Shown: piece after piece, positions 1-42,307 of the stretch | Layout of the letters: every line of letters starts with the position of its first letter | How positions within the stretch are numbered: position 1 is the stretch's first letter | IMG/VR virus record: IMGVR_UViG_2541047692_000013 | Strand: one strand, 5' to 3' | Length of the DNA: 42,307 bases | DNA from: a virus | Lineage: Duplodnaviria; Heunggongvirae; Uroviricota; Caudoviricetes | Translations under genes and position numbers: made by a program | The notes under the pieces: model-generated | What the model saw: the letters and a program-made list of their open reading frames with translations, nothing else | Databases searched by the model: none | What the model was told of the DNA's origin: nothing

Positions 1-516
1 ATGAAATTAAAAAAATGTCTTCTGCCTGTGGCAATGTTAGCGTCATTTACTCTGGCAGGATGCCAGTCAAATGCTGATGATCATGCCGCCGATGTTTATC
101 AAACCGATCAACTGAATACCAAACAAGAAACTAAAACCGTTAATATTATTTCCATTCTTCCCGCAAAAGTTGCCGTAGACAACGCCCAAAATAAACGGAA
201 CGCACAAGCCTTCGGCGCGCTTATTGGCGCTGTCGCTGGCGGTGTTATCGGCCACAACGTCGGGTCTGGCAGCAATTCCGGAACGACAGCAGGTGCAGTT
301 GGCGGCGGAGCTGTTGGCGCAGCAGCGGGTTCTATGGTGAATGATAAAACCTTAGTGGAAGGTGTTTCTTTAACATATAAGGAAGGCACCAAAGTGTATA
401 CCTCCACCCAGGTGGGTAAAGAGTGCCAGTTTACGACAGGTTTAGCCGTTGTTATTACCACGACGTATAACGAAACGCGTATTCAGCCAAATACCAAATG
501 TCCTGAAAAGAGCTAA
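1..516 (+). CDS. glycine-zipper lipoprotein (YcfJ-like); probable host gene
   Basis: Lipoprotein signal with lipobox LAGC; Gly-rich zipper segment GALIGAVAGGVIGHNVGSG typical of YcfJ/Rick_17kDa_Anti-type proteins; lies outside the phage lysis cassette. Confidence 0.55.
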   Translation: MKLKKCLLPVAMLASFTLAGCQSNADDHAADVYQTDQLNTKQETKTVNIISILPAKVAVDNAQNKRNAQAFGALIGAVAGGVIGHNVGSGSNSGTTAGAVGGGAVGAAAGSMVNDKTLVEGVSLTYKEGTKVYTSTQVGKECQFTTGLAVVITTTYNETRIQPNTKCPEKS

Positions 517-531
517 TAATCAGGAGGAGTC

Positions 532-1071
532 ATGAAGAAAGTTTTTCTTTGCGCCATCTTAGCCTCCTTAAGCTATCCGGCTATCGCCTCATCATTGCAG
601 GATCAACTCTCGGCTGTCGCAGAAGCGGAACAGCAAGGTAAAAATGAAGAGCAAAGGCAGCATGACGAATGGGTCGCGGAGCGCAACAGGGAAATCCAGC
701 AAGAGAAGCAACGTCGCGCAAACGCCCAGGCCGCGGCTAATAAAAGAGCGGCAACGGCAGCAGCGAATAAGAAAGCTCGTCAGGATAAACTGGACGCCGA
801 AGCCACTGCGGACAAAAAACGCGATCAAAGTTATGAAGATGAGCTACGTAGCTTAGAGATTCAGAAGCAAAAACTGGCGCTGGCGAAAGAAGAAGCCCGC
901 GTTAAGCGCGAAAACGAATTTATCGATCAGGAACTGAAGCACAAAGCTGCGCAAACCGATGTGGTGCAATCTGAAGCTGACGCAAACAGAAATATGACTG
1001 AAGGCGGTCGCGATCTGATGAAAAGCGTGGGTAAAGCAGAAGAGAACAAATCGGACAGCTGGTTTAACTAA
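532..1071 (+). CDS. secreted highly charged coiled-coil protein, function unknown; probable host gene
   Basis: ATG at 532 preceded by SD caggagg; N-terminal signal peptide (MKKVFLCAILASLSYPAIA); K/E/R/A-rich low-complexity body. Confidence 0.5.
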   Translation: MKKVFLCAILASLSYPAIASSLQDQLSAVAEAEQQGKNEEQRQHDEWVAERNREIQQEKQRRANAQAAANKRAATAAANKKARQDKLDAEATADKKRDQSYEDELRSLEIQKQKLALAKEEARVKRENEFIDQELKHKAAQTDVVQSEADANRNMTEGGRDLMKSVGKAEENKSDSWFN

Positions 1072-1115
1072 GCGATGTCAGTAACTTCAAGCCTATGATT
1101 CGTGAGTATAAAAAA

Positions 1116-1141
1116 CCCTCTGTAGTAACAGAGGGTTTTGT
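1116..1141 (+). terminator. intrinsic terminator after the two left-flank genes
   Basis: 8-bp stem ccctctgt/acagaggg (1116-1123 / 1128-1135), loop agta, followed by TTTT; A-run upstream so possibly bidirectional. Confidence 0.6.
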
Positions 1142-1289
1142 TCATTCATAGTACAGGGTTCAAATCATTCCCACTCAATTATTTACGACAATCATAACCA
1201 ATTGAGTGATAACATTTTTCCAAAACTTCATTTTTCTAGTACCGTTTTATATACCGTCACCGGAAATCAGTACCATGAAAAATGCCATG

Positions 1290-1772
1290 CTATCTGGTCA
1301 GGGTATCGTATTGTTTTTCGCAGACTCTTCCGGCTTCGGCTGCCCGGTCAGCATACTCTGCCAGTTGTCTGTTTCTCTCGAGAGATTTGCTGAGCACGTC
1401 GGCAAGCAAAACTCCGGTGTCTGCGGCTGACGTCCCAGCGCCGACAATGGCGTTATACTGCCTGAGCTGCTCACGGATGGCAAAGAGTTGTTGCTGCAAC
1501 CGGCCAGCGCGAGCGGCAGCATCAAGAGCATCATTGCGCGCCTGGTCGATCCTCTGCTGCGCTTCACGTTCATTGATCGATTTCTCCTGTTCGTAGTGCT
1601 GACGAACTATCTCATCTTCAGCTTTGCGGTCTTCCTTCGCCTGCGCATACCCGGCATCGTACTGACGACTGCCGTGTGCATTCCAGGCTACAACTCCTGA
1701 TATGACCAGAACAGCAAGCATCGCCATGATAACCAACTGTTTCCAGTATGCTTTTGCGAATGCCCAGATCAT
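1290..1772 (-). CDS. i-spanin (Rz-like)
   Basis: N-terminal TM helix then coiled-coil periplasmic domain; start overlaps endolysin stop (ATGA); last gene of lysis cassette; contains embedded out-of-frame lipoprotein ORF. Confidence 0.6.
1298..1573 (-). CDS. o-spanin (Rz1-like lipoprotein), embedded in Rz in a different frame
   Basis: Signal peptide with lipobox LALAGC followed by short proline-rich mature domain; lies entirely inside the Rz ORF, the classic Rz/Rz1 arrangement. Confidence 0.55.
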   Translation of the reverse strand: MNVKRSRGSTRRAMMLLMLPLALAGCSNNSLPSVSSSGSITPLSALGRQPQTPEFCLPTCSANLSRETDNWQSMLTGQPKPEESAKNNTIP

Positions 1773-2398
1773 ACCGCCAGCACCTTACTGGCAGTGATGT
1801 ATCGCGCGCGCCGGTCATCAATGCCGTTCCGGCCACCATTGATAAGCAGAGTTACACGTGCAATATCTCCGGTATACTTCATGCAACCTTTGCTGGAGAA
1901 GAACCACGCCGCGCTACGAGCCGCGTATTCGTCCTGCGCCAACAGTTCAGGATTCTCCAGCAGGTCAACTTTCAGACCGTTTCCACAGTCACGATAGTTA
2001 TTCAAACCGGTAATCTGGATAAGCCCGCGCCCACGGTAATTCCAGCCATCACCAGGGGCATTGTTCCCCATGCGTTTGCTGTACACCAGATTGGCGATCG
2101 CTCGCTGGCGCTCGAGTGGCAATGGTGGCTCACCAGCACGGCGACCAAGTGCATTAGCCTGCCCCTGAGTGAGACGCCCAGCCCGAACGAAGTTAGCCAG
2201 TCCGCTGACGCTGTAGTTGAAATTCTCCTGCAACCGGGTGAAGCCCCCAGACTCATGCCCGACTTGAGCAATAAACATTGCCTGATCTTCTGCTTTGCTG
2301 ATACCAAACTCTTTCATCGCAGAAGTTATATGCGAGAACCAGCGTGCGGCCAGCGCCTCGCTAATACCAGCAGCTCGCTGGAATTGTTTAATCTCCAT
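1769..2398 (-). CDS. endolysin, glycoside hydrolase family 19 (chitinase-like)
   Basis: Start reassigned to ATG 2396-2398 (MEIKQF...) with SD gaggt 6 nt upstream; the ORF-track N-terminal extension is discounted. GH19-like motifs ([24 protein letters not shown]). Confidence 0.8.
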
Positions 2399-2696
2399 GT
2401 TTAGACCTCGATATTTTGAAAATCTGAACAACGTTACCGCGTGTTTTAATAACCGCGGCAAGCATGACAGCGTTGATAATGACCTCAGATAAATCCACAG
2501 CCATTGGCGTGCGTAACCAGATTGCATAGACGACACGAACAGGAATACTGGCCGCAGCAACAATAAGGAAATAAGCAAGCCACCCTCCCCATCTTCGATG
2601 TTGAGAGCCGTTACGCCGGAATGTGACAACGCGAATTGCTATGCCAGTACAAATAACTGCATTGGTGATAAGCAAAAAAAACTCATGCGTTACCAT
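2388..2696 (-). CDS. holin-like small membrane protein
   Basis: 102 aa, three predicted TM segments; strong SD ggggaga; directly upstream of endolysin. Confidence 0.5.
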
Positions 2697-3087
2697 CGTC
2701 TTTTCTCCCCGGAATTAAATCGCGTGGATTGTCTGAACGGTGGTAGAGCCATATACCAATACGCACAGCGACAATTGCTGACACGAATGCGCCAGCAGAG
2801 AAAACAATCCCTTTTTCAAAAGAGTCCTGCGTGATGGTAGGGATCAGGCTGGCTATGCCGATAAGAATTGATGCTGCTGGTTTGTAGAAAAGAAGTCCGC
2901 AGAGAAAGCTAAGCATCGATAAGAGTACGCGACGATGAATTGGGTACTCTACCGCAGAGGTAACAAAAATTACCGCACCAGCCAAAGACCCTAAAGCAAC
3001 CTCAGGAGGAACTCCTGCTATAACCGCAGCAAGAGAACTCATACTAAGCCATTGATTTAAAGATTCGCTGGTTAGCTGAACTGACAT
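2683..3087 (-). CDS. holin or lysis-associated multi-TM membrane protein
   Basis: Start taken as ATG 3085-3087 (MSVQLT...) with SD ggtgg at 5 nt; several hydrophobic helices; first gene of lysis cassette. Confidence 0.45.
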   Translation of the reverse strand: MSVQLTSESLNQWLSMSSLAAVIAGVPPEVALGSLAGAVIFVTSAVEYPIHRRVLLSMLSFLCGLLFYKPAASILIGIASLIPTITQDSFEKGIVFSAGAFVSAIVAVRIGIWLYHRSDNPRDLIPGRKDDGNA

Positions 3088-3189
3088 AAAGACCACCGTT
3101 TAATGTGCATGAAGCCCCACTTAGTTAGTGAAATAACACACATATTAAACCATATATGAATCACATTTAAACGGATAACTCTTCACGAA

Positions 3190-3206
3190 ATTACCCTATA
3201 GGTGAT
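3190..3206. promoter_or_regulatory. operator-like palindrome aTTACCctataGGTGAt (one mismatch) in divergent lysis / acetyltransferase promoter region
   Basis: Member of the recurring TTACC-N5-GGTAA family; 36 bp upstream of the acyltransferase ATG; TATCAT -10-like hexamer abuts it. Confidence 0.45.
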
Positions 3207-3241
3207 ATCATTGGGTTATCCTATTCAAAACGATAGCAATT

Positions 3242-5182
3242 ATGTCTTATTTAAAATACAGAACAGATATTGATGGGCTGCGAGCTATTGCGGTTTTGCT
3301 GGTCGTGCTGTACCACGCAAACTTTCCTATTCATGGTGGTTTTATTGGTGTAGATGTTTTTTTCGTCATATCAGGATATCTCATTACCAACATCATATAT
3401 AAAGAGACTAAAAGAAATATTTTTTCATTCCTTAATTTTTACAAACGTCGAATAAAGCGATTGCTCCCAGCTTTTGCTTTTCTTCTTTTATTTTTATTTG
3501 TTTACTGCAAATTATATTTGATGCCAGATGAACTTATATCATTCTCTAAAAGTGCGGTATACGCTCTTCTTGGCATAAGCAATTTCTATTTTTTTAGTAG
3601 CACAGGTTACTTTAACTCAACCTCTTATGAACCGCTTTTACACACATGGTCGCTTTCCGTTGAAGAGCAGTTCTACATTGTATGGCCTTTCATCGTTTTC
3701 ATGCTCGCTCGGAACTCAGGGACAAAAAAAGCAATAATAATATCCTCATTACTATTTATTGTATTCCTTGGTATTTCACAGTATGGAGCGGTTAATTATA
3801 AAACAGCAGCGTATCTCCTACTGCCTTTTAGGTTCTTTGAGTTGCTCTCAGGTGCCCTACTTGCTATCTATAAAGATTCAATAACAAAACATCTGCGCCA
3901 CGGTTCTGTAATTTCACTGGTCGGCGTAATGCTGATTGTGTTGAGTTCATTATTTATAAATTCTAACACGCCATTTCCTGGGTTCACTGTTTTGCCTACA
4001 TGTTTAGGCGCTGTAATGCTTATTGCTGCAGGTGACTCATCCAAAAACTTCATTTCTAAAGTGCTGTCTTTAACTCCAGTTGTTTATGTAGGAAGAATTT
4101 CCTACTCTCTTTATTTATGGCACTGGCCTGTACTGATTCTTGCTGAATACAGGGGTATCGATCTTACGGCCTTAAATGCGACGGCGCTCATACTTATCGC
4201 ATTCATCATGGCAAGCATAAGCTATCACTTCGTTGAAAAGCCATTTAGGAAGGATTCGCTGCAATATTTCAGGACTGCATTTATAACCATCTACTTGATA
4301 CCATTAATAGTATCCGCTGCCTATGCAGCGTACATTTTAAAAAATGATGGTTTTCGCGCCAAAAGTTCAGAGTTAGTATCTGAATTAGAAGAGAGAAACG
4401 CGACAAATATTATGCGCCCACAGTGTATTGATAAATTATTTATCGGTAATGTAAATGACTGTCATCTTGGCGTTAATAAAGGCGAAGTAGATGGCGTGCT
4501 TCTTGGTGACTCCTTTGGTAATGCATATGCTTACTTTATTGATGAACTTGCGAAAGATGCTGGAATATCAATAACAGATACTACATATAGCTCAACACCT
4601 GTAATATCAGGAATTTATGTGCAGGATATCAGAAATAAGATATCTGACATAGATGCTAACCTGATAATGACATATACAAAAAACAGGCTGGAGTATGCAG
4701 CAAAACAAAAGTTCGCGATAATTTCCGTTTTTTGGGATCAGTACGGGCCACAAAATAATTACTTCCGTATCTTCGATAAAAACGGTGACGTATCGGAGAA
4801 TGCTTACCAGTTGCAATCTGAAGCAATAAAATATCTGCTGTCCAATGGCGTGAAAGTTTACATCATTGCAAGACCTTACCAGTCTATTGGCCCTGCTGCG
4901 ATAAACAAACTGCGCCAAATTAAGCTACGGCATGGGGATGTAACAACTGAAAAATATGAATACGGCGTAAAGAAAGATGATCGGATAGAATACAAGTTAA
5001 AGCAGGAGTTCCCTCAGATAACGCTAATCGATCCTAACGATGTACTTTGCCACAAAGGGGAATGTGATGCCATCGTGGATGGGAAGATCATTTTCAGAAC
5101 TGATGGTTCACACCTGAATGCTGTTGGAGCAAAAAAAATCGGGGAAGAGTATTTGAAAAACTACGCAAACCCATTTCGATAA
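3242..5182 (+). CDS. O-antigen acetyltransferase-like (acyltransferase-3 membrane domain plus SGNH-type C-terminal domain); serotype-conversion moron
   Basis: N-terminal multi-TM acyltransferase-3 signature (DGLRAIAVLLVVLYH..., FFVISGYLIT); long periplasmic C-terminal domain as in OafA-type enzymes; visibly AT-rich; converges on tailspike. Confidence 0.75.
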   Translation: MSYLKYRTDIDGLRAIAVLLVVLYHANFPIHGGFIGVDVFFVISGYLITNIIYKETKRNIFSFLNFYKRRIKRLLPAFAFLLLFLFVYCKLYLMPDELISFSKSAVYALLGISNFYFFSSTGYFNSTSYEPLLHTWSLSVEEQFYIVWPFIVFMLARNSGTKKAIIISSLLFIVFLGISQYGAVNYKTAAYLLLPFRFFELLSGALLAIYKDSITKHLRHGSVISLVGVMLIVLSSLFINSNTPFPGFTVLPTCLGAVMLIAAGDSSKNFISKVLSLTPVVYVGRISYSLYLWHWPVLILAEYRGIDLTALNATALILIAFIMASISYHFVEKPFRKDSLQYFRTAFITIYLIPLIVSAAYAAYILKNDGFRAKSSELVSELEERNATNIMRPQCIDKLFIGNVNDCHLGVNKGEVDGVLLGDSFGNAYAYFIDELAKDAGISITDTTYSSTPVISGIYVQDIRNKISDIDANLIMTYTKNRLEYAAKQKFAIISVFWDQYGPQNNYFRIFDKNGDVSENAYQLQSEAIKYLLSNGVKVYIIARPYQSIGPAAINKLRQIKLRHGDVTTEKYEYGVKKDDRIEYKLKQEFPQITLIDPNDVLCHKGECDAIVDGKIIFRTDGSHLNAVGAKKIGEEYLKNYANPFR

Positions 5183-5185
5183 GGA

Positions 5186-5203
5186 GTGCGCCTCGCGGCG
5201 CAC
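5186..5203. terminator. GC-rich hairpin between convergent acetyltransferase and tailspike genes (no U-run)
   Basis: 7-bp stem gtgcgcc/ggcgcac with loop tcgc, in the 30-nt gap between the two stop codons. Confidence 0.35.
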
Positions 5204-5212
5204 ATGCCTAAA

Positions 5213-7444
5213 TTAAGACTTCTTAAGGTACGACCATGTAACAGTGGTCGTACCGCTGCTGGTAATAGATATATCCCTTTCTGATACGCTTGCTGTGAGG
5301 AACGCCGCAGTCTTCAGCGGCTGGATCATTGCTGTCGTACCATCATAAATTACCAGGAATGAAATCGCGTAGTTTGCACCTCCGCCAGAAACCCACACGT
5401 TAACATCATAAACTCCCTCAGAGTTTGGCAAAGTAAAGAGCACGGACGCTACGTTAGCGTTGACCGATTTAGTACCCTTGTCGGTATAGACCGTGGGCAC
5501 CTGAAGCCCATTGGCATTTTTATTTTCTACATACCCACCAGCAATAACGCCTGACGTGATGCAGTTCGTGTAGTTAACGTTGCCGGTGCTCACAGTAGAG
5601 ATGGTTGGAGTTCCTCCGGCCGGAGCCTGGAACCGGCAGTTATCTGCATCAACCTGCGAGGTTACATCTGTGTGGATGAATGATGGATAGCCGGCCATTC
5701 CTTCAAAAGCGATCGGCGTACCATCGAAGCTATCTTTGCAGTTCAGCATCTTCACGCGAGATCCATTTATCGCGCGGTAAAAATCAACGATACCATTAGA
5801 ACCACCGAAAGATGTTTTCAACTTGTTGCCAGAACCAACTGCCCCGACTATCGAAACGGTTGAATTATCGAATGTCATAAACGCCACCTCAAGTGCTGAG
5901 TTGTTGTTTATAACGTTCGCCTCACCATCAAAACCGGAGATAAGAAATCCGTGACAATTCGAAAGGTAAATAGCAGACTGACCGATAGACGCGTTGGAGT
6001 TTACTGTCATCTTATCTGCTGCGCAGTTCGTCATCTGCCCTGAAAGGAGGTTTGTTAAATACCACGCGCATACGCCACCCATTACATAGCAGGACTCATA
6101 ATGGATCGTCGTGCCGGTGTTTTTGTAGAAACCACCGCGACTGCGACGCACCCATACATGCTCAAGCCTAGACATATAATTTCCAGAGTCGTCATATACT
6201 CCCCACCATGCCCCATCTATATCGACGTTTTTAATCCTTATCAAACCCGGCGATGTCTCACCACCATTTATAAGAATGCCAATTTTACCGTCGTTTGTGG
6301 CAGCATCTGTTGGATAGTCAATTCCATTCTGATCATAGAAAATATATAAATTCTCAATATTTCCTGAAGCAAAAGACTCTCCATAATGTAAGCACGCTTT
6401 ATTTCCAATTACGGAAATAAAAGTCCCTGATCTATTTATTATGTTATTACACTCACCGTATACAGTTGCAGATGTATTCATCTTAATAGTGTCATTAACA
6501 AAATATGCATTTCCACCTGGAATAAACACATTTCGTCCAGTGTTAATAGCTGCCTGTATTCCTGCGTAGTCAAAAGACTGGGTAAGCGATGTCACAAATG
6601 GATATACCATTTGTGCTGCTGTCAATGTTGAAAACACTTCGCTTAACTGATGAAGTTTTCCATCGCCTGTAGCACCAAAATCTTTTGCACTAATAAAATC
6701 GCTGTTTTTATCATGCTGTGTACGAATAAATGAACTAATGAAAGGTTGCTTCACCGAGATCAGAGCATCGCCTTTCCCGTCCTCGCCGCTGGCCAACTGG
6801 TTGAATACGTCAGCCGCCGTTCCTGAAGGCACAGGGAACGGAACGGGCTTACCGTTGGCGATGCCGATTATGCTTCCTTCAAGTTGAGCGAGAGGTGGCA
6901 GCGGATCGATATAAGAATCAGGAACACGGATTGTATGGTCGATATTCGATAAAACCGTACTGTCCACATAATTCTTTGTGGATGCATCCTGCGGGTTTAC
7001 CGGGTCTTTCAGGTTTCGAATATAGTTGTTCAGCGCGTTATAATAATTTGCCACGAATGACGGCTTGCGCAGCGCCAAGCTAAACCAACTTCGAACCTGC
7101 TGGATCAGCATCGTTAGCTTATCAAAAGCATCCTCATGCACTTCTGCAAAGAACTTCCCCTGATTACGCAAATCAGTTTCCTGCGTAACCGGGAGCTCTC
7201 GTGATATAGAAATCTGGTAACCGTTAGCTAACGCCTTCGACAGAATTACATTACCGCCGTTATATCCACCAGCCCCAGTGACAGTGTAATCAGTATCCAG
7301 AGCCAGCACAGCGATATTTTCGTCAAGGTCAACCACCTGCACTACCAGATCAGATTCCTTGAAAACCCTAAAGGTATAAGGGAATGAAGTCGTAACGCCA
7401 TTGCCTGTGTATTCGTTGTGGTCAACTTCGGTTGAGACCGTCAT
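5213..7444 (-). CDS. tailspike / tail fibre protein with T7-type N-terminal adaptor domain and beta-helix-like receptor-binding domain
   Basis: N-terminus (YTGNGVTTSFPYTFRVF...DLVVQVVD...LDTDYTV) matches the conserved podovirus tail-fibre N-terminal domain; 743 aa; Gly/Asn/Thr-rich repeats. Confidence 0.75.
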   Translation of the reverse strand: MTVSTEVDHNEYTGNGVTTSFPYTFRVFKESDLVVQVVDLDENIAVLALDTDYTVTGAGGYNGGNVILSKALANGYQISISRELPVTQETDLRNQGKFFAEVHEDAFDKLTMLIQQVRSWFSLALRKPSFVANYYNALNNYIRNLKDPVNPQDASTKNYVDSTVLSNIDHTIRVPDSYIDPLPPLAQLEGSIIGIANGKPVPFPVPSGTAADVFNQLASGEDGKGDALISVKQPFISSFIRTQHDKNSDFISAKDFGATGDGKLHQLSEVFSTLTAAQMVYPFVTSLTQSFDYAGIQAAINTGRNVFIPGGNAYFVNDTIKMNTSATVYGECNNIINRSGTFISVIGNKACLHYGESFASGNIENLYIFYDQNGIDYPTDAATNDGKIGILINGGETSPGLIRIKNVDIDGAWWGVYDDSGNYMSRLEHVWVRRSRGGFYKNTGTTIHYESCYVMGGVCAWYLTNLLSGQMTNCAADKMTVNSNASIGQSAIYLSNCHGFLISGFDGEANVINNNSALEVAFMTFDNSTVSIVGAVGSGNKLKTSFGGSNGIVDFYRAINGSRVKMLNCKDSFDGTPIAFEGMAGYPSFIHTDVTSQVDADNCRFQAPAGGTPTISTVSTGNVNYTNCITSGVIAGGYVENKNANGLQVPTVYTDKGTKSVNANVASVLFTLPNSEGVYDVNVWVSGGGANYAISFLVIYDGTTAMIQPLKTAAFLTASVSERDISITSSGTTTVTWSYLKKS

Positions 7445-7547
7445 GTTAAATCTCCAGATAGTCGCAGCACCCGTTGCGCCGCATATCTGGTTATTCTATT
7501 ACCTGAAAAACCATATATGGATGGAAAGAGTGTTAATGTGAGCAGAT

Positions 7548-7564
7548 ATTACCTTTCAGGTGAT
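7548..7564. promoter_or_regulatory. operator-like palindrome aTTACCtttcaGGTGAt (one mismatch) in tailspike / antirepressor-domain divergent region
   Basis: Same family as the other TTACC-N5-GGTAA sites; about 100 bp upstream of tailspike start. Confidence 0.45.
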
Positions 7565-7600
7565 TCGCAAAACGTGCTGGATAGCAAACAAATTATTTGC

Positions 7601-7620
7601 TACTGTATAAACATACAGTT
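7601..7620. promoter_or_regulatory. LexA (SOS) box TACTGTATAAACATACAGTT
   Basis: CTGT-N8-ACAG with AT-rich spacer; 17/20 match to E. coli consensus TACTGTATATATATACAGTA; overlaps a TATAAA -10-like hexamer; 20 bp upstream of ATG 7640. Confidence 0.65.
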
Positions 7621-7639
7621 ATTGCATGGAGAAGATAAG

Positions 7640-7897
7640 ATGCAGCAGTATCACTATCCACTGGAAGAGGGATTTACCGAAAGGATTCACACGCCGGGAG
7701 GCGTCAGGTCACTGGTGGAAGGATCGCACTTGATGAAATTACTCCGGGATCTCGATAAGGATGGATTTAATGTCGATGGCCCACTTGCCGAACTGACTGC
7801 ACTGATTAACTACGTCACCAGCTCACAGATGTCTATGCAGGATCTGCAAACACATCTCGACTATTGTGCCGAACAACTACGAAAACAAACCACATAA
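7640..7897 (+). CDS. small protein homologous to the antirepressor C-terminal domain (stand-alone domain); candidate SOS-inducible antirepressor
   Basis: ATG 7640 with SD ggagaag; about 40% identity, gap-free, to the C-terminus of the Ant protein at 9045..9755 (IH.P.GV..L.E.S.LM.LL..L..DG..V.G..AELT...QTH). ORF track start 7517 would put the LexA box inside the CDS. Confidence 0.5.
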   Translation: MQQYHYPLEEGFTERIHTPGGVRSLVEGSHLMKLLRDLDKDGFNVDGPLAELTALINYVTSSQMSMQDLQTHLDYCAEQLRKQTT

Positions 7898-7903
7898 AGA
7901 AAA

Positions 7904-7919
7904 GGCCGCAAGAGCGGCC
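7904..7919. terminator. bidirectional terminator hairpin between convergent genes
   Basis: Stem ggccgc/gcggcc with loop aaga; T-rich on the minus-strand side, A-rich on the plus side. Confidence 0.5.
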
Positions 7920-8647
7920 TATCGTTTCGCTTTGTGCTCGTCCCAGCACGTTTTGCACCATGCCATTAAGCCATCCGCATTTTGATTATTAGGGTAAAAG
8001 CTGGTTCGTTTTCTGCGGACATTACAAATTGGGCACCACTTCATATGACGTGTATTCTTTGGGCCATCTAGACACCTTGCACACCACTTAGTCAATCCAT
8101 CTGGATTTTTTGACGATTTCCTGAATTTTTCATATGGAAGGTTTATTCTGCATCGCAAACACTGCTTGCGGGCACTTGAAACTTCGTTAGCTGATTCTTC
8201 TTTTGACGGCGATACAGAAGGTATTCTTGCTGGCTCTGATACTGCCTGAGGTGCTTTTTTAGGTGACTGAGACGATACGTCATCACCAGGGAATCTTCCA
8301 TGATATGCCGGACACGTTGACACTCCAGGTGGAAGCTCTGCTGTAAATGGCTTTGGCTGAATCAGTTGCCTCTCTTTTGCTAACTCCTGCTGTTTATAAT
8401 ATGTCTGGATTACCGCGCTATCATAAGCAGGAGGTACGGAAATATTAGGCGCATTATCTCCCGTTTTTTGAAACTGAGTGGAGGTGTGTTCTATCACCTG
8501 TGTACGATTAATCGTTATCTCCCCATCTTCAGTCTTTATCGTTTTGTTACGATTAACGACCGTACGATCAGAGATCTTAGTCTTGTTCTGGTGAAGGACA
8601 TAAATAATCACCGCAACCACACCAACAACTATCCAGAAAACTTCCAT
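7919..8647 (-). CDS. membrane-anchored protein with two C-terminal CxxC...CxxC zinc-ribbon-like repeats; function unknown
   Basis: N-terminal TM helix (VFWIVVGVVAVIIYVL); repeats CLRCRINLPYEKF...WCARC and CPICNVRRKRTSF...WCKTC; perfect operator 20 bp upstream of start. Confidence 0.5.
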   Translation of the reverse strand: MEVFWIVVGVVAVIIYVLHQNKTKISDRTVVNRNKTIKTEDGEITINRTQVIEHTSTQFQKTGDNAPNISVPPAYDSAVIQTYYKQQELAKERQLIQPKPFTAELPPGVSTCPAYHGRFPGDDVSSQSPKKAPQAVSEPARIPSVSPSKEESANEVSSARKQCLRCRINLPYEKFRKSSKNPDGLTKWCARCLDGPKNTRHMKWCPICNVRRKRTSFYPNNQNADGLMAWCKTCWDEHKAKR

Positions 8648-8666
8648 TGCTTTTCCTCACAATAAC

Positions 8667-8683
8667 ATTACCTTAAAGGTAAT
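8667..8683. promoter_or_regulatory. operator palindrome aTTACCttaaaGGTAAt (perfect)
   Basis: Perfect TTACC-N5-GGTAA; immediately upstream of the 7919..8647 start codon on the minus strand. Confidence 0.55.
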
Positions 8684-8731
8684 ATCTTGCTTTCAGGTGA
8701 TCAAGCGTTAAACGCCACCAACCAAATACGG

Positions 8732-8776
8732 TTGATTTTTATATTTCTCCGCGTTTATCATTACCTTTGCGGTAAA
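8732..8776 (+). promoter_or_regulatory. sigma70-like promoter (TTGATT, 18 bp, TATCAT) with perfect operator TTACCtttgcGGTAA overlapping -10/+1
   Basis: -35 at 8732-8737, -10 at 8756-8761, operator core 8761-8775. Confidence 0.5.
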
Positions 8777-8888
8777 TTTACATCGCACTCCTCTTGTGCC
8801 ATAGTAATCGGGCACTGGCAAAATCCAGTGCCGGGATTGGCGTCCCGGGTTACTAAGTGGCGCATACCACGCCAGACGTGGTTTTTTT
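8768..8888 (+). ncRNA. candidate small non-coding RNA, possibly antisense regulator of the downstream antirepressor mRNA
   Basis: Promoter at 8732-8761 and intrinsic terminator (ccacg-ccaga-cgtgg plus 7 T, 8867-8888); only an ATG-less ORF spans it; internal hairpins; two segments (8837-8843, 8853-8860) are collinearly complementary to the ant leader (8954-8961, 8968-8974). Confidence 0.3.
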
Positions 8889-9044
8889 ATGCGTTAAGCA
8901 CAGCTATATCCGAATTATGGTGGGCTGGGCAGGGGTCCGAAAGGACGCCGGTACCACTTAGGCCGGTACGCCAACCTTGTCCAGTTCACCACCAGTAATT
9001 GGCGTTGCGGTGGTGATTAAAATCACTAAGTGGAGATAACCACC

Positions 9045-9755
9045 ATGGCTAATGCTCAAACTTCCATCTTCAAATTTGAATCTGTTAACCCTATCCGTTC
9101 CATCATTATCGATGGCCAACCATGGTTTGTAGCCCAAGACGTTTGTAGTGCGCTGCGTATCCAAAACGTCACCCAAGCACTTGAAAAACTGGATGATGAT
9201 GAAAGGTCTATGTTCAACATAGGGCATGAACATCGTGCAATTTTTGACAGCCGAGTAAAAGAGATCAACATCATCTCCGAGTCAGGCCTCTACACACTGA
9301 TCCTCAGATGCCGCGACGCAGTGACACCAGGCACTATCCCCTACCGCTTTCGTAAATGGGTTACAGGTGAGGTTCTTCCTCAGATCCGCCGCACCGGAAG
9401 TTACATTAAAAACTCGCTCCCGCAGGAAGAACGCATAAAGATGGTTGCCGACCAGGTAGCCAACGCCACGGCGTCAGCAGTAATGCAGGCGATGAAGATA
9501 GAGAACAAAACCTACAGTGCCCCACTGAAGCCCGGCTACCGCAGTCTGATTCACTCGCCGTCTGGTGTTCTCGGCCTGACGGAGAACTCACTGCTGATGA
9601 ATCTGCTGAACCAGTTGCAGGACGACGGGCATGATGTATCGGGCGCGGCAGCGGAGCTGACCACCATGTTCTGCTACATCGTCGGTGTGAGCAAGTGCCT
9701 GCGTGATATCCAGACCCACGCGGAGTATATCAACGACAAAGCAGGGTTCTTCTGA
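9045..9755 (+). CDS. antirepressor (Bro-N / Ant family)
   Basis: Start taken as ATG 9045 with SD ggag; N-terminal Bro-N-like motif (IDGQPWFVAQDVCSALRI...LYTLILRCR...FRKWVTGEVLPQIRRTGSY). Confidence 0.75.
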   Translation: MANAQTSIFKFESVNPIRSIIIDGQPWFVAQDVCSALRIQNVTQALEKLDDDERSMFNIGHEHRAIFDSRVKEINIISESGLYTLILRCRDAVTPGTIPYRFRKWVTGEVLPQIRRTGSYIKNSLPQEERIKMVADQVANATASAVMQAMKIENKTYSAPLKPGYRSLIHSPSGVLGLTENSLLMNLLNQLQDDGHDVSGAAAELTTMFCYIVGVSKCLRDIQTHAEYINDKAGFF

Positions 9756-9763
9756 CGAGCGGC

Positions 9764-9783
9764 GGCACACGGATGTGCCTTTA
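9764..9783 (+). terminator. putative intrinsic terminator after ant
   Basis: Stem ggcaca/tgtgcc with loop cgga followed by TTT and an A/T-rich tract. Confidence 0.4.
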
Positions 9784-9826
9784 AATAATTCTGTACAGAT
9801 TGCAGACTGGGGGTGAATAGCGTACT

Positions 9827-9843
9827 ATTACCTCAAGGGTAAG
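9827..9843. promoter_or_regulatory. operator palindrome aTTACCtcaagGGTAAg (perfect)
   Basis: 60 bp upstream of the 9902 ATG. Confidence 0.55.
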
Positions 9844-9901
9844 AAAGCATTTTTAATCTTCCCTTCAAAACGCGTCCTGTAGCCAAACATGGGAGGACGA
9901 A

Positions 9902-10534
9902 ATGAGAACAAATACAACAAGAAAAGCGATGCCATACATTATCCCAGAAGCAGATTTCGATAGAAAACTGAACATGTCTGAGAAGAACACTAGTCACACC
10001 GAAAGCTACTTAGCGAAAGGTGTGGTTGATTTCGTTCTTCCGGGATTCACAACACCTTATGGTTATCGCCTTGTAAAATCTTGTAATGGCGATCATTACA
10101 GAATGATTACTACCAGCGATACTCCAGAAACGGTGTATGCGGTTAAGTTAATCTTTCGGGAAGATATCGTCGAAGCCAAAAGAACATGTACGCAGATCAT
10201 GGTATGGCGTACGCCTAATGTTATTCATGACCGTGCTGTTCATGGTTTGCCTCAGATTTTTTTTCAGTTCTTCCTAGAGCAATATGCGATCGTTGTATCT
10301 GATGAGCAACAAACAATCGATGGGAGAAGATTCTGGGAAAGAATGATTTCTTGGGCTATAAACACCCCAGGATATAATGTATACGTTTCAGATGGCTCTG
10401 AAGAAGATAGACCTCTTAGCTTCATGACATCATGGGATGATTTCTATAGCCAGTGGGCTGATTTCTGTTGGGGCAGTGATAAAGATGTGCATACCCACAG
10501 ACTACTGGTTATAAGCAAAGATAAACTGCATTAA
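9902..10534 (+). CDS. hypothetical protein (moron, no recognisable domain)
   Basis: ATG 9902 with SD gggagga; 210 aa soluble protein; AT-rich relative to virion genes; own operator upstream and terminator downstream. Confidence 0.55.
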   Translation: MRTNTTRKAMPYIIPEADFDRKLNMSEKNTSHTESYLAKGVVDFVLPGFTTPYGYRLVKSCNGDHYRMITTSDTPETVYAVKLIFREDIVEAKRTCTQIMVWRTPNVIHDRAVHGLPQIFFQFFLEQYAIVVSDEQQTIDGRRFWERMISWAINTPGYNVYVSDGSEEDRPLSFMTSWDDFYSQWADFCWGSDKDVHTHRLLVISKDKLH

Positions 10535-10537
10535 TAG

Positions 10538-10561
10538 AAGCCCGCAGCGCGGGCTTTTTTG
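10538..10561 (+). terminator. intrinsic terminator
   Basis: Stem gcccgc/gcgggc with loop agc followed by TTTTTT. Confidence 0.65.
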
Positions 10562-10631
10562 TGGATGAAACAAAAGTCAGTGCTACACTCATTGACGCCA
10601 CATTGAGGTGGCTTATAGATGGAAATTTCAA

Positions 10632-10793
10632 ATGAAAAAAGCATTTGCTGCACTGTTCGTTTTGTTGTCTCTGGTAGCTTCAACTCAGGCCTTTGCCGGT
10701 CGTTGTCAGCACGACAGCGATACTGCCGCTGACGGCTCCCGCTGCGGTGGGCGTTCTGCGGATTCTCGCCCGGGCGGCGGTGGCATTCGTTAA
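10632..10793 (+). CDS. small secreted peptide (signal peptide plus about 31-aa mature, 2 Cys)
   Basis: Start taken as ATG 10632 (MKKAFAALFVLLSLVASTQAFA then GRCQHDSDTAADGSRCGG...); typical Sec signal with AxA site; RBS weak, so existence uncertain. Confidence 0.4.
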   Translation: MKKAFAALFVLLSLVASTQAFAGRCQHDSDTAADGSRCGGRSADSRPGGGGIR

Positions 10794-10816
10794 AAAACAA
10801 GGCCGCGAAAGCGGCC
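10790..10816 (-). terminator. intrinsic terminator at the end of the virion operon (minus strand)
   Basis: Stem ggccgc/gcggcc with loop gaaa (10801-10816) followed on the minus strand by TTGTTTTTT. Confidence 0.6.
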
Positions 10817-10830
10817 TGTGACATGTCACA
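10817..10830. repeat. perfect palindrome TGTGACATGTCACA (copy 1 of 3)
   Basis: Core GTGACATGTCAC at 10818-10829; identical 12-mers at 28049-28060 and 30314-30325, each beside an intrinsic terminator. Confidence 0.8.
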
Positions 10831-10836
10831 CTCACG

Positions 10837-10977
10837 TTATGACAAGCCTATGTATCCTGCTACACCAGATAATATCAAAATAACTGCAACAGCAAATTCG
10901 CCATCGTCAATGATACATTTACGGTTCATAACGCCAAGTGCAACAAGCGCAAACACAACAAGAATAAAAGCAATCAT
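10837..10977 (-). CDS. small hydrophobic membrane protein (46 aa), not in the ORF track
   Basis: ATG (complement of 10975-10977) with SD aagga 6 nt upstream, overlapping the stop of the preceding virion gene; translation MIAFILVVFALVALGVMNRKCIIDDGEFAVAVILILSGVAGYIGLS; stop TAA at 10837-10839. Confidence 0.45.
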   Translation of the reverse strand: MIAFILVVFALVALGVMNRKCIIDDGEFAVAVILILSGVAGYIGLS

Positions 10978-10986
10978 TTCTCATCC

Positions 10987-13461
10987 TTATTGCGGAGTGA
11001 CATCCTGTGGTCGCCACCAGTATGTCTGGTTAAACTCTTTCTTCGAACGTTGCTCCATTTTACGCAAATAGCCTGGTGAAAAATACTCCTGCATCTGGTT
11101 AAAGATCATGTGATCGAGAGCCGCCTTCAAGTACCAGAGATTCGCACCTGGCATCAGCCCCTTCCCCAGCTTAACCAGATCACCACCAGTCTGCTCATTC
11201 TTCCCTTCCACAGCATTTAACGGTATGCCCTGAGCAATCTTCACTACGTCATCAACCAGACCAGCTACCGGGCCAAGCATCGACGCCAGCGCGCCGCTTC
11301 CGTACCTAGTGTGATCTGACAATAAAAAGTCACCGTAAAGGCCAAGACCACCACCTTTCAGTAGAGCACCAAGCCAAAATTTAGCAGCATCTTCTCCTGT
11401 CATCTCGCGATGATTACGACCAGACGCAAGGTCGTTAAGTTGCTGAGACAAAGCGCCAAGAATGGTCGTGCTGGCAATAAACGTCGCAATATATGCCGCA
11501 CGCCCACCAGCAGACGGCATACCCATAGCGCGTGACCAGTGACGCATAACCACCGAGATAGGGAACGATTTAAACAGGAAAACACTTCTCGTTAATTCAC
11601 CTTTCCATGTTCCACGCTGAATACCAGAACCGGTTATCAGTTGCTCACGTGCTCCCGGTGTAATAACAGCCATATCAACTTCTTCAGTTACGGCACCGAG
11701 CAGTTTACGCATTGCCTCAAATTTCACGCGTTCAGGCTCACCAAGATGTTTAACTGCTGAATCAGGGATACGCATAATGCTTTCCGGTGTCAGCATCGTA
11801 TTATTACCGTTCCCCCAGTCCTCCTGTTGCGCCAGCTTCCATACGCTCCAGTCTGTGTCAGTAATCCCTTTGCTTTTCAGGATACGAAAATCAGAGTCAT
11901 CGAGGCTACGAAGGTCTGGTGTCCGTGACACTACTTCTCCCAGGCTTCCCATCATGGTTACGCCATAGGCGCGCTTGTGCGCATCTGACCATGCTGTAAG
12001 CCCACTGGCACGCATTACCGCCGTTGCAGCCCAACGAGACACTGACGGCCCCATATTATCCATCGCCCAGCGGTTAACGCTGCCAAGTAGAGATTCCATC
12101 GCCAGACCAGCGCGGCGCGCCCGCGCAAGCTCAGTACGGTTCGTTGGGTCCATAGCTTCAAGCTGGTTGCGGAATAACTGGTTCATTGGAAGGTTGGTCA
12201 CCTTCGCAGACAGATACATGGTTCCAAGATCAGAGAACGATGACAGCAACGCGGATCCGAGTCTGCTGGCAACCAGCCAGTTGCGGATATTGTCAGACCA
12301 TCGCGCGATGTGCGGATTTGCTACAGGCTGTGTCTTTCCGGAAATAAAGTTGTACAGATTCTCTGTGTTGTTCGCCAGCCGCTCGACTTTACCGGTTTTA
12401 CTCGGGTTAGCTGTTGCCGTTTCTGCCTTCACCTGATCAAGAAGAGAGCGGAAAACATGATCGGGGTTTGGGCCATATGTTTCCACCAGTGCAATATCTT
12501 TACTGATACCTTCCAGGTGACCGACCATGATTTCCCATAGAGAGCGATCGCCATAAAGTTGCTGATATTGCAGATAGGAATCTGCATCTTTGAAATGTAT
12601 CTGTCGTGATGCATTACCACGGTTAGCACGTGCGCCGGAAATTCGCATTCCGGTATCAGTAAGCTTATTCAGCCCACCAGTAGCGATCGTGTTATAAGCC
12701 TCTCCAAGAAATGCAGACAACTCGGCATCGTTCATCAGTTGTCCATCGGCTCGGATATAATATTTGCGATCCAGCTTACCTATAACATCGCTAACCCACT
12801 TATCCTTTGATACCGCCCCAACCTTTTCCATAGAATGATGTTGAGGGATCCCCCAGTTTTCGAGATAGCCAATGTCCCCACCAGCATCATTAAACCGGCG
12901 GCGCAGCAGCTCTGTAACTTCTCTCCACGCCTTAGCACCTTTTCTTGCTTTAGCATTGCCAGTATTTTGCCCCCGCATTTCATATACCAGGTCACGTACG
13001 CCCGCTTCATCTTCAAACAGACCAAAAAAGCGAGGATCAACTGCTTCGAATGCCTCCTGCAATTGACTCAATGCATAATCACGGGTGGCTTTTGTTCTGG
13101 ATTCAACAGAGAGGAAATTAGATTTACCGTCTGCATTAAAAGCTATAGTACGGTTAAGAGCGCCAAGTTTCCCATCAGCCCCTTGATAGCTATTGATAAA
13201 TTTATCCAATCTCTGACGTGCAGCTATAGTGAGAGCCACACGACGTTTCTTTAATGCCGCTTCTCGCTGTAATTCTTCAGATGCCAATTGTGCTGCACGA
13301 TACAGCCGCTCTGACTCGGAAAGTTGTCGCCACGACATAGGGTCATCACGAGCAATGGAGCGCATATTGCGATAAATGCGGTCTTCAATGTTCTGTATTT
13401 CTCGCGCCGTTAACGTGCGCTGCGCCGCCTGCTGGACCGCTTGTATACATTCCTGTCTCAT
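10987..13461 (-). CDS. large internal virion / DNA-ejection protein
   Basis: 824 aa; last large gene of the virion operon, the position of podovirus internal core/ejection proteins; called by position and size only. Confidence 0.5.
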   Translation of the reverse strand: MRQECIQAVQQAAQRTLTAREIQNIEDRIYRNMRSIARDDPMSWRQLSESERLYRAAQLASEELQREAALKKRRVALTIAARQRLDKFINSYQGADGKLGALNRTIAFNADGKSNFLSVESRTKATRDYALSQLQEAFEAVDPRFFGLFEDEAGVRDLVYEMRGQNTGNAKARKGAKAWREVTELLRRRFNDAGGDIGYLENWGIPQHHSMEKVGAVSKDKWVSDVIGKLDRKYYIRADGQLMNDAELSAFLGEAYNTIATGGLNKLTDTGMRISGARANRGNASRQIHFKDADSYLQYQQLYGDRSLWEIMVGHLEGISKDIALVETYGPNPDHVFRSLLDQVKAETATANPSKTGKVERLANNTENLYNFISGKTQPVANPHIARWSDNIRNWLVASRLGSALLSSFSDLGTMYLSAKVTNLPMNQLFRNQLEAMDPTNRTELARARRAGLAMESLLGSVNRWAMDNMGPSVSRWAATAVMRASGLTAWSDAHKRAYGVTMMGSLGEVVSRTPDLRSLDDSDFRILKSKGITDTDWSVWKLAQQEDWGNGNNTMLTPESIMRIPDSAVKHLGEPERVKFEAMRKLLGAVTEEVDMAVITPGAREQLITGSGIQRGTWKGELTRSVFLFKSFPISVVMRHWSRAMGMPSAGGRAAYIATFIASTTILGALSQQLNDLASGRNHREMTGEDAAKFWLGALLKGGGLGLYGDFLLSDHTRYGSGALASMLGPVAGLVDDVVKIAQGIPLNAVEGKNEQTGGDLVKLGKGLMPGANLWYLKAALDHMIFNQMQEYFSPGYLRKMEQRSKKEFNQTYWWRPQDVTPQ

Positions 13462-13466
13462 TTAAT

Positions 13467-15269
13467 TTAACCTCTCAAGAAACACGCCACAGCAACATCA
13501 AACAGGCTGGAATCCTGTATTGCCTGCTCACTTTCCCTGTTAGCTTCATCCAGTACTTCACGCGCACTGCGCGATTGTGGATTACCATCATCATCCAGCA
13601 CGGTGATTATCATGTCAGGTGATTCAAGCAGCGAGTCTTCAGCTATACGCAGATCAATATCTCCTGCCGGATCTGCCATCATTTTTTGTTCTGTCTGTTG
13701 CAATATCTTACCGGGCTCAAAAGGAGCTACTTCGTCTGGCGTCCTGACCTCTGCTGTTTTATAGAATGAAACAGCCTGAGCATTAAGTTCACTTTCTGCC
13801 TGCTGTCGCCGTGCCAGTTCTGCTCGAGCTTCAAAAAACTGACCTCCAGGCTCGTGCGGTGCCAACGCGTTACGGGAAAATTCCAGGCGTTCTTGTGCCT
13901 GCCGGATTCGTTGATCAATATCACGAAGTCTGGCCTGTTTATCTGATCGAGCACGAGACAAAGCTTTACCGCTACCGGTTGGCTCTTCTGCAAGAATTTG
14001 TGCACGCTGTTCAGTGAGATTTTCAATAATTCGTTGGCTATTAGCGATTTCAGACTGGTAAACCTGTCTATCTCCACGCGGCAAAAGCTGCGCGGCCTGT
14101 TCTTCAAGCAACCGATTTTCTATAGCGCGCGCCGTTACTCCATCATCTACAGATGACAGAGCCTCATTAACTGCCTGAGACAGCAGACTCTTGCGCCCAG
14201 GAATTTCACTGAAAGATGCAGACTCAACAATGCTGGCAACGTCTACAGGTCTCCCCTGGCTAACATCAGACATAGCTTTTCGCAGAGCCTGAATGTGAGA
14301 ATTGCGCGAAAGCACGTTGATCGGCACGCCGGGCGCAATATCAATTTCAGCATGATGAGCGGCATTCGCCGCCAGTGCAGCATCGATATCAACTGGTGAA
14401 AAATTTGGTGCGTTTGTAGACTCGCCGCGAGAGTTAATAAATCTGCCGACACCACCAAACGCCACCCCAAGAACAGCATCAATAGCAATTGCCTGTCGAT
14501 CCAACACATCATACTGGTTAGCCATTTCGCTATAGCCACCATCACGAAGCGTTTTTGCAGTAAGCCCACGCTGTGCCATACCGAACGCAATATTTGTACC
14601 TGCGGCATAGGCAATATCTGGCGTTGCACGTACTGCTGTTGCTGCGGCGCGTCGTACTGAACTTTCACCCGTCCGCGCGAGCTGAGCCGCCACACCTTCC
14701 GCCAGCGCACCACCAGCACGTAACCCGAGGCTCATAGGGATCAATGTCCCGGCCCCAGCAGTAATGCCCTGCACTAATCCCGCTTCCTGCGCTGTCCTGA
14801 AATCAACACCCTGTGCTGTCAGCCGTTCAAACTCAGAAAAACCCTGTAGCGAAGTTACCGCCGCTGCACCTCCGACAGGACCACCGAGCGTTGTACCGAC
14901 AACAGCCTGCCCGCCCATATCGAACAACCCATAAAGAACCTGCCCGGCGGTTCCGGTTGTCGCGGCATCAGGCGTCAGCCGCTTAACCTGCTGCTCTGCT
15001 AGTTTTCTCTGCTCGGCAATGTATGAAACTGAAGTGTCATTGAGCGAGGTGTTTTCGTTAACAAACTGAGCAATCGGGGATACGATTTTATCCATCCCTG
15101 CCCATAGCAACTGATCTGGCTTTGCCACCAGCCCGGAGTACAAACCAGACAATGCCGCTCCTACAGCATTGTCGAAAAAACCAACATCGCTGTTAAAGCC
15201 AGCTGGATTTGATACTGCTTCGTCAAGCTGCTGATTCTGGTTTACTGGATTAAGGCCAAAGTAACTCAT
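13467..15269 (-). CDS. internal virion protein
   Basis: 600 aa, Ala/Gly-rich with coiled-coil segments; translationally coupled (4-nt overlap) to the upstream gene. Confidence 0.45.
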   Translation of the reverse strand: MSYFGLNPVNQNQQLDEAVSNPAGFNSDVGFFDNAVGAALSGLYSGLVAKPDQLLWAGMDKIVSPIAQFVNENTSLNDTSVSYIAEQRKLAEQQVKRLTPDAATTGTAGQVLYGLFDMGGQAVVGTTLGGPVGGAAAVTSLQGFSEFERLTAQGVDFRTAQEAGLVQGITAGAGTLIPMSLGLRAGGALAEGVAAQLARTGESSVRRAAATAVRATPDIAYAAGTNIAFGMAQRGLTAKTLRDGGYSEMANQYDVLDRQAIAIDAVLGVAFGGVGRFINSRGESTNAPNFSPVDIDAALAANAAHHAEIDIAPGVPINVLSRNSHIQALRKAMSDVSQGRPVDVASIVESASFSEIPGRKSLLSQAVNEALSSVDDGVTARAIENRLLEEQAAQLLPRGDRQVYQSEIANSQRIIENLTEQRAQILAEEPTGSGKALSRARSDKQARLRDIDQRIRQAQERLEFSRNALAPHEPGGQFFEARAELARRQQAESELNAQAVSFYKTAEVRTPDEVAPFEPGKILQQTEQKMMADPAGDIDLRIAEDSLLESPDMIITVLDDDGNPQSRSAREVLDEANRESEQAIQDSSLFDVAVACFLRG

Positions 15270-17779
15270 TGCGGAATATCTCCGGAGAATCTCTGACGCT
15301 TCTGTGTCAGATCAAGAACAACAGGAGAACCATCATCCTTCAGCAGATATCCAGTCCCAAGTTTTACCAGGTACTGACTATCGCCGTAACTTTGCAAACC
15401 ATACTGACCAGGCGGTGTTTTTATCCCTGTGCCGACAACTTGTTCATTCCAAGCCTGATTAACCTGCTTATCGAATTGCTCTGCAGACATTCCCCACGGC
15501 AAAAGGACATTCCCCATTCCGTTATAGTCATGCACGCCACCTGTAGCTACGTTAACAGCCTGTTTCCAGATATCATTGTCAATTTCGCCTGATACCACGC
15601 CTTTTTTCGCCATCACACCAGCGTAATAGTCCTTTGCGATCTCGTATGCCATTGATGCCCCCTGAGCATCACCAGCAAATGCATCCTTCACCATGTCAGA
15701 AAACTCAAGGCGAAGATCAGCATCTTTAGGCATCGGAATACCTTTCGCATCATCAGTACCTTTACGAGCCGCCGCGCCAGCAAGAATTGTCTGCGCAGCG
15801 GTTTCAGGTGACACGGAAACATCCGGATTAAACCAGTTTTTTTCTGCCAAAATACCACCAGGTTTATCCATCAGTATCCCGGCAACGGCAGCAGATGGAG
15901 CGTTGGCACTGATCTGCTGTAGTGCTGACATATACACCTGCCCACCACCAGTGCTTTGCCTGATGGTATCGAGATATGCTGCCTGTTGGGAAACGGGCGC
16001 ATCACGAAAGAAAACACCGATCTGATTGGCCTCGTCTTTGGAAAAGAACGTCAGTGGAGTGCCATATGACTTGGCAAGGTCACTGACCTGAGCGGCACGC
16101 AAGGCAACGCTCTGTCCAAAGTTATCCTTATTGCTCATGTCGATAGGCTTTGCCTGTCCGGCGGCAAGAGAGAACTGCACAGGATCCGACTGCCGCTGCT
16201 TTATCACCTGATTTGCAGCCGAAACAACGTTGTCATAAAGAGCTGCGCGTGCCGCATACCCCTCCCCTGTCTCACCAGTATCCGGGCGTAATTGCTCAAC
16301 ATATGCTGTAATGCTGCTTGTCGGCATGTTGCGGAAAGAGCCTATATACTGTCCGGCGATCTGCGTATTTCTGAACTCGGTATATCGCAGGTTTCCTTCT
16401 CTGACGCCATAAGCTGCAATAAAATCAGCCTCACCAGGTGGATTAGGAAATTCAACGCCACGCATATACGCAGCCGTCGCATCGCGAACCTGGCTGTCAA
16501 TCATCGTTTTATATTCAGCCTGCTGCTGCCGACGCAGTTGATCCGCCTGTCGCATATAACTTGCCTGCGCCTCAGGAGATGCCGCATCGAATGCTGCATT
16601 ACCGGTATAGCGTTTGGTGTTGGTTGGAATTGTTGATAAACCAAGTGCTGCACTGACACCAGCAGTTAACTGCTGATCACTGTATGGCTGGCTACCGTTC
16701 TCATGATGGATAATGGCTGCACAAAGCGCCTTCAGGGTATCAGGATTTGATGCATCGAGAGGCTCATCAGCAGAAACGCCAAGTTGTTCGCACACTGCTT
16801 TGATATACGACATAGTGTCATTTTTATCAGTAGGCGGTGCCCAGCGATTAATTATCTCGCTGACTGTATCAATACCCTGCCGCTGATACGACATCAGGTT
16901 CCGCCCTAATGCACGAATCCCGTGTTCAGGTGTTTCGAATTTAGCAAATCGACCATCATCACCGGTCTGGCCTACCCACGGATTAGTTTTGCTGTATTCG
17001 AGATTTCCTGGGTTATTGTTGCGTATGCCACGGGCACGCTCGGAAGAGTCACTATCTGCTACAGCACGGCGAGCTCCAGCAGCAGTATCACTTAACTCGC
17101 CATTACTTTGGATGAATGCGGTCGCATTGTTTGCCGACCACTGGGACAATGCAGCATCAGCAACCTTCTCTTTAAACTCGATTTTCTTGGCCTGGATTTG
17201 CTCGTCACTCCAGCCATGTGCAATGCCGTAATCCTCAATTTGCTGGAAAGTTTGCTTATTAGCCAATACGTATGCGGCGTTGTCGCCATACAATGCTGCG
17301 GCATTTTTACCATTGTTCAGCAGCGCAGCCTGAAACTGGCCTTCTTCGTAGGCATTTATTTGCCCTATCTCGTGCCGCCCTGCCTGCGTAGTGAACTGAA
17401 TGCGCTGCTGCTGCGCCTGCTGCATGAAAGCATTACGAGCCTGTTCATCCGGCAGCGACATAGCCAGTTGTTCGATCTGAGCATCAAACTGCTGCGTATA
17501 CTCCTGACCTTTTCCAATAGCATTTTTCCATTTCAGGTTAAGCAAACCTGTTTCAGGGTTATTCAGCAGATCGCTGCCTGTCTGACTGAGTTTAAGGGAT
17601 GCCTCCTGAGCCAGAGCGATATTGGCACGCTGTTTTGCCTGACCAAAAACATCAATTGTCTCTGCCCCTGCCCGAACAAAAGCATCACCAATACCTGGCT
17701 GAGAAAACGTCTGCAAGCCTGCTGACTGAACTCCACGGCTCTCAACCTGACGTCCGGATACTGTTGGTACGACTGGCAT
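15266..17779 (-). CDS. internal virion (core) protein
   Basis: Start reassigned to ATG at 17777-17779 (MPVVPT...) with SD ggagg 7 nt upstream and 1-nt overlap with the upstream stop; about 837 aa. Confidence 0.5.
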   Translation of the reverse strand: MPVVPTVSGRQVESRGVQSAGLQTFSQPGIGDAFVRAGAETIDVFGQAKQRANIALAQEASLKLSQTGSDLLNNPETGLLNLKWKNAIGKGQEYTQQFDAQIEQLAMSLPDEQARNAFMQQAQQQRIQFTTQAGRHEIGQINAYEEGQFQAALLNNGKNAAALYGDNAAYVLANKQTFQQIEDYGIAHGWSDEQIQAKKIEFKEKVADAALSQWSANNATAFIQSNGELSDTAAGARRAVADSDSSERARGIRNNNPGNLEYSKTNPWVGQTGDDGRFAKFETPEHGIRALGRNLMSYQRQGIDTVSEIINRWAPPTDKNDTMSYIKAVCEQLGVSADEPLDASNPDTLKALCAAIIHHENGSQPYSDQQLTAGVSAALGLSTIPTNTKRYTGNAAFDAASPEAQASYMRQADQLRRQQQAEYKTMIDSQVRDATAAYMRGVEFPNPPGEADFIAAYGVREGNLRYTEFRNTQIAGQYIGSFRNMPTSSITAYVEQLRPDTGETGEGYAARAALYDNVVSAANQVIKQRQSDPVQFSLAAGQAKPIDMSNKDNFGQSVALRAAQVSDLAKSYGTPLTFFSKDEANQIGVFFRDAPVSQQAAYLDTIRQSTGGGQVYMSALQQISANAPSAAVAGILMDKPGGILAEKNWFNPDVSVSPETAAQTILAGAAARKGTDDAKGIPMPKDADLRLEFSDMVKDAFAGDAQGASMAYEIAKDYYAGVMAKKGVVSGEIDNDIWKQAVNVATGGVHDYNGMGNVLLPWGMSAEQFDKQVNQAWNEQVVGTGIKTPPGQYGLQSYGDSQYLVKLGTGYLLKDDGSPVVLDLTQKRQRFSGDIPQ

Positions 17780-18324
17780 TATAATCCTCCAGGTAATCTG
17801 GTTCCTGCTGCTGCCCCGATTGGCGCAGGAGTGCTTTGAGTAAACGGACTCCACGTCCCACCAAACATCTGGTACGCACCGTATGCCTTCAGAGGCGCAG
17901 TGAGCAATGTTGTTGCTGCTCCCACATTCCCCTGTTTACGGGCTGAACTGGCTTCTGCTTTATAGTTAGCAGCCTGAACCTGATAACCGTAAGCCTCGCG
18001 TTGCGCGTTATTCACCGTCGTCAGCGAATCAAGGGCGCCAAACTGAGCAGTGTCACCAAATATATCCAGCGCGTTACCTGTAGATAAATCGGCGCCGGTC
18101 GCCCCCATTGTCGCCGCCTGTGTACCAAGCCGCTGTCGGGTCTCTCTGCGCCGTTGCTCAGCTTCAGCGTTACCCCTATTTATTGCATCATTTGCCTGAG
18201 CTGTGGCTATATCTGCGTTCGCTTCTGCAACCTTCGAGGCATACTTTCCCTGTTGGTACTGGGTGTATGCCTGAATGCCACTCATGGCGAGCATTGCGCC
18301 ACCAGCAATAACCGGATCGCACAT
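17779..18324 (-). CDS. internal virion protein (T7 gp14-like by size and position)
   Basis: 181 aa, Ala/Gln-rich; overlapping start/stop with neighbours. Confidence 0.4.
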   Translation of the reverse strand: MCDPVIAGGAMLAMSGIQAYTQYQQGKYASKVAEANADIATAQANDAINRGNAEAEQRRRETRQRLGTQAATMGATGADLSTGNALDIFGDTAQFGALDSLTTVNNAQREAYGYQVQAANYKAEASSARKQGNVGAATTLLTAPLKAYGAYQMFGGTWSPFTQSTPAPIGAAAGTRLPGGL

Positions 18325-18788
18325 TATTTTCTCTCCATGTGAAATCTGTGGAAATTAAGACCAAGAGCACCATAAGGCGCGGCTTCTTCAAGCCTGAATC
18401 CAAGCCAGTGGAGCCATGCTTTGGCAACATGGTTTCGCTCGTCGACGTAGTTTTCCAGGCGCGGATAAACTGCCAGCATCTGCCGCAATACAGGGTGGCA
18501 GTGGCGAAGAAATGTCTTCTGATATTTTTCAATACGGCTGGTCCCGACCAGCCAGGGCGTACCATTGCCACCGATCATTGACGCCGGAGATACACCAAAC
18601 ATGGTTACCAGTTCTCCGTTCGCGAACCCTGACCAGGCCATAGTCGCAGTGCGCAGACCAACACGCAGCGCATCTTCGGTAGTCATCAGCGATACCGCAT
18701 ACAGTTCGTCAATATCAGCCTGACGAACATCCGGCAAAATCATCTGAAGATGCTCTTCGGTTGCGGGAATAATTTGAACACCAATCAT
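18324..18788 (-). CDS. virion-associated hypothetical protein (T7 gp13-like by position)
   Basis: 154 aa, directly downstream of the tail tubular B-like gene with overlapping stop/start. Confidence 0.4.
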   Translation of the reverse strand: MIGVQIIPATEEHLQMILPDVRQADIDELYAVSLMTTEDALRVGLRTATMAWSGFANGELVTMFGVSPASMIGGNGTPWLVGTSRIEKYQKTFLRHCHPVLRQMLAVYPRLENYVDERNHVAKAWLHWLGFRLEEAAPYGALGLNFHRFHMERK

Positions 18789-21259
18789 CAGAATCCCCCA
18801 ACAGTAAGGCGAGGAATAACGGCAAGAACAGACAGCGGCAACGGATCAAGCTGACGGATTTTTACACGTCCGTTTTTGCCCCAGTTACTGTCCAGTTTCA
18901 CTTCTACTTTTCCGGTAGCATCATCAACAGGATCATCGTAGAACTCGAATTCACGCTGTGGATATTCGTACCATTTACCGCCGGGCGTAGTCGCCCAGAT
19001 GCCGCGGCTGGCATTCACAACCAGAGTAACGGATGGGATCACCTGTTTTTTGTCCAGCAGCGTTTCCTGTCCGTTAATGTTGATATCCAGTGTTTCGAAT
19101 TCAGCAGTTATTGGCAGGCCGATGTGCACTACAGCCCCCGGAGATTCCAGCGTGACGGCACCTCCGGAAACCACTTTCTGTGGTTCCACGTTCGCATCAG
19201 AGAGAATGTTTACGGTCTGGCCTTCAAGATGAGACAGGCCTCCAAATGTCCGGCGCGCCATCTGCCAGTTCGTGGTGGCCACATTCCTGAGGGATGGCGG
19301 GACGTTCCTGTTAGCACGAACCACTACAGCGGTATTGCTGGTTACAGAAATAATGTCGCAACGTAATTCTTTTGACACTTCATCGCCAGTATCAGGATCA
19401 GTTCCGGTATAAGGGAATTGTAGTTGCGCACCGACATCACTACTGGTGAAGTACGCACCACCAGAAATACTGATTGTATATTCCACGCGGTAATCCCATT
19501 CACCAGAACCACCAGTGATGGTCATCGTTCTGTCAGACGTATTTCTTCCATCATAGCTAAGGCCAGAATCAACAAAGAAAGCATCTTCATCGCTGGTAAA
19601 TAAACGGCTGGACAGCCGCTCGATGTATCTCACTGTTTGCCCGTTAACGGTTCGGTTAACGACGAAATACACCGCATCTTCATTTCCTTCGCTGATACTG
19701 CATGTGCTTTCATATTTTCCGGTACTGGACTGTGGTGCCCATGCAAAAACCTGTTGATCACGCAAATAGGTCATCACCAGTAATTTACCGTCATCACGAA
19801 TGCAGAAGGCGCTGGAGTAAGGGACAATAGAGAAGCACCAGTCAACAATGCTGTGCTTCTGAAAAAGATGATTGGCAAGGATGGTCAGGTCGTTCCCCTG
19901 ATAGCCGTCAACATCGAATGAGTAGGCCAGATCACGGACAACACTGCCTTTCTCCTGGACGAACAGAGCAATATTCGCCACGGCAATTGGTGGGACATTG
20001 CTCGAGCCATTTGATCCCTGAGAGCTGAATGCAAATGATGATGGGGTTAACACTTTGTTCTGGTCGCCGGTGATGACGTACTCACCTCCGGAAGTCAGCG
20101 CCACCAGCGAACCAACATCAATCAGGTGACGGATCTCATTAACCTGACGCCCGGCATAGGTGTAGATAATTCTGTCGTCATCCTGCGTAGGATTGCTTTT
20201 GCCAAAATCCTTATAATCCCCAGTACGGCTGGCCCAGATAGTCTGAGGGAACGCAGTCGATGCGGCGAAGTAAAGACGTTGTTGATAATAAACAACAGTG
20301 CCAGGATAACCATTAACACTGTTCCAGGCATATTTAGCCCATTTATAGCTGGCATTATCCTCGCCAACTACCTGCGAAGGGATATAGGAAATCACCTCGG
20401 CAGTTGCAGTAGTTCCATTTGCAGCAGTGATACGGGCAATGCCAAAACCACTGTGCAGATACTCCCACTCAATGCCAGTATCATCATCACCGGAGCCGCC
20501 CCAGCCATCCCATGATGTGCCTTCTGTATGCGAAGGGCGCAAAGTGCCTGTTTTGCCTGCTGTAACGGCGCGATAGTAGTTACTGTCTGCACGGCGAATA
20601 TCGCTAATCGACGTACTCTTACTGGTTTCCCATACCGGCACTGAATCCACTGCAGGCTGTTCCAGATAGAACAATTTGCCTACCTGCTCCGCGCCAAAAA
20701 TAGAGGCGCTTGCCGTTAACGTAATTGTCCCAGTGCTGGCGCTGGCATAAACCGTCACTGACTCGTCGATATTGATATCTTCAAATGGTCCGTTCTTCGT
20801 TACCACATCAACCAGTTGCCAGTTGTCATGCGCATAGCGACGCAACTCTTTCGGCGGGTATGCCGGATGAACAAGCGTAAGCACGTCGGCGCTTTGCGTG
20901 AATTTAATTCGGAACAGATCGGCTTCAGTATATGGCGTGGCAATTTCATAAATAACATTGCTGCTGTTCAGCACCAACGCACCATCTTTGATAACGCGCA
21001 TGTACTGGTGTCCGAACTCCAGAGCGTAGGTCTGAACCGTCGAGAACTGGAACGGGATCAGGCGGCATTTCCGATTTGGGTATTTGGCGGCACCGACAAA
21101 ACGCGTACCAGGTCGATTCTCAACGCCGCCATACTGCCGCACGATAAAGTTATCGCACTTGCGCAATGCCACCTGGTACTTCGCCATGTCGATACGACCG
21201 TACAACGACGGTCCAATCTCACCACCGGCAAAGCTGGGCTGGATCCAACTGATAGCCAT
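18788..21259 (-). CDS. tail tubular protein B-like (T7 gp12-like nozzle protein)
   Basis: 823 aa; N-terminus MAISWIQPSFAGGEIGPSLYGR resembles the conserved podovirus gp12 start; position after adaptor-like gene. Confidence 0.55.
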   Translation of the reverse strand: MAISWIQPSFAGGEIGPSLYGRIDMAKYQVALRKCDNFIVRQYGGVENRPGTRFVGAAKYPNRKCRLIPFQFSTVQTYALEFGHQYMRVIKDGALVLNSSNVIYEIATPYTEADLFRIKFTQSADVLTLVHPAYPPKELRRYAHDNWQLVDVVTKNGPFEDINIDESVTVYASASTGTITLTASASIFGAEQVGKLFYLEQPAVDSVPVWETSKSTSISDIRRADSNYYRAVTAGKTGTLRPSHTEGTSWDGWGGSGDDDTGIEWEYLHSGFGIARITAANGTTATAEVISYIPSQVVGEDNASYKWAKYAWNSVNGYPGTVVYYQQRLYFAASTAFPQTIWASRTGDYKDFGKSNPTQDDDRIIYTYAGRQVNEIRHLIDVGSLVALTSGGEYVITGDQNKVLTPSSFAFSSQGSNGSSNVPPIAVANIALFVQEKGSVVRDLAYSFDVDGYQGNDLTILANHLFQKHSIVDWCFSIVPYSSAFCIRDDGKLLVMTYLRDQQVFAWAPQSSTGKYESTCSISEGNEDAVYFVVNRTVNGQTVRYIERLSSRLFTSDEDAFFVDSGLSYDGRNTSDRTMTITGGSGEWDYRVEYTISISGGAYFTSSDVGAQLQFPYTGTDPDTGDEVSKELRCDIISVTSNTAVVVRANRNVPPSLRNVATTNWQMARRTFGGLSHLEGQTVNILSDANVEPQKVVSGGAVTLESPGAVVHIGLPITAEFETLDININGQETLLDKKQVIPSVTLVVNASRGIWATTPGGKWYEYPQREFEFYDDPVDDATGKVEVKLDSNWGKNGRVKIRQLDPLPLSVLAVIPRLTVGGF

Positions 21260-21864
21260 CAGGACAACCTCGCAATGGTAAACTCGTCAACCGGTGGCTG
21301 TGGTTCCTGTGATTCATTCTGGCTATGCGAGCCAGCACTAAGAATCACGCGATTGTACATATTGAGAGCAAATGTACCGAGATCCGCATTCCCAGTCAGC
21401 GCCATGTTAATGGCTGCCGCAAGACGCCAGGCCAACGCCTCCATAAAAATGGCATCAAACATGTTCACATCTGAAACGCGAGAGACATACTTGAGCCATG
21501 CCTGCGGCTGGTCTGTGTAGATCAACTTTCCTGTTCCGTCGGTGTCTGCACCAACTTCGTACTGAACGCGCATTGCTGCTGTTGGATTGCGTACACCAGG
21601 AAGCATAATTTCAGTAATGCGCAGACAATCTGACGGGTACTGATACGCATATTCCCAGTCAGGCGGTGGATTGCTCGTATCTGCAAGTGCCACGCGTTTG
21701 GTAGCAAAGTTCCAGTCAAAATCAGAAAGCACAGCATCACGGCAGGCCTCAAAGTGCAGCGAACATTCCCCCGCTTCCTTACTGGCTTCCGTCAGGCTGT
21801 TAATGCTGCGGCTATTGCCAATATTGGACAGCGCACGATTGCAGATCTCTACTACAGAGGCCAT
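21259..21864 (-). CDS. tail tubular protein A / adaptor-like protein
   Basis: 201 aa, immediately upstream of and overlapping the gp12-like gene; called mainly by synteny. Confidence 0.4.
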   Translation of the reverse strand: MASVVEICNRALSNIGNSRSINSLTEASKEAGECSLHFEACRDAVLSDFDWNFATKRVALADTSNPPPDWEYAYQYPSDCLRITEIMLPGVRNPTAAMRVQYEVGADTDGTGKLIYTDQPQAWLKYVSRVSDVNMFDAIFMEALAWRLAAAINMALTGNADLGTFALNMYNRVILSAGSHSQNESQEPQPPVDEFTIARLS

Positions 21865-22193
21865 TACTCACCCCCATTGCCGTACAGGGTTTCAGCCGCT
21901 GATTTTTCTACATCCCCGGAAACAGGAGCGATCGCCATATCAGTGATCTGCAGATCGGCGCTGCGATTAACACCATCGTCAGTTTCTCTGGCAGACAGGC
22001 CTCGAATAACAGCCTTTGCAGTTATCATCACTTCTGTTCCGACGCCCTGAGGTTGCGCCTTCAGCTTATTCAATGTGTCGTTATTAAGAGTGATGCACAG
22101 CCCCCACGGGTATTCATCGCGAGTTCTGGTTTCTCCGCTCTCATCCTGGTAGCTGTCAGTGCCGGTTTTGAGGTTTACGAGTTCCATATACAC
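21864..22193 (-). CDS. hypothetical virion-module protein
   Basis: 109 aa ORF in the capsid-to-tail interval, co-directional and tightly packed. Confidence 0.4.
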   Translation of the reverse strand: MYMELVNLKTGTDSYQDESGETRTRDEYPWGLCITLNNDTLNKLKAQPQGVGTEVMITAKAVIRGLSARETDDGVNRSADLQITDMAIAPVSGDVEKSAAETLYGNGGE

Positions 22194-22237
22194 TCCTGCA
22201 ATAAAGGGGCCGAAGCCCCTTGTCGGATTCGCGAGGC

Positions 22238-22582
22238 TTACACGCCCAGTTCTTTACGCTTATCTGCGATCTTCTCGCGGAGCGTTTCGGCTTTAGCGTT
22301 ATGGTGTGGCTTCTCGTTAAAGAGCAATTCGTACTCTTCACGGAGCTTATCCAGTTCACCATCATCTGACACATCGTTGATGATTTTGGTGCTGGTTGCT
22401 GCCATAGACACCTTTCCTGCTACCTTTGCTTTTGCCTGTCTGGCTGCATCGTTAACAGGTTCCAGTGCGCTACCAGGCTCACCTTCGTATTCGATTTCTG
22501 CCCCCTCCGGCCACAGAGTGTTATGGATATGAGAGAGGCGCAGAACGCGGTATCTTGGTTTCTCACCTGACATCGATATCAC
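22238..22582 (-). CDS. hypothetical virion-module protein
   Basis: 114 aa ORF, co-directional, 1-nt gap to the upstream gene. Confidence 0.4.
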   Translation of the reverse strand: MISMSGEKPRYRVLRLSHIHNTLWPEGAEIEYEGEPGSALEPVNDAARQAKAKVAGKVSMAATSTKIINDVSDDGELDKLREEYELLFNEKPHHNAKAETLREKIADKRKELGV

Positions 22583-22583
22583 C

Positions 22584-23021
22584 TTAACCAGTTACTTTTG
22601 AGCGGATCGGATACGGCGTATTGGCATCAACATCAAGACTGATACCAGCAGTGAATTCGCCAGCCGTTAGTGGGCCAGTTGCGACGGAGTAGTTAACACG
22701 CAGATATCGCTGAACACCGGCAGGCACCTTTGCAGAAACAACTCGTTTACCTGCTGTCAGGGCGGTCTTTGCCAGTGCGCCACTATCATAAATAGTGGTC
22801 CATGAGCTGTTATTCTCACTCGTCTGCAACTGGATGTTTACAGTTGCATCACCGCTTGCCGCGGCGGCTGTGTTAACCAGCGCCCAAAACTCAAGCGGGT
22901 AACCCACGCCGATATCACGACGTTTTCCGTCAATTGGACCGAGATCGATTACGTCAGTAGAAGCCGCGGTATTCGTAACCGCCTGAGCTTCGGAGAACAT
23001 CAACAGTTTGTCGGTGATCAT
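22584..23021 (-). CDS. putative capsid decoration / minor capsid protein
   Basis: 145 aa, Thr/Ala/Val-rich beta-type composition; first gene after the major capsid gene; SD ggagaaaga. Confidence 0.4.
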   Translation of the reverse strand: MITDKLLMFSEAQAVTNTAASTDVIDLGPIDGKRRDIGVGYPLEFWALVNTAAAASGDATVNIQLQTSENNSSWTTIYDSGALAKTALTAGKRVVSAKVPAGVQRYLRVNYSVATGPLTAGEFTAGISLDVDANTPYPIRSKVTG

Positions 23022-23036
23022 CTTCTTTCTCCATTA

Positions 23037-23056
23037 GTGGGTCTGTTACGACCCAC
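23037..23056 (-). other. stable RNA hairpin immediately downstream of the major capsid gene
   Basis: 7-bp stem gtgggtc/gacccac with 6-nt loop, 16 nt after the MCP stop and before the next SD; no U-run. Confidence 0.4.
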
Positions 23057-23072
23057 AGGTTAATAACAGGCG

Positions 23073-24065
23073 TTACACCACGCGGGCTTCTGTTTCCAGA
23101 AGCGCATCAGTTTCACGGATTGGTACACCACGGAATGAAGTCCACCACTCGCCTTCTGTCTCTTTTACGCTGATCGCCAGAGATGTTTTCTCCAGAGATT
23201 GCAGATCAAGAGCCTGGCCTACAGTGCGGTTCATGTAGAACACCGGGCGACCCATGCCACGATTTGGAATGCGATGCAGTGCTTTAACCATCAACTTCGC
23301 AATATTTGCGGCAGAGGAAGGTTCTGAAAGATTGCTGACATCGATGTTTGCAATGCGAACAACATAACGCCAGTCACGCAGAGCAAGTCCGTTGTCCCAT
23401 TTGTAATGGGTACGGTAGCCTTCGTACTTGCCGCCATTAGCATCTTCCAGTGTCACCTGGCCTTTATCTTCCATCTGAATGCCAGCCTTCTGCCCTTTCG
23501 GGAAGATGCCATGCACTGTGTTTTCGCCCCACACCACTAACCAGATTGAGGTGTTATCTGTACCCGTGCCACCAGCATCAATGATGTTCTGAGCATTACC
23601 TGCAGACAGGCTGGAATAGCGGGAGGACAGTCCCATAAACTGCTGAGGGTTAACGCTGGAATCACCATAAAACAGCGTCTGCGCCATCTGCTGATTCATC
23701 GCTTCAATAAATGCGCGGTCTTCAGACAGGCGGAATTCGGCGGTATTGCCGTTCAGATCAGCCAGTGACTTATCGACTTCAGCATAGGTTTCCAGCATGC
23801 CAACGGAATCGGTTACCTGCACTGTGGTTGATTTGCTTGGCTGTACGCCATAGTTCAGCAAACGCCAGGTAGCTGAAGGTAAACCAGAACGAATGGTGGT
23901 TCGGTGTCCGGTAGGAAGGTTCCCTTCGACAAAAGGCATATCCTGAAGGATCGGGTTAGTTTGACCGAGAAGCTCGATAATCTTATCGACTTTCCCGTTT
24001 GGATCGACGCGCTTACCCCAGTCAGCCAGCGTTAGCGCAGTTAAGCCTTTAACAGCCATTGTCAT
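23073..24065 (-). CDS. major capsid protein (HK97 fold type)
   Basis: 330 aa; follows the scaffold gene; size and composition typical of podovirus major capsid proteins. Confidence 0.7.
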   Translation of the reverse strand: MTMAVKGLTALTLADWGKRVDPNGKVDKIIELLGQTNPILQDMPFVEGNLPTGHRTTIRSGLPSATWRLLNYGVQPSKSTTVQVTDSVGMLETYAEVDKSLADLNGNTAEFRLSEDRAFIEAMNQQMAQTLFYGDSSVNPQQFMGLSSRYSSLSAGNAQNIIDAGGTGTDNTSIWLVVWGENTVHGIFPKGQKAGIQMEDKGQVTLEDANGGKYEGYRTHYKWDNGLALRDWRYVVRIANIDVSNLSEPSSAANIAKLMVKALHRIPNRGMGRPVFYMNRTVGQALDLQSLEKTSLAISVKETEGEWWTSFRGVPIRETDALLETEARVV

Positions 24066-24073
24066 TTCCTCTC

Positions 24074-24775
24074 TTATTTGCCATAGAGCACTTCGGCCGC
24101 ACTACGCTGGCCTTCATTACCACCGGTGACCATGCCATCTTCAGACATCGCCTTTCCGATTTTCACGAACGTTTTGACCAGATCAGGGTGATTACCCAGC
24201 CCGGTGGTGTTCAGATATTCTTTGAGTTCAGGTGTCCCGAACTGGTCAAGCGCACGCTGTGCGGCGCTAAGGTTAGAAATCAACTTGTCGCCACCGATTT
24301 CTTTGTCAGCTTTTACATCAGCAGCCCACTGCTCGGTTGTTTTCTGCCAGGCTTCTGCCTGGCGCTGCTGCACACCTGCCAGAATCTTCGGATAAGCATC
24401 AACCAGCTTTTGCGCTTGCTCGTTGGTCAGGTTAAGTTCTCGCGCCACCGGCTCGAATTCCTTCAACGCTTCTGTATCCAGCTCTACGCCTTCGGCAGCC
24501 TGAAACTCGTACTTCTCAGGCGCACCCTCTGGTTTATCGCCGTCCTTTTTTTCATCCTGCTTATCGTTTTCAGGCTTTTTGTCATCAGCAGGTTTATCGC
24601 CATCAGCAACAGGTTGTGGCTTATCACCTTCCGATTGTGATGGATCACCAACTGGAGCAGGGTTATCACCTGCAGGCGCTGACGGTTCTGACGCAGCCGG
24701 AGCTGCTCCACCATCGACTGGTTGCTCATTGCAAAGACGGCGATACAGCAAACGCTCAAATAAATTCATGATCAC
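24074..24775 (-). CDS. scaffolding protein
   Basis: 233 aa, highly acidic, Ala/Pro/Glu/Lys-rich with low-complexity linker; between portal and capsid genes. Confidence 0.6.
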   Translation of the reverse strand: MIMNLFERLLYRRLCNEQPVDGGAAPAASEPSAPAGDNPAPVGDPSQSEGDKPQPVADGDKPADDKKPENDKQDEKKDGDKPEGAPEKYEFQAAEGVELDTEALKEFEPVARELNLTNEQAQKLVDAYPKILAGVQQRQAEAWQKTTEQWAADVKADKEIGGDKLISNLSAAQRALDQFGTPELKEYLNTTGLGNHPDLVKTFVKIGKAMSEDGMVTGGNEGQRSAAEVLYGK

Positions 24776-25068
24776 TCCTGTTCACTGGCCTCTTTGGCCA
24801 TCTTCAAATACTGTTCAGGGCAATGCGCCATAACGCGCTGAAACAGTTCCAGCGCCAGATTGCGTTGCCCCTCATTAAATGCCATTGCCATAGCATCCAT
24901 CGGAGAGATAGCGGAAAACACCCGGCCTTTCTCCAGCACAGACCAGACAACGCGACGCCCCTGTTCACTGCTCATGACAAAGCGAATGTCATCAATTTCA
25001 CGTTGTGCCATGTCACGTTGCTTACGGGCGTTTTCTTCTTTCAGTTGATCGTCTTCGTAATCTGTCAT
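24772..25068 (-). CDS. hypothetical small protein between portal and scaffold genes
   Basis: 98 aa; 4-nt overlaps on both sides indicate translational coupling. Confidence 0.45.
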   Translation of the reverse strand: MTDYEDDQLKEENARKQRDMAQREIDDIRFVMSSEQGRRVVWSVLEKGRVFSAISPMDAMAMAFNEGQRNLALELFQRVMAHCPEQYLKMAKEASEQE

Positions 25069-26744
25069 TGTGATTGCCCACCCTGACCACTAACTGCATT
25101 CGCCATAGCTGACAAAACACTCGGATCCGAAGTTTTAGCTTCGCTTAGCGTCTTGGCACCCTGTGCCGCCGCCATCCCCATCTCCATCATTTGTTGCTGC
25201 TGTTGTTGCTGTGCCCGTTGCTGGCGAGCCTGCTCAACCTGTTCCTGCGGAACAATGACGGTTGGAGACACTCCGGACATATCAGCGAATGCATCGATTG
25301 CCTGATCAACGTTGAGTTTGTCGAGAGCTTCTGGTTTCGCTTGCGCAAGTTGACCAATGAAGTTGACCGTAGACGCCAGACTGGACAGGCCGATAGACTT
25401 CTGCGCCTGAGCCATGACGGAAATGTATTCGACCTTCAGGGGCATACCTTCCATCGCGTCAGGCGGGGGCGGCAGCATGTTTTTACGCACCATCATCGAG
25501 AAAGCGCGGTCAATGAGAGGATTAAGACATTCGTCGTTCAGACGCTCCAGAACCGGCCCCAACATCAGAAGTTTTTCTTCTTTCATTTCGATCACCGCTT
25601 CAACAGGCATCGAACGGGTATTGATGTTCTGCAACATCATGAACAGATCGACAAAGTAGGCACTGTTAATGATTTGACGAGTGTCCTGAATGTCTGCCAC
25701 CAGATCTGCTGTACTGGGGTTAACCAGATAAGCAGGCCTGAAACCATCCTGACCAGTAATCTGATCGATATACGTGATGTCGCCAGGAAGAAGGGAGGCG
25801 CGCTGATTCTTGAGGGAAGTCGGAGCAATCATCGGCGGATTGGTGGCTTTATCAATCAACTGCGACTTGCGCTTCTGGAGAAGCTGCAATGCCTTAACAG
25901 GTCCAAGCGCCAGCATACCCGGGCATGATGATCCATAAACATCTTCGCCGTTAACTTCCCAGCGCGGAGCCATAATTGGAAACTCATCGAATCCTGACTC
26001 ACGCAACAACTTGTCGTTATCACCGCCAACCTCGTAATAAACCGATTTGAATGGCTTGTTCTTGCTATCCAGCTTCGATGTATCGCGGTCAATGTTCGGG
26101 TAAACCGAATGCATCACTTCAATCCACTTCTCGTAGGTGCCGCTTTCCCACATGCTTTTTACGGATTCGCTGACGTTATTTAGCCCGAACTCCTGAACAA
26201 GCTGACGAACAGTCATAGAGAACTTGCGAAAACAGGTGTCCACACTGCCACGAGGTGAGTTAGCCAGGTAGTAACTGCCTATCGGGAATGGCATTGTGCG
26301 AATGATGTCATCGTCATCCTCCAGTACCGCCATTGCACCAGTGCTGTATGTGCCGAGGCTTCCGTATAACTGCGGCAGCGACTGATAGAGATTCGACTTA
26401 TTGAACATATCGTTCATGCGGTTCTGCACCGCCTCAAGCCACAACTTAACAGGGCCATAATCCATCATTTCAGGATCTGGCGTAGCCAGGCGAAACCACG
26501 GACGCGCGGGGCTTGTGATGCCTGACATCATGCCGCTGGCGAGAGTGCGCGCCGCCATAGTCCCGGTCGAATCAATAATGCGTGTATTGCGTCGATCGTT
26601 ACGGTTGACCTCAGAAGTCAGAAAGCGGGAACCACGCGGGTTGATGTAATCACTCAACTCGCGCCAGTGCGGCTCGAACGACTGACGCTCGCTTTCAAGT
26701 TGTGCGAACTGTTTGTTCAATCGCTCTTTAGTTGTTTCCGCCAT
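25065..26744 (-). CDS. portal (head-to-tail connector) protein, T7-type
   Basis: 559 aa; C-terminal Gln-rich tail (QQRAQQQQQQQMMEMGMAAAQGA...) resembles the T7 gp8 C-terminus. Confidence 0.75.
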   Translation of the reverse strand: MAETTKERLNKQFAQLESERQSFEPHWRELSDYINPRGSRFLTSEVNRNDRRNTRIIDSTGTMAARTLASGMMSGITSPARPWFRLATPDPEMMDYGPVKLWLEAVQNRMNDMFNKSNLYQSLPQLYGSLGTYSTGAMAVLEDDDDIIRTMPFPIGSYYLANSPRGSVDTCFRKFSMTVRQLVQEFGLNNVSESVKSMWESGTYEKWIEVMHSVYPNIDRDTSKLDSKNKPFKSVYYEVGGDNDKLLRESGFDEFPIMAPRWEVNGEDVYGSSCPGMLALGPVKALQLLQKRKSQLIDKATNPPMIAPTSLKNQRASLLPGDITYIDQITGQDGFRPAYLVNPSTADLVADIQDTRQIINSAYFVDLFMMLQNINTRSMPVEAVIEMKEEKLLMLGPVLERLNDECLNPLIDRAFSMMVRKNMLPPPPDAMEGMPLKVEYISVMAQAQKSIGLSSLASTVNFIGQLAQAKPEALDKLNVDQAIDAFADMSGVSPTVIVPQEQVEQARQQRAQQQQQQQMMEMGMAAAQGAKTLSEAKTSDPSVLSAMANAVSGQGGQSQ

Positions 26745-26758
26745 TTCAATGACTCCGG

Positions 26759-26965
26759 TTACTGACCAAGCAGCGTTTTACCGCTGGTATTAGCGGTTGA
26801 TGTGTCACCCTGAGAACCGGTAAGCAGCGTAGAACTACGACCAGCAGCAGCGCGACGGCGACGTGTTTCTTCGTCGCGGGCATCAACAACGGCGGCATCC
26901 TGCTCCTGTGGTGCTGCCTGAACTTCTGGTGTTGCAGGCACTGATGGTGAGCTACCCATGCACAT
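26759..26965 (-). CDS. small hypothetical protein upstream of portal
   Basis: 68 aa low-complexity ORF; ATG at 26963-26965 with SD ggag 8 nt upstream; existence uncertain. Confidence 0.35.
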   Translation of the reverse strand: MCMGSSPSVPATPEVQAAPQEQDAAVVDARDEETRRRRAAAGRSSTLLTGSQGDTSTANTSGKTLLGQ

Positions 26966-27033
26966 ATCAATGACTCCGTACGCAATTAAATTATTACCAA
27001 TTTAACCACATATGATTTATTTATCGTAGACAG

Positions 27034-27071
27034 TTGACATTTAACGCACGAATTATTACCTTTCAGGTAAG
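27034..27071 (+). promoter_or_regulatory. promoter-like element (TTGACA at 27034-27039) with perfect operator TTACCtttcaGGTAA (27056-27070), in divergent region between virion operon and tRNA module
   Basis: Consensus -35 hexamer; operator where a -10 would lie; region is ORF-free on both strands. Confidence 0.45.
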
Positions 27072-27392
27072 CAGAGAGTGCATTCCTGTTATTAACCTGA
27101 CTGGCTTGTCGTTAAATTGAACAGGTGGAGTGAGATTTTATTTTGAGCAGTACGGCGTATGGCACATGCGCCGATAGCGGTCTGGATACGTTTAATGGGC
27201 ACCCTCCCTTGCTCGGGCAAACGAACCAGGTAGCCGGAATGTGCAAGTCGAGCGGTTTTATTCCGCGCACGGGGATTCACCATCCCGGCGATTCGGTGTG
27301 ACGCCTCGGAAGAGACGAGGGTGCAACGATGAGAGCATTTATGGAGCCGCGACAAAGTGTGGCGCCTTAACAGGCTAAGTGCTCTCAGCGTT

Positions 27393-27469
27393 GTGGCATT
27401 AGCTCAGTTGGACAGAGCAACCGCCTTCTAAGCGGTCGGTCGCAGGTTCGAATCCTGCATGCCACGCCA
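27393..27469 (+). tRNA. tRNA-Arg (anticodon UCU)
   Basis: 77-nt cloverleaf by hand: acceptor GTGGCAT/ATGCCAC, D-arm GCTC/GAGC, anticodon stem ACCGC/GCGGT with loop CTTCTAA, T-arm GCAGG-TTCGAAT-CCTGC, discriminator G, encoded CCA. Confidence 0.85.
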
Positions 27470-27512
27470 GAATCACGCCTAAGGACCGTGATGCCAGAAG
27501 TTCCAGGGGCTT

Positions 27513-27555
27513 GGCGGTGATGGTTTCCCTTGAAGGACTATCACCGCCCTTTTTA
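27513..27555 (+). terminator. intrinsic terminator after the tRNA
   Basis: 8-bp stem ggcggtga/tcaccgcc enclosing a 20-nt loop, followed by CTTTTTA. Confidence 0.5.
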
Positions 27556-27632
27556 CAGCAGGACGCCATTGCGATGGCTTCATGCTGTAAACCAGTACAG
27601 CCACGGAAGGCATAACTCATTGCTTCCAGTTC

Positions 27633-27656
27633 GCCCGGTTCGCCGGGCATTTTTTT
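27633..27656 (+). terminator. second intrinsic terminator, directly upstream of the next gene's RBS
   Basis: Stem gcccgg/ccgggc with loop ttcg followed by ATTTTTTT; SD aaggtgag starts right after. Confidence 0.55.
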
Positions 27657-27672
27657 AAGGTGAGATTAGACT

Positions 27673-28044
27673 ATGAGTGACAAAGACATTGAATCTGAAA
27701 TTCAGGCTAAAGGTTTAGCCGCGCCGCGCGTTACGCCAGACCATATCGAGAGTATTATTGCTCAGGAGGCATATTTCACAGCAGAAGATGGTGTCTTTGG
27801 CGTAGCCATAAAAGCGAAACATACTGGCGGAGAGGTAAACTACCAGCCGCACGAATCACTTTCTCTGCTGACGTTCTGCGTTCTGGTGCTGCGCAATGGC
27901 TTCACCGTCACCGGAGAGAGCGCCTGTGCAAGCCCGGAAAACTTTGATGCGGAAATTGGTCGGAAGATTGCCCGGCAGAATGCTGTAAACAAAATCTGGA
28001 TGCTTGAAGGTTACTTGCTGAAGCAGAAGTTAAGCGAGCAATAA
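27673..28044 (+). CDS. conserved phage hypothetical protein (possibly N4 Gp49 / Sf6 gene 66 family)
   Basis: ATG 27673 with SD aaggtgag; 123 aa; family assignment from memory only. Confidence 0.5.
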   Translation: MSDKDIESEIQAKGLAAPRVTPDHIESIIAQEAYFTAEDGVFGVAIKAKHTGGEVNYQPHESLSLLTFCVLVLRNGFTVTGESACASPENFDAEIGRKIARQNAVNKIWMLEGYLLKQKLSEQ

Positions 28045-28048
28045 CACC

Positions 28049-28060
28049 GTGACATGTCAC
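28049..28060. repeat. perfect palindrome GTGACATGTCAC (copy 2 of 3)
   Basis: 4 nt after the stop of 27673..28044 and directly before the terminator hairpin. Confidence 0.8.
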
Positions 28061-28064
28061 AAAC

Positions 28065-28091
28065 AGCCAGCCGATGAGCTGGCTTTGTTTT
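28065..28091. terminator. terminator between convergent gp49-like and terminase genes
   Basis: Stem agccagc/gctggct with loop cgatga; TTGTTTT follows on the plus strand; weaker T-run on the minus side. Confidence 0.55.
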
Positions 28092-28134
28092 ATCCTCACC
28101 AGAGGATATCTCCGTCATTATCCCCGCTAACGGA

Positions 28135-29610
28135 TTAAGCATAGGGATCGTAATCTGTAATGGCCTTGCCTTGCTGGTTCTGCTGCCCGGGAATTCGCAG
28201 ACGCTTAGACACAGGGAACGCAAACGTCAGCAGTAGCGCATCGCCTTTACCCGGCGAACGCCCAAGCCGCTCCTTGATATCTTCCTTCGGTTCGATAACG
28301 ATTTTACCGTCCACTCGAACTTTGTACTCTGCCGCCGACAGGTCGTCCGCTGTTTCCTGGTCATCCAGCATGCCGCCCAGCCTCAGCCATGTCTTGCATG
28401 AGTTGAACATCTCCCCACGCTTGTTGAGCATCTGCGGGTCAGTAGACGCGCCACCGAACGGAACAAGTTGCCATGTGCGCCCCCAACCGTCACCGATTGA
28501 CTTCAGCCCGGTACCGTAACCGAAGTCGATGAACACCGCGTCAGCCTGATACTGGTCTTCAAAGTCAGCGATACGCTTCGCCATAATCAGATCGTCAGTG
28601 GTCTTGTTGCCGGTCCACAGCACCTTACTATGCAGCCCCTGCCGCAGGTATATCACAGCGTCATCAACGCCGGAGTATGCCGGGTCAACGCCGATTATCA
28701 CCGGAGCATGTGCAACCTGCGCAGCGGTTACCACCCGTTTCATTGCCTCGTCAGTAAGTCCGGTAGGGATAAACTGCAATTCAGATGCATCCGGGAATAT
28801 GCCGCGCACACGGATTTTAACGAAGTCGCTGTCTTCCCCGTAGTCATCAACCCATTTCTGCAACTGCTGTTTGTTAGTGCCTTCCACCGTCCGGCTGTCA
28901 ATCTGCGCAGTTTTCCAGCGGTGTTTATATTTGCGGAAACATTCGCGGAAACGCCCGGTGTTACGTGTAGGGTTTCCGAACGCCACCCAGATAATCTCAG
29001 TGTCTTCGTCCGTAAGCGCACCCTCAGCAACTTCCCACACCAGATCCGCAATGTTCGACGCTTCATCAAATACCACGATGATGCGTTTACGCTCGTTGTG
29101 TAGTCCGGCGAATGCCTCAGTGTTGTGCTCAGACCAAGGGATTGCGTCAGCTCGCCACCGCTTGTCGTGCCCAGGATCATTGCTGTACATCGCGGTAGCG
29201 GTACAGGTAAACCAGTCTTTCGTGATAGCAAGGTTCGACCACTTGATAATTTCCGGCCAGGTCTTCGTTCGTAGCTGGTTGTCGGTGTTGGCGGTCACCA
29301 CAACCTTACAATCCTCGCAAGTGGACATGCCCCAGTTGATCAGCATTGAGATGAATGCGGATTTACCAATACCGTGACCAGAAGCACGTGCCAGCATAAG
29401 CGGCTGATATCGCGTCTCTGGATTCTGCAGGTGATCACGTATCTCTCGGAACGCATCAGCCTGCCATTGACGTGGGCCGGTAGCATGTGCCAGTTCAGTC
29501 CCCTCTTCCCCCCACGGGAACGCATAGAGGGCATAACCAAGCGGATCGTGAGTAAACCCTGCAATATCCTCGATCAACTGCTCTTCAGGAGATAACACTG
29601 TATCTGTCAC
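28135..29610 (-). CDS. terminase large subunit
   Basis: 491 aa; N-terminal ATPase-like region and C-terminal nuclease-like region (GVDPAYSG); GTG start overlapping the small-subunit stop. Confidence 0.75.
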   Translation of the reverse strand: MTDTVLSPEEQLIEDIAGFTHDPLGYALYAFPWGEEGTELAHATGPRQWQADAFREIRDHLQNPETRYQPLMLARASGHGIGKSAFISMLINWGMSTCEDCKVVVTANTDNQLRTKTWPEIIKWSNLAITKDWFTCTATAMYSNDPGHDKRWRADAIPWSEHNTEAFAGLHNERKRIIVVFDEASNIADLVWEVAEGALTDEDTEIIWVAFGNPTRNTGRFRECFRKYKHRWKTAQIDSRTVEGTNKQQLQKWVDDYGEDSDFVKIRVRGIFPDASELQFIPTGLTDEAMKRVVTAAQVAHAPVIIGVDPAYSGVDDAVIYLRQGLHSKVLWTGNKTTDDLIMAKRIADFEDQYQADAVFIDFGYGTGLKSIGDGWGRTWQLVPFGGASTDPQMLNKRGEMFNSCKTWLRLGGMLDDQETADDLSAAEYKVRVDGKIVIEPKEDIKERLGRSPGKGDALLLTFAFPVSKRLRIPGQQNQQGKAITDYDPYA

Positions 29611-30200
29611 TGATTACCATCCTGACGTTCTTTGAGTCGCTTCCTGGCTGCTGCTATGCGATCAGCAATTGTCACATTCACATTAACATCCAGGCGTTCT
29701 TTGAATGCGTTGACGTCGACGTGCTTACCAATCAGTTCGAGGTTCTTCACCTTGTCAGGCCATTTAATTTTTTTGAGGATTGTCTCTATCGAATCCTCGT
29801 TCATGTTCATGATGGTCGATGACAGATCAAAGCCGCTAAGCGTAGTGCGCCAGATTTTCGGCCACTCGCGGATTGGCTTAAGGCTCCCATCGTCGTTGAG
29901 GATGTCGATCACGTCCATCTGGTCGATCTCCACCAGGCGCATGAGAACGTAATCAGCACTGACGCGCATTCGTTTGTTGCGCTCCTCCATCAACTCGGCA
30001 ATCCGTTTTTGAATGCGTTCATCGCGCATCATGACACTGGCTTTAACTGCCGCTGTATTTGGGGAGAATCCTGCATTAATCGCTGCCTGAGTCTGGTTTT
30101 CAGGCGTTTTGATGTATGACTGGCAATAAGCCTCCTGCATTGCTGTTAGTGGCTTAAATTGCGTTGATTTGCGTTTATAGGTTTTAGGTTCAGCAGGCAT
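29607..30200 (-). CDS. terminase small subunit
   Basis: Start taken as the second ATG (30198-30200; 30201-30203 also possible); the ORF-track N-terminal extension runs through the operator and is discounted; Terminase_2-like region (AINAGFSPNTAAVKASVMMRDERIQKRI). Confidence 0.65.
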   Translation of the reverse strand: MPAEPKTYKRKSTQFKPLTAMQEAYCQSYIKTPENQTQAAINAGFSPNTAAVKASVMMRDERIQKRIAELMEERNKRMRVSADYVLMRLVEIDQMDVIDILNDDGSLKPIREWPKIWRTTLSGFDLSSTIMNMNEDSIETILKKIKWPDKVKNLELIGKHVDVNAFKERLDVNVNVTIADRIAAARKRLKERQDGNQ

Positions 30201-30201
30201 C

Positions 30202-30236
30202 ATAACCACCGTGGTAATAGTTACCGTTGTGGTAAT
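30202..30236. promoter_or_regulatory. tandem operator sites at the terminase start: aTAACCaccgtGGTAAt (one mismatch) and gTTACCgttgtGGTAAt (perfect)
   Basis: Centres 18 bp apart; the first overlaps the TerS start codon and SD. Confidence 0.5.
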
Positions 30237-30243
30237 AGTACCA

Positions 30244-30272
30244 TGCAAAATAAAGCCGCCATAGTTGGCGGC
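30244..30272 (-). terminator. intrinsic terminator between the early operon and the late (terminase) operon
   Basis: Stem gccgcca/tggcggc with loop tagt, followed on the minus strand by TTTATTTT; about 45 nt upstream of the TerS start. Confidence 0.6.
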
Positions 30273-30313
30273 AGTATTCAAAACCCATCAAATTCATCAT
30301 GCATAATCTACTC

Positions 30314-30325
30314 GTGACATGTCAC
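30314..30325. repeat. perfect palindrome GTGACATGTCAC (copy 3 of 3)
   Basis: Overlaps the stop codon of 30322..30660; about 40 nt upstream (minus sense) of the terminator before TerS. Confidence 0.8.
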
Positions 30326-30660
30326 ACTATTAATTTAGTTTCATGCCAGCCTTTAGTCACCCAGCATTGCGAGTCACCATTACACGGGCATGAATTAACG
30401 GGAACTTTCTCGCCGCACTTACCGCAACGTTTTCTGCTAATCGATTTTATACGCCCGCGCACGCGTGCATCATCCTGGCGGATCAGTAACGCTATATACT
30501 CCCCAAATTCGTAAGGCGCACGCCCGGGGCGACGCGTGGCACAGTTACGCTCCAGCATTTCAATTTCCTGAGCATCAAGCACAATCTCCAGCTTACGCAC
30601 ACCAGATGCAGCTTGTCTGGCTCTCTGAGCGGCTTTGCGCTCTGCTGCTGATTTAGCCAT
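30322..30660 (-). CDS. small basic protein with C-terminal Cys-rich zinc-ribbon-like motif; candidate late-gene regulator (speculative)
   Basis: 112 aa; Arg/Lys/Ala-rich N-terminus, C-terminal CGKCGEKVPVNSCPCNGDSQC; last gene of the early operon directly before the terminator and late operon. Confidence 0.45.
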   Translation of the reverse strand: MAKSAAERKAAQRARQAASGVRKLEIVLDAQEIEMLERNCATRRPGRAPYEFGEYIALLIRQDDARVRGRIKSISRKRCGKCGEKVPVNSCPCNGDSQCWVTKGWHETKLIV

Positions 30661-31036
30661 TCTGATTTTCCTGCATCATGAGAAAGACAATCATGGCGGC
30701 ACGGAGTGGATTGTCATATGCGACACCAACATTCGGTCCGGCATCATCAAACAAGTCCCTTGCGTTGTCTGTAGCGCACGGCATTGATGGATTGTCTAAA
30801 ATTATGCTGATGTTGTTTTCAGTGATAATCGGCCATGCGTCTGCTGGGTTTGCGCATGGGTTAAAGGAACCGCGCTCAACTTCTACTTCAACTGCGTCTC
30901 CGTTTACAATGTCTCCCTCAAATGAGACAAACACCATATCGCCATTCTCACCTTCTTTGTAATCCGGTGATCCGTTATGAATGGCTTCGAATACCGCCAC
31001 GTTAATTTCAAAATCACTTAACTGTGAATAGTCCAT
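30653..31036 (-). CDS. hypothetical early protein
   Basis: Start reassigned to ATG 31034-31036 (MDYSQLSDFEIN...) with strong SD aggaggtg and ATGA overlap with the upstream stop. Confidence 0.5.
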   Translation of the reverse strand: MDYSQLSDFEINVAVFEAIHNGSPDYKEGENGDMVFVSFEGDIVNGDAVEVEVERGSFNPCANPADAWPIITENNISIILDNPSMPCATDNARDLFDDAGPNVGVAYDNPLRAAMIVFLMMQENQNG

Positions 31037-31917
31037 CACTTCACCTCCTGCGGCGGTTCTGGTAGCGGCATCCAGTACAAGGCGTTCCCTAACCACGATA
31101 AAGTGCCGTCGCTCAACTCCACGTATTCCCCTTGTACCTGTCCTGCCATATACTCGCCGTGCTTTGAATAAATTAAAATCCAATCATCTTGAGCGGGCAT
31201 TCGCTCACTACAGCTTATCCAACCATCCGGAGTTACCGGATAGTTGCGCATTGCGACCTTTAATGCCTCATAGAAGCAACCTTTCAGATTGTTGAACTGA
31301 CGCCCATTTAGCGGGACGTGTTCAGTCAGCATGTTGTGTAATTTCCATGCCGCGTCGTTTACTTCGTTGGATGACAGGGGAGGCAACTTGTAAGTTTGGC
31401 TTACAGGTTCGGCACCATGAAGCATGGCGTCGCTCCGCTCTATGCCATCCAGCGCGATTCGCAGTGCCTGAATTGTGGTAATGCTATCGTTTGGGGCTAT
31501 TCCATATCGCTCGAATACAGCGATATGACCGCGCATAATCTCAGGCGTAAGCTCTTTGTAAGCATAAGCAAGCGACCCTGATGCATCATCCGGCACAACC
31601 GACGCAGGCGCGGCAGCATAAACAGGAATAACGTCCGCTTGCTCTTTATTGCTTTCATCCGTTAAAGCCCAGAATAATTTCCCGGCCGGATGTTTGAAAA
31701 TATAAGCAACTGGTTCTGCTTCCAGCGATGCCAGCACGATACGCGCCAGCTCACGCACAACTTCCGGCGGCGCGTAACGGTCATTCAGGTCATCCCACAG
31801 GCGTAGCATGTTATCGCTACCAGGGTGAACATCCTCGTTAGTTCCGGCCAGCGCACTAATAACCTCATCGGCTGCTTCAATAATTTTCTGTGCCTGTTCT
31901 CTGGTAATAGTGGTCAT
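31036..31917 (-). CDS. hypothetical early protein (possible DUF551-type C-terminal domain)
   Basis: 293 aa; C-terminal W-rich segment (DGWISCSERMP...WMPLPEPP) resembles DUF551 found in enterobacterial prophage early regions. Confidence 0.45.
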   Translation of the reverse strand: MTTITREQAQKIIEAADEVISALAGTNEDVHPGSDNMLRLWDDLNDRYAPPEVVRELARIVLASLEAEPVAYIFKHPAGKLFWALTDESNKEQADVIPVYAAAPASVVPDDASGSLAYAYKELTPEIMRGHIAVFERYGIAPNDSITTIQALRIALDGIERSDAMLHGAEPVSQTYKLPPLSSNEVNDAAWKLHNMLTEHVPLNGRQFNNLKGCFYEALKVAMRNYPVTPDGWISCSERMPAQDDWILIYSKHGEYMAGQVQGEYVELSDGTLSWLGNALYWMPLPEPPQEVK

Positions 31918-31927
31918 TTGTTATGCC

Positions 31928-32125
31928 TCAATACACGAAATCTGTTTTAAATTCATGGTTACATTCTGGACAGCATGTTTCGTAACCTTTTATTTCTTCA
32001 CATGCCTGTTTAGCTCCAGAAAACTCCCAGAAATCAGCATCACAAAGCAGATCGAAATTGTGACCGCATTTTGGGCATTCGGTATCAAGTGACAGATTCC
32101 AGTAAGCAGTGGTGTTTTTATCCAT
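31928..32125 (-). CDS. small zinc-ribbon protein
   Basis: 65 aa with CPKCGH...CCPECNH four-Cys motif. Confidence 0.45.
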   Translation of the reverse strand: MDKNTTAYWNLSLDTECPKCGHNFDLLCDADFWEFSGAKQACEEIKGYETCCPECNHEFKTDFVY

Positions 32126-32126
32126 A

Positions 32127-32861
32127 TCAGTCTCCTTTGATGCGAATGCCAGCGTCAGACATCATATGCAGATACTCAACTGCATCCTGAACCCATTGAC
32201 CGCCAATCCCGTAATAGCGATGCGTAATGATGTCGATAGTTACTAACGGGTCTTGTTCGATTAACTTCCGCAGAAACTCTTCCAGGTCACCAGTGCAGTG
32301 CTTGATGACAGGAGTTTTCCCAGGATGGCGAACAACAAGAAACTGATTTCCGACTTCACGGACTTCGTTGCTTTCCAGTTCAGCAATGCGCTTCTCTGCG
32401 GCTTCCAGGTTCTCGCGCATATCGTCAACGTACTCGACCAGAGATCCGCCAGCAGGAATTTCGCATTCCTCGACCAGTTGGAAGTAGATATCAGCTGCGG
32501 CCCGTGTGTTGCTGTACCTAGCGTCGCCCATCTCACCTTCACGAAGAGCATCGCGTTCGGCGGTAAGATTGGCTATTTTGCTGTCTTTGCCTTCCAGCTC
32601 ATCCAGCAGCGCCAAGACGGTAGCCGGATTGGCTGCGGCGATGAATTCAGCATTGGCCTGCTGTTCCATTTGGAAATCTTCATCGAAACCGCTTTCTGGA
32701 TGCGCTCCTTCAATTCTGCAAATAGGAATATATCCAGCAACTTCACGATGAATTAGTGCATCATCACCATCAAATCGGCCCTTTCCATATTCGAGCGACC
32801 ACTCACCACACGTTGCTTTCTCTGCCGCCTCACGCAGTGCCCGGTAATTAATTTCGCTCAC
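32127..32861 (-). CDS. hypothetical early protein (Ea22-like acidic coiled-coil protein)
   Basis: Start reassigned to GTG at 32859-32861 (VSEINYRAL...) with SD aggagg 7 nt upstream; acidic coiled-coil centre. Confidence 0.45.
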   Translation of the reverse strand: MSEINYRALREAAEKATCGEWSLEYGKGRFDGDDALIHREVAGYIPICRIEGAHPESGFDEDFQMEQQANAEFIAAANPATVLALLDELEGKDSKIANLTAERDALREGEMGDARYSNTRAAADIYFQLVEECEIPAGGSLVEYVDDMRENLEAAEKRIAELESNEVREVGNQFLVVRHPGKTPVIKHCTGDLEEFLRKLIEQDPLVTIDIITHRYYGIGGQWVQDAVEYLHMMSDAGIRIKGD

Positions 32862-33177
32862 TGGTTGCCTCCTGTTTGAATCTGCGCACGGAAAGAATTG
32901 GGCATTTTGTAATCCCGCCCTCTTTCTCCCATCGGAGGAGCGGAAATCGATATGCTTCAAAATTAAGCCCCGCAGAGCGATCGCTTTGGAAGCATTTCTT
33001 ACCTACCACCCAAACGTTTTCGAATCGACGCTCAATACGAACTGCCGTCCTCCATCCGAATGGTGCGCCTGCATTAACGGCTGCATTTTTTGTCGGAAAA
33101 GTTGGCACGGATGACACAATTTCATCAACACGCACGCTTAGGTGGCAATCGTCGATATAACTAATTGAAGCTCTCAT
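32848..33177 (-). CDS. hypothetical early protein
   Basis: ATG at 33175-33177 with SD aaggag, overlapping the upstream stop; fills an otherwise gene-free 300 nt. Confidence 0.4.
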   Translation of the reverse strand: MRASISYIDDCHLSVRVDEIVSSVPTFPTKNAAVNAGAPFGWRTAVRIERRFENVWVVGKKCFQSDRSAGLNFEAYRFPLLRWEKEGGITKCPILSVRRFKQEATSERN

Positions 33178-33734
33178 GACTGAACTCCTTTGCGAATCTG
33201 TTCCGCCCATTCTTCAAGGGATTTCTCCGCATATTCACCAGACAGGCCATCAATCGGATGCGGTTCATTAGCCAACTCTTCTTTCGCTGACAAAATCATG
33301 CGTGTAACGTCGAAAACTTCACGCAAAGACTTATTGATAAATCCGTGATTGAACGCAGCAGCAAGACGGCTTGCGGTGTAGTTAATCCCCTCGTTGCGTG
33401 CCTCCGCACGTATTTCAGCCAGGAAAGCATCGGTGGCTGTGGTTTTGTTGTCGCACATGAACTCAAGCGCGTCGTTCCCATCAAGATTGCAGAACTCCCA
33501 TGCTGACGAATAGAACTCGATGCCAGGCCAGACCAAGAGTCTATTCATTTTGTCATTTAGTGTCGCATTCTCCGCCGCCAGCGCATTAGCACGCACCAGT
33601 TGCACTTCCAGTTGCGTTGCCAAATAGCTGATCAGCTTTGCCACACTGCGCATATCAACGGCACCACATTCTGCTTTCAGTTCCGAAGCCATCTCATGCC
33701 CGGCGGTAACTAACCCTTTGATATTACTTTCCAT
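33174..33734 (-). CDS. hypothetical early protein
   Basis: 186 aa; ATG 33732-33734 with SD gaggg; co-directional in early operon. Confidence 0.5.
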   Translation of the reverse strand: MESNIKGLVTAGHEMASELKAECGAVDMRSVAKLISYLATQLEVQLVRANALAAENATLNDKMNRLLVWPGIEFYSSAWEFCNLDGNDALEFMCDNKTTATDAFLAEIRAEARNEGINYTASRLAAAFNHGFINKSLREVFDVTRMILSAKEELANEPHPIDGLSGEYAEKSLEEWAEQIRKGVQS

Positions 33735-33795
33735 CTTTACCCTCGCTTATCCACATAACTTATTGATTACATTGATAACTAAAAAGATCGTCGAT

Positions 33796-34140
33796 TCAGA
33801 ACTCTTCGATATTCCAGCCACCACCTGCTTTCTTTGGTTTAACCGTTACCCCGATGATTCGGAACGGATACTGATCTGCGGCGACTTTGGTTTTCACCCT
33901 GGCGTCGTCGGTCCAGAAACCTTTCACTTCGTGCAGTTCCATCTCTCCGGTGGCGAGCATCACAGCGAAATCTGGCGTATAGAACGTGTTATCAGCTAAC
34001 CGCAGCTTGATACCCTCGAATCGATACCAGGCGATTTCCCCTGCACGTTTACGCAGCTCAAGGTGCTGGCAATACGCAGATTCTGTTTTGTTCATCTGGC
34101 CTGTTTTGAGTCGACCAAGAGCCTGTATCTGTTTTCTCAT
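33796..34140 (-). CDS. DUF1064-like phage protein (putative nuclease-fold)
   Basis: 114 aa; motif ESAYCQHLELRKRAGEI...YRFE...YTPDF...EVKG typical of DUF1064; operator overlaps its SD. Confidence 0.5.
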   Translation of the reverse strand: MRKQIQALGRLKTGQMNKTESAYCQHLELRKRAGEIAWYRFEGIKLRLADNTFYTPDFAVMLATGEMELHEVKGFWTDDARVKTKVAADQYPFRIIGVTVKPKKAGGGWNIEEF

Positions 34141-34142
34141 GA

Positions 34143-34221
34143 TTTACCCCTGAGGTAATTAAAAACCACATAAGACACGAAATCAATAGAGTTTAGAATA
34201 TTTTATTACCCAACAGGTAAT
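34143..34221. promoter_or_regulatory. internal early-operon control region: two perfect operators (TTACCcctgaGGTAA 34144-34158; TTACCcaacaGGTAA 34206-34220) flanking a promoter-like interval
   Basis: Centres 62 bp apart; first site is 3 bp from the start codon of 33796..34140; a weak hairpin plus T7 run (34231-34252, minus sense) lies just upstream. Confidence 0.5.
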
Positions 34222-34257
34222 TATCAAGACGTAAAAAAATGCGCTATCGCGCTGGTA

Positions 34258-35034
34258 TTACTTGATAAATCCTGCCGCCTTTCCCCGCCTGTATTCCTCC
34301 ATCAGCCACTGCGCCGGTGTTATTCCCCCCAGGGTGGCGGCGTTAGGCATACACCCGAAACTTCGCCCTGGTGGATGGTAAACGTCTCTCCCTGTGTCCG
34401 GAGGTGTACTCATGGGTTCTGGCTTTGCCTGTATGCTGATCACCGGATCGGGTATCTGCTGTCCGGAAGCCACCTTTTTCGCCCAATCATCGAGCAGCCT
34501 GCGCGCGTGTTTCTCAACCTCAATCTCGCTAAGCTGGCGCTGATACATTGCACGGCGGGTATCACATACGACCCAGTACATAACCGGATGTCGCCACGGG
34601 AATCTTTCGGGACCACCAGGATATAAACTTTTTTCCTTGCTGTACCGGTGAAACTCCGCCATCACATCGTCAATGGTGACGCCAAGAACCATCTTGCTGT
34701 CTTTGCACCACTTGATGAATTGCCCAGGCGACGGCCAGAACGGAGATTCACTGGCGCGGGCGTGGCGCATACCAGCGTTAACCTGTTCCATTGTTGTGAT
34801 CCCATTCTCCAGAAACGCAAGCATCCATTGCTTACGGAATTCATTAAGTTTGTTCTGCTCCCTTATGGTCGAAACGCTTGCAGGAAATGCAGCCTGTAAC
34901 TGGACAAATAGTTCATTGAAAATTCTAGCAACCTGCTCCTTTTTGCCATTGCTGTCACGCCGCTCTTCATGCACAGCAACACCATGCTCACGTAAGCGAT
35001 CGTACTCATTGAGAAGTTCTGGAGTTGATTTCAT
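34258..35034 (-). CDS. replication protein, lambda P-like helicase loader
   Basis: Strong motif match to lambda P: FPAS...EQNKLNEFRKQWMLAFLENGITTMEQVNAGMRHAR...PFWPSPGQFIKWC. Confidence 0.75.
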   Translation of the reverse strand: MKSTPELLNEYDRLREHGVAVHEERRDSNGKKEQVARIFNELFVQLQAAFPASVSTIREQNKLNEFRKQWMLAFLENGITTMEQVNAGMRHARASESPFWPSPGQFIKWCKDSKMVLGVTIDDVMAEFHRYSKEKSLYPGGPERFPWRHPVMYWVVCDTRRAMYQRQLSEIEVEKHARRLLDDWAKKVASGQQIPDPVISIQAKPEPMSTPPDTGRDVYHPPGRSFGCMPNAATLGGITPAQWLMEEYRRGKAAGFIK

Positions 35035-35836
35035 CCCACACCCCTTCTATCCAGTCAGTGTTATTCCAGTCAAGCTCATCGCTTTTCCCGGCGTTTTTTG
35101 ATTTTCCCCTGATATGATTTACGTGCCTGGCGAATTTTTGTTCCCACTGAACCTGCGTGAACACTTTGCCCTCAGCCATCCAGTAATCCCGGAATGCAGC
35201 AAGTTCAGCAGGTGTAAATTCCGGTTCCGGCAGGGCCGTTCCCCACAGCGCAGCACGCCGTCGAAAATCCGGCGACGGATGCCAGCCATCGGTCATCGGA
35301 AATTTCCCGATGGGTTCACTCAGGCCATCCAGAAATTCAGGTTCAGCCACCTGCAACGGCATACCGTTCGCTTCACTGGTCGGAGCACCCTCGCGCACGT
35401 GCGCTATGTGTGGGGTTTTATATATATCTTCCTCTTCCTCTTCCTCTGGTAACTCCTTTTGTAACGCTGTTGGCGTTACTTTTTGCGTTACTCGTTTTCG
35501 ATGCTCTGCCACTCTTCTATTCGTAAGTGCACGTTTTTTCGATGATTCTCCATTATGTCGCTCAAAGTTTGGAAGAATTAGTTTGCCGTCATGATAAGCA
35601 AGCCATCCGACGCTAATGAGGGCGTCAGCAAATCCTGTAATAAAAGCGAGTCTATCAAGTACTCCTTTTGTAACGCTGCCAGCGTTACCGTCTATTGTTT
35701 GCTGGTCAGCCCATGCCCATATACGAACCAGCTTTCCAAGAACAGCATCTGGATCAATACCCAGAATTTCTGCTATCTGAAAAATTTCAGGTTTATCAGG
35801 AGTGATAACTTCAACCTTAATCCAGCTGCTTGCCAT
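35006..35836 (-). CDS. replication initiator / replisome organiser (functional analogue of lambda O)
   Basis: Start reassigned to ATG 35834-35836 (MASSWIKVEV...) with SD gagggg; acidic linker (EEEEEED); directly upstream of P-like gene; contains iteron-like repeats. Confidence 0.55.
   Translation of the reverse strand: MASSWIKVEVITPDKPEIFQIAEILGIDPDAVLGKLVRIWAWADQQTIDGNAGSVTKGVLDRLAFITGFADALISVGWLAYHDGKLILPNFERHNGESSKKRALTNRRVAEHRKRVTQKVTPTALQKELPEEEEEEDIYKTPHIAHVREGAPTSEANGMPLQVAEPEFLDGLSEPIGKFPMTDGWHPSPDFRRRAALWGTALPEPEFTPAELAAFRDYWMAEGKVFTQVQWEQKFARHVNHIRGKSKNAGKSDELDWNNTDWIEGVWDEINSRTSQ
35452..35687. repeat. iteron-like repeats plus AT-rich tract inside the initiator gene (candidate replication origin)
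   Basis: 17-nt direct repeat CTCCTTTTGTAACGCTG at 35452-35468 and 35661-35677, each followed by inverted half-site GCGTTAC (35472-35478, 35484-35490, 35681-35687); AT tract ttttatatatat at 35416-35427. Confidence 0.45.
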
Positions 35837-36029
35837 AGGTTTCCCCTCTTGCACTCTTTAGTGCACAAGCAAATTCATTACGATGGCGGTTGGCGCTATT
35901 CATTGCACATTCAACACATGTTCCGTTCAGAACATACCTTTCAGAGAGATGGCCGTGACGGCACCGCTTTCCTGTGAAATAGCGATTTAACCCGGCTTTT
36001 GCGGCCTCCATTCTGGTTACTATCTTCAA
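35817..36029 (-). CDS. small Cys/His-rich (zinc-finger-like) early protein
   Basis: 70 aa; motif CRHGH...GTCVEC; between cro-like and replication genes (position of lambda cII); start ambiguous (TTG 36029 or ATG 36011). Confidence 0.4.
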   Translation of the reverse strand: MKIVTRMEAAKAGLNRYFTGKRCRHGHLSERYVLNGTCVECAMNSANRHRNEFACALKSARGETYGKQLD

Positions 36030-36106
36030 TTTTTCCGCCCCTTTTTGTTATTGATATTGGCTATTTTGCACAATTGGAAAATTTGATCAACCAGATTTGG
36101 TTTTTT

Positions 36107-36123
36107 ATTACCTTTGAGGTACG
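36107..36123. promoter_or_regulatory. operator-like palindrome aTTACCtttgaGGTACg (one mismatch) between cro-like and downstream early genes
   Basis: Same motif family; adjacent to a terminator-like hairpin. Confidence 0.4.
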
Positions 36124-36130
36124 AATAGAT

Positions 36131-36155
36131 ATGAAAAGACCGCCGGGTGGCGGTC
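36131..36155 (-). terminator. terminator-like hairpin downstream of the cro-like gene (tR1-like position)
   Basis: Stem gaccgcc/ggcggtc with loop gggt, followed on the minus strand by TTTTCAT. Confidence 0.4.
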
Positions 36156-36177
36156 TACAGAGGGTTGTAGCTGGATA

Positions 36178-36408
36178 TCATGAGTAGAAGAAGTATGCCA
36201 GTTCTGCTTTTGAGCGCAGCCATTGTCTTGTTTTACAGGCTTTAAAAAGCCCATTCATCAATACTTTACCTGGCATTTTGCGCTTACCTGTTAAGTGAGT
36301 CTGGATATAGTGACTCGTCGTTCCGGCTTCCTGTGCGAAGGCTTCACGCTCATCCGGAGTAAGTGCAAGCCAGTGCTTTTTGAAATCGAAATGTCCGTTA
36401 TCGCTCAT
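36178..36408 (-). CDS. Cro-like HTH regulator
   Basis: 76 aa; HTH (REAFAQEAGTTSHYIQTHLTG); divergent from the CI-like gene across the operator cluster; first gene of the leftward early operon. Confidence 0.6.
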   Translation of the reverse strand: MSDNGHFDFKKHWLALTPDEREAFAQEAGTTSHYIQTHLTGKRKMPGKVLMNGLFKACKTRQWLRSKAELAYFFYS

Positions 36409-36443
36409 AGCTATTGCCTGATATTTATTTCAGATAATAAATA

Positions 36444-36508
36444 TTCACCCATAAGGTAACAAAAATCAAGGATAGTTACCCATGAGGTGCATTTACCTGT
36501 TGGGTAAT
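36444..36508. promoter_or_regulatory. tripartite operator in the cro / cI-like intergenic region
   Basis: Three sites: TCACCcataaGGTAA (36445-36459), TTACCcatgaGGTGC (36476-36490), TTACCtgttgGGTAA (36493-36507); a minus-strand TTGATT -35-like hexamer lies among them. Confidence 0.6.
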
Positions 36509-36562
36509 ATTGCTTTAAATTGAATCATCTACTGATTCATATATGAGGCGATTTTCCAGAAA

Positions 36563-37147
36563 ATGAAAAGTATCCAGGACGTCCGCAGGCAAAATCTCAA
36601 CGACTTGATCGACCGTGAATTCAATGGTGTTCAGACGCGGATGGCAGAAAAACTTGGAACTCAGGCAAATCTGGTAAACCGCTGGGCTCTTGGCAAGAAG
36701 GTTATCGGCGACCAGGTTGCGCGAAAAATTGAAGCTGCCGCCAATAAACCACGTAACTGGCTTGATATCGATCGCTCGCTTTCTCAGGAAGGTTTTCAGC
36801 CTGTCGGCCCAAGCGACATTGGTCAGCTGGCGGCTCACAACCTGGAACGCTGGATGAGCGAAAGCCGCGACCTTTCAACTCAGGGAAAACTTCACCGCGC
36901 ATCCGGCGTCGCCCAGGTGACAATCAGCCGCCTGTTAAACAATGAGGTCAGTGTTTCCATTTCCACCCTGGAGAATGTTGCATCAGCATTCGGGCGTCAC
37001 GGCTATGAATTACTGATTCACCCGCACGACCCTGCGACCATCAACTATGACCGCTCGCGCTACGCATTGTTACCCGAAACCGAGAAAGCAAAGATCGAAA
37101 GTTACATTGAATTTGTCATCAACCAGAACGAAAAAAACAAACAATAA
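36563..37147 (+). CDS. CI-like repressor with two tandem HTH (XRE-type) domains and no peptidase/autocleavage domain
   Basis: 194 aa; HTH-like segments at about residues 20-45 (VQTRMAEKLGTQANLVNRW) and 110-140 (ASGVAQVTISRLLNNEVSVSISTLENVASAF); no Ala-Gly/Ser-Lys LexA-type cleavage module seen. Confidence 0.55.
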   Translation: MKSIQDVRRQNLNDLIDREFNGVQTRMAEKLGTQANLVNRWALGKKVIGDQVARKIEAAANKPRNWLDIDRSLSQEGFQPVGPSDIGQLAAHNLERWMSESRDLSTQGKLHRASGVAQVTISRLLNNEVSVSISTLENVASAFGRHGYELLIHPHDPATINYDRSRYALLPETEKAKIESYIEFVINQNEKNKQ

Positions 37148-37169
37148 AATCATATTTTTCAGTAAGTAA

Positions 37170-37192
37170 GCCGCCTTCTGGCGGCTTTTTTA
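37170..37192 (+). terminator. intrinsic terminator after the CI-like gene
   Basis: Stem gccgcc/ggcggc with loop ttct followed by TTTTTT. Confidence 0.7.
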
Positions 37193-37203
37193 TTGCCTAT
37201 ACT

Positions 37204-37283
37204 ATTACCTAATGGGTAATTTTTTTTAACTCATATCTATTGACATCAAACCAAATACGCATAATTATTACCTCAACGGTAAC
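37204..37283 (+). promoter_or_regulatory. rightward early promoter (TTGACA at 37240-37245) flanked by two perfect operators
   Basis: Operators TTACCtaatgGGTAA (37205-37219) and TTACCtcaacGGTAA (37268-37282); the second overlaps the -10/+1 region; followed by SD gagg and ATG 37302. Confidence 0.55.
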
Positions 37284-37301
37284 AGACCGAGGTAACAAGT
37301 T

Positions 37302-37454
37302 ATGCAGTGGAAAATCATCAACGGTTGGTACTGCGTTACTGCATGCGGATTCATGAGCTGGAAGTTCCGCACCTTACAGGAAGGCATTAAGTGGGCTTTC
37401 GTCAGCAAAGAAGCTCGCGATGTGGCCAACGATAACGAGATATGGGAGGGCTGA
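37302..37454 (+). CDS. small protein (50 aa), first gene of the rightward early operon; not in ORF track
   Basis: ATG 37302 with SD GAGG 9 nt upstream; translation MQWKIINGWYCVTACGFMSWKFRTLQEGIKWAFVSKEARDVANDNEIWEG; stop TGA 37452-37454. Confidence 0.4.
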   Translation: MQWKIINGWYCVTACGFMSWKFRTLQEGIKWAFVSKEARDVANDNEIWEG

Positions 37455-37456
37455 TA

Positions 37457-37756
37457 ATGAACGTTAATCAGCAGAAAAATCTTCAAAAAATCATGCTGGC
37501 ATTCGACAAGGACTACCGCCTGTCAGAACAGCTATATGACCGACAAGTTGAACTGATCGAGAGCATCCGGCTTCATCAACTGGCCTCAACTTTCGACGCT
37601 GTAACAGGTAAAGGCGTTCGCCAGGAAGTACTGGAGGCCGCTAAAGACAGTCCAGAGTTCGAAGAACTGATGGATTCCTACCGGCGAGAGGCAATGGCAA
37701 TTATCGCCCGCTGGGATCTGGCTGATCAGCTTGATGGGCAGAGGGACGCGGCATGA
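37457..37756 (+). CDS. hypothetical early protein
   Basis: Start reassigned to ATG 37457 (MNVNQQKNL...) with SD gggaggg 7 nt upstream; 99 aa; 4-nt overlap with the exonuclease gene. Confidence 0.5.
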   Translation: MNVNQQKNLQKIMLAFDKDYRLSEQLYDRQVELIESIRLHQLASTFDAVTGKGVRQEVLEAAKDSPEFEELMDSYRREAMAIIARWDLADQLDGQRDAA

Positions 37757-38574
37757 AACCGGGAATTTATTTCGACATCAGCAACGAAGACTACCACGCC
37801 GGTGACGGCGTGAGTAAGTCGCAACTGGACATGGTTGCCAAGAATCCGGCGCTTCTTAAATGGGTTCAGGCAGCACCAGAAGACGAAGAGAAAAAGTCTG
37901 CACTGGATATGGGAACCGCATTGCACTGTCTGCTTCTGGAGCCTGGAGAGTTCGACAAACGCTTCATTGTTTCACCGAAATTCGAACGTCGGACGAAACA
38001 AGGTAAAGCTGACGAAGAGGCATTTCTTCGTGATATTGCGGATATGGGGATTTCGGTACTTGATGCAGAGCAGTGGCGGAAACTGGAGCTGATGCGTGAT
38101 AGCGCAATGGCTCACCCGGCGGCACGCTGGATGTTGGAAGCACCTGGTTACTGCGAAGCATCAATGTACTGGAACGATGAAGAGACGGGGGAGTTGTGCC
38201 GAATTCGTCCAGACAAATGGCTGAACGAGCACAACGTGATCGTCGACGTGAAAAAGGTTGCAGATATGGACCGTTTTGCACGCCACATCGAGGAATTCCG
38301 CTACCACGTGCAGGACGCAATGTACCGCGAAGGCGCAATGAGGGTTACTGGTCAGCCGCATGGTTTTTTCTTTCTTGCCGTGAACGAAAGCATTGATTGT
38401 GGTCGGTATCCGGTACGCGTGTTCGAGCTGGATGCGCAGGATGTCGATGCCGGGCACGCTCTGTTCCGCCGGGATCTGAATACCTATCACGAATGCCGCA
38501 TCAATGATGAATGGGGCGGTGTGGAAATCATTAAACGCCCTGAGTGGGCACGCAAACAGGATATGTACATATGA
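37753..38574 (+). CDS. PD-(D/E)XK-family exonuclease (exonuclease VIII-like recombination nuclease)
   Basis: Motifs RIRPD ... VIVDVKK ... YHVQDAMY consistent with PD-(D/E)XK / RecB-like active site; directly upstream of the annealing-protein gene. Confidence 0.65.
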   Translation: MKPGIYFDISNEDYHAGDGVSKSQLDMVAKNPALLKWVQAAPEDEEKKSALDMGTALHCLLLEPGEFDKRFIVSPKFERRTKQGKADEEAFLRDIADMGISVLDAEQWRKLELMRDSAMAHPAARWMLEAPGYCEASMYWNDEETGELCRIRPDKWLNEHNVIVDVKKVADMDRFARHIEEFRYHVQDAMYREGAMRVTGQPHGFFFLAVNESIDCGRYPVRVFELDAQDVDAGHALFRRDLNTYHECRINDEWGGVEIIKRPEWARKQDMYI

Positions 38575-39512
38575 GCAACGACATCGCAAACATCAACGCA
38601 CCAGTAGACACAGCAATCGCTGGAACTGCTGCAACTATTTTCAGCCCAGACGGCTTGAACCAACTGATGAAATTCGCCGAGGTAATGGCGCAAAGCCGCG
38701 TAACGGTACCGGCGCACCTCGCCGGGAAACCAGCTGATTGCATGGCCGTGGCAATGCAGGCTGCGCAGTGGGGAATGAACCCGTTTGCCGTGGCTCAGAA
38801 AACCCATGTTGTGAACGGCACGCTAGGTTATGAAGCCCAATTAGTAAACGCAGTTATCTCAACGATGTCGCCAACAAAAGATCGCATCAACTACGAGTGG
38901 TTCGGGCCGTGGGAACGCGTGATCGGTAAGTTTGTTGAGAAAACATCCAAAAACGGCAATCCATATATCGCACCAGGCTGGACTCTAAAAGACGAAGAAG
39001 GCTGCGGTGTTCGCGTATGGGCAACCATGAAGGGCGAGGATCAACCTCGAGTGCTTGAGTTAATGCTGTCTCAAGCACAGGTAAGAAACTCCACACTTTG
39101 GGCCAGTGATCCGAAACAACAACTCGCATACCTTGCGACAAAACGCTGGTCTCGCTTGCACTGTCCTGACGTAATCATGGGCGTCTACACCCCTGACGAA
39201 TTACAGGAAACGGCACCGCGCGTTGAGCGAGACATTACTCCGCAAACGACCACTGCTGCGGGAATGAACAGTCTGATCAACGCTAAACCAGTGAAAAAGC
39301 CTGATGAGCAAACGCGTAAAGCGGATAGCCGTGATCCAGAAGAAATGCTGATGGCCTTTACCAGCGCAGCGATGAATTACAGCACTGTCTCCGAACTGGA
39401 TAAGGCTTACAAATACATTGAACAGAAACTTTCAGATGATGACGAACTGCTGGCAAAAGCCACCGACGTTTACAGCGTTCGTCGGGAAGAATTAAACGAA
39501 ACATCTATGTAA
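38571..39512 (+). CDS. single-strand annealing protein (Bet/RecT family)
   Basis: Start ATG 38571 overlapping exonuclease stop; segment ETAPRVERDITPQTT resembles lambda Bet (ERQPERDITPVND). Confidence 0.65.
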   Translation: MSNDIANINAPVDTAIAGTAATIFSPDGLNQLMKFAEVMAQSRVTVPAHLAGKPADCMAVAMQAAQWGMNPFAVAQKTHVVNGTLGYEAQLVNAVISTMSPTKDRINYEWFGPWERVIGKFVEKTSKNGNPYIAPGWTLKDEEGCGVRVWATMKGEDQPRVLELMLSQAQVRNSTLWASDPKQQLAYLATKRWSRLHCPDVIMGVYTPDELQETAPRVERDITPQTTTAAGMNSLINAKPVKKPDEQTRKADSRDPEEMLMAFTSAAMNYSTVSELDKAYKYIEQKLSDDDELLAKATDVYSVRREELNETSM

Positions 39513-39561
39513 CCACCACCGCGGCGCCACGCGCGCCGCACTGCAACCAAGAGAGGTATTT

Positions 39562-39810
39562 ATGAAAGGTGCATTAGGTAAGAAGGAACTCCTGGCGGTG
39601 GTGCCACTGTCATGGAGCACTATCGACCGTATGGAGCGCGCAGGGGAATTTCCTAAACGCTGGTATATCACTGACAAACGCTGCGCATGGAACCGTGACG
39701 AAGTTGAGCGTTGGCTTGATGAACGTCAGGCAGCAAGCCAGGCAGAGTTCCAGGGTAAAAAGCCTCCTGTTCAGCAACGTGTATATCGTCCTGTGAGCAA
39801 CGCTGCATGA
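39562..39810 (+). CDS. AlpA-family HTH protein (putative excisionase / transcriptional regulator)
   Basis: 82 aa; pattern ELLAVVPLSWSTIDRMERAGEFPKR...AWNRDEVERWL matches the AlpA/Xis-like fold; SD gagagg. Confidence 0.6.
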   Translation: MKGALGKKELLAVVPLSWSTIDRMERAGEFPKRWYITDKRCAWNRDEVERWLDERQAASQAEFQGKKPPVQQRVYRPVSNAA

Positions 39811-39919
39811 GTGCGCTGCTAAGGCACTGGAGCAAATGGTCAGGATGGTACTTATTCCTGGCCTCTGTTTCAGCATGGCTTTATCTGCTGGCATTAATTT
39901 TCAGAGAGGGTTGGATTAA

Positions 39920-40219
39920 GTGAGAAAGTTAAGCCGACTTGAAAAATATCACATGAACAAGGTTTCAATGCGCCGTCCTTCAAAGGTTATCGCCGTTACT
40001 CCTGCGGCGATAGAGTTCGAAAAACGCGCGATTGAAAGAGAGAAAAAAGGGCAGTTCCGCATTGCCGCCCACCTTTGGCTTCAGTGTATGGATGTTGCTT
40101 CTGGTGATGTTGAGCGTGCAAGGATCGCGGTTCGCAGGGACCAATGTATCACAAAAGGTAACGGCCTTCGCCGTGGAGACTATAGCGGTATAGGATGTTG
40201 CGGGGTGGTTTATGACTAA
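39920..40219 (+). CDS. hypothetical protein, possibly PerC-family regulator
   Basis: 99 aa; segment REKKGQFRIAAHLWLQCMDVASGDVERARIAVRRDQC resembles PerC-like proteins; GTG start at 39920 or ATG at 39953. Confidence 0.35.
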   Translation: MRKLSRLEKYHMNKVSMRRPSKVIAVTPAAIEFEKRAIEREKKGQFRIAAHLWLQCMDVASGDVERARIAVRRDQCITKGNGLRRGDYSGIGCCGVVYD

Positions 40220-40862
40220 GAAATACACGCTAATCTATGCAGATCCACCATGGGTATACCGGGACAAAGCCGCAGATGGTAATCGCGGTGCCGGTTTTAA
40301 ATATCCAGTTATGAGTGTGCTGGATATCTGCCGCCTTCCTGTGTGGGATTTGGCCGCTGAAAACTGTCTGTTGGCCATGTGGTGGGTGCCAACACAACCA
40401 CTCGAAGCACTAAAAGTTGTTGAAGCCTGGGGATTTCGTCTTATGACCATGAAGGGCTTCACGTGGATAAAATGTGGTAGTCGACAACCAGATAAACTGG
40501 TTATGGGTATGGGACACATGACTCGCGCCAATAGTGAAGATTGCCTGTTTGCGGTAAAGGGAAAACTACCTCCGCGCATTAATGCAGGGATCGTTCAGTC
40601 ATTTACCGCACCGCGGCTTGAGCACTCAAGAAAACCAGATGTCGTTCGTGAAAAACTTGTGCAATTGTTAGGCGATGTTTCTCGCATTGAACTGTTCGCC
40701 CGCCAGTCGTCTCATGGCTTCGATGTTTGGGGTAATCAGTGCGAAGACTCGGCAGTGCAACTACACCCTGGATACGCGTTGGATATTGGCGGATTAACAA
40801 ATGCATTCAGCAATTCTCCGCTGTCACCAACAGACAACCAGGGGCGGGAGCGTGCTGCATGA
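40212..40862 (+). CDS. MT-A70-family DNA N6-adenine methyltransferase
   Basis: Catalytic DPPW motif (LIYADPPWVY); 216 aa. Confidence 0.8.
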   Translation: MTKKYTLIYADPPWVYRDKAADGNRGAGFKYPVMSVLDICRLPVWDLAAENCLLAMWWVPTQPLEALKVVEAWGFRLMTMKGFTWIKCGSRQPDKLVMGMGHMTRANSEDCLFAVKGKLPPRINAGIVQSFTAPRLEHSRKPDVVREKLVQLLGDVSRIELFARQSSHGFDVWGNQCEDSAVQLHPGYALDIGGLTNAFSNSPLSPTDNQGRERAA

Positions 40863-41053
40863 ACATGGCATCACCAGCAGATTTAAGAAAATGCCTTGAA
40901 ACTGCAAACATGCTTGCACACAGCGGGATCAGGTTTGTTCCAATTCCCGCTGTCACTGATGCTGAATTTGCAACACTGTCAGCAATATTCGAAAACAAAA
41001 TTGAATCACTGGCAGCAGAAGCAGAGATGGAAGAAAATCAGCAGAACTATTAA
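40859..41053 (+). CDS. small hypothetical protein
   Basis: 64 aa; ATG overlaps methyltransferase stop (ATGA); converges on the integrase stop. Confidence 0.4.
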   Translation: MNMASPADLRKCLETANMLAHSGIRFVPIPAVTDAEFATLSAIFENKIESLAAEAEMEENQQNY

Positions 41054-41056
41054 ACG

Positions 41057-42307
41057 TTATTCCCCCGCCATCCACTTCTCAAACTTCGACGGGGAGAACG
41101 GAATCAGATCCGTATGCTCCCCGTTAATCCAGGAATCAATCATATCGGCCCACTGCTGCAACATGTAGGCGCGCTGTCTGGCGTATTCCGCTTTGTTATA
41201 TACGGCGCGCACACCTTTCTGCTCATGTGCCAGAGCCTTTTCAATCCAGTCTGAAGGATAACCAGCCTCATGCAACAACGTACTGGCTGTACGGCGCATA
41301 TCGTGTACGGTGAAGCCCTGAATATGCTCACCATCTTCATTTATTATTTTCACCGTTCTGTCGATCAGAGAGTTCAGCGCGGCATTAGATAATGGCTTCC
41401 GGAAATTGTAACGACCAGGAACCAGATATTCACTTCCACCAGCGCACATCTGCAACCCAACCAATATATCCTGTGCCTGTTTAGGCAGGTAAATAACGTG
41501 CGCCCGGCTTCCCTTCATGCGGTCTGAAGGAATTGTCCATGTCCATTTTTTAAAATCTATTTCATCCCACGTTGCATTGGTGAATTCGCCTTTACGAACC
41601 ATAGTGATAAGCACCAGCTTTAAAGCCATTTTCATAGTGCCCATAGCACCAATGGCATCCAGCGTGCGGAAGAACAGACCAATTTCTTCTGGTGTCAGTG
41701 TTCGCTCTCGTGGTTTAAATATGGCGATAGACGAAGGTTTAATGTCAGCCGCAGGATTAAACAAACCATGACCACGGTCATTGGCATGACGGTATACGCT
41801 GCTGATGATCTCCCTGGCCTGCACTGCTGTTGCCCGGCCGCCGCGTTCGACAATCCGGTCACACAAATCACGAACCATCGATGTGGTAATTTCAGTCATC
41901 ATTTTGTTGCCAAGAACCGGAAGTATGTCACGGTCGATCACCACCTGCTTCATTGCGCGGGTACTGTCAGCTAGGATGACATGTTTCATATAACTGTCGG
42001 TATGTACCGCAAACGTCTCGGCACCACGAATCTTTTTGATACCGTCACGTTTAGCCGCAGCCGGTGACTGGCCTGCTTTAAGCAGCTTCTTTGCAGCAAT
42101 CAGTTCTTCTCGCGCTTCTGCCAGGCTGATACCGTCACGCCCATACTGCCCGATTACCAGTGTTTCGCGGCGACCGTTGATACGGTAGTCATAGCGAAAC
42201 GAGACCGTGCCTGACGTAAGCACAGCTACATACAGCCCGTCACGATCGGAGACCTTGTACAGTTTGTCCTGCGGCTTGAGGTTTTTTAATTTTGTATCGG
42301 TAAGCAC
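41057..42307 (-). CDS. int: tyrosine integrase, P4-type
   Basis: 416 aa; N-terminal MLTDTKLKNLKP...YKVSD...GLY motif of P4-like integrases; C-terminal catalytic region with HDMRRT and terminal Tyr region; start codon at the window edge. Confidence 0.85.
   Translation of the reverse strand: MLTDTKLKNLKPQDKLYKVSDRDGLYVAVLTSGTVSFRYDYRINGRRETLVIGQYGRDGISLAEAREELIAAKKLLKAGQSPAAAKRDGIKKIRGAETFAVHTDSYMKHVILADSTRAMKQVVIDRDILPVLGNKMMTEITTSMVRDLCDRIVERGGRATAVQAREIISSVYRHANDRGHGLFNPAADIKPSSIAIFKPRERTLTPEEIGLFFRTLDAIGAMGTMKMALKLVLITMVRKGEFTNATWDEIDFKKWTWTIPSDRMKGSRAHVIYLPKQAQDILVGLQMCAGGSEYLVPGRYNFRKPLSNAALNSLIDRTVKIINEDGEHIQGFTVHDMRRTASTLLHEAGYPSDWIEKALAHEQKGVRAVYNKAEYARQRAYMLQQWADMIDSWINGEHTDLIPFSPSKFEKWMAGE

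Follow-up and report, generated by a model that had tools for sequence, protein, structure and literature searches.

The locus

The window, i.e. the whole stretch of 42,307 nucleotides that was analysed, is an epsilon15/phiV10/SPC32H-type (Uetakevirus-like) prophage in E. coli, integrated beside guaA. Between its Bro-N and antirepressor genes and the ejection-protein operon lie two small plus-strand genes, here called ORF-A and ORF-B, together with the elements collected in Table 1. ORF-A has a strong SD sequence (GGGAGGA at 9891-9897) and encodes a protein with neither a transmembrane segment nor a signal peptide; its assignment as a soluble cytoplasmic member of a large uncharacterised family is shown in part. 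ORF-B, which starts 97 nt downstream, encodes a short precursor with a predicted signal peptide. Further along, the minus-strand virion operon converges on both genes and ends with the gene of a 46-aa membrane protein (10837-10977). The hairpin that separates it from ORF-B has a U-tract on the minus strand but none on the plus strand, and so serves first of all to terminate the virion operon.

Table 1. Elements of the cargo slot and its flanks, numbered as in the window.
Feature	Position	Strand	Basis or remark
Terminator-like hairpin, GGCACA-CGGA-TGTGCC then TTTAAATAATT	9764..9779	+	Fold; just past Bro-N stop
Slot candidate promoter: -35 TTGCAG 9800-9805, 17-nt spacer, -10 TACTAT 9823-9828	9800..9828	+	Read from sequence
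Operator-type palindrome TTACC-TCAAG-GGTAA	9828..9842	.	1 of 10 exact copies in the window
Variable cargo segment (5' UTR and ORF-A)	9843..10535	+	Blastn against TL-2011b, junction alignments, cargo clusters
Predicted SD-sequestering hairpin, CGUCC 9873-9877 / GGACG 9895-9899	9873..9899	+	Folds; covers SD 9891-9897
ORF-A, 210 aa, 24.6 kDa, pI 6.0	9902..10534	+	PHROG 1349; predicted divergent GNAT-superfamily protein
Intrinsic terminator T1, GC-rich hairpin and U-tract	10536..10563	+	Fold, alignment
ORF-B candidate promoters: extended -10 TGcTACACT 10581-10589, or TTGACG 10592-10597, 16 nt, TATAGA 10614-10619	10581..10619	+	Read from sequence
ORF-B, 53-aa precursor; predicted signal peptide 10632-10697, mature peptide 10698-10790	10632..10793	+	Translation, conservation
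GC hairpin of convergent transcripts	10800..10817	.	U-tract on minus strand only

An exchangeable segment in a conserved frame

In a blastn comparison with TL-2011b, positions 9269-9842 and 10539-10829 of the window match at 96-99% identity, with no match between them. The variable part runs from 9843 to about 10535-10538 and comprises the 5' UTR and ORF-A, which are replaced by other genes in related prophages, so that presence or absence of ORF-A is polymorphic among otherwise 96-99% identical prophages. Eight cargo clusters occupy the slot among 56 IMG/VR loci with identical ORF-B: YafO-type cargoes (16 loci), ORF-A (10), DUF4760 (8) and five other types. The alternatives include a YafO toxin pair, which takes the place of ORF-A in TL-2011b and many prophages, DUF4760, DUF2335 and unnamed genes. 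When ten alternative cargo proteins were searched, PADLOC gave no match and Pfam nothing beyond DUF4760 and DUF2335. The conserved expression slot accommodates at least eight alternative cargoes, ORF-A among them.

The slot is built from a -10-like hexamer fused to a 15-bp operator palindrome, followed by the exchangeable segment and an intrinsic terminator. On its upstream side, the terminator-like hairpin behind Bro-N is a backbone element kept in all seven aligned slot variants, and a perfect 10-bp palindrome, TCTGTACAGA, lies at 9790-9799 just 5' of the candidate promoter. The latter was not detected in a consensus promoter scan (7/12 matches only), and its poor -35 element differs among the seven aligned cargo variants; the TAnnAT hexamer that adjoins the operator palindrome is retained in 7/7. 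On the downstream side, the conserved right flank opens with T1, which is present behind every cargo type aligned. Its hairpin (10536-10558) has a predicted folding energy of -15.3 kcal/mol, which none of 200 shuffled sequences equalled, and is followed by a U-tract, in agreement with the strong terminator that an earlier, sequence-only reading had placed downstream of ORF-A.

The same reading had described both genes as a self-contained moron. Several moron-like traits of ORF-A are borne out, namely its presence or absence among close relatives, its enclosure between a promoter/operator and a terminator, and its atypical base composition: its GC content of 40.8% is below that of the window (48.8%) and of the virion block (50.7%), so that it is AT-rich relative to the virion genes, as had been stated. 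The cassette does not seem to be self-contained, since at least eight cargoes share its promoter-like region, operator and terminator, and ORF-B is part of the backbone and lies outside it. What is found instead is a promoter/operator-to-terminator frame that exchanges these cargoes in a common prophage family of E. coli and Klebsiella, and that offers a ready place to search for new phage-host conflict genes.

A dispersed operator and a probable repressor gate

The palindrome starts on the final base of the -10 hexamer, overlaps the predicted transcription start and forms the left edge of the swappable segment. The pattern TTACC-N5-GGTAA occurs in 10 exact copies in the window, compared with 0.09 expected and at most one in each of 100 shuffles, and each copy adjoins a -10-like hexamer. 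Among the cargo variants of the slot, the arms are conserved and the spacer is variable. Copies lie in the rep/cro intergenic region (OR-like) and just past the rep terminator (OL-like); further ones are located at the cargo slot, at the Bro-N gene and in the tRNA/late region. The slot has a single copy, compared with two to three in the OR-like and OL-like regions, a difference that speaks against repressor control of the slot, as does its poor -35 element. The site that had been read as an operator upstream of ORF-A is real and accounts for 9827 as the first position given in that reading, but it is not private to this gene.

The repressor of the window (the protein encoded at 36563-37147) is homologous to 5d50_A (E 4e-42), and the 85-aa product of the gene at 7640-7897 is a homologue of the 5d50 anti-repressor, Ant (E 5e-48). 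The Ant homologue gene is preceded by a LexA-type box (7603-7618); none is found at the slot, to which this box and another at 27585-27600 are the nearest. According to a paper that cites the SPC32H work, the Rep of this phage binds palindromic sites as a tetramer (PMC9638917). As the slot palindrome is the same as the OR-like and OL-like sites, ORF-A looks repressor-gated and, judged by the positions of these sites, is probably under repressor control. ORF-A homologues in other phages likewise have a terminator directly past the stop codon, and three of them have the identical palindrome upstream. In the lambdoid phage LLS, the palindrome is confined to the region upstream of the ORF-A homologue and thus cannot be LLS's own immunity operator, which speaks against a role in the lytic phase alone. 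The dispersed sites suggest that an SPC32H-type repressor may control many promoters beyond the immunity region. We found no earlier report of an SPC32H-type palindrome at accessory-gene promoters such as those of the cargo slot, the Bro-N gene and the tRNA/late region.

A further restraint on ORF-A may act at the level of translation. Besides the predicted hairpin that covers the SD sequence, fold prediction gives an alternative anti-SD element, UCUUCCC, at 9857-9863. Across 27 distinct 5' UTRs of the ORF-A family such an element is conserved, and the median SD pairing probability is 0.79 in the family compared with 0.50 in background genes, in a comparison without phylogeny correction. The fold energy of the 5' UTR in the window is ordinary (z = -0.7), and RNAalifold returned no single consensus structure for the 5' UTR alignment because the anti-SD element pairs in two registers. 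Based on these predictions, an anti-SD hairpin probably restrains translation of ORF-A further.

ORF-A as a probable, very divergent GNAT

ORF-A matches no model of Pfam or NCBIfam, resistance-family HMMs included, and none of PADLOC-DB v2 at E <= 1. PHROG 1349, a family without annotated function, matches it over its full length. There are 63 close relatives across the Enterobacterales, and a profile search widens the family to 920 clusters at E <= 1e-3; within E. coli, ORF-A is present in 94 of 5426 genomes. Relatives also occur in other phage types and as single genes in chromosomes. One such gene near nfsB, flanked by genes for an MFS transporter, an MmyB-like regulator, nfsB itself and a TetR regulator, has been vertically retained in about 17 species of the Enterobacter/Leclercia/Lelliottia group, and others occupy genus-specific sites in Photorhabdus, Proteus, Xenorhabdus and Morganella. 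These chromosomal copies fit a function that benefits the cell better than a purely lytic-phase role. On phage-like contigs, the relatives sit among many small uncharacterised co-directional genes, once as tandem paralogues, and the large phages Atu_ph07 and BCSR5 provide structural or sequence matches. For 133 diverse members, no Pfam family was enriched at E <= 0.01 or E <= 1, and the Pfam GNAT models matched none of them (0/133) even at E <= 1; PDB sequence searches with the family profiles A1 and A3 gave nothing meaningful.

Structure prediction and profile-profile comparison were more informative. The AlphaFold (AF2) model of ORF-A (pLDDT 79.6, pTM 0.75) was compared with the PDB by Foldseek, and the top 50 matches were mostly GNATs, together with related superfamily folds, all weak, with a best probability of 0.97. 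The best matches were to the aminoglycoside acetyltransferase AAC(2')-Ia, and AtaT, KacT and TacT are among the weak ones. A structure search of BFVD returned uncharacterised phage proteins as best matches, with 'NAT_SF' proteins at E 4e-4. Given the weak scores, the likeness to GNATs is at the level of the fold only. A bridge is provided by the sister family A4, which NCBI names GNAT and of which 21/28 members match Pfam Acetyltransf_1: hhalign relates it to the ORF-A family with 77% probability (E 2e-5) over 88 columns, which cover the C-terminal half only. In this alignment, motif A of A4 (R-x-x-G-L-A) falls on A112-V-H-G115-L-P117 of ORF-A, and the GNAT order beta1-alpha1-alpha2-beta2-4-alpha3-beta5-alpha4-beta6 is compatible with ORF-A after hhalign mapping. 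Hhalign found no relation between the ORF-A family and E. coli RimI. Membership in the Mu Mom family was rejected, as hhalign gave a probability of 0.2% and ORF-A has no Pfam match, while Mu Mom itself as control matches Pfam Mom (PF25680) at 2e-75.

By the predicted fold and the profile-profile bridge, the ORF-A family can in part be placed within the GNAT acyl-CoA N-acyltransferase superfamily, as a branch that has diverged very far, although each step of this link is weak. The verdict of the sequence-only reading that ORF-A has no recognisable domain thus stands for direct sequence searches, but gives way to this placement once structure prediction and profile comparison are considered. It would be the first structural and evolutionary assignment for a large unnamed family without a Pfam model.

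Possible functions of ORF-A

With a repressor site at its promoter, ORF-A would probably be off or low in the lysogen and be switched on upon induction or fresh infection. Its product would then probably acylate a target of the host or of a competitor in a phage-host conflict, where it could serve host takeover, counter-defence or toxin-like action. Extended to the family as a whole (PHROG 1349, more than 900 relatives), one may speculate, with considerable doubt, that it represents unrecognised, repressor-switched conflict effectors of GNAT origin that act on nucleic acid or aminoacyl-tRNA. If this were true, expression would be set through the repressor operator and the anti-SD hairpin at the lysis-lysogeny switch, the family would elsewhere have come to serve as the toxin in a Phd/YefM pair and been fused to an SRA reader of modified DNA, and the slot would be a repressor-gated, hot-swappable locus for early weapons rather than a locus of lysogenic conversion.

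Catalysis itself may be questioned. The ORF-A family keeps the G-x-A consensus of motif A, but its Q/R residues are gone, about 10 residues are inserted between beta4 and alpha3, and the position of the usual general-acid Tyr is taken by a near-invariant Trp145. Considering these losses and the lack of a Pfam GNAT match, ORF-A could be a non-catalytic scaffold of GNAT ancestry that acts by binding, for example by inhibiting a defence or an enzyme of the host. Across the wider family, the near-invariant positions are mostly aromatic or hydrophobic, which would suit such a protein. Against it, D134, Q137, T138 and G141 as well as the G-x-A of motif A are conserved over the 133 members, and GNATs bind pyrophosphate through main-chain amides, so that the loss of Q/R is not decisive. 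We regard a dead scaffold as unlikely, albeit not far-fetched.

A similarly doubtful alternative is that ORF-A is expressed in the lysogen as a self-restrained toxic effector, i.e. a factor of GNAT descent that would bring about abortive infection or exclusion as a single gene. The logic would be comparable to that of the GNAT toxins AtaT, TacT and KacT or of fused toxin-antitoxin defence proteins. These three toxins are among the weak fold matches, the YafO-type toxin pair uses the same slot in TL-2011b and many prophages, relatives form single-gene chromosomal islets, and the predicted SD sequestration suggests tight translational restraint. Moreover, one distant relative, fused to an SRA domain (a reader of modified DNA), sits in the toxin position behind a bona fide Phd/YefM antitoxin gene, with which it overlaps, and another family member carries a fused MqsA-type Zn-ribbon. 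The Phd pairing was seen only once, however, and an antitoxin gene is absent both beside ORF-A, where 9756-9901 contains no ORF and T1 directly follows the stop, and from more than 70 loci of relatives, which are single genes. PADLOC gives no match, and the palindrome at the promoter points to a gene that is repressed in the lysogen, just where a resident defence gene would have to be active.

Less probable still is a detoxifying or resistance acyltransferase directed at an antibiotic, a microcin or a xenobiotic, which would make ORF-A a phage-borne fitness factor of benefit to the cell. Small-molecule resistance through GNATs is well established, AAC(2')-Ia provides the best Foldseek matches, and vertical retention at one locus in about 17 Enterobacter/Leclercia/Lelliottia species would be in line with such a benefit. 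Yet the fold matches are too weak to point to a substrate and no resistance-family HMM matches; the operator-bearing promoter is a poor fit, as are the homologues on phage contigs with their small uncharacterised neighbours and tandem paralogues. The reading that we retain for ORF-A is a probable acyltransferase used in phage-host conflict.

ORF-B, a conserved and probably exported peptide

The precursor encoded by ORF-B reads MKKAFAALFVLLSLVASTQAFA-GRCQ..., with a predicted 22-aa signal peptide that would be cleaved between AFA and G. Its signal layout is MKK / AFAALFVLLSLVAS / TQAFA, followed by G, with two Lys in the n-region, a hydrophobic core of 13-15 residues (Kyte-Doolittle maximum over 15 residues, 2.27) and an A-x-A motif. 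The predicted mature peptide is 31 residues long with a mass of 3.06 kDa, and its two Cys, 12 residues apart, occupy mature positions 3 and 16. In the structure model, residues 2-22 form a helix and the rest, i.e. the mature peptide, is low-confidence coil. Among relatives, A22 and G23 reach a conservation of 90% or more and the h-region is variable, and all sequence features of the claimed Sec signal peptide and two-Cys mature peptide of about 31 residues are present. A lipoprotein was rejected because a lipobox ([LVI][ASTVI][GAS]C) is absent, Cys25 being preceded by F-A-G-R in the window and by A-G-N in most relatives. A kinship of the mature part with Excalibur-type or DxDxDG calcium-binding motifs was dropped as well, since Pfam gave no match at E <= 1 and the spacing differs; PADLOC-DB v2 gave none at E <= 1 either.

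With only 53 codons, a weak SD sequence (GGAA) and no known function, ORF-B might be suspected to be no real gene, with 10559-10830 serving merely as regulatory or terminator DNA. This can hardly be upheld: relatives form 57 protein clusters from at least nine genera in which the signal peptide varies and the mature part is near-invariant, the comparison with Pectobacterium yields 12 synonymous and 0 non-synonymous codon differences, ORF-B is encoded on 307 IMG/VR contigs, and an Rfam search of 9700-11000 gave chance-level matches only. Judged by this pattern of substitution, the mature peptide is under strong purifying selection.

The candidate promoter region of ORF-B is nearly 100% conserved among slot variants, and the operator palindrome does not occur between 10559 and 10631. 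ORF-B is a separate backbone gene and has a candidate promoter to itself. Export of its product probably runs through Sec, with a cut after AFA and release of a periplasmic peptide, in which the two Cys would probably close one Asp-rich loop by a disulfide. This flags a small predicted secreted peptide under strong purifying selection in hundreds of prophages.

Two neighbours rather than one system

ORF-A and ORF-B had been suggested to form a signalling or effector pair of a cytoplasmic protein and a secreted peptide. In favour of one functional module, the two genes are neighbours of equal orientation and are found together in about 92 E. coli genomes. Their wider distribution argues otherwise. 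Parts of the 967-nt region that spans both genes are matched by 436 E. coli genomes, most of which cover the backbone/ORF-B part only. Identical ORF-B (WP_000708858.1) also stands behind cargoes of YafO type, DUF4760 and others without a name, and at least seven cargoes other than ORF-A precede it; behind DUF2335 the copy is a close variant (WP_072754464.1). In a different, Pectobacterium prophage ORF-B is found alone. Conversely, none of 73 loci of ORF-A relatives from other genera and phage types has an ORF-B motif within 5 kb. A strong terminator also separates the two genes, the promoter region of ORF-B lacks the operator that precedes ORF-A, and ORF-A has no receptor-type (TPR or HTH) features. 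Arbitrium-like peptide signalling was rejected because the genes are not co-distributed and the fold of ORF-A is enzyme-like, not that of a receptor. The pair is thus largely refuted by distribution and now very improbable, so that the appealing view of the two small neighbours as one 'system' needs correction. Literature searches gave nothing matching the two WP accessions or 'transmembrane anchored protein' with prophage, and nothing relevant on Uetakevirus morons or on GNAT and anti-phage.

Taken together, the locus is best explained by two unrelated genes, i.e. ORF-A as a probably repressor-gated cargo of divergent GNAT type and ORF-B as a separate backbone gene for a probably exported peptide. 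We would assign a probability of roughly 60% to this explanation as a whole.

Comparison with known systems

The regulatory setting resembles the Rep/Ant/LexA switch of SPC32H (PDB 5d50), as the window has homologues of both chains, a LexA-type box and palindromes between rep and cro. Multi-site repressor systems are known from phiC31 with its conserved inverted repeats and from mycobacteriophage L5 with its 'stoperators'. The window shares with them about ten dispersed short repressor-type sites that mostly overlap promoter-like elements, but the proteins are unrelated, and the sites in the window are symmetric and fused to a -10 hexamer.

ORF-A resembles the GNAT superfamily in its predicted fold, in the alignment of its C-terminal half with a family recognised by Acetyltransf_1 and in the G-x-A of motif A. 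It departs from it by the missing Pfam or NCBIfam match, the missing motif-A Q/R, the beta4-alpha3 insertion and the Trp in place of Tyr. The GNAT toxins AtaT, TacT and KacT have about 160-175 aa and an RHH/DUF1778 antitoxin, whereas ORF-A has 210 aa and no adjacent RHH/DUF1778 gene. T4 Sp and the lipoproteins Cor, Llp and Bor are small Sec-exported prophage envelope factors. ORF-B is likewise a small, predicted-exported prophage product encoded by an independent unit near virion or entry genes; it differs in lacking a lipobox, a transmembrane anchor after cleavage and any sequence similarity to these proteins.

With morons in the sense of Hendrix and Juhala, ORF-A has in common that it is present or absent among close prophages, deviates in GC and is followed by an intrinsic terminator. 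In contrast to them, ORF-A seems to owe its promoter/operator and terminator to the slot, and expression in the lysogen, the classical property of morons, is doubtful because the slot promoter has an immunity-type operator. The locus as a whole is a feature of a common sort that yields some useful leads, and the positional analogue of the slot is the immI/sieA region of P22, which lies between the ejection-protein genes and the tailspike gene.

Prophage type and the two-gene region

A complete Uetakevirus-like podoviral prophage of the epsilon15/phiV10/TL-2011b/SPC32H type makes up the window; its integration site in E. coli lies between yfgI and guaA. Megablast matched the region in the E. 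coli phages TL-2011b, phiv142-3 and phiV10 as well as in hundreds of E. coli chromosomes. According to the gene map, which was taken from the RefSeq annotation of the near-identical prophage of strain SCU-116, lysis genes, an O-antigen acyltransferase gene and the tailspike gene are followed from left to right by an accessory block (~7600 to 10830), the leftward virion operon and the early/immunity region. ORF-A, the gene for a 210-aa protein, and ORF-B, the gene for a small, probably secreted peptide, form the right end of this accessory block and abut the end of the ejection-protein operon. The last protein of that operon (46 aa) is replaced in relatives by proteins of 98, 118 or 134 aa. Likewise, the position of the 242-aa gene in the accessory block varies and is occupied by a DUF6236 protein in Klebsiella. 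The inverted match between the 3′ parts of the Bro-N gene and of a TL-2011b antirepressor gene (see table) points to domain shuffling among antirepressor-like genes.

The sequence-only reading had described ORF-A as AT-rich relative to the virion genes, with an operator upstream and a strong terminator downstream, and ORF-B as encoding a secreted peptide of about 31 residues with two cysteines. All of these features were recovered. ORF-A has a GC content of 40.8%, lower than that of the whole window (48.8%) and of the virion block (50.7%), and is preceded by a strong Shine-Dalgarno sequence (SD, GGGAGGA). Its terminator T1, a hairpin (ΔG −15.3 kcal/mol; none of 200 shuffles was as stable) with a U-tract, qualifies as a good intrinsic terminator. 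ORF-B carries a classical SPase-I signal peptide without a lipobox. The hairpin behind ORF-B is followed by a U-tract only when read on the minus strand and is primarily the terminator of the convergent virion operon. A perfect 10-bp palindrome directly upstream of the −35-like hexamer of the cargo slot is kept in most slot variants; it was rejected as a LexA box, as its arms have no spacer.

Features of the prophage and their positions in the window ("operator": putative operator palindrome TTACC-N5-GGTAA)
Feature	Position	Strand	Remarks
LexA-type box	7603-7618		CTGTATAAACATACAG; 22 nt upstream of the Ant homologue gene
Ant homologue, 85 aa	7640-7897	+	
242-aa protein	7919-8647	-	N-terminal TM helix; C-terminal repeated W-C-x-x-C motifs, zinc-ribbon-like; gene preceded by operator 8668
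Operators	8668, 8761		before 242-aa gene and Bro-N gene
Bro-N gene, 3′ part	9522-9778		94% identical, inverted, to 3′ part of TL-2011b 'anti-repressor Ant' gene (L001 3709-3965)
10-bp palindrome	9790-9799		TCTGTACAGA
Operator	9828-9842		TTACC-TCAAG-GGTAA; before cargo slot; the operator of the sequence-only reading
ORF-A	9902-10534	+	210 aa
T1 hairpin	10536-10558		
ORF-B	10632-10793	+	MKKAFAALFVLLSLVASTQAFA followed by GRCQHDSDTAADGSRCGGRSADSRPGGGGIR; mature peptide 31 aa, two Cys
Hairpin	10800-10817		
46-aa protein	10837-10977	-	phrog_7892; two hydrophobic segments; last gene of ejection-protein operon
Operator	27056		near tRNA-Arg and late operon start
tRNA-Arg (anticodon TCT)	27393-27469	+	between head and terminase genes; ~320 nt downstream of operator/promoter-like copy 27056
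LexA-type box	27585-27600		precedes Gp49-family gene
Operator	30221		near terS start
Operators	34144, 34206		before 114-aa ORF 33796-34140 (-)
Operator	36493		between divergent cro-like gene and 194-aa HTH gene, OR-like; two imperfect copies alongside
Rep homologue, 194-aa HTH protein	36563-37147	+	
Operators	37205, 37268		just past HTH gene terminator, before rightward early genes, OL-like

A swappable cargo slot in front of a conserved gene

Comparison with TL-2011b revealed 96–99% identity over 9269-9842 and 10539-10829 and nothing in between, so that the swappable segment comprises 9843-10538, i.e. ORF-A with its 5′ UTR. The hairpin behind the Bro-N gene, a promoter-like element, the operator palindrome, T1, the ORF-B upstream region and ORF-B itself all lie in the conserved backbone. 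Across E. coli genomes, the slot contains a YafO-family toxin pair, DUF4760, DUF2335 or one of several unnamed one- or two-gene cargoes, each followed by the ORF-B protein WP_000708858.1 or a close variant. Both slot junctions could be located in 56 of 80 IMG/VR contigs with a 100% identical ORF-B, and these 56 loci fall into eight cargo clusters: the YafO-type pair (16 loci), ORF-A (10), DUF4760 (8), a 195-aa protein (7), a 274-aa membrane protein (5), a Bro-N duplicate with DUF2335 (4), a 72-aa plus 128-aa pair (4) and a 62-aa plus 110-aa pair (2). The synteny recurs, with yet another cargo, in a Klebsiella prophage of this type. In L012, likewise from a Klebsiella prophage of this type, a gene of the Rap1a family of type VI secretion immunity proteins (5711-6094) lies two genes from the ORF-B homologue, which suggests that this neighborhood collects inter-bacterial conflict genes too.

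The two genes also occur apart from each other. A different prophage, in Pectobacterium, has ORF-B by itself between two virion genes, while relatives of ORF-A are found without ORF-B in a Serratia siphovirus-type prophage, in P1-like phage-plasmids of Citrobacter, directly after Rz/Rz1 in the lambdoid phage LLS and at many chromosomal sites. The ORF-B signature was present within 5 kb of ORF-A relatives at none of 73 loci. ORF-A occurs in 94 of 5426 complete E. coli genomes, and 436 E. coli genomes match part of the 967-nt region, mostly the backbone/ORF-B part only. Because of these separate distributions, together with the exchange of cargoes in front of the same ORF-B, the earlier idea that the two products form a signaling pair is not supported. 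The description as a self-contained moron stands insofar as both genes are accessory, but the cassette is neither self-contained nor a pair, given that the promoter-like element, palindrome, T1 and ORF-B belong to the backbone.

Family and fold of ORF-A

ORF-A had no match in Pfam, NCBIfam or the PADLOC defense models, and it matched over its full length phrog_1349, a PHROGs family of unknown function. The family is both tight and widely distributed: its relatives form 63 clusters across Enterobacterales (37–100% identity, nearly all ~210 aa), and a profile search of 1.84 billion representatives returned 920 clusters at E ≤ 1e-3, of which 274 reached E ≤ 1e-10. None of 133 diverse family members matched Pfam, and a PDB sequence match for the family was likewise absent. 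Conserved positions include TQ(I/V)xVWR, G-x-A and SDxxQTxxGxxFW. The earlier statement that ORF-A has no recognizable domain therefore holds for direct searches, but not for structure prediction and a profile bridge, both of which point to a divergent GNAT.

From 40 sequences, AlphaFold2 gave a model of reasonable confidence (pLDDT 79.6, pTM 0.75), and its best Foldseek match in the PDB is AAC(2′)-Ia (E 0.011, probability 0.97). Among viral models, uncharacterized phage proteins (e.g. of Agrobacterium phage Atu_ph07) matched best, followed by NAT_SF-labeled proteins. This fold assignment is supported by a sequence bridge. Two genes from an ORF-A family member on contig L085 lies the gene of a 203-aa protein with a borderline match to both the ORF-A family HMM and Acetyltransf_1. 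Its family, termed sister family here, is named "GNAT family N-acetyltransferase" by NCBI, and 21 of its 28 members matched Acetyltransf_1. Alignment of the two families with hhalign gave 77% probability (E 2e-5, 88 columns, ORF-A residues 113-207) and maps GNAT β4, α3, β5 and α4 to ORF-A residues 95-103, 116-127, 129-133 and 139-154, respectively. Motif A, R-x-x-G-L-A in the sister family, is reduced to A-V-H-G115-L-P117 in ORF-A, and the position of the catalytic Tyr of many GNATs is occupied by Trp (W145). By fold and sequence bridge, ORF-A is probably a very divergent GNAT-superfamily protein, to which we assign a probability of roughly three in four. A relationship to Mu Mom or RimI was rejected, as none exists at the profile level. 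The ORF-A product is predicted to be soluble and cytoplasmic. Sister-family proteins (198–210 aa) are very common on P1-like plasmids of 90–100 kb. In three E. coli P1-like phage-plasmids (L220-L222, 5001-5597), the gene stands at an operon end, adjoining a variable spot (DUF3892, IS element or Lom) and the repL-kilA-ant region.

An anti-SD CUCC/GUCC is conserved 8–14 nt upstream of the SD GGAGGAC, in two pairing registers, across 27 distinct ORF-A family 5′ UTRs (window 9857-9899 and homologues in L004-L027 and L104-L126). Their SDs are predicted to be paired with a median probability of 0.79, versus 0.50 for 255 further genes from these loci (Mann-Whitney p = 3e-7, without correction for phylogeny). 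The fold energy of the window's own 5′ UTR is unexceptional (z = −0.7), and RNAalifold gave no single consensus structure for the family.

Hints to the role of ORF-A

Several associations hint at a conflict-related role. In phages, ORF-A homologues are found where accessory genes classically lie, and each stop codon is immediately followed by a strong terminator. Distant members reside on phage-like contigs among many small uncharacterized co-directional genes, in one case as two tandem paralogues (L139, 2864-4109). On the metagenomic contig L086 (3823-5080), a 359-aa distant member joins a modified-DNA-binding domain of the SRA (ScoMcrA) type to the ORF-A-like domain. Its gene takes the toxin position, overlapping a true Phd/YefM antitoxin gene at the 3′ end of the latter; further Phd-like genes occur on this contig. 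On L085 (1519-3580), the ORF-A-like domain is part of a fusion protein with an MqsA-type Zn-ribbon, with the sister-family GNAT gene two genes downstream.

Chromosomal retention, however, points in the opposite direction. A ~50%-identical homologue occupies one fixed locus in ~17 species of the Enterobacter/Leclercia/Lelliottia group (L047-L063, L069, L072, ~5001-5600; Enterobacter, Leclercia, Lelliottia, Silvania, Huaxiibacter), between an MmyB-like regulator (beside an MFS transporter and mscM/ybdG) and nfsB, and none of these loci has phage genes around it. Genus-specific sites exist in Photorhabdus (between the chb operon and hda), Proteus (thiD and pagP), Xenorhabdus (ppc and metF) and Morganella. 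Such stable retention suggests that the gene may benefit the cell or at least do it no harm.

ORF-B, a probably exported peptide

ORF-B belongs to phrog_14503 and to a family named "transmembrane anchored protein" by NCBI, which is found in E. coli, Shigella, Klebsiella, Citrobacter, Cronobacter, Franconibacter, Salmonella, Pectobacterium and Dickeya and on 307 IMG/VR contigs. While the signal peptide varies freely, the mature part C-Q-H-D-x-D-T-A-A-D-G-S-R-C-G-G-R-S-A-D-S-R-P-G-G is almost invariant; comparison of the window with Pectobacterium shows differences at 12 of 25 codons, all 12 of them synonymous. The AlphaFold model contains only the signal helix, with the mature part as a low-confidence coil and one bridge inside the Cys loop. 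The product is taken to be a Sec-exported, SPase-I-cleaved and probably disulfide-closed periplasmic peptide. It would be speculative to assign it a role at the envelope, for example in hindering incoming phage or in binding metal through the Asp/His-rich loop.

A putative dispersed operator and a Rep/Ant-type switch

The palindrome TTACC-N5-GGTAA occurs in ten copies in the window, compared with 0.09 expected and at most one in 100 shuffles, and related E. coli and Klebsiella prophages carry it at the same sites. Each copy shares its first T with the last T of a −10-like hexamer (TACTAT, TATCAT, AATTAT, TTTAAT or GATAAT), and one has a perfect TTGACA at 17 nt. The ten 15-bp copies look like a genome-wide operator set of the prophage repressor Rep. 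From its position, the single copy at the cargo slot, where the −35 is weak and variable among variants, is a putative Rep (and/or Cro) operator through which the immunity system would control the slot promoter. In that case, ORF-A expression would be expected upon induction or infection and not in the stable lysogen. The −10-plus-palindrome unit also precedes ORF-A homologues at two Symbiopectobacterium-type loci and in phage LLS, whose 42.9 kb contain no second copy; the ORF-A gene and this junction seem to have been exchanged as one piece. Upstream of ORF-B the palindrome is absent, and ORF-B may hence be expressed independently of immunity.

As a kind of feature, variable-slot prophage cargo next to a conserved small exported protein is ordinary. 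Four leads merit further work: the slot with exchangeable cargo between operator and terminator, the Rep-type operator that recurs across the prophage, the large divergent-GNAT family, which has no name but shows toxin-like associations, and the secreted peptide under strong constraint.

The repressor system has a counterpart of known structure. The 194-aa HTH protein is homologous to the "Repressor" chain (E 4e-42) and the 85-aa protein to the "Anti-repressor protein" chain (E 5e-48) of PDB 5d50, reported as the complex of Rep with Ant from SPC32H, an epsilon15-like phage of Salmonella (Kim et al., PNAS 2016). By these homologies, the prophage carries an SPC32H-type Rep/Ant switch. A citing paper confirms for SPC32H that Rep is a tetramer when it binds palindromic sites, and that Ant breaks this tetramer (PMC9638917).

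Follow-up and report, generated by a model that had tools for sequence, protein, structure and literature searches.

A perfect palindrome kept at the operon boundaries of epsilon15/phiV10-like phages is a putative operator of a small phage-encoded protein

Three identical copies of a 12-bp palindrome lie at junctions between operons of a prophage, and the question is which function, and which protein, might keep them there. The stretch of DNA analyzed here (42,307 nucleotides, the window) is a prophage of the phiV10/epsilon15 type (Uetakevirus) located beside yfgI; it adjoins yfgH-yfgI, downstream of ppk-ppx-pdeF (neighborhood ppk-ppx-yfgF-yfgG-yfgH-yfgI). An initial annotation had offered four possible roles for the palindrome: a site for a dimeric regulator, a termination or antitermination element, a packaging site, or a recombination junction between modules. 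Its count of the copies was exact: GTGACATGTCAC occurs three times in the window and nowhere else in it, and none of 100 dinucleotide-preserving shuffles contained a copy. A version with one mismatch is found at 25005 within coding sequence, and allowing up to two mismatches yields four matches in the window versus 1.94 expected. The further claim that two copies extend to the 14-bp palindrome TGTGACATGTCACA has to be corrected, as copy 1 alone does so, while copies 2 and 3 read cGTGACATGTCACa and lack the extension.

The proximity of every copy to a stop codon and to a terminator hairpin, also described at the outset, was borne out. Copy 3 contains the TGA of a gene for a 112-aa protein, copy 2 begins 4 nt past the stop of a gp49/66-like gene, and copy 1 has two stops nearby, that of a 46-aa membrane-protein gene at 7 nt (10837, minus strand) and that of a 53-aa gene at 24 nt (10793, plus strand). 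The terminators are 0, 4 and 41 nt away from copies 1, 2 and 3, respectively. Their counterparts are an annotated terminator at 19505-19522 of phiV10 (virion operon), a feature at 2238-2257 of the same phage (gp49/66-like gene) and an annotated stem-loop at 39646-39672 of epsilon15 (112-aa gene/terS). Read in the direction of terL, the hairpin at 28065-28084 is followed by GTTTGTG and then by the palindrome. In relatives, the slot of the gp49/66-like gene holds varied genes, all of which end about 4 nt from the palindrome.

Features at the three palindrome-bearing junctions of the window (positions in nucleotides of the window).
Feature	Position	Strand	Remarks
Palindrome copy 1	10818..10829		Convergent junction of the virion operon end (-) and Bro-N/accessory genes (+)
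Palindrome copy 2	28049..28060		Convergence of terL (-) and the gp49/66-like gene (+)
Palindrome copy 3	30314..30325		Includes the TGA stop of the 112-aa gene (30324-30322, minus strand)
Virion operon intrinsic terminator	10790..10817	-	Hairpin AGGCCGCTTTCGCGGCCT (10800-10817), then TGTTTTTT; abuts copy 1
Phage_gp49_66 family gene	27673..28044	+	Reverse-oriented accessory gene; PF13876, E 2.4e-35; stop beside copy 2
gp49/66-like gene terminator	28065..28094	+	Hairpin AGCCAGCCGATGAGCTGGCT (28065-28084), then TTGTTTTATC; 4 nt from copy 2
Two prophage-repressor operator motifs, TTACC-N5-GGTAA	30203..30235		Directly upstream of the probable terS start
Intrinsic terminator, 112-aa gene/terS	30246..30272	-	Hairpin GCCGCCAACTATGGCGGC (30255-30272), then TTTATTTT; 41 nt downstream of copy 3
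Candidate binding protein gene, 112 aa	30322..30660	-	PHROG 536; equivalent to phiV10 gp55, epsilon15 gp49 and N15 gp46

Copy 3 had been placed about 110 bp upstream of terS, which is right if the ATG at 30203 is the start (111 nt) and wrong if terS starts at 30281, as in the phiV10 annotation and the longest open reading frame; with the latter start, the terminator would fall inside terS. The two TTACC-N5-GGTAA motifs mark a separate repressor-controlled promoter for terS-terL. This motif occurs 16 times in the window versus 0.67 expected, and epsilon15 carries a "repressor" protein_bind feature at 12-27. A promoter-like context is seen at copy 3 only (GTGACA-18-CATGAT, 9/12 matches), starting in the palindrome.

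The palindrome is kept at shared operon boundaries across epsilon15/phiV10-like phages, and its placement is non-random. All three junctions carry the 12-mer in epsilon15, Tyrion and SPN1S, and all three are occupied in phiV10, where the third copy has one mismatch. Copy 1 corresponds to positions 19493 in phiV10, 19517 in epsilon15, 20377 in Tyrion and 19662 in SPN1S; the equivalents of copy 2 are at 2262, 2142, 2702 and 2174 of the same phages and at 15252 of Kp4865-1, which keeps two junctions and has its third copy elsewhere. The DNA flanking the conserved copies is only about 80% identical. The initial annotation had named loss of the motif from the junctions of related phages, or its abundance in the host chromosome, as evidence that would speak against a role; the motif was found at the same junctions, and a sample of about 112 kb from the E. 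coli chromosome contained none.

The general form of the site is a pair of inverted pentamers, GTGAC and GTCAC, around a 2-bp spacer (GTGAC-NN-GTCAC), of which about 0.04 are expected per genome. The myovirus ZF40 and the siphovirus/linear plasmid N15 each have three copies, Vibrio K303 has three plus one 13-bp copy, and a P2-like Yersinia phage has the exact 12-mer once. Sf6 has neither such a site nor a homologue of the 112-aa gene. When window open reading frames of at least 45 aa were compared with ZF40, N15, K303 and the Yersinia phage, the 112-aa gene had homologues in all four, and none of the others had homologues in two or more. We then examined 284 loci selected by the 112-aa gene alone, and thus without motif bias: in 253 of them (89%) a site lies at most 45 nt from the stop codon of the gene, usually overlapping it. 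In 76/80 close relatives and 50/50 N15-type relatives, the site begins 1 nt ahead of the stop, and it lies within the 45 nt in 127/154 loci from further clades. In phiKO2 and N15, it overlaps the TGA of homologues whose products are about 34-39% identical to that of the window (tblastn segments about 35-37%). Around the 112-aa gene, site density reaches about 1 per 10 kb versus 0.0095 expected. The PHROG 536-type family comprises 242 cluster representatives at 50% identity and extends over podo-, myo- and siphoviruses and phage-plasmids of Escherichia, Salmonella, Klebsiella, Enterobacter, Pectobacterium, Yersinia and Vibrio. Across five unrelated phage types, the palindrome travels with one small, uncharacterized, predicted DNA-binding protein, and the gene of that protein ends on a copy. 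As evidence to the contrary, arrays of the 12-mer also occur in Sorangium and Jettenia, where the 8-kb pieces examined held no homologue of the protein.

The central dinucleotide tracks clade in the two best-sampled clades, being AT in 130/131 epsilon15-type sites and TG or CA in 103/107 N15-type sites, counts that are inflated by close relatives. The covariation is partial: the P0160 clade has mixed centres (AT, CT, GT, GG and others), and so does K303.

The 112-aa protein is predicted to consist of a basic N-terminal helix, a ribbon-helix-helix (RHH), a Cys-rich knuckle and a C-terminal helix. Its structure model has a beta-alpha-alpha core with RHH proteins as best structural neighbors. The sequence matched no entry of Pfam (RHH families included), NCBIfam or PDB, and a family profile detected no sequence similarity to solved chains, MatP included. 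It is the same protein that the initial annotation, calling it a zinc-ribbon protein, had proposed for electrophoretic mobility shift assays.

We consider it likely that GTGACATGTCAC is the operator of the phage's own 112-aa protein, a predicted RHH/zinc-knuckle protein (PHROG 536), which would modulate transcription at unit boundaries. Among the four roles initially offered, the dimeric-regulator site is the best supported, as this is the sole protein common to all site-bearing phage types and the site accompanies its gene at 253 of 284 loci. The assignment rests on this co-occurrence. The repeat, its conservation, the gene linkage, the RHH-like model and the mosaic junctions are observations, and binding and an effect on transcription are inferred. 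A dimer of the protein would sit on the palindrome, with the RHH beta-ribbon placed in the central major groove and the outer invariant GTGAC read by the conserved basic N-terminal helix. Keeping a site at the 3' end of its own gene may let newly made protein find its target in cis, as with lambda Q/qut. In epsilon15/phiV10-like phages, three consecutive units run in the same direction (early-right, terS-terL and virion) and each has a site at its 3' end; the bound protein would most likely modulate RNA polymerase behavior at these boundaries. It may aid read-through by the polymerase into the next late unit or, as a symmetric roadblock, insulate convergent units from each other. N15 and ZF40 have separate Q-like antiterminators, implying that the PHROG 536 family is not simply the late regulator.

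The 112-aa protein shares with RHH regulators (Arc, Mnt, CopG, MetJ, ParG, omega and RHH antitoxins) a small size and a predicted beta-alpha-alpha core; the 12-bp dyad would suit one RHH dimer, and there are likewise several copies per replicon. It differs from them by the additional conserved basic N-terminal helix and C-terminal Cys-rich knuckle, and by sites at gene 3' ends and terminators instead of promoters, one of which overlaps the regulator's own stop. RHH repressors typically occupy promoters, and sites 3' of genes are unusual for them; an RHH regulator that worked at terminators or at the ends of operons would be unusually placed. The layout recalls lambda Q/qut: the 112-aa gene is last in the early-right operon, after a NinX homologue, and is followed directly by the DNA site, an intrinsic terminator and the first late genes, and the product is a small protein with a Cys cluster. 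However, the protein falls outside every Q family. Membership was ruled out by the lack of Pfam, NCBIfam and PDB matches and by the separate Q-like proteins that N15 and ZF40 encode beside a family member. Furthermore, the promoter at copy 3 is weak or uncertain (9/12), copies 1 and 2 have none, and terS is under its own repressor-controlled promoter. If it acts at such boundaries, the 112-aa protein would also offer a possible account of how late units are coordinated in epsilon15-like phages, which lack a Q-type protein and whose late units are separately repressed. The operator reading links a widespread, uncharacterized family of small phage proteins to a precise candidate DNA target and turns a "hypothetical transcriptional regulator" into a directly testable candidate.

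The site-bearing phages all infect gamma-proteobacteria, which makes a shared host factor possible. Such a protein, most obviously MatP or another host dimer, could bind the sites for DNA organization or as a roadblock, with the 112-aa protein as cofactor, competitor or merely linked. The matS consensus is the 13-bp GTGAC-RNY-GTCAC (PMC3603311). Its half-sites are identical to those of the palindrome, the same regular expression recovered the true matS GTGACAGTGTCAC from K-12, and the 13-bp copy of Vibrio K303, GTGACACCGTCAC (site 19491), is the sole phage site that fits this consensus. MatP is generally present in the orders that the site-bearing phages infect. We nevertheless regard a host factor as unlikely. 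The spacer is 2 bp instead of 3 bp in essentially all phage sites, including all three window copies, which changes the distance and the rotational phase between the half-sites; 100 kb of Ter-proximal K-12 DNA contained no 12-bp form, though the 13-bp matS was present. Moreover, the prophage neighborhood by yfgI, which we take to be outside the Ter macrodomain on the K-12 map, is unlike the location of matS. The window copies were rejected as matS on both counts, spacer and location. A host factor would also leave unexplained why, in 89% of loci, the site is attached to the stop of a single phage gene and why the 112-aa gene is the sole gene common to site-bearing phages. Partial resemblance is cheap, as the sites of SlmA (GTGAGTACTCAC) and LacI (GTGAGCGCTCAC) likewise start with GTGA and end with TCAC. 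Published work reported no matS in 500 prophages, an absence that its authors ascribed to counter-selection. MatP itself has a four-helix bundle and a coiled coil, neither of which is found in the phage protein, and an hhalign comparison of the latter with an approximate MatP sequence gave no match, a comparison that carries no weight.

The identity of the half-sites raises the question of whether these phages avoid, mimic or compete with the host Ter-organizing system. PHROG 536 proteins could themselves be MatP-like, site-specific DNA organizers, with an RHH dimer on matS-type half-sites at a 2-bp spacing not used by host MatP and the C-terminal zinc knuckle and helix bridging the dispersed sites or engaging RNA polymerase at terminators, a proposal that we hold to be speculative and rather doubtful. 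If true, temperate phages of Enterobacterales and Vibrionales would have a private boundary-element system that splits the genome into transcriptional and recombinational modules, with possible cross-talk with host matS/MatP during infection.

The palindrome is also a mosaic junction. In a flank-pairing analysis, one flank is joined, right at the palindrome, to 7-10 different partners (9 for the 3' arm of the 112-aa gene, 10 for the terL-hairpin arm and 7 for a terminator arm), as expected of a mosaic boundary sequence, and the initial suggestion of a recombination or module junction is thus apt as a description. One could argue that this is its main role, with modules swapped at a short conserved linker through short-homology or palindrome-stimulated recombination and with no dedicated protein. 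In favor of this view, flanks diverge right at the palindrome, both the terminase module (2.25 kb) and the virion module are enclosed by sites, the virion module is replaced in Kp4865-1, and the Sf6 annotation has "boundary sequences" at mosaic joints. The likeness to these lambdoid linkers (bsq features) lies in short conserved sequences exactly at points of module exchange; in contrast to them, the palindrome is perfect, has three copies in each genome that do not vary between genera, and goes with a single protein family. A passive linker is unlikely to keep all 12 bases in three copies across phages of E. coli, Salmonella, Enterobacter, Klebsiella and Pectobacterium while flanks are about 80% identical or replaced, or to keep GTGAC/GTCAC while the centre changes in the N15 and Vibrio lineages. 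Mosaic joints at a functional site are expected anyway, as only recombinants that keep the site survive. Exchange as the main role therefore seems quite improbable to us, and the coincidence of site and joint is a concrete example of a functional element doubling as a module boundary.

A cis effect of the 12-mer on transcription or translation that needs no dedicated protein, as part of a terminator, a pause element, a weak UGA-C stop context or a bidirectional -35-like GTGACA, is very unlikely. It would fit sites 0-41 nt from terminators with TGA on both strands of the palindrome; GTGACA matches five of six bases of the -35 consensus, and copy 3 has a -10-like hexamer 17-18 nt on in the window, epsilon15 and Tyrion. 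However, reading the sequence at copies 1 and 2 revealed no such hexamer, many relatives have the ribosome-binding site of the next gene directly after the site, with neither terminator nor promoter, and the link to the 112-aa gene would go unexplained. As RNA, the palindrome forms a stem of only 4-5 bp outside the terminator hairpins; these neighboring hairpins are the terminator-like elements, and the palindrome was rejected as an intrinsic terminator. The termination/antitermination element initially considered is plausible within the epsilon15-like lineage, with its hairpins 0-41 nt away, but not in general: in N15, ZF40 and K303, sites often lie away from terminators, with the N15 site at 33237 located within repA and the ZF40 sites at 5125 and 7622 within open reading frames.

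Packaging (pac) recognition sites for a P1 PacB-like terminase, also suggested initially, are extremely improbable: copy 3 and a K303 site (30 nt upstream of its terS) do lie near terS, but a pac site is a single locus in or next to terS, whereas each genome has three dispersed copies, two of them far from terS, and the sites of ZF40 and the Yersinia phage are far from terminase genes. In addition, the cos phage N15, for which 12-nt cohesive ends are annotated, has three sites, and these are all away from its terminase genes.

The SopB centromere-like sites of N15 and phiKO2 offer another parallel, being copies of a palindrome that are scattered over the genome of a temperate phage and to which a phage-encoded protein binds; the phiKO2 annotation lists "putative plasmid partitioning sites". 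They differ in sequence, and epsilon15-like phages integrate and lack ParA/ParB. Within N15, the GTGACTGGTCAC sites are distinct from its partition sites.

Within the 42,307 bp of the window, the exact palindrome GTGACATGTCAC is present three times, and 100 dinucleotide-preserving shuffles yielded no copy of it, which bears out the three identical copies described in the initial annotation. Its further claim that each copy lies beside a stop codon and a terminator-like hairpin also held for all three. In contrast, the statement that two copies extend to 14 bp was wrong, because only copy 1 (TGTGACATGTCACA) is a 14-bp palindrome; copies 2 and 3 with their flanks read cGTGACATGTCACa. A mismatch-tolerant search added a single sequence, GTGCCATGTCAC, which lies within a small ORF of the structural region; this copy is conserved in phiV10 and probably serves as coding sequence, not as a functional site.

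Coordinates of the palindrome copies, their neighboring elements and the sites compared with them (L-numbers are loci from other genomes)
Sequence	Feature	Position	Strand	Context
Window	Palindrome copy 1	10818-10829		abuts its hairpin
Window	Hairpin at copy 1	10800-10817	T-run minus	
Window	Palindrome copy 2	28049-28060		4 nt past stop at 28044; 4 nt ahead of its hairpin
Window	Hairpin at copy 2	28065-28084	T-run plus	
Window	Palindrome copy 3	30314-30325		includes TGA of the 112-aa gene; 41 nt upstream of its hairpin
Window	Hairpin at copy 3	30255-30272	T-run minus	terminator
Window	112-aa gene	30322-30660	minus	
Window	One-mismatch GTGCCATGTCAC	25005-25016		L001 (phiV10) 5306-5317
Window	Mechanical ORF	10531-10824	minus	begins at ATG in palindrome center
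Window	Mechanical ORF	10823-11071	plus	begins at ATG in palindrome center
Window	Repressor operators	30203-30217, 30221-30235		upstream of terS
Window	Repressor operator	27056-27070		upstream of portal operon
Window	Repressor operator	7549-7563		upstream of tailspike gene
Window	Repressor operators, further examples	36445-36507, 37205-37282		
phiV10 (L001)	12-mer	2262, 19493		
phiV10 (L001)	Annotated terS	41-715		
epsilon15	12-mer	2142		
epsilon15	12-mer	19517		overlaps gp18 stop
epsilon15	12-mer	39612		overlaps gp49 stop
Kp4865-1 (L005)	Site with TTGACT... promoter	12709-12780		end of 112-aa gene
N15 (L131)	GTGACCAGTCAC	28550-28561		between gene 33 and a terminator
K303 (L132)	13-bp GTGACACCGTCAC	19491-19503		overlaps stop codon, precedes hairpin
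Sorangium cellulosum So ce56 (L320)	GTGACATGTCAC array	1846-1923		
Candidatus Jettenia (L339)	GTGACATGTCAC array	200-247		

Both mechanically called ORFs at copy 1 take their start codon from the palindrome. The minus-strand ORF crosses the terminator and runs antisense to real genes, yet its whole length matches PHROG 36105 (E 4.6e-69); this family may therefore have been built on miscalled ORFs.

The 12-mer was found at the equivalent junctions in related phages. Three perfect copies are present in epsilon15 (Salmonella, ~80% nucleotide identity), and three are likewise found in Tyrion (Enterobacter) and SPN1S (Salmonella), while phiV10 has two and, across the record-end junction, a third that deviates at one base (GTGA/CATGTTAC). 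The Klebsiella phage Kp4865-1 keeps both terminase-flanking copies, its third lying elsewhere because the virion module has been replaced. A degenerate fourth copy, GTGACATGGCAT, is located at the Rz stop of epsilon15 and is absent from the window. The GenBank annotation of phiV10 and epsilon15 marks terminators, repressor, IHF and RNase III sites and leaves the palindrome unmarked. Within the set of papers searched, the 12-mer and its N15 and Vibrio variants did not turn up in a phage context, and papers found there on epsilon15/phiV10 regulation and on N15 antC/gp46 said nothing about the 112-aa protein whose gene ends in copy 3. The palindrome is a real and strongly conserved cis-element that has apparently gone undescribed so far.

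Scanning IMG/VR for TGTGACATGTCACG returned at least 120 loci, and in about 45 of the matches listed a protein homologous to the 112-aa one (46-99% identical) ends 0-10 nt from the motif; these loci include contigs otherwise unrelated to epsilon15 and have at least eight different downstream sequences. More distant homologues were detected by tblastn in the Pectobacterium myovirus ZF40 (67% identity), P2-like Yersinia phages (~40%), N15 and phiKO2 (~35-37%), Vibrio K303-type phages (31%) and Aeromonas phages (~30%). Inverted pentamers with a 2-bp spacer are common to the homologue-bearing phages ZF40 (GTGACATGTCAC three times, once 2 nt past the homologue's stop), N15 (GTGAC(TG/CA)GTCAC three times, once overlapping the gp46 stop), phiKO2 (GTGACTGGTCAC, overlapping the gp45 stop), K303 (GTGACACGTCAC twice, GTGACGCGTCAC once and the 13-bp GTGACACCGTCAC once) and Yersinia phage 42.18 (one exact GTGACATGTCAC). 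Sf6 has neither a homologue nor any site, and no site was found within the 6-kb neighborhood of the Aeromonas homologue. When window ORFs of at least 45 aa were compared by tblastn with ZF40, N15, K303 and Yersinia 42.18, the 112-aa gene alone matched two or more of these phages, and it matched all four.

We also picked loci by the 112-aa protein alone and looked for the site afterwards, which keeps the motif out of their ascertainment. The site starts 1 nt before the stop in 76 of 80 close relatives and in 50 of 50 N15-type relatives, and is found within 45 nt of the stop in 127 of 154 loci retrieved with four further representatives. Altogether, it is at or near the stop in 253/284 gene-selected loci (89%), and several of the apparently site-less ones break off at the locus end. 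Site density around the gene is ~1 per 10 kb versus 0.0095 expected.

Neither a Pfam family nor a PDB entry of significant sequence similarity was found for the 112-aa protein, which falls into PHROG 536, labeled "transcriptional regulator"; a profile search recovered 242 cluster representatives, almost all of them stand-alone proteins of ~110 aa. In an alignment of 33 sequences, three parts are conserved: at the N terminus a basic helix (AERK..QR.R; R8 and R13 do not vary), then a core of the strand-helix-helix type (..L.L...E..ML...C..RRPGR.PY...EYIALLIR), and at the C terminus a Cys-rich knuckle. A variable strand and an invariant basic helix would suit a ribbon that reads the variable center of the site and a helix that reads its invariant GTGAC. 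The central dinucleotide is AT in 130/131 epsilon15-type sites and TG or CA in 103/107 N15-type sites, counts that are inflated by kinship among loci. Strict covariation of center and clade holds for these two types and fails in the P0160 clade and K303, where the center is mixed, so that it gives partial support only. Neither the protein nor its neighbors had PADLOC matches that would indicate a defense or anti-defense role.

A phiV10/epsilon15-like prophage (Uetakevirus) makes up the window; its late genes are on the minus strand, and its left end meets the host at yfgH-yfgI. Between 2949 and 37282 there are 16 matches to TTACC-N5-GGTAA, the operator motif of the prophage repressor, versus 0.67 expected; besides those upstream of terS, the portal operon and the tailspike gene, copies precede accessory genes and lie in the immunity region, and the "repressor" features annotated in the epsilon15 record agree with this distribution. 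Because such copies precede several units, the genome reads as a string of separately repressed units, with the late genes apparently under direct control of the repressor in several of them. The three palindromes fall at the 3' ends of consecutive units that run in one direction, namely early-right, terS-terL and virion. The phiV10 annotation and the longest ORF start terS at 30281 (minus strand), which would put the terminator downstream of copy 3 and the repressor operators within the gene; the epsilon15 alignment suggests that the real start is the ATG at 30203 or 30200.

From these comparisons of sequence, we lean towards the palindrome being the operator of the 112-aa protein, a predicted ribbon-helix-helix (RHH) protein that would act on transcription at unit boundaries; the putative binding is the better-supported part of this reading, ahead of the transcriptional effect. 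Sites at the 3' ends of genes are an unusual placement for RHH repressors. As to how the protein might act, the layout suggests cis-loaded control of read-through ahead of terS: in this lineage the 112-aa gene follows a NinX homologue, in the position that Q occupies in lambdoid phages, and the site and terminator come next, then terS. Membership of the Q family itself found no matches. However, terS has its own repressor-controlled promoter, N15 and ZF40 encode separate Q-like genes, and some of the sites in these two phages lie within ORFs. Moreover, transcription units converge at copies 1 and 2, and a roadblock or insulator acting symmetrically would be just as plausible there.

A live rival to the phage protein is a host factor such as MatP binding the palindrome. 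The MatP site matS is the 13-bp GTGAC-RNY-GTCAC, and it was reported to be missing from 500 prophages, for which counter-selection was argued (PMC3603311). The phage palindrome has identical half-sites one base nearer together, a resemblance that looks intriguing at the level of sequence. In K-12 1.30-1.40 Mb, a single true matS (GTGACAGTGTCAC) matched the same regular expression, which found no 12-bp form there. An hhalign comparison with an approximate MatP sequence, too uncertain to count as a negative, gave no match, and a PDB-wide profile search with the family returned nothing significant. We take the prophage to lie outside the Ter macrodomain, judging from the yfgH-yfgI junction and the K-12 map. 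The tight linkage of the site to one phage gene favors a phage protein. SlmA, LacI and other E. coli sites also have the form GTGA....TCAC, so the resemblance to matS should not be over-read, and the sites of CRP, LexA, SlmA and LacI differ from the palindrome in spacing or central bases.

A recombination junction had also been proposed. Clustering of both flanks, each read outward, for 279 palindrome occurrences showed that, across the palindrome, the 3' arm of the 112-aa gene joins 9 different arms, the terL-hairpin arm 10 and one terminator arm 7; at the position of copy 2, various reverse-oriented genes all end ~4 nt from the site. Because the flanks re-pair across it, the palindrome is an exact module boundary. 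The proposal thus stands as a description, and the same pattern is also expected if only recombinants that retain a functional site survive.

Other roles fared worse. Only at copy 3 is the context promoter-like, and there it is weak (GTGACA-18-CATGAT in the window; GTGACA-17-TAAATT, read by eye, at its epsilon15 and Tyrion equivalent); a -10-like hexamer was not seen at copies 1 and 2, which argues against a general promoter element. The packaging site put forward in the initial annotation is contradicted by the dispersal of the copies and their presence in the cos phage N15, a part in a terminator hairpin or RNA structure by their position outside the hairpins and a stem of only 4-5 bp, and a prophage-repressor operator by the different motif of that repressor.

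Among the matches listed in a 14-mer scan of all bacterial genomes, most were scattered chance matches, with a rough sign of enrichment in Enterobacterales. Tandem arrays of three to five copies of GTGACATGTCAC, spaced 18-22 bp apart, occur in intergenic DNA of unrelated bacteria (Sorangium, Candidatus Jettenia, L276, L338, L365 and L372); no 112-aa homologue was found within the 8-kb pieces, and there the palindrome seems to serve a regulator of another kind. In Providencia burhodogranariea, exact TGTGACATGTCACG occurs three times versus ~0.03 expected, in AT-rich intergenic DNA of three scaffolds (L324, L331, L342); these copies may belong to a host regulon or to prophages that went unrecognized.

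Individual phages show further arrangements. K303 carries the 13-bp GTGACACCGTCAC, which fits the matS consensus, beside three 12-bp sites, although prophages are reported to be without matS. The N15 copy GTGACCAGTCAC sits next to a terminator which in turn comes before the antirepressor (immA) operon; read by eye, it falls between the two hexamers of a possible promoter, TGTGCA-17-TAAAAT, and may have a bearing on anti-immunity control. In Kp4865-1, a strong promoter (TTGACT...) begins within ~6 nt of the site where the 112-aa gene ends, a layout shared by L007, L011, L025, L036, L117 and L123; it overlaps a LexA box, TACTGTTTAAATATACAGTA, and drives a gene that begins MGFPSPAKDY and has a UmuD-like look; apparently, an SOS-controlled moron has entered precisely at the palindrome. 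In Morganellaceae prophages (L344 and L308 from Proteus and Morganella; L034, L062, L076), a conserved ORF, MSRYKVLKKSF..., directly follows the stop of the preceding gene, and its start codon appears to be the central ATG of the palindrome.

Follow-up and report, generated by a model that had tools for sequence, protein, structure and literature searches.

The hairpin that directly follows the major capsid protein (MCP) gene in the phage DNA analyzed here is kept by selection as a sense-strand RNA structure in the late mRNA. The window, i.e., the whole stretch of 42,307 nucleotides that was analyzed (IMG/VR record IMGVR_UViG_2541047692_000013), carries this hairpin, hp1, at 23037–23056 on the minus strand. 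Being conserved, and matching the position, stability and conservation features of the class, hp1 is most likely an ordinary intercistronic stabilizer-type stem-loop. As to its role, we infer from its anatomy, tentatively and with somewhat less than even confidence, that hp1 is a barrier to 3'-exonucleases which stabilizes the upstream MCP message.

The hairpin and its surroundings in the late operon

Read on the minus strand (23056–23037), hp1 consists of GUGGGUC, GUAACA and GACCCAC, i.e., a stem of seven perfect pairs, five of which are G-C, and a loop of 6 nt, without a U-run. Folding prediction gives this as the minimum-free-energy structure, at -13.6 kcal/mol. Between the MCP stop codon (UAA, 23075–23073) and hp1 lies a 16-nt A/U-rich spacer, CGCCUGUUAUUAACCU (23057–23072, minus strand). 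On the 3' side, hp1 is followed by UAAU and then by GGAG (23032–23029), the Shine-Dalgarno (SD) sequence of the next open reading frame (ORF), which is located 4 nt past hp1 and 7 nt ahead of the ATG (23021–23019) and is invariant in the alignments of relatives. The initial annotation had described a GC-rich 7-bp hairpin without a U-run, 16 nt past the MCP stop and ahead of the next SD, and both sequence and fold agree with this description in every detail.

The MCP ORF (23073–24065, minus strand) matches the MCP of BPP-1 (3j4u_A, E 9.5e-129) and gp7 of epsilon15 (3j40_A, E 2e-85). The ORF list gives the ATG at 24065 as its start, but the SD (GAGAGGA) is too near, and the likely start is the ATG at 24059 (MAVKGL...), which has a better SD spacing and is the annotated start in relatives. 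Directly downstream of hp1 is the gene for a Bbp16-family capsid cement/decoration protein of 145 aa (22584–23021, minus strand), whose product matches Pfam PF21190 (E 4.7e-47), the cementing protein in PDB entry 3j4u_H (E 1.5e-25) and the decoration protein 8cjz_B (E 1.6e-22). In BPP-1, the MCP and the cement protein are both essential, and they are the two most abundant virion proteins, equimolar with 7 + 7 copies per asymmetric unit (PMC3863775). The cement gene is followed by a small gp9-like ORF of 114 aa from a GTG (22238–22582, minus strand; annotated with 111 aa in phiV10), which had no PDB match and no Pfam match and is the last gene ahead of a second hairpin, hp2. The first gene past hp2 encodes a 109-aa homologue of the epsilon15 capsid "staple" gp10 (21864–22193, minus strand; likely start ATG 22187; E 2.2e-21 against 3j40_N). 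Both decoration proteins known in the lineage, Bbp16 of BPP-1 and the gp10 staple of epsilon15, have homologues in this genome. The epsilon15 gp8 is also Bbp16-like, yet only gp10 was modelled on the epsilon15 capsid.

The terminator-like hp2 is found about 830 nt downstream of hp1, at 22200–22221 on the minus strand (stem-loop 22204–22221), 16 nt past the stop of the gp9-like ORF and just ahead of the SD of the gp10 homologue. It reads AAGGGGC, UUCG and GCCCCUU running into UUUAUU, and it is conserved, with a full U-tract in many relatives, e.g., UUUUUUAG or UUUUCUAG. Its counterpart in the epsilon15 RefSeq record (NC_004775.2, 7664–7686, between gp9 and gp10) is annotated as a rho-independent terminator, and in BPP-1 the counterpart separates the capsid module from the tail genes. 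Probably, hp2 is the actual leaky terminator closing the capsid module.

From one sequence alone, hp1 is above chance only marginally and is not remarkable. In its 34-nt context the z-score against shuffles is -3.3 and 0/200 shuffles fold as well, in the 51-nt gap between the MCP and cement genes it is -2.6 (p = 0.02), and in a 101-nt context only -1.9. In the window, 48 perfect 7-bp hairpins were counted, nested ones among them, where about 15 are expected (42307 x 6 loop sizes / 4^7). The 51-nt gap lies inside a late operon that is otherwise packed almost gap-free, and a gap of this size holding little more than a hairpin is already suggestive. We rate hp1 above chance because of this gap in a nearly gap-free operon together with the conservation and covariation seen in relatives. 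The window-wide hairpin list contains no second hairpin with the arms of hp1, and a repeat family is therefore not supported. Rfam 15 gave no match at hp1, either at the gathering threshold over the whole window or at E <= 10 over 22100–23200, and the phiV10 record holds no annotation of hp1.

The window is 99% identical to the Escherichia phages TL-2011b, phiv142-3 and phiV10 of the genus Uetakevirus, and the phage, an E. coli prophage, is a phiV10/epsilon15-like temperate podovirus that is not T7-like. The T7 likeness drawn on in the initial annotation is not supported, and among the six ORFs of at least 600 aa no match to a Pfam RNA polymerase family was obtained. Elsewhere in the genome, adjacent Rfam matches above the gathering score lie on the plus strand at 8812–8888 (the Hfq-binding sRNA isrK, 67.7 bits) and 8913–8996 (C4 antisense RNA, 66 bits), a pair suggestive of a module in the prophage where antisense RNA controls immunity or an antirepressor in P1/P7 style. 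A tRNA-Arg(TCT) gene (27393–27469, plus strand) lies between the terminase region and the portal region, in opposite orientation to the late genes, and past it are two strong terminator-like hairpins with U-tracts (27513–27548 and 27633–27648, plus strand). An ORF of 646 aa (3242–5182, plus strand) with Acyl_transf_3 and SGNH domains is probably the O-antigen O-acetyltransferase known from phiV10, with a serotype-converting or superinfection-exclusion function.

Conservation and covariation among relatives

Relatives were gathered from GenBank phages, IMG/VR and one genome per bacterial species. The first IMG/VR scan gave 80 loci, all with a 100% identical MCP and hence useful for population variants only, and the diversity comes from the one-genome-per-species scan and from further scans that started with divergent MCPs. 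The hairpin was present in 7/7 enterobacterial species genomes (Kluyvera, Pseudescherichia, Scandinavium, Pantoea, Pseudocitrobacter, Erwinia dacicola and Buttiauxella). In these, as in all of the approximately 30 unique enterobacterial gap sequences, it begins 15–17 nt past the MCP stop, a spacing found in all enterobacterial relatives, and ends 3–5 nt ahead of the SD, while the stems are unlike in sequence (AUGGGCC.., AGCGGCCCG.., AGCGGGGC.., ACGGGCUGG.. and GGGCCGG..). A G+C-rich hairpin between the MCP and cement genes is also found in many BPP-1-like betaproteobacterial phages and in a Verrucomicrobia MAG; that of BPP-1 itself is CGGGGGCGG-GCGA-CCGCCCCCG. In the BPP-1-like clade the hairpin is located 5–7 nt past the stop and 22–33 nt from the start codon; its surroundings are G+C-rich, and an A/U-rich stretch lies downstream. 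Stem length across the hp1 family is 7–11 bp. When each unique gap of at least 40 nt was compared with its own dinucleotide shuffles, 51/62 folded better (p <= 0.05; median z -2.8).

The hairpin is optional, and its presence varies within the genus. In epsilon15 (NC_004775.2; locus L266, 1588–1601) the gp7-gp8 gap is only 12 nt and does not contain hp1, and a class of relatives with gaps of 9–31 nt has no hairpin. Rare E. coli prophages from IMG/VR (L064 and L076, about 2510–2530 of each locus) have a mismatched pair (C·A or G·A) in the hp1 stem despite an MCP that is 99.7–100% identical, and hp1 is therefore not strictly required for prophage persistence. Since the hairpin is absent in the epsilon15 class and disrupted in L064 and L076, its effect must be modulatory.

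Aligning the gaps by sequence only was of limited use, as RNAalifold found only four core pairs at -1.1 kcal/mol in a MAFFT alignment of 30 unique enterobacterial gaps. This alignment is out of register because stems and loops vary in length, and an alignment fitted to a covariance model was therefore used. The model was built from nine 7-bp-type sequences and was used to align 32 distinct sequences. In this alignment, which by its fitting leans towards structure, 97.2% of the cells pair and 6/7 pairs have changed on both sides. Such pairing and double changes were reached by 0/500 shuffles, and sliding the 3' partner left at most 56% paired. The per-sequence shuffle test (51/62) is free of the bias of the fitted alignment. 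Structure is thus kept while the sequence varies, which we count in favor of an RNA function of hp1.

Variation within E. coli prophages that have an identical MCP shows the classic path of compensatory change. At one stem pair, the loci collected have U-A in 117 cases, C-G in about 10 or more, U·G in three and C·A in one. Across the family, the non-Watson-Crick stem pairs are 18 G·U versus 2 A·C. This excess argues that the selected form is the sense-strand RNA, i.e., the late mRNA, as the opposite strand would hold mismatches at these positions. A DNA palindrome and an antisense RNA were ruled out as candidates by the compensatory changes together with the G·U to A·C counts. Among 48 unique stem-loop combinations, GNRA loops were found 16 times (2.8 expected), UNAC 13 times (1.5 expected) and UNCG five times (0.9 expected), counts that are not phylogenetically independent. 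This enrichment fits selection for stability and, since the loops vary, not for one recognition sequence.

Possible roles of the hairpin

If hp1 is a barrier to 3'-exonucleases, its anatomy would serve as follows. It would be a compact and very stable stem-loop, with a G+C-rich stem of 7–10 bp and mostly a GNRA/UNAC/UNCG-type loop cap, and its spacing of 16 nt from the MCP stop and 4 nt from the next SD would leave the stem folded between terminating and initiating ribosomes. Its action would be post-transcriptional, and it would not be a transcription terminator. The late transcript would be cut downstream by an endonuclease, or ended at the leaky hp2, after which 3'-to-5' exonucleases (PNPase, RNase II) would digest back and stall at hp1. 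The upstream message ending with the capsid gene would then outlive the downstream part, as in differential operon decay of the malE-malF type. Such 3' protective structures, conserved among enterobacteria, are documented in E. coli operons (Dar and Sorek, 2018; PMC5927463). Consistent with differential decay of the malEFG type, hp1 marks the 3' boundary of a cistron in a polycistronic transcript with a stable structure, and it is conserved in related genomes.

Two models are documented in E. coli, namely malE-type 3' protection against PNPase and RNase II, and papBA-type 5' protection after a cut by RNase E (PMC5927463). We prefer the malE type because the spacer contains no RN|WUU, because of the BPP-1-like geometry, and because one function family-wide is more economical. 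That the BPP-1-like hairpin lies so close to the stop, with G+C-rich surroundings and the A/U-rich stretch on its 3' side, favors 3'-end protection of the upstream segment. Against the barrier, the cement protein encoded by the next gene is equimolar with the MCP in BPP-1, and the need for an mRNA step-down at hp1 is hence not obvious. Since this next gene is itself a capsid gene, a rise in capsid output relative to downstream genes, as proposed in the initial annotation, is a poor fit. In addition, the enterobacterial geometry, with the hairpin 4 nt from the SD and an A/U-rich spacer before it, fits papBA-like 5' protection of the downstream message equally well, and epsilon15 and the class with 9–31-nt gaps do without the hairpin. 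At -13.6 kcal/mol, the stem is also weaker than the classical REP stabilizers. A literature search found no usable transcript data on phiV10, epsilon15 or BPP-1.

It is doubtful that hp1 instead serves the downstream cement gene. In one version of this role RNase E would cut the A/U-rich spacer and thereby produce a cement-gp9 mRNA flanked by hp1, as a papBA-type 5' protective hairpin, and by hp2 on the 3' side; documented precedents in E. coli are the papBA model itself and cleavage by RNase E immediately 5' of stable structures (PMC5927463). In the other version hp1 would be an insulator that keeps terminating ribosomes from scanning or re-initiating, and cement translation would rely only on its own strong SD; in line with this, the gaps of 9–31 nt in hairpin-free relatives would permit coupling. 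A downstream role also agrees with the enterobacterial layout, where 15–17 nt of A/U-rich single-stranded spacer precede the hairpin and only 3–5 nt separate it from the SD, and with the fact that hp1 and hp2 bracket exactly the cement-gp9 pair, the downstream segment being closed by a terminator-type hairpin (hp2, 22204–22221). However, there is no exact RN|WUU RNase E motif in the spacer, as no 5-mer of CGCCUGUUAUUAACCU fits RNWUU, although this is weak evidence because the specificity of RNase E is loose. The BPP-1-like hairpin, 5–7 nt from the stop and 22–33 nt from the start codon, lies moreover in a G+C-rich context that is poor for RNase E. In-silico disruption or deletion of the hairpin left the predicted SD-AUG accessibility alike (0.53 vs 0.55, 0.40, 0.52), and the idea that hp1 keeps the next SD accessible was dropped, as the predicted unpaired probability is similar with the hairpin intact, disrupted or deleted. 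It is improbable that hp1 lowers transcription downstream of the capsid gene as a weak, non-canonical intrinsic terminator or pause site for the host RNA polymerase. The hairpin lies directly past a highly expressed gene, and its position after the capsid gene recalls the T7 terminator after gene 10. Leaky terminators are widespread in phage operons for balancing expression (PMC9163698), and the G+C-rich hairpin of an intrinsic terminator is present. The U-tract directly 3' of the stem is missing, however. The 8 nt past the stem of hp1 are UAAUGGAG, and none of 57 unique relatives has a U-tract past the hairpin, the next 8 nt containing 1.8 U on average and in no case 5 or more. As hp1 is not listed in the consensus terminator scan of the window either, intrinsic termination by the host polymerase is unlikely, and the partial termination proposed in the initial annotation is unlikely with it. 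A terminator-like hairpin with a U-tract in many relatives and an annotated terminator as its epsilon15 counterpart is instead found in hp2, and in position it is hp2, rather than hp1, that corresponds to the gene 10 terminator of T7. Furthermore, essential virion genes lie downstream, namely those for cement, portal adaptor and tail.

Processing by RNase III, as at the R sites of T7, is ruled out by stem length, since the 7 bp of hp1 and the 7–11 bp in relatives compare with about two helical turns (roughly 20 bp) required. We find it very improbable that hp1 is an operator for an RNA-binding protein, e.g., free cement or capsid protein that would repress cement translation in an assembly-coupled manner, like the MS2 coat-replicase or P22 scaffold autoregulation. 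The hairpin does lie immediately 5' of a translation start, and a loop of the N-UAAC-N type recurs on unrelated stems (GUAACA in the E. coli prophages and in loci L194, L187 and L201; GUAAUA in L200 and L097). Yet loops vary widely in the family (GAAA, GUGA, UUCU, UUU, GCGA, UUCG), and the motifs that recur are those of generic, stable tetraloops. Neither a bulge nor a sequence signature is conserved, and the hairpin is missing from many relatives. Equally remote is a hairpin without RNA function, i.e., a DNA-level palindrome (protein-binding site or cruciform) or a neutral leftover. Such a reading could draw on the frequency of perfect 7-bp hairpins in the window and on the dispensability of the hairpin in epsilon15 and others, but compensatory changes keep the pairing as the sequence changes, unlike in protein-binding palindromes, G·U pairs strongly outnumber A·C pairs in a strand-specific way, and most unique gaps fold better than their shuffles, as given above. 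A more speculative proposal, which we consider quite improbable, is that hp1 is a modular "insulator" repeatedly gained and lost in the BPP-1/epsilon15 podovirus lineage. It would set a 1:1 output of capsid and cement, either by uncoupling cement translation from ribosomes that complete the capsid gene or as an operator for free cement or capsid protein, through the recurrent N-UAAC-N or GNRA loop that would link cement synthesis to assembly.

Of the initial interpretation as a whole, the supported parts are that the hairpin is real, that it belongs to the late mRNA just past the capsid gene with selection on the sense strand, and that a stabilizing effect is plausible, whereas the T7 likeness and partial termination are not supported. 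If hp1 is a decay barrier or an insulator, it would illustrate in a natural setting how the relative output of the two most abundant virion proteins of a temperate podovirus is tuned on one long late transcript, and it would be a small portable part for gene balancing in engineered phiV10 reporter phages. Close relatives provide natural controls, with the hairpin present in phiV10 and BPP-1 and absent from epsilon15. Otherwise, hp1 is an ordinary intercistronic stem-loop, and no current view is changed.

Comparison with known systems

The Tphi terminator of T7 resembles hp1 in that it sits just past the major capsid gene, and in its presumed purpose, more capsid than tail message. However, Tphi is a hairpin with a U-run recognized by T7 RNA polymerase, a single-subunit phage enzyme, whereas hp1 has no U-run and is found in a temperate Uetakevirus whose ORFs of at least 600 aa gave no match to such a polymerase. 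The annotated terminator between gp9 and gp10 of epsilon15 belongs to the same capsid gene module, but as the counterpart of hp2 it is a different element from hp1.

In phiX174 (after gene F) and f1/M13 (after gene VIII), weak terminator/stabilizer hairpins define stable and abundant coat mRNAs. Like hp1, these hairpins are placed at the 3' end of the major coat cistron; unlike hp1, they have terminator activity and U-rich tails, and the phages are unrelated. With the papBA-type hairpin, hp1 has in common that it is intercistronic, that an A/U-rich single-stranded stretch lies before it, and that a terminator-type hairpin (hp2) closes the segment downstream. The differences are that the hp1 spacer has no RN|WUU and that the BPP-1-like clade departs from this geometry.

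The last comparison is with the stem-loops of differential decay, i.e., the malE-malF REP and those of other E. coli operons (PMC5927463). The malE-malF element is a REP/BIME repeat, whereas hp1 is a single short 7-bp hairpin that is phage-borne. Most of the E. coli cases are located inside the next ORF and hp1 is intergenic, and the product downstream of hp1 is probably as abundant as the upstream one, which also sets it apart from these operons. What they share with hp1 is a stable structure without a U-tract at the 3' boundary of the most-needed cistron of a polycistronic transcript, conserved among enterobacteria.

Follow-up and report, generated by a model that had tools for sequence, protein, structure and literature searches.

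We found that positions 27034-28091 of the window (the whole stretch of 42,307 nt that was analyzed) are best explained as an accessory cassette that a phiV10-like prophage expresses early and under repressor control, placed in the gap between the portal and terminase genes. The key element of this cassette is a conserved, structured RNA of 173 nt in its leader, which we call the core and which belongs to an apparently undescribed RNA family. We tentatively propose, with a probability of about 0.45, that the core is a cis-acting RNA with a put-like role, letting RNA polymerase read through two terminators (T1 and T2) that lie ahead of the cargo gene.

Organization of the cassette

The window is a phiV10/epsilon15-like (Uetakevirus) prophage, and the portal-terminase slot dates back to the ancestor of the genus, being shared with epsilon15, SPN1S, Tyrion and Klebsiella relatives. 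A sequence-only reading had described a separate plus-strand unit in this slot, oriented against the late genes, with a promoter, a tRNA, three terminator-like hairpins and a Gp49-family gene. All of these were present, and every feature that it listed was verified at or near the position it gave. The flanking genes and the 5' end of the unit are as follows.

25065-26744, minus strand: portal gene (PF12236, E 3.5e-187)
26759-26965, minus strand: 68-aa homologue of epsilon15 gp3
28135-29610, minus strand: large terminase gene, so annotated in the phiV10 and epsilon15 records
27034-27062, plus strand: sigma-70-type promoter, -35 TTGACA (27034-27039), 17-nt spacer, -10 TACCTT (27057-27062)
27056-27070, palindromic: prophage-repressor operator TTACCTTTCAGGTAA, overlapping the -10
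27070-27147, plus strand: 5' leader conserved among Uetakeviruses only

Transcription is predicted to start at about 27069-27070. Since a generic consensus scan found one promoter site against 1.3 expected, which is chance level, the promoter is called from conservation: an alignment of five Uetakeviruses, whose hosts are Escherichia, Salmonella, Enterobacter and Klebsiella, showed no change in the -35 hexamer or in the -10/operator block. The operator was present in 17 copies in the window at up to two mismatches (0.93 expected), and 11 sites with at most one mismatch included a cluster around the repressor gene (36108-37268). The homologous site in epsilon15 is annotated in its GenBank record as protein_bind 'repressor' and adjoins an IHF site. 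The proposal of an operator-overlapped promoter was thus borne out, as the predicted operator spans the -10 and recurs at the other regulatory regions of the phage.

The following ~320 nt (27070-27392) had been read as devoid of a credible ORF. This was confirmed, since every frame is broken somewhere among 38 relatives and the indel lengths are not multiples of three; for the same reasons we consider the minus-strand ORFs annotated over this region in phiV10 (p04) and mEp460 (037) to be spurious. The leader as a whole had a folding z-score of -2.66. Its first part, 27070-27147, folded no better than shuffled sequence (z 0.07) and contained a weak terminator-like hairpin with a U-run at 27097-27134 (dG -9.6). 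Several stable hairpins had also been noted in the leader, and these were indeed found; what that description missed is that the leader holds a conserved structured RNA family common to lambdoid and P1-like phages.

The structured RNA core

The core has an invariant 19-mer and five helices that covary, including a pseudoknot.

27148-27320, plus strand: structured RNA core, 173 nt
27153-27161 with 27165-27173, plus strand: helix P1
27181-27185 with 27226-27230, plus strand: helix P2, enclosing the variable P3
27229-27247, plus strand: invariant 19-mer GGUAGCCGGAAUGUGCAAG
~27252-27266, plus strand: variable P4
27272-27275 with 27283-27286, plus strand: helix P5
27278-27281 (CACC) with 27295-27298 (GGUG), plus strand: pseudoknot
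27304-27308 with 27316-27320, plus strand: helix P7, loop GAAGAGA

We assessed covariation in an alignment of 38 sequences less than 92% identical to each other. The proposed partners were paired in 94.6% of cells, as compared to 28-55% when the partners were slid, and 13 pairs had changed on both sides; none of 500 shuffles reached the observed values. Conserved G-U pairs set the strand as plus. A covariance model of the core (R1) scored 159.5 bits at 27148-27320, the single copy in the window. The 19-mer was invariant in 20 of the 21 matches recovered through a different anchor, and this near-total invariance suggests contact with a conserved host component.

Two kinds of additional pairing were considered and set aside. 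RNAalifold proposed a long-range pairing of the P1 loop with the 19-mer (GCACAU/AUGUGC); as neither side varies, covariation is uninformative about it, and the local P1 hairpin does covary. Loop-loop contacts involving the P7 loop, the UCCYUU loops of P3 and T1 or the UAAGGA loop at 27478-27486 had complementarity of just 3-5 bp that was inconsistent between subfamilies.

The leader had no Rfam match at the gathering threshold in a search of the whole window, or at E values up to 5 in a search of 26900-28200. Around the leader, these searches returned only the tRNA, a weak RyhB-like match at T2 and an antisense artefact. No paper was found with the exact strings of the core's conserved motifs, and the literature on put-like or RNA-mediated antitermination, on phage sRNAs (AgvB, EcOnc) and on phiV10/epsilon15 yielded no description of the core. 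A genome-language-model preprint on non-coding RNAs proved unrelated.

The linker, the tRNA and the terminators

The features that follow the core are listed below.

27322-27393, plus strand: long near-perfect hairpin, UGCAACGAUGAGAGCAUU pairing with AAGUGCUCUCAGCGUUG, RNase III-like in form
27393-27469, plus strand: tRNA-Arg(UCU) by ARAGORN (anticodon TCT) and Rfam, 7-bp acceptor stem, encoded CCA
27472-27492, plus strand: small hairpin AUCACG-loop(CCUAAGGAC)-CGUGAU between tRNA and T1, as read from the sequence
27513-27548, to 27556 with its U-run, plus strand: terminator T1, 14 bp followed by CUUUUUACA (CUUUUU), dG -22
27557-27656, plus strand: segment between the terminators, two hairpins, ending in T2, z -4.0
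27633-27648, then U7, plus strand: terminator T2, GCCCGG-UUCG-CCGGGC, six G-C pairs
27673-28044, plus strand: cargo gene, 123 aa, Acb4 family (PF13876, 'Gp49'), Shine-Dalgarno sequence AAGGTGAG at 27657-27664
28049-28060, palindromic: 12-bp palindrome GTGACATGTCAC
28065-28084, unit end at 28094, plus strand: terminator T3, 7 bp followed by UUUGUUUU, weakly bidirectional, adjoining the terminase stop codon

The long hairpin had a dG of -38.9 kcal/mol and a z-score of -4.3, and its 3' arm reaches the first base of the tRNA. Its stem, with another interior, is found in mEp460 and Tyrion, and the epsilon15 record carries an annotated 'RNaseIII' site in the homologous leader. A boxA-like UGCUCU in the 3' arm was set aside, being buried in the duplex; no boxA or boxB motifs were found in the leader by eye.

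The tRNA-Arg(UCU) is real, with an Rfam RF00005 score of 72.2 bits (gathering score 29) and an agreeing ARAGORN call, and PGAP annotates the same tRNA as tRNA-Arg in E. coli genomes. The identity elements for ArgRS are A20, C35 and U36, plus the 3' CCA. By reading, the GGACA D-loop is consistent with A20, the anticodon is UCU and the encoded end is GCCA. The unit had been called a tRNA module. That name does not hold, although the tRNA itself does, because the tRNA is an optional, swappable insert in the linker that joins the core to T1 and was present in 8 of the 15 sampled slots. Two relatives that lack it (L047 and L071) carry between the same flanks a different structured domain of ~95 nt, which is absent from the window; in L047 this domain matched the Methylophilales-1 RNA (RF03011) at 29.7 bits and E 7e-4, below the gathering score of 79.9 and thus a resemblance only. 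The small hairpin at 27472-27492 is kept in the window, SPN1S, L047 and L071, with or without the tRNA.

T1, T2 and T3 each consist of a G+C-rich hairpin directly followed by a U-run, in agreement with the three plus-strand terminators reported from the sequence; finding three where 1.8 are expected is not significant in itself. Relatives, however, conserve T1 and T2 with compensatory changes; T2 in epsilon15 and SPN1S, for instance, reads GCCCAC-UUCG-GUGGGC. The U-run of T2 ends at 27656, the Shine-Dalgarno sequence starts at 27657 and the ATG lies at 27673; this placement of a terminator before the cargo Shine-Dalgarno sequence is kept in epsilon15, SPN1S and others. The segment that ends in T2 gave only weak RyhB/rsmX-like matches in Rfam. 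The hairpin of T3 is annotated in the phiV10 record as a rho-independent terminator on the late strand. The argument that late transcription either reads antisense through the unit or restarts at its portal side is logically sound; the sole terminator seen on the late strand was a weak one, the reverse of T3. In Uetakeviruses, a terminator-proof polymerase would for its part enter the terminase genes antisense unless T3 stops it, which is a difficulty for the read-through proposal.

T1 is the conserved 3' (second) domain of the RNA family. In 95 of 135 loci, the pattern GGCGGY..RCCGCC..UUUU followed the 19-mer at a distance of 200-900 nt, with tRNAs, ORFs or other RNA domains in between; it was seen at only two other places in 1.4 Mb. 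The UUGGCGG of T1 is invariant and its inner pairs covary. This conservation, together with the UCCYUU loop that is repeated in P3, is unexplained by simple read-through. No T1 was found in the contexts of the P1-like phages, an observation that speaks against read-through. Intrinsic terminators on the same strand were enriched downstream of the core, with 56 in 41 non-redundant contexts as compared to 18-29 in controls, and under a relaxed U-run rule ~34 of the 41 contexts had a downstream terminator. Terminators lie between the core and the first gene in mEp460 and, as judged from ORF positions, in several other lambdoid contexts.

The cargo gene

The gene behind T2 had been read as gp49-like, and it matched PF13876 (Phage_gp49_66) over profile positions 1-82 of 82 with 121.3 bits (cut-off 27) and E 2.4e-35. 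PF13876 is defined as the Acb4 family, and 8 of 8 purified homologues bind 3'3'-cGAMP (bioRxiv 10.1101/2024.12.30.630793). A tetramer that binds 3'3'-cGAMP and inhibition of CBASS are known only for SPO1 Acb4 and eight homologues (bioRxiv 10.1101/2024.12.30.630793). The direct match of the cargo protein to the SPO1 Acb4 structure (9e4w) was weak (E 0.007), and the N-terminal ~60 residues fell outside the alignment. By sequence, the cargo is a member of the Acb4-type anti-CBASS sponge family, and the annotation 'Gp49 family protein' should change accordingly. A Tad2-like gene (PF11195) occupies the cargo slot in some relatives, namely a Klebsiella relative and a P1-like group, where it lies directly behind the core. 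The palindrome downstream of the cargo gene had also been pointed out; three perfect copies (10818, 28049 and 30314) were found against 0.09 expected, and a copy with one mismatch lies at 25005.

Distribution of the core

The core was found in more than 150 phage and prophage loci, so far in Enterobacterales only, among them the phages P1, P7, phiV10 and Stx2c phages. Among 5,426 complete E. coli genomes, 1,834 (about a third) carried it, at 2,465 places in total, and none of the records listed has it annotated. Its place is always in an early operon under repressor control, in three unrelated phage groups (Uetakeviruses, lambdoids and P1-like phages); in Uetakeviruses this is the portal-terminase gap. 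In lambdoids that lack N, the core is located just downstream of cI, which is the pL/putL position and the place of nutL and putL; it directly follows many different genes for cI-type repressors (HTH plus S24). There it starts ~28 nt past a putative pL, whose operators (TTGC-N7-GCAA) are the same as those in the cro/cI intergenic region; in mEp460, operators of the oL type lie 60-85 nt upstream of the core. In P1 and P7 the core is found between tRNA-Ile and ban, inside the C1-controlled ban operon; the tRNA lies 6-10 nt upstream of the core in P1-like phages, and in a second P1-like group the core precedes tad2-lpa-pac. In epsilon15 the core was lost by a clean deletion that left a hybrid terminator, T2 and the cargo gene, so that the core is either dispensable there or the cargo is silent, which counts against the proposed read-through.

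Antitermination by the core and the alternatives

We suggest the following course of events. Once the repressor leaves its operator, sigma-70 RNA polymerase would start at about 27070 and the first transcript would be a multi-domain RNA comprising the core, the long hairpin, the linker with tRNA-Arg(UCU), and T1. The nascent core would act in cis on its own polymerase, as the HK022 put RNA does. Polymerases from the cassette promoter would then pass T1 and T2, and the cargo, a presumed Acb4-type cyclic-dinucleotide sponge against CBASS, would be expressed. The tRNA-Arg would be excised by RNase P and 3' processing and may help to decode AGA in early, tail and O-antigen-modification genes, which are rich in this codon. 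Both antitermination by the core and the processing of the tRNA are steps that we infer. A need for read-through follows from the fact that T1 and T2 are thermodynamically unopposed and that a consensus scan found no promoter-like site between T1 and the cargo gene. The variable distance between core and T1, with its varied inserts, fits action through the polymerase rather than local refolding. In addition, outside the core the consensus of helix P1, CGGCR-N(5-25)-CAUGYGYCG, was found in ~1.3 Mb nowhere but in stem I of putL, in both HK022 and HK639, and at a single stray site. This likeness to put is confined to one helix and was noticed before it was tested. The put helix that matches P1 adjoins the A9-G35 pair (numbering derived from sequence), which forms a platform for the beta' zinc-binding domain (PMC9378689).

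The terminator in front of the gene had earlier been said to look like an attenuator. A classical attenuator or riboswitch-type switch, in which T2 or T1 plus T2 would decide on transcription of the Gp49 gene, would suit the structured RNA upstream and the conserved terminator immediately ahead of the cargo Shine-Dalgarno sequence. The folding results spoke against it: all six pairs of T2 and the outer 11 of 14 pairs of T1 had pair probabilities of at least 0.95 (at least 0.98 for those of T1) in all four upstream contexts each, there was no competing fold, and both the MFE and the centroid folds left T2 intact. The only complement to the terminator arms found upstream was one 5-nt partial match to those of T2 (CCCGG at 27284). 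Alternative pairing with the core is also argued against by distance, since the core lies 190-330 nt from the terminators in the window and 200-900 nt from T1 in relatives with unrelated inserts between, and we regard such a switch as very improbable. Quite unlikely, too, is a tRNA 'moron' for codon supplementation, in which the leader would be a processing or stability scaffold without regulation and the terminators would insulate the unit from the late operon. AGA makes up 6.2 per 1000 codons in the phage, about three times the E. coli average, and 10.7% of its Arg codons; ORF 9902-10534 uses it at 10 of 14 Arg codons and the O-antigen acetyltransferase seven times. Against this reading, the head genes use no AGA at all. 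Moreover, about half of the related slots have no tRNA and keep the promoter, core, T1 and T2, lambdoids carry the core without a tRNA nearby, and the invariant 19-mer and the pseudoknot far exceed the needs of a scaffold.

The stretch from promoter to T1 (~27070-27556, ~490 nt) could also be a stand-alone gene for a large non-coding RNA that works in trans, as a GOLLD/ROOL-like particle, a host-factor sponge or an RNA-level counter-defence, with the tRNA as a passenger or processing handle and the downstream genes expressed by leakage only. Its own repressor-controlled promoter and conserved terminator domain would fit, as would the multi-domain build, in whose variable linker either a tRNA or a different structured domain is found, the neighboring counter-defence cargo (Acb4, Tad2), and the tRNAs that adjoin the core in two unrelated contexts, downstream in Uetakeviruses and upstream in P1-like phages. 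GOLLD and ROOL are likewise phage-borne and near tRNA islands, with a tRNA sometimes in the GOLLD linker (bioRxiv 10.1101/2024.12.08.627333). On the other hand, the lambdoid early-left operon must be transcribed wholly through the core, in P1 and P7 the core has neither its own promoter nor T1 and directly precedes ban, the models of GOLLD, ROOL and all other Rfam families gave no match, and the core measures just 173 nt. We consider this reading possible without being probable. A more specific form of it is doubtful. In this form, the transcript would represent a novel type of large phage RNA with several domains (core, tRNA or tRNA-like linker, terminator domain), an enterobacterial counterpart of GOLLD/ROOL that would serve RNA-level takeover or counter-defence in trans; its binding partner might be RNA polymerase, the ribosome, a Nus factor or an immune protein that senses RNA. 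The positional and terminator evidence would serve equally well for a large nut-like site, at which a phage antiterminator protein or a host factor (NusA, NusG, RfaH) would make read-through of T1 and T2 conditional and not RNA-only. A strong conserved T1 makes most sense if termination is the default, and the same logic governs pL-nutL-tL1 and pR'-tR' of lambda. However, no common regulator gene is evident beside the core in Uetakeviruses, lambdoids and P1-like phages, and no N-like gene was seen downstream: the first gene behind the core in mEp460 encodes an acidic, not N-like, protein, and none of six proteins encoded downstream of the core matched an N-type family when scanned against Pfam. 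The GGTAGC of the 19-mer resembles ops, the core of which is GGCGGTAGCGTG, but by reading of the alignment the flanking ops positions are not conserved, and an ops/RfaH site was rejected. A nut-like site is in our view unlikely.

If the core is an RNA-only antiterminator, as we tentatively propose, it would form a second class beside put, structurally unrelated to it; to our knowledge, put has been the only phage example since 1996. It would also explain expression of the early-left operon in many N-less lambdoid phages, and its occurrence in classic, genetically tractable phages (P1, P7, phiV10 and Stx2c phages) makes the proposal directly testable. In three phage lineages that are unrelated, the same RNA seems to serve as a portable expression unit, with tRNAs and counter-defence genes (Acb4, Tad2) inserted behind it. 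Whatever its function, both annotation and Rfam lack a pseudoknotted RNA of 173 nt that 1,834 of 5,426 complete E. coli genomes carry, and the core is a good target for structural work.

Comparison with known systems

The core resembles GOLLD and ROOL in being borne by phages and prophages, in its complex structure and in its place beside tRNA genes, with a tRNA sometimes in the linker between conserved domains (bioRxiv 10.1101/2024.12.08.627333). It differs in being smaller (173 nt, or ~490 nt with linker and T1), in its so far enterobacterial range and in its fixed place at the head of early operons. The c4 RNA of P1 and P7 and the CI RNA of P4 are also leader RNAs of repressor-controlled early operons in the same phage groups, and they are matured by RNase P-type processing; a c4/isrK pair is present elsewhere in the window by Rfam. 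They have no sequence or profile similarity to the core and pair with downstream target sites, whereas no such repeated target was identified for the core. With the Acb4 and Tad2 sponges the link is the cargo, PF13876 and Tad2-like genes lying behind the same RNA; for the 123-aa protein itself the assignment is one of family membership by sequence.

The layouts of lambda (pL-nutL-N-tL1 and pR'-qut-6S RNA-tR') share with the cassette the order of promoter, leader, strong terminator and genes, with a short leader RNA as the default product. They differ in that no N- or Q-like gene accompanies the core, and the leader of the core is highly structured and conserved across phage groups. In position, the core is like HK022 putL/putR and the putL-like antiterminator RNA of HK639, where a cis-encoded RNA also lies just past a repressor-controlled early promoter in N-less lambdoids and is followed by terminators. 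HK639 and the core further agree in having one copy per genome, and stem I of put and helix P1 have in common the closing helix CGGCG/CGYCG, a preceding A and a 3' CAUG. Membership of the core in the put family was rejected, as model R1 had no match at the HK022 and HK639 loci at E values up to 10; Rfam holds no put model, and the HK022 putL locus gave no match there. The put RNA has ~70 nt and two stems as compared to the 173 nt, five helices and pseudoknot of the core. Unlike put, the core also occurs at a distance from pL, in podoviral Uetakeviruses and P1-like phages, and it is linked with tRNAs and a conserved terminator domain.

A widespread leader RNA opens the plus-strand unit

The window belongs to the genus Uetakevirus (epsilon15-like podoviruses); over 1.5 kb around the plus-strand unit at 27034-28091 it shares 99.0% identity with Escherichia phage phiV10 and 99.9% with prophages of several complete E. 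coli genomes. Nearly all genes between ~36 kb and 11 kb lie on the minus strand, and the unit is the sole plus-strand one within this run:

29607-30281, minus strand, small terminase
28135-29610, minus strand, large terminase
26759-26965, minus strand, epsilon15-gp3 homologue, 68 aa
25065-26744, minus strand, portal (PF12236, E 3.5e-187)

The sole terminator-like feature on the late strand across the unit is the reverse of T3, its last terminator, and it is weak. A 12-bp palindrome, GTGACATGTCAC, occurs at 10818-10829, 25005-25016, 28049-28060 and 30314-30325 (three perfect, one with one mismatch; 0.09 expected). It is found shortly before the small terminase gene, shortly after those of the large terminase and Acb4, and where the tail genes end; it may be a binding site that marks late-operon boundaries.

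A sensitive DNA search with only the leader of the unit reached beyond Uetakeviruses, matching ~240 nt at ~80% identity in the lambdoids mEp460, cdtI, Stx2c phages, 2H10 and Ayreon as well as in P7 and P1-like phages. By scanning viral contigs for the invariant 19-mer GGUAGCCGGAAUGUGCAAG, we collected at least 120 loci that gave 98 distinct 200-nt cores, 38 of them <92% identical. On these 38 we scored five helices (P1, P2, P5, a CACC/GGUG pseudoknot and P7); 94.6% of cells paired as compared to 28-55% with the partners slid, 13 pairs had both sides changed, and none of 500 shuffles reached the observed values. Conserved G-U pairs identify the plus strand as the functional one. No conserved reading frame was found in the leader, in keeping with the sequence-only reading, which described ~320 nt lacking a credible ORF. 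A covariance model of the core found exactly one copy in the window (27128-27340, 159.5 bits). Scanning genomes for another anchor motif yielded 21 further full-length matches (140-196 bits), 20 in Enterobacterales species and one in a contig labelled Bacillota MAG; the 19-mer was unchanged in 20 of the 21.

Among 5,426 complete E. coli genomes, 1,834 carried the core, at 2,465 places in all (1,911 chromosomal and 554 plasmid-borne, the listed plasmids being ~94-102 kb). No annotated feature lay under the match in any of 30 E. coli records sampled at even steps down the ranking. Phage P1 has the core at 140.6 bits in the 286-nt trnI-ban gap (record 71000-71218), with none of the record's 535 features annotated for it; in P7 it likewise lies in an unannotated gap between trnI and ban. 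Rfam 15 has no family matching the leader, and literature, motif-string and keyword searches returned no description of the element. The leader core is an apparently undescribed, very widespread structured RNA.

The element lies in repressor-controlled early transcripts

The operator-overlapped promoter that had been read from the sequence was borne out by conservation:

27034-27062, plus strand, promoter TTGACA-17 nt-TACCTT
27056-27070, no strand, operator palindrome TTACCTTTCAGGTAA, covering the -10

The -35 hexamer and the block after it do not vary among Uetakeviruses from Escherichia, Salmonella, Enterobacter and Klebsiella; a generic promoter scan was uninformative at the unit (1 site found, 1.3 expected). 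TTACCTTTCAGGTAA recurs 17 times in the window, as compared to 0.93 expected; most copies sit in control regions surrounding the repressor gene and the antirepressor module. The homologous site in the epsilon15 record is annotated as a repressor site adjoining an IHF site. With at most one mismatch, the repressor operator TTACCTNNNAGGTAA has 11 sites (7549, 8668, 8761, 9828, 27056, 34144, 34206, 36108, 36493, 37205 and 37268) dispersed over at least six genome regions, like the many C1 operators of P1 and unlike the lambda oL/oR pair. In the 5' leader, ahead of the core, 27097-27143 holds a weak hairpin rich in A+U (dG -9.6) and then AUUUUAUUUU; this may have arisen by chance, or it may act early as a weak terminator or pause site. 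Rfam matches above the gathering score place isrK at 8812-8888 and C4 antisense RNA at 8913-8996, both on the plus strand, with two operators (8668, 8761) upstream and a Bro-N antirepressor gene (9030-9755) downstream. The arrangement at 8668-9755 resembles the antirepressor module of P1 immI, here in a podovirus; the isrK/C4 pair is shared with mEp460.

Three types of context recur. In Uetakeviruses, portal and gp3 lie on one strand and the element with a variable cargo gene on the other, followed by terminase. Lambdoids have cro on one strand and, on the other, a cI-type repressor, the element and early-left genes; these repressors, which end 180-240 nt upstream of the 19-mer, belong to many distinct HTH + S24 types. 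The cro/cI intergenic operators of mEp460 (TTGC-N7-GCAA) recur just upstream of the element, so the core would start ~28 nt into a putative pL transcript. In P1-like phages the order is tRNA-Ile, element, ban, inside the C1-controlled ban operon, and in a second P1-like group the element stands between a tRNA array and a Tad2-like gene, which is followed by lpa and pac. Some other P1-like elements follow a five-tRNA array that includes tRNA-Arg(TCT). In every context, the element is located in a repressor-controlled early transcript.

A dedicated terminator, a variable linker and exchangeable cargo

All three terminators of the sequence-only reading are canonical, and its tRNA-Arg(UCU) between terminase and portal is real:

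27322-27393, plus strand, long RNase III-like hairpin (dG -38.9, z -4.3)
27393-27469, plus strand, tRNA-Arg(UCU) (ARAGORN, Rfam)
27513-27548, plus strand, T1, hairpin plus U-run
27633-27648 plus U7, plus strand, T2, hairpin plus U-run
28065-28084, plus strand, T3, hairpin plus U-run

In 95 of 135 loci the T1 pattern, UUGGCGGY-stem-loop(UCCYUU)-stem-RCCGCC-CUUUUUACA, follows the 19-mer at a distance of 200-900 nt; elsewhere it was found only twice in 1.4 Mb, and its inner pairs covary. Same-strand terminators are enriched downstream of the element (56 in 41 non-redundant contexts, 18-29 in controls); under a relaxed U-run rule ~34 of the 41 had one, P1-like contexts being the main exception. 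The linker between core and T1 is variable, consisting in the window of the long hairpin and the tRNA. The tRNA was present in 8 of 15 sampled Uetakevirus slots, while tRNA-less relatives (L047, 2010-2105, minus strand; L071) have between the same flanks a ~95-nt structured domain with GUGGUG/CACCAC closing, then AACCA. The likeness of this domain to Rfam Methylophilales-1 stays under the threshold (29.7 bits, E 7e-4), and mEp460 has a larger domain with the same closing helix. T1 is part of the RNA family and the tRNA is not.

Compared with SPN1S, epsilon15 (3023-3164) is without most of the core, the linker and the tRNA. This is a clean deletion between the TTCCCTTGATGCT repeats of the P3 and T1 loops, which explains its 48-bit remnant and odd annotated features. 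An annotated 'RNaseIII' feature lies just upstream of the remnant and overlaps it. The ~100-nt T1-T2 segment (27557-27656), conserved in epsilon15 and SPN1S, forms three hairpins (z -4.0), ends in a UUCG-loop terminator with U7 and has the shape of an Hfq-type sRNA; Rfam gave weak RyhB/rsmX-like matches only.

AGA, which the sequence-only reading had considered for the late genes, is used at 6.2 per 1000 codons (10.7% of Arg codons). It clusters in genes of the early, tail and O-antigen-modification sets; the head genes (21259-26965, minus strand) have none. An unannotated 210-aa ORF (9902-10534, plus strand; no Pfam match) has AGA at 10 of 14 Arg codons. This usage fits ordinary codon supplementation, and the tRNA could conceivably be a spare against anticodon nucleases.

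The gp49-like gene (27673-28044) matched PF13876 (E 2.4e-35), which a 2024 study defined as the Acb4 family, cyclic-dinucleotide sponges acting against CBASS (bioRxiv 10.1101/2024.12.30.630793), and its protein gave a weak direct match to the SPO1 Acb4 structure. Where a terminase-like gene follows the element (45 loci, most of them Uetakevirus slots), the cargo was Acb4 in 13, Tad2-like (PF11195) in 10, a 201-aa protein with no assignment in 9 and a 292-aa protein with no confident Pfam match in 6, the remainder being assorted. This distribution of Acb4 and Tad2-like cargo indicates an early counter-defence slot. The parts of the proposed tRNA module with attenuator are real and were correctly located; that headline overlooks what matters most. 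The base of this repressor-controlled early cassette is the structured leader RNA and its dedicated terminator; the tRNA-Arg and the Acb4 anti-CBASS gene are plugged into the cassette.

Possible action of the leader RNA

In the folding model T1 and T2 are thermodynamically unopposed, with a pair probability of at least 0.95 in all contexts for each of the six T2 pairs and for 11 of the 14 T1 pairs, the outer ones. Since, in addition, a generic scan found no promoter-like site before acb4, the cargo would need read-through. The predicted stability of both hairpins speaks against the terminator before the gene being an attenuator, as had been proposed; the variable core-to-T1 distance, filled with unrelated inserts, also disfavors this and favors action through the polymerase. 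A nut-like site for a protein factor is another of the smaller rivals; the first gene downstream of the element in mEp460 is acidic and not N-like, and six downstream proteins scanned gave no Pfam match to an N-type family. A further smaller rival is a plain tRNA moron. The main rival, itself rather unlikely, is a stand-alone ~490-nt RNA that would act in trans, analogous to GOLLD and ROOL. These are phage-borne and tRNA-associated, as is the element, and sometimes have tRNAs in the linker (bioRxiv 10.1101/2024.12.08.627333).

The best explanation, to which we give a probability of roughly 0.45, is that the core RNA would act in cis in the role of put, the HK022-type antiterminator RNA. It leaves three facts unaccounted for: T1 is conserved in sequence, P1-like phages lack it, and the epsilon15 deletion is viable. 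The core is not a member of the put family, since its profile did not match HK022 or HK639 put. The case for a put-like role combines the unopposed terminators, the read-through need and the variable core-T1 distance with two likenesses. The element occupies the position of putL; and in ~1.3 Mb, the consensus of helix P1 matched outside the family only stem I of HK022/HK639 putL and one stray site, stem I being the helix that adjoins the zinc-binding-domain platform of put (PMC9378689).

Follow-up and report, generated by a model that had tools for sequence, protein, structure and literature searches.

The junction between the early genes and the terminase genes of this prophage raises the question of how the terminase is kept silent in the lysogen and switched on after induction, and whether the small basic protein encoded at the end of the early operon is the switch. 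We analyzed a viral DNA of 42,307 nucleotides (IMG/VR record IMGVR_UViG_2541047692_000013), referred to below as the window, which is an epsilon15/phiV10-like podovirus prophage of the genus Uetakevirus; the phages vB_EcoP_ZX5, TL-2011b and phiV10 are colinear with it at about 97-98% identity, and its counterpart among IMG/VR contigs is UViG_2541047709_000005. An earlier note on this DNA had placed at the junction an early operon ending in a gene for a 112-aa protein, a palindrome on the stop codon of that gene, an intrinsic terminator and two operators on the terminase start. It had named the 112-aa protein as a candidate late regulator, and had left late expression either to read through the terminator or to start in the gap behind it. 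All of these elements were found, on the minus strand. The junction is an ordinary boundary of two repressor-controlled transcription units, a layout known from the epsilon15 annotation, and the palindrome is the only part of it that has no explanation in earlier annotation and is a new testable lead. Our whole explanation, to which we assign a probability of about 0.6, is that the two units are repressed independently, that the terminase has its own promoter and that the 112-aa protein is an accessory DNA-binding protein combining a ribbon-helix-helix (RHH) fold with a zinc site.

Gene order and terminator at the junction

On the minus strand the genes follow in the order DUF551, NinX, the 112-aa ORF (30322..30660), TerS and TerL. 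The last gene of the early operon, whose counterparts are gp55 of phiV10 and gp49 of epsilon15, indeed encodes a basic protein with a C-terminal cysteine cluster, with a pI of 9.73 and cysteines at residues 40, 79, 82, 91, 93 and 99. The terminase small subunit TerS (29607..30203, minus strand) matches PF03592 with E=1.4e-29, and the large subunit TerL (28135..29610, minus strand) is the second and last gene of the terminase unit. From the sequence, we read the true start of TerS as the ATG at 30203 (30203..30201; MMPAEPK...) and not as the TTG at 30281 of the phiV10 record. The short form is preferred because the long form would begin upstream of the terminator; the Pfam match runs from residue 45 of the long form, and the RefSeq record of TL-2011b has the short form. 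The set of features described in the earlier note stands, whereas its starting position, 30202, falls within the TerS start codon; likewise, the gap between the terminator and TerS exists, but it measures 43 nt from the T-run to the ATG and not 45.

The early-right unit is closed, 3' of the 112-aa gene, by an intrinsic terminator (30247..30272, minus strand), in line with what had been proposed. Its hairpin has a 7-bp stem with six GC pairs and an ACTA loop (GCCGCCA-ACTA-TGGCGGC, 30272..30255), followed by the U-run TTTATTTT (30254..30247), which are the features expected of an intrinsic terminator. The structure is maintained among relatives, the stem of the Rahnella loci having exchanged a G-C for an A-T pair by a compensatory change, and in the epsilon15 GenBank record (AY150271.2) a terminator is annotated at 39646..39672, directly after gp49. 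It is missing in two lineages (L005 and L010), both of which retain the promoter and the operators described below.

An 8-codon mini-ORF (MHDEFDGF*, 30278..30304, minus strand) is also found at the junction and is kept in two related loci (L008 and L012). It is probably what is left of a small gene found in relatives behind a LexA box: the corresponding place in L004 and L005 is taken by a small ORF with a sigma-70 promoter and a LexA box, and the ORF of L004 is 85 aa long and ends in ...DDEFKLI. We considered this 85-aa ORF as an SPC32H-type Ant and rejected the assignment, as no solved structure matched it. Elsewhere in the window, a PerC-family ORF (39920..40219) is another possible regulator.

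Repressor operators and a putative terminase promoter

The window contains both parts of an SPC32H-type switch, a Rep homolog and a small Ant homolog behind a LexA box. The prophage repressor (36563..37147, plus strand) belongs to the SPC32H Rep family, with an HTH_3 domain and a match to PDB 5d50_A over residues 1-190 (E=4e-42), and its gene is flanked by operators of the form TTACC-N5-GGTAA at 36445, 36493, 37205 and 37268. The induction module (7549..7898, plus strand) consists of a Rep operator (7549..7563), a LexA box (TACTGTATAAACATACAGT, at about 7603) and the Ant gene (7641..7898, plus strand), whose product matches PDB 5d50_E with E=5e-48 and is thereby an antirepressor of the SPC32H type. 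ZX5 and phiV10 have the same Rep as the window, a type whose identity to the epsilon15 repressor is 42% (PMC9782041), and SPC32H Rep is, according to PMC9638917, a tetramer when bound to its palindromic sites.

Two operators lie on the terminase start, as the earlier note had claimed. Operator A (TTACCACAACGGTAA, 30221..30235) is a perfect TTACC-N5-GGTAA and spans about -7 to +8 relative to the predicted promoter; operator B (TTACCACGGTGGTTA, 30203..30217) has one mismatch and covers the Shine-Dalgarno sequence GGTGG together with the first A of the TerS ATG. Read on the minus strand, they occupy 30235..30221 and 30217..30203, respectively. With at most one mismatch allowed, 16 copies of the motif were counted in the window where 0.67 were expected, and none of 100 shuffled sequences had as many; four to six copies flank the repressor gene, and the rest mark the beginnings of other units, frequently as pairs. 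The homologue of operator A in epsilon15 is annotated as "repressor" at 12..27, directly before TerS (AY150271.2), and is one of several copies of the motif that this record lists as repressor sites. Among relatives the half-sites are constant and the N5 centre varies, and fixed half-sites around five variable bases are the signature of a protein-binding site. A direct-repeat reading of these operators (CTATTACCAC) was rejected, as it had no match in the immunity region, whereas the inverted repeat fits. We searched for a heteroimmune relative in which the operators of the immunity region and those near TerS had changed together and found none, all relatives examined having identical half-sites. 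Occupancy of operators A and B by Rep is put forward here as a prediction from the motif, and a Cro-like protein could be an additional reader of the same sites.

Between the terminator and TerS we noticed a putative extended -10 element, TGGTACTAT (30235..30243, minus strand), with a predicted start at about 30228. It fits TGnTAnnAT, with TG one base upstream of a TAnnnT hexamer as in extended -10 sigma-70 promoters, and operator A begins with its final T. The spacer was compared across epsilon15, Tyrion and ten prophage loci from Citrobacter, Pseudocitrobacter, Klebsiella, Superficieibacter, Erwinia, Samsonia, Rahnella and an Advenella MAG. Eight of these sequences, from at least five lineages, were aligned, and the invariant columns were exactly TG, TA, AT, TACC and GTAA. 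A -10 element abutting an operator is also seen elsewhere in the window, at 37268(+), 34144(-), 8761(+) and 37205(+); the first two read TTGACA-17-AATTAT and TTGATT-17-TTTAAT, and at 37205(+) the order of terminator T-run, TACTAT and TTACC is an almost exact repeat of the gap before TerS. The -35 region of the terminase promoter is poor (ATGGCG, three of six positions, within the terminator stem), and given this the promoter may be weak or dependent on a helper.

From this sequence comparison, the most likely origin of terminase expression is the gap itself, with direct control by the repressor and no antitermination. Of the two routes left open by the earlier note, the start in the gap is favored because the conserved promoter and operators are retained in L005 and L010, which have no terminator, and because the -10 element and operator are invariant; read-through is the less favored route. 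The absence of a recognisable Q-type antiterminator, another of its claims, was borne out by Pfam scans, in which neither the 112-aa protein nor the other early ORFs matched a Q family. For a lambda pR'-like promoter upstream of the terminator there is no convincing candidate: the only one, GTGACA-18-CATGAT, matches at 9 of 12 positions, which is at chance level, as three such matches were found against 2.6 expected. A directly derepressed terminase operon would have no obvious early/late timing.

The 112-aa protein and the palindrome on its stop codon

The 112-aa protein (30322..30660, minus strand) belongs to the family of phiV10 gp55, epsilon15 gp49 and N15 gp46 (phrog_536), which comprises 730 clusters at 90% identity. 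Its monomer model has the strand-helix-helix core of an RHH fold, and the four cysteines of a zinc site (Cys4) are conserved in the family. No Pfam family, and thus no curated RHH family, was matched at threshold; RHH_5 and RepB-RCR_reg matched 2 of 59 members with E of about 0.01-0.03. The C-terminal half gave a marginal profile match to TraR and YbiI (E=0.017-0.028; hhalign probability 70%), and neither Pfam in the 59 members nor Foldseek returned zf-dskA_traR, so that a relationship to TraR/DksA is a weak hint in the sequence. A literature search for functional data on N15 gp46 or its family found none.

The proposal that this protein is the late regulator was not supported. Homologs are found in a lambdoid nin-type region (NinB, DUF1367, RusA) in 8 of 21 genome loci and, in other settings, next to xis/int, and across relatives the family is not consistently linked to the late operon. 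In two loci (L022 and L023) the homolog lies in the middle of an operon with a genuine Q (PF06530, E of about 1e-20) some 2 kb downstream; in N15 the homolog, gp46, is likewise mid-operon and the same phage has an annotated late activator, gp40; and Pantoea phage AH07 carries both a homolog and an annotated antitermination protein. In a P2-like Yersinia phage the homolog follows a replication gene, and a separate small regulator gene lies near the right end of the genome, at a position that matches that of Ogr on the P2 map. In ZF40, 9 kb separate the homolog from the terminase. The isolated phage SPN9TCW has lost the first ~27 codons of the gene to a deletion, and with them the basic arm and the beginning of the strand. 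The spacing between palindrome and TerS promoter also varies, from about 74 nt in epsilon15 and about 92 nt in the window to at least 400 nt where genes are inserted (L004, L005 and L021). The evidence is therefore against the 112-aa protein being the late switch, and an accessory regulatory role is possible.

The palindrome GTGACATGTCAC (30314..30325) covers the TGA stop codon of the 112-aa gene (30324..30322), where the earlier note had put it. It is present in exactly three exact copies and is the sole 12-bp palindrome that is repeated in the window. The second copy (28049..28060) stands beside a bidirectional terminator hairpin (28065..28084), between the convergent TerL and a Sf6 gene-66-like ORF, and this position is shared with epsilon15 (2142), Tyrion (2702) and seven genome loci. 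The third copy (10818..10829) lies immediately 5' of the terminator that closes the structural-gene unit, and its equivalents are found at 19517 in epsilon15, on the gp18 stop codon, and at 20377 in Tyrion. Epsilon15 and Tyrion have three copies each, at the gp49-type stop, at the side of the TerL terminator and where the structural unit ends. A count of exactly three was also obtained for the myovirus ZF40, an unrelated phage with a homolog of 67% identity; there one copy lies 2 nt past the stop of the homolog. In N15 GTGAC-TG-GTCAC sits on the stop codon of the homolog and there are three copies of this variant or its complement, and the stop-codon variants of the Yersinia phage and AH07 are GTGAC-GC-GTCAC and GTGAC-CT-GTCAC, respectively.

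In the seven phages with the protein there are 17 sites with N2 spacing (18 with the wrap-around copy of Tyrion), one to three per genome, and no N1, N3 or N4 versions of the GTGAC/GTCAC site; lambda, which is without the protein, has no N2 site. In a set of 150 loci, many of them close relatives so that the counts are not independent, the site was found at the stop of the homolog in 138, beginning one base before the TGA in 135, and 105 of 110 additional copies were identical to the stop-codon copy of their own locus. The palindrome is absent from the stop codon in L006, L016, L019, L022-L024 and Vibrio phage K308. In the last of these, where the homolog is 31% identical, a stretch of 4.9 kb holds two GTGACACGTCAC sites, and one of the two precedes the TerS start by 30 nt. 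The central dinucleotide goes with the clade of the protein, being AT in the clade of the window and TG in that of N15 gp46, and between clades with differing centres the predicted DNA-reading residues of the beta-strand differ while the basic arm is invariant. On these patterns, the palindrome is probably the binding site of the 112-aa protein. Such a symmetric site may suit an RHH dimer with a two-stranded ribbon; the protein was modelled as a monomer.

We also noticed that an intrinsic terminator follows the palindrome within 0-41 nt at 6 of the 17 panel sites, compared with 3.2% of random positions (p of about 1e-5). The terminator-adjacent copies are those of Uetakeviruses and several lambdoid prophages, and since ZF40, N15, AH07 and the Yersinia phage show no such adjacency, no general link between the palindrome and termination is established. 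Several of the copies in ZF40 and N15 are intragenic, and no single positional logic covers all sites.

Rival readings and known systems

Taken together, our explanation would run as follows. The genome would be a chain of units, each with an operator-controlled promoter, its genes and a terminator; the early-right unit would end with the 112-aa ORF and its intrinsic terminator, and the TerS-TerL unit would be transcribed from its own extended -10 sigma-70 promoter (30243..30235) between that terminator and TerS. In the lysogen, a tetramer of the SPC32H-type repressor would occupy both operators, one at the transcription start and the other at the ribosome-binding site and ATG, and turn the terminase off directly. 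After DNA damage LexA would be cleaved, Ant (7641..7898) made and the repressor removed, so that the operator-controlled units, the terminase included, would fire. Under direct derepression of this kind, a Q-like antitermination would be unnecessary. The 112-aa protein would most likely bind GTGAC-AT-GTCAC, both where this palindrome overlaps the stop codon of the gene and at the two copies that close the terminase and structural units.

Two rival readings would give the 112-aa protein a more active part in terminase expression. It could be loaded at the palindrome near the terminator and there modify RNA polymerase or suppress termination, in the manner of Q. The terminators that follow Uetakevirus palindromes within 0-41 nt, the marginal DksA/TraR zinc-finger similarity of the C-terminal half (E=0.017; hhalign 70%) and the lack of a Q in the window (Pfam scans of the early ORFs) speak for this. 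We nevertheless regard it as very unlikely: homologs occur mid-operon and alongside Q, N15 gp40 or other regulators, the gene is truncated in SPN9TCW, and L005 and L010 keep the promoter and operators with no terminator before TerS. Moreover, the other two palindromes lie at the ends of late or convergent units, which would gain nothing obvious from read-through, four of the phages have no terminator adjacency at all (ZF40, N15, AH07 and the Yersinia phage), and the TraR similarity was seen by neither Pfam nor Foldseek. Alternatively, the protein could be a classical, class-I-like activator of the terminase acting from the palindrome, which is centred about 92 bp upstream. The weak -35, the location of the palindrome upstream of the promoter and the K308 site 30 nt before TerS would suit such an activator; its varying distance from the promoter (~74, ~92 or at least 400 nt), an extended -10 promoter that needs no activator, the contexts of the homologs (nin region, N15, the Yersinia phage) and the SPN9TCW truncation make it highly improbable.

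Other readings concern the sites themselves. The palindrome might not belong to the 112-aa protein and could instead be the site of a host factor such as MatP, an mRNA 3' hairpin, or a recombination or module-junction sequence that merely travels with the gene. Its half-sites are identical to those of E. coli matS (GTGACRNYGTCAC, 13 bp; PMC6907758), its RNA is able to form a 5-bp hairpin, and extra genes are inserted at such sites. Against this, the spacing is always N2, with no matS-type N3 in the seven phages with the protein, and unrelated phages with nothing but this protein in common carry copies within genes and at a large distance from the gene for it. The central dinucleotide tracks the protein clade. 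Only the centre varies, and the arms show no compensatory changes, as would be expected if the sequence rather than a folded structure were recognised; we consider the rival reading unlikely. That the family is a phage-borne, MatP-like organiser of DNA acting on 12-bp matS-like sites, the one on its own stop codon included, we hold to be quite unlikely. The host range of MatP resembles that of the 112-aa family (Enterobacterales, Vibrio and Aeromonas). If such an organiser were real, its roughly three sites per genome might serve to insulate transcription units or modulate them at their terminators, with a TraR-like zinc finger as a possible contact to RNA polymerase, or else to bridge phage DNA or fix its location, with interference in the host MatP/Ter system. 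The least credence of all goes to the reading in which the two TTACC-N5-GGTAA sites on the TerS start serve in packaging, as a pac signal, or in the control of translation. They do overlap the ribosome-binding site and the start codon, and epsilon15-type phages package by the headful mechanism from a site near the terminase genes. Yet the same motif occurs at 14 further places, including both flanks of the repressor gene, it abuts a conserved -10 element, and epsilon15 is annotated with a repressor site here.

We thus return to two units under direct repressor control with an accessory 112-aa protein. This would mean that in podoviruses of this group the prophage repressor acts directly even on the packaging genes to keep them silent, with no cascade of the lambda kind in between, which is of relevance for models of prophage induction and for the engineering of Salmonella and E. 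coli O157 phages. What is new is a widespread and uncharacterised pair, the RHH plus Cys4 protein and its probable 12-bp site; should its target process be termination or the organisation of the chromosome, the protein would represent a new type of phage regulator.

The order of last early gene, short spacer, intrinsic terminator and late genes superficially resembles lambda Q/pR'/tR'. However, the window has no Q homolog and an RHH protein in its place, the late promoter is operator-controlled and lies 3' of the terminator, and homologs of the 112-aa protein coexist with real Q proteins. A shared logic is found in P1 C1 and the repressor of mycobacteriophage L5, in which one repressor acts at operators of many units, late ones included, and silencing is direct and not by a cascade. 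For the mycobacteriophage L1 repressor, PMC1934351 likewise describes operators dispersed across the genome. The operators of P1 C1 and L5/L1 are asymmetric, and those of L5 are partly "stoperators" within operons, whereas the sites in the window are symmetric, often paired and placed at promoters.

With DksA/TraR the 112-aa protein has in common the pattern CxxCG..[LI]P...G...C and the nin-region contexts, as TraR-like ORFs occur in lambdoid nin regions; the long helix that TraR inserts into RNA polymerase corresponds to RHH helix B in the 112-aa protein. As for MatP/matS, the half-sites are equal, but the phage site has 12 bp (N2) and never 13. Homology of the 112-aa protein to MatP was rejected (hhalign probability 0.9%), the model having neither the four-helix bundle nor the coiled-coil tail and a Cys4 site instead.

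The architecture in best agreement with the window is that of epsilon15 and SPC32H, with which it shares the operator motif ATTACC-N5-GGTAAT, the repressor site before TerS and the terminator after the gp49 homolog. The Rep and Ant of the window are clear homologs of the crystallised pair, and a LexA box stands before Ant. The repressor of epsilon15 is only 42% identical to the Rep of the window, yet the operator half-sites are unchanged; the second TerS-proximal operator and the extended -10 promoter carry no annotation in epsilon15. Some relatives have a LexA-controlled small gene at this junction, whereas in the window Ant is 22 kb away and all that is left of such a small gene at the junction is probably the 8-codon ORF.

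Predicted SOS-responsive elements in the window and its relatives

In the region 7549-7898 of the window, an operator of the Rep type (TTACC-N5-GGTAA) at 7549 is followed by a promoter whose spacer holds a strong LexA box (TACTGTATAAACATACAGT) near position 7603, and then by an 85-aa ORF (7641..7898). Against the SPC32H antirepressor, for which a crystal structure exists (5d50_E), this ORF gave a match with E=5e-48. Judged by its sequence, this region is a complete SOS induction module, consisting of a Rep operator, a LexA box and an antirepressor-like ORF.

LexA control was also indicated at the junction between the palindrome at the stop codon of the 112-aa gene and TerS, the terminase small subunit gene, where some relatives have a small ORF and a sigma-70 promoter carrying a LexA box (e.g. 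TACTGTGTATTTATACAGTA). This arrangement lies within 4336-4750 in the related prophage locus L004 and within 4336-4805 in L005, and the small ORF of L004 (85 aa) matched no solved structure. In the window (30278-30304) and in the related loci L008 and L012, there is only an 8-codon ORF (MHDEFDGF*), probably a remnant of such a gene.

Terminase genes and the head of the structural operon

In the GenBank record of phiV10, TerS (41..715) is given a TTG start upstream of the terminator and a length of 224 aa, the additional N-terminal codons corresponding to 30204-30281 of the window. The Pfam match, the operator ribbon and the RefSeq annotation of TL-2011b point to the ATG at 30203 (198 aa) as the TerS start. 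The terminase large-subunit gene is split at residue 84 by an insertion of ~960 nt in three prophages, of Citrobacter braakii, Samsonia and Rahnella (about 5290-6254 in L007, 5200-6188 in L016 and 5277-6241 in L018). Possible identities of this insertion are an intron, an intein or a homing-endonuclease element.

At the head of the structural operon, a minus-strand promoter was not evident. A plus-strand promoter-like site (TAGACA-18-AATTAT, 27027-27070), adjoining the operator at 27056, is directed away from the structural genes and toward two plus-strand terminators (27513-27548 and 27633-27648) just before the Sf6 gene-66-like ORF. A short antisense or non-coding transcript may arise from it.

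Other candidate regulators and further palindrome copies

Besides the 112-aa protein, another candidate regulator is the product of a left-operon ORF (39920-40219) resembling PerC-family transcriptional activators (PF06069, E=5.6e-07). The early operon also encodes a second small zinc-type protein (31928-32125, 65 aa) with two CxxC pairs and a faint match to the Rad50 zinc hook.

A palindrome copy with one mismatch (GTGCCATGTCAC) is present at 25005-25016 of the window, in coding sequence by the boundary between the portal gene and the next gene. In SPN9TCW (38208-38661), a deletion joins the 112-aa gene homolog to the upstream gene, with the loss of ~27 N-terminal codons, and the stop-codon palindrome is intact. 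In N15 a variant particular to that phage, GTGACTGGTCAC or the complement of it, is present in three copies (28550, 33237 and 39269). One copy is on the stop codon of gp46, one lies within the replication gene repA, and one separates gene 33 from a terminator.

Follow-up and report, generated by a model that had tools for sequence, protein, structure and literature searches.

Among the closest described systems is the Rep–antirepressor pair of SPC32H, a related Salmonella phage, work that is reportedly due to Kim and Ryu (2013, J Virol 87:11775) and Kim et al. (2016, PNAS 113:E2480) and is represented in the PDB by 5D50 and 5D4Z; the mechanism has already been solved, also at the structural level. 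In secondary accounts of this work, SPC32H Rep is described as running from a DNA-binding domain (DBD) through a dimerisation domain to a tetramerisation and Ant-binding domain in which Phe187 and Phe190 are aromatic interface residues (PMC9986798), the Rep tetramer binds DNA and is broken when an Ant tetramer takes two Rep dimers (PMC9638917), and SPC32H Rep is inactivated by an antirepressor under LexA control (PMC7380047; PMC9638917).

Further evidence comes from phage ZX5, where ORF21, which according to the ZX5 paper has the same sequence as the phiV10 repressor, suppressed lytic growth. Overexpression of this repressor abolished free phage and brought a drop of more than 99.9% in holin and endolysin transcripts, and overexpression of the Bro-N antirepressor lowered lysogeny (PMC9782041), a phenotype that belongs to the large Bro-N protein and not to the small LexA-controlled Ant. 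The switch we describe here is already known, an identical repressor having been annotated in phiV10 and tested in ZX5. From this literature on homologues we take the binding of DNA by a tetramer, the mechanism of Ant, its control by LexA and the ZX5 phenotypes of repressor and antirepressor. Our own analysis covers homology, domain architecture, the absence of an S24 domain, the statistics and synteny of the operators, the LexA box and the two antirepressor genes.

The immunity region and its phage

We analysed a stretch of 42,307 nucleotides (IMG/VR record IMGVR_UViG_2541047692_000013, referred to below as the window), the immunity region of which is very probably that of a phiV10-type Uetakevirus (epsilon15-like) prophage of Escherichia coli. 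The repressor, Rep, shares 100% identity with phiV10 p40 and with the repressors in 15 phage records. Prophages of the phiV10/epsilon15 group are common in E. coli and the switch, while real, is ordinary; the locus occurs with 'helix-turn-helix domain-containing protein' as its sole label in 562 of 5426 complete E. coli genomes (about one in ten). The discovery value is small and the worth of the analysis lies in annotation: in these genomes the locus can now be annotated as an SOS-inducible immunity switch of the Rep/Ant type, and the ant gene, LexA box and operator set can be used to predict the inducibility of such prophages.

An earlier note on this DNA, made from the sequence alone, had described a repressor gene with a divergent Cro-like gene across three clustered operators, and had placed, after the repressor gene, a terminated rightward promoter accompanied by two further operators. 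The ORFs, operators, hairpin and promoter were all located and the coordinates it gave proved correct. The three sites lie at 36445, 36476 and 36493 between both genes, and those at 37205 and 37268 accompany the promoter at 37240-37268 beyond the hairpin at 37168-37187. The features of the region are:

36108..36122, operator-like TTACCTTTGAGGTAC between the terminator of the Cro-like gene and the replication genes, syntenic in ZX5
36137..36156, minus strand, terminator-like hairpin after the Cro-like gene (putative terminator in the phiV10 annotation)
36178..36408, minus strand, putative 76-aa Cro-like gene that opens the divergent lytic operon (match to phrog_35, labelled 'transcriptional repressor', with E=5.6e-13)
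36434..36462, minus strand, leftward promoter-like TTGTTA-17-TATTAT, PR analogue for the Cro-like gene (consensus match only)
36445..36459, operator TCACCCATAAGGTAA, 1 mismatch, nearest the Cro-like gene and in the spacer of the leftward promoter
36476..36490, middle operator TTACCCATGAGGTGC with 2 mismatches; SPC32H and epsilon15 have a site at the corresponding relative position
36493..36507, operator TTACCTGTTGGGTAA, exact, nearest rep
36563..37147, plus strand, rep, 194-aa immunity repressor (100% identity to phiV10 p40; homology to SPC32H Rep)
37168..37187, plus strand, terminator-like hairpin ending the rep transcript (annotated in phiV10)
37205..37219, operator TTACCTAATGGGTAA, exact, preceding the -35 hexamer of the rightward early promoter
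37240..37268, plus strand, rightward early promoter TTGACA-17-AATTAT, PL analogue (10/12 consensus matches)
37268..37282, operator TTACCTCAACGGTAA, exact, directly at the -10 and the transcription start; its distance from the operator at 37205 is 63 bp

The operator motif is the palindrome TTACC-N5-GGTAA (ATTACC-N5-GGTAAT when extended) with 5-bp arms centred 10 bp apart, and at one mismatch or fewer the window has 16 copies of it where 0.67 would be expected, a number that none of 100 shuffles reached. The rightward early promoter is predicted to serve a 50-aa and a 104-aa gene, recE, recT, xis and genes downstream of these; a search for the promoter of rep gave no convincing sigma-70 match upstream of the gene.

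Domain organisation of Rep

On sequence evidence, Rep is a member of the SPC32H Rep family, the Uetakevirus immunity repressor, with homology to SPC32H Rep covering all three domains:

about residues 1-70, N-terminal HTH DNA-binding domain
about residues 89-152, second HTH-like middle domain
about residues 153-194, predicted C-terminal tetramerisation and Ant-binding helix region

Residues 1-190 were aligned by phmmer with residues 2-197 of the 5D50_A chain (E=4e-42), and the C-terminal fragment 5D4Z_A was matched with E=4e-20. The alignment with SPC32H Rep runs end to end at 42% identity, being highest in the DNA-binding domain (54%, residues 1-70) and lower in the middle (34%) and C-terminal (45%) domains. 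The NLVNRW recognition helix of the N-terminal domain is common to Rep, SPC32H Rep and epsilon15 Rep, and the SPC32H residues Phe187 and Phe190 align to Tyr181 and Phe184 of Rep, the latter being invariant in the family. All 86 Rep homologues that we found are about 194 aa long or shorter fragments, and all are from Enterobacteriaceae.

The two HTH segments that the earlier note had seen in this CI-like protein were borne out by HMM searches and structure prediction. Pfam HTH_3 matched two stretches of Rep, the best being residues 106-147, a YdaS/Cro-type HTH match covered residues 21-61, and the AlphaFold (AF2) model has two all-helical domains (residues 4-59 and 83-151) followed by a C-terminal helix (172-193). 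A Foldseek search of the PDB with this model gave the SPC32H Rep entries 5D50 and 5D4Z as the best matches, and the others among the 50 best listed were XRE-type and other helix-turn-helix proteins and a few unrelated enzyme chains. BLASTP of the two HTH domains against each other returned no alignment and no detectable similarity, which speaks against an internal HTH duplication that reads identical half-sites.

How Rep reads its operator

The earlier note had suggested that operator half-sites of 5 bp, centred 10 bp apart, would suit either a dimer or one monomer with two HTHs. The geometry is confirmed, and the monomer reading is not supported. In the monomer arrangement both HTHs of a single Rep chain would lie on the DNA with one half-site each, so that every operator holds one monomer, and we regard this as very unlikely, even though there are two HTH-type segments in one chain and Gln118 and Arg123, in the recognition-helix equivalent of the second domain, are invariant in a 25-sequence family alignment. 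In a separate alignment with SPC32H and epsilon15 Rep, Gln118 varies. As an inverted repeat, the operator calls for a pair of identical reading heads with two-fold symmetry, whereas the two domains of Rep have no detectable sequence similarity and would not recognise the same pentamer; as BLASTP gave no alignment between them, the monomer-spanning model is rejected. Secondary accounts of SPC32H Rep also describe the second domain as a dimerisation domain, with pairs of N-terminal domains binding the palindrome and the tetramer as the DNA-binding form, and the better conservation of the N-terminal domain (54% against 34%) fits an operator core that is shared across the genus. We prefer the arrangement in which the N-terminal HTH of Rep would read ATTACC-N5-GGTAAT, the second HTH-like domain would dimerise, and the C-terminal region would tetramerise and dock the antirepressor.

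Probable induction without cleavage of Rep

XRE-type repressors such as ImmR and DdrO are cut by partner metalloproteases, which is why we considered that Rep might be proteolysed, either by cryptic self-cleavage or by a dedicated phage protease of the ImmA/IrrE type. We found nothing in support of this explanation, and it appears extremely unlikely. Searches of Rep gave no Pfam match to Peptidase_S24 at E<=1 and none in NCBIfam, the C-terminal peptidase fold of LexA and CI is absent among the 50 best Foldseek PDB matches of the model, and no Ala-Gly or Cys-Gly dipeptide occurs in the 194 residues; these results give no sign of a cryptic S24 peptidase and agree with the earlier note, which had recognised no LexA/CI-type autocleavage domain. 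The S24 Pfam domain is also absent from all 86 homologues, and the three domains seen in 5D50 account for the whole of Rep. None of the scanned genes on either side of rep has a match to a peptidase family, M78/COG2856 metalloproteases included (Pfam, PHROGs), which counts against an ImmA-like partner protease encoded beside rep. A conserved LexA-controlled Ant is encoded in the window, as part of the following set of features:

7549..7563, operator-like TTACCTTTCAGGTGA upstream of ant (epsilon15 annotates a repressor-binding site at the same position)
7601..7620, LexA (SOS) box TACTGTATAAACATACAGTT, 17/20 consensus matches, between the ant promoter and ATG
7640..7897, plus strand, ant, 85-aa antirepressor (89% identical to SPC32H Ant; 5D50_E, E=5e-48)
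8668..8775, two exact operators (8668-8682 and 8761-8775) upstream of isrK, C4 and ant2
8812..8996, plus strand, RNA elements that resemble isrK (8812-8888) and C4 antisense RNA (8913-8996), both within the leader of the second antirepressor gene
9030..9755, plus strand, putative second antirepressor, 241 aa, Bro-N and C-terminal Ant-like domain (Pfam Bro-N, E=1e-19)
9828..9842, exact operator, with the second antirepressor gene on one side and a 210-aa ORF on the other

The LexA box is the sole good one in the window and is conserved in ZX5, SPC32H and epsilon15, as is the order of operator, LexA box, RBS and ATG upstream of ant. Within the second antirepressor, which is 81% identical to the ZX5 ORF4 'anti-repressor', residues 160-236 match 5D50_E (E=2e-13), and the isrK and C4 elements of its leader were both above the Rfam gathering score (67.7 and 66 bits). 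The operator at 8761-8775 abuts a promoter-like TTGATT-18-TATCAT upstream of isrK, C4 and ant2, and our scan found no second LexA box at this large antirepressor gene. Elsewhere, isrK has been described on one long polycistronic mRNA with orf45, anrP and isrJ (PMC7380047).

The lack of an S24 domain and of a cleavage site in Rep argues for induction via the LexA/Ant route, and we consider a non-cleavable Rep that is inactivated by an antirepressor under DNA-damage control to be the most likely arrangement. This is consistent with the expectation of the earlier note that induction has to go through something other than repressor self-cleavage, and agrees with what has been published for SPC32H Rep. 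It should be noted that the Rep–Ant biochemistry and structures are those of SPC32H Rep, with which the present Rep shares only 42% identity, and we infer that Ant would bind the present variant too.

We also infer roles for single operators. Rep at the triple site that separates rep from the Cro-like gene would block the leftward lytic promoter, and Rep at the operator pair (63 bp apart) that surrounds the TTGACA promoter would block the rightward early operon (recE, recT, xis). Following DNA damage, active RecA would cause LexA to cleave itself and leave the SOS box at 7601-7620, allowing Ant (7640..7897) to be made. Ant on the C-terminal domain of Rep would then split the tetramer into dimers which are poor DNA binders, and the lytic promoters would fire. 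The antirepressor with the Bro-N/Ant fusion (9030..9755), lying behind isrK/C4 and Rep operators, probably reinforces the switch or adds a second input.

The Cro-like gene

The 76-aa gene opens the lytic operon, divergent from rep and sharing operators with it, and is kept in SPC32H, epsilon15, phiV10 and ZX5; the protein is 76% identical to SPC32H_042. It gave no significant Pfam match (the best being RepC, E=0.19), no NCBIfam match and no PDB sequence match, and a single-sequence AF2 model has five helices (pLDDT 81.6) which resemble the YdaS N-terminal domain and the 434 repressor DBD with a TM of about 0.6 and a Foldseek E>=1, below significance. The protein is putatively Cro-like by position, PHROG match and this sub-significance fold match. 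That its PHROG is labelled 'transcriptional repressor' might suggest that another protein is the true immunity repressor and the 194-aa protein an accessory regulator, but this is scarcely credible given that neither free phage nor lytic transcripts were left when ZX5 ORF21, whose sequence the ZX5 paper states to be that of phiV10 ORF40, was overexpressed (PMC9782041), that the SPC32H homologue is named rep in GenBank and described as the lysogeny repressor (PMC9986798), and that rep sits as lambda cI does between divergent operator-covered promoters.

Operators elsewhere in the genome

Further operator sites in the window are:

3191..3205, operator-like site ahead of the lysis cassette, within the divergent region; syntenic in SPC32H and epsilon15
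27056..27070, exact operator, syntenic with sites that precede the portal/head gene block of ZX5, SPC32H and epsilon15
30203..30235, operator pair, syntenic with sites just upstream of the ZX5 small terminase gene (an epsilon15-annotated repressor site)
34144..34220, exact operators at 34144-34158 and 34206-34220, spaced by 62 bp, with a P-like replication gene on one side and a DUF1064 gene on the other

The pair 62 bp apart at 34144..34220 is syntenic in ZX5, SPC32H and epsilon15. In ZX5 all 14 copies of the motif are intergenic though only 8.6% of the genome is, and the epsilon15 RefSeq record marks the same motif as repressor-binding at seven places. Sites in the window also adjoin ant, the second antirepressor and the replication, late-early, terminase, head and lysis genes, and therefore Rep probably holds most, indeed nearly all, transcription units directly.

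We note three further observations. The operator is present at about ten promoter regions, among them those of terminase, head, lysis and both antirepressor genes. Operator pairs recur at a fixed distance of 62-63 bp (about six helical turns) around promoters, and Ant is 89% conserved between phages whose Reps share 42% identity and the operator core.

A more extended model, in which Rep is a direct genome-wide clamp at about ten promoter regions instead of a switch at two promoters, the two antirepressors converge on its C-terminal domain and cross-induction is predicted, is tentative and we rate it as somewhat doubtful. If it were true, the 62-63 bp spacing would let the two DNA-binding pairs of one Rep tetramer bracket a promoter, the LexA-gated and the isrK/C4 RNA-gated antirepressors might converge on the same C-terminal domain, and the conservation of Ant would predict genus-wide cross-induction and possibly partial cross-immunity.

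Comparison with known systems

The locus has close counterparts in phiV10 (p40), ZX5 (ORF21) and the O157 typing phages 9 and 10, whose repressors are 100% identical to Rep (for ZX5, according to the ZX5 paper) and whose locus DNA is 97-99% identical; the phiV10 p40 GenBank note already mentions 'two helix-turn-helix motifs'. The locus itself shows no substantive difference; elsewhere the window departs from this group in its tail fibre region and over the leftmost 1.1 kb.

With SPC32H it shares full-length Rep homology, the three-domain layout and the same gene order, ATTACC-N5-GGTAAT at syntenic places, among them a triple site with spacings of 17 bp and 30/31 bp that separates rep from the Cro-like gene, and an Ant of 89% identity behind the same LexA box. 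The two differ in that the Reps are only 42% identical, operator spacers are mixed in composition here and A/T-rich in SPC32H, the early rightward promoter has two sites here and three in SPC32H, and the Bro-N antirepressor, isrK and C4 found here have no annotated counterparts in the SPC32H record. The epsilon15 gp38 repressor belongs to the same family (42% identity) with the same operator motif, and the epsilon15 RefSeq record cites 5d50_A; the sequence has three sites between the repressor gene and gp39 which are unannotated. Epsilon15 is, however, a Salmonella phage with a different immunity-protein variant.

Similarity to lambda CI is seen in a repressor gene which lies between divergent promoters and ends in a terminator; in both, one side has three operators, and the other early promoter has an operator set of its own. 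Unlike lambda CI and LexA, Rep has neither S24 domain nor cleavage site, and its operator is not confined to two promoters as in lambda but occurs at many more.

A non-cleavable repressor with a small LexA-controlled antirepressor encoded outside the immunity region is also known from GfoR, GtgR and GfhR of Gifsy-1/-2/-3 (Lemire et al. 2011, PMC3121763) and from CI/Tum of phage 186, but these are unrelated phages (lambdoid siphoviruses and P2-like, respectively) and the likeness is one of logic. The Gifsy proteins are reported to interact as dimers (PMC3121763), whereas in SPC32H a Rep tetramer meets an Ant tetramer. Finally, the second antirepressor, preceded by Rfam isrK and C4 matches, is like the isrK–orf45–anrP module of Gifsy-1 and the c4–icd–ant module of P1/P7, but unlike in those modules the RNA elements and gene are here flanked by Rep operators, and the putative antirepressor ends in a domain like SPC32H Ant.

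Repressor and immunity locus

The locus has the lambda-type layout claimed in the earlier note. The CI-like repressor gene rep and a divergent 76-aa gene are separated by a 154-bp spacer. On the rep strand, two small genes and those for a RecE-like exonuclease, RecT and an AlpA-type excisionase lie 3' of the promoter that follows rep, and past the terminator of the 76-aa gene the minus strand carries a 70-aa gene, a DnaT-domain replication initiator and a lambda-P-like protein.

Features of the immunity locus, ant and the predicted Rep operators
36563..37147, plus strand, rep ORF (194 aa)
37168-37187, rep strand, hairpin terminator after rep
37240-37268, rep strand, near-consensus promoter TTGACA-17-AATTAT
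36178..36408, minus strand, Cro-like ORF (76 aa)
36156-36137, minus strand, terminator of the 76-aa gene
7640..7897, plus strand, antirepressor gene ant (85 aa; 89% identical to SPC32H Ant; 5D50_E, E=5e-48)
36445, 36476 (two mismatches) and 36493, three operators between rep and the 76-aa gene
37205 and 37268, two operators bracketing the promoter 3' of rep
36108, operator past the Cro-like gene's terminator
34144 and 34206, operators by the genes after the P-like gene
30203 and 30221, operators by terminase
27056, operator by the head genes
8668, 8761 and 9828, operators by the second antirepressor operon
7549-7563, operator adjoining ant
3191, operator by the lysis cassette

The proposal that the 194-aa protein has two HTH segments and no S24 domain is borne out by Pfam, the AlphaFold model and the fold search alike. 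HTH_3 matches two stretches of Rep (best 106-147) and the YdaS/Cro-type HTH matches residues 21-61, with no Pfam match to an S24 peptidase at E<=1. The model, based on an alignment of 25 homologues (mean pLDDT 76.6), has helical domains at 4-59 and 83-151 and a C-terminal helix at 172-193. Its closest PDB folds are the crystal structures of Salmonella phage SPC32H Rep (42% identical over the full length), 5D50 being the Rep–Ant complex (E=4e-42 to Rep) and 5D4Z the Rep C-terminal part, followed mostly by XRE-type HTH proteins; there is no LexA/CI peptidase fold among the best 50 matches. Neither Ala-Gly nor Cys-Gly occurs in the sequence, and the 86 homologues found, all from Enterobacteriaceae, are of about 194 aa or shorter fragments with HTH as their only Pfam domains.

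The divergent 76-aa protein is 76% identical to SPC32H_042 and matches phrog_35 'transcriptional repressor'. Modelled from its single sequence, it forms a bundle of five helices (pLDDT 81.6) that comes nearest to the YdaS N-terminal domain and the 434 repressor DNA-binding domain, with TM about 0.6 and E-values that are not significant; calling it Cro-like, by position and fold class, is reasonable though not proven. The 70-aa Cys/His-rich protein (35817-36029, minus strand), encoded between the replication genes and the Cro-like gene's terminator and operator 36108, is conserved (phrog_1081, unknown function) and may be a small zinc-binding regulator. The RecE-like exonuclease (37753-38574) and RecT (38544-39512) have separate, overlapping ORFs, as in phage ZX5, whereas the phiV10 record annotates one fused 'recET' CDS and in SPC32H an HNH endonuclease gene separates them.

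Operators and their recognition

The operator TTACC-N5-GGTAA is mostly extended to ATTACC-N5-GGTAAT, with arm centres 10 bp apart, and is found 16 times in the window compared to 0.67 expected (at most one mismatch), a number reached in none of 100 shuffles. The coordinates first reported for operators and genes are correct, and the operator count is far above chance. Operators occupy about ten intergenic regions prophage-wide, some of them in front of the late genes for terminase, head and lysis, at positions syntenic in ZX5, SPC32H and epsilon15; in ZX5 all 14 are intergenic, though intergenic DNA makes up only 8.6% of that genome. This wider distribution is already public: in the epsilon15 RefSeq record seven operator-type sites are labelled 'repressor' binding sites, and 5d50_A is cited for the repressor. 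Spacings recur: the triple site has steps of 17 and 30/31 bp, and the promoter-flanking pairs (two promoters) are 62/63 bp apart, which could be compatible with two sites held by one tetramer.

The option that one Rep monomer reads both half-sites with its two HTHs was not borne out and is unlikely, because a palindromic site calls for two identical heads and sequence comparison detects no similarity between the two HTH domains. It is also unlikely because the N-terminal domain is better conserved (54% identity to SPC32H Rep vs 34% for the second domain) and keeps the NLVNRW helix, which fits the operator core common to both phages, and because the second domain of SPC32H Rep is described as a dimerisation domain.

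Induction through antirepressors

Secondary accounts divide SPC32H Rep into an N-terminal domain that binds DNA, a middle one that dimerises and a C-terminal one for tetramerisation and antirepressor binding (PMC9986798), and give the DNA-binding form as a tetramer with paired DNA-binding domains from different dimers (PMC9638917). LexA self-cleavage allows the antirepressor to be made, which inactivates the repressor (PMC7380047), and the same LexA–antirepressor logic applies in Gifsy prophages (PMC3121763). In the window, the SOS box TACTGTATAAACATACAGTT sits 20 bases upstream of the ant start codon, agrees with 17/20 consensus positions and is the sole good match in the window. Operator, LexA box, RBS and ATG follow one another in this order in the window, ZX5, SPC32H and epsilon15 alike. 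The presence of ant, LexA box and operator, as in SPC32H, supports the claim that induction bypasses Rep self-cleavage and, by analogy, identifies the ant gene behind its LexA box as the most likely route.

Compared to SPC32H, Ant is 89% but Rep only 42% identical, with the operator core common to both. This suggests that an Ant-type antirepressor might work across immunity variants, as in Gifsy crosstalk, and the contrast poses the question of what determines immunity specificity. In composition, the operator spacers of the window are unlike those of SPC32H.

A second antirepressor, of 241 aa (9030-9755), combines a Bro-N domain with an SPC32H Ant-related C-terminal domain. Directly upstream lie an isrK-like RNA (8812-8888; Rfam, 67.7 bits) and a C4 antisense RNA (8913-8996; Rfam, 66 bits), with exact operators (8668 and 8761) upstream of the module, and the window scan placed no LexA box at this gene. 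The arrangement resembles Gifsy-1 isrK–anrP and P1 c4–ant.

Relationship to known phages

An ATG forms the very start of the window, and the integrase gene lies at its other end. The glycine-zipper/TraT-like gene (1..516) and the DUF5384 gene (532..1071) at the left end lack counterparts at that position in ZX5 and SPC32H, and may be cargo or flanking DNA. Over about 4 kb (3163-7098), the genome's variable part, nothing matches ZX5 at the nucleotide level; this stretch contains a 646-aa ORF (3242..5182, plus strand) and most of a 743-aa ORF (5213..7444, minus strand), of which the first ~350 bp do match. By position these would be a serotype-conversion gene and the tailspike. A tRNA-Arg gene (anticodon TCT, 27393-27469) is situated close to operator 27056 and to the beginning of the head gene block, and SPC32H has one at the syntenic place.

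The locus DNA is 97-99% identical to phiV10, ZX5, TL-2011b and O157 typing phages 9 and 10 (genus Uetakevirus, epsilon15-like), and was found in 562 of 5426 complete E. coli genomes. Rep is 100% identical to phiV10 p40, which carries the GenBank note 'putative transcriptional repressor; two helix-turn-helix motifs (PF01381); similar to epsilon15p38'. When ZX5 ORF21, stated to be the same sequence as phiV10 ORF40, was overexpressed, free phage was abolished and transcripts for holin and endolysin fell by over 99.9% (PMC9782041). The repressor system is already known, and the interpretation given to it earlier is supported apart from the monomer option.
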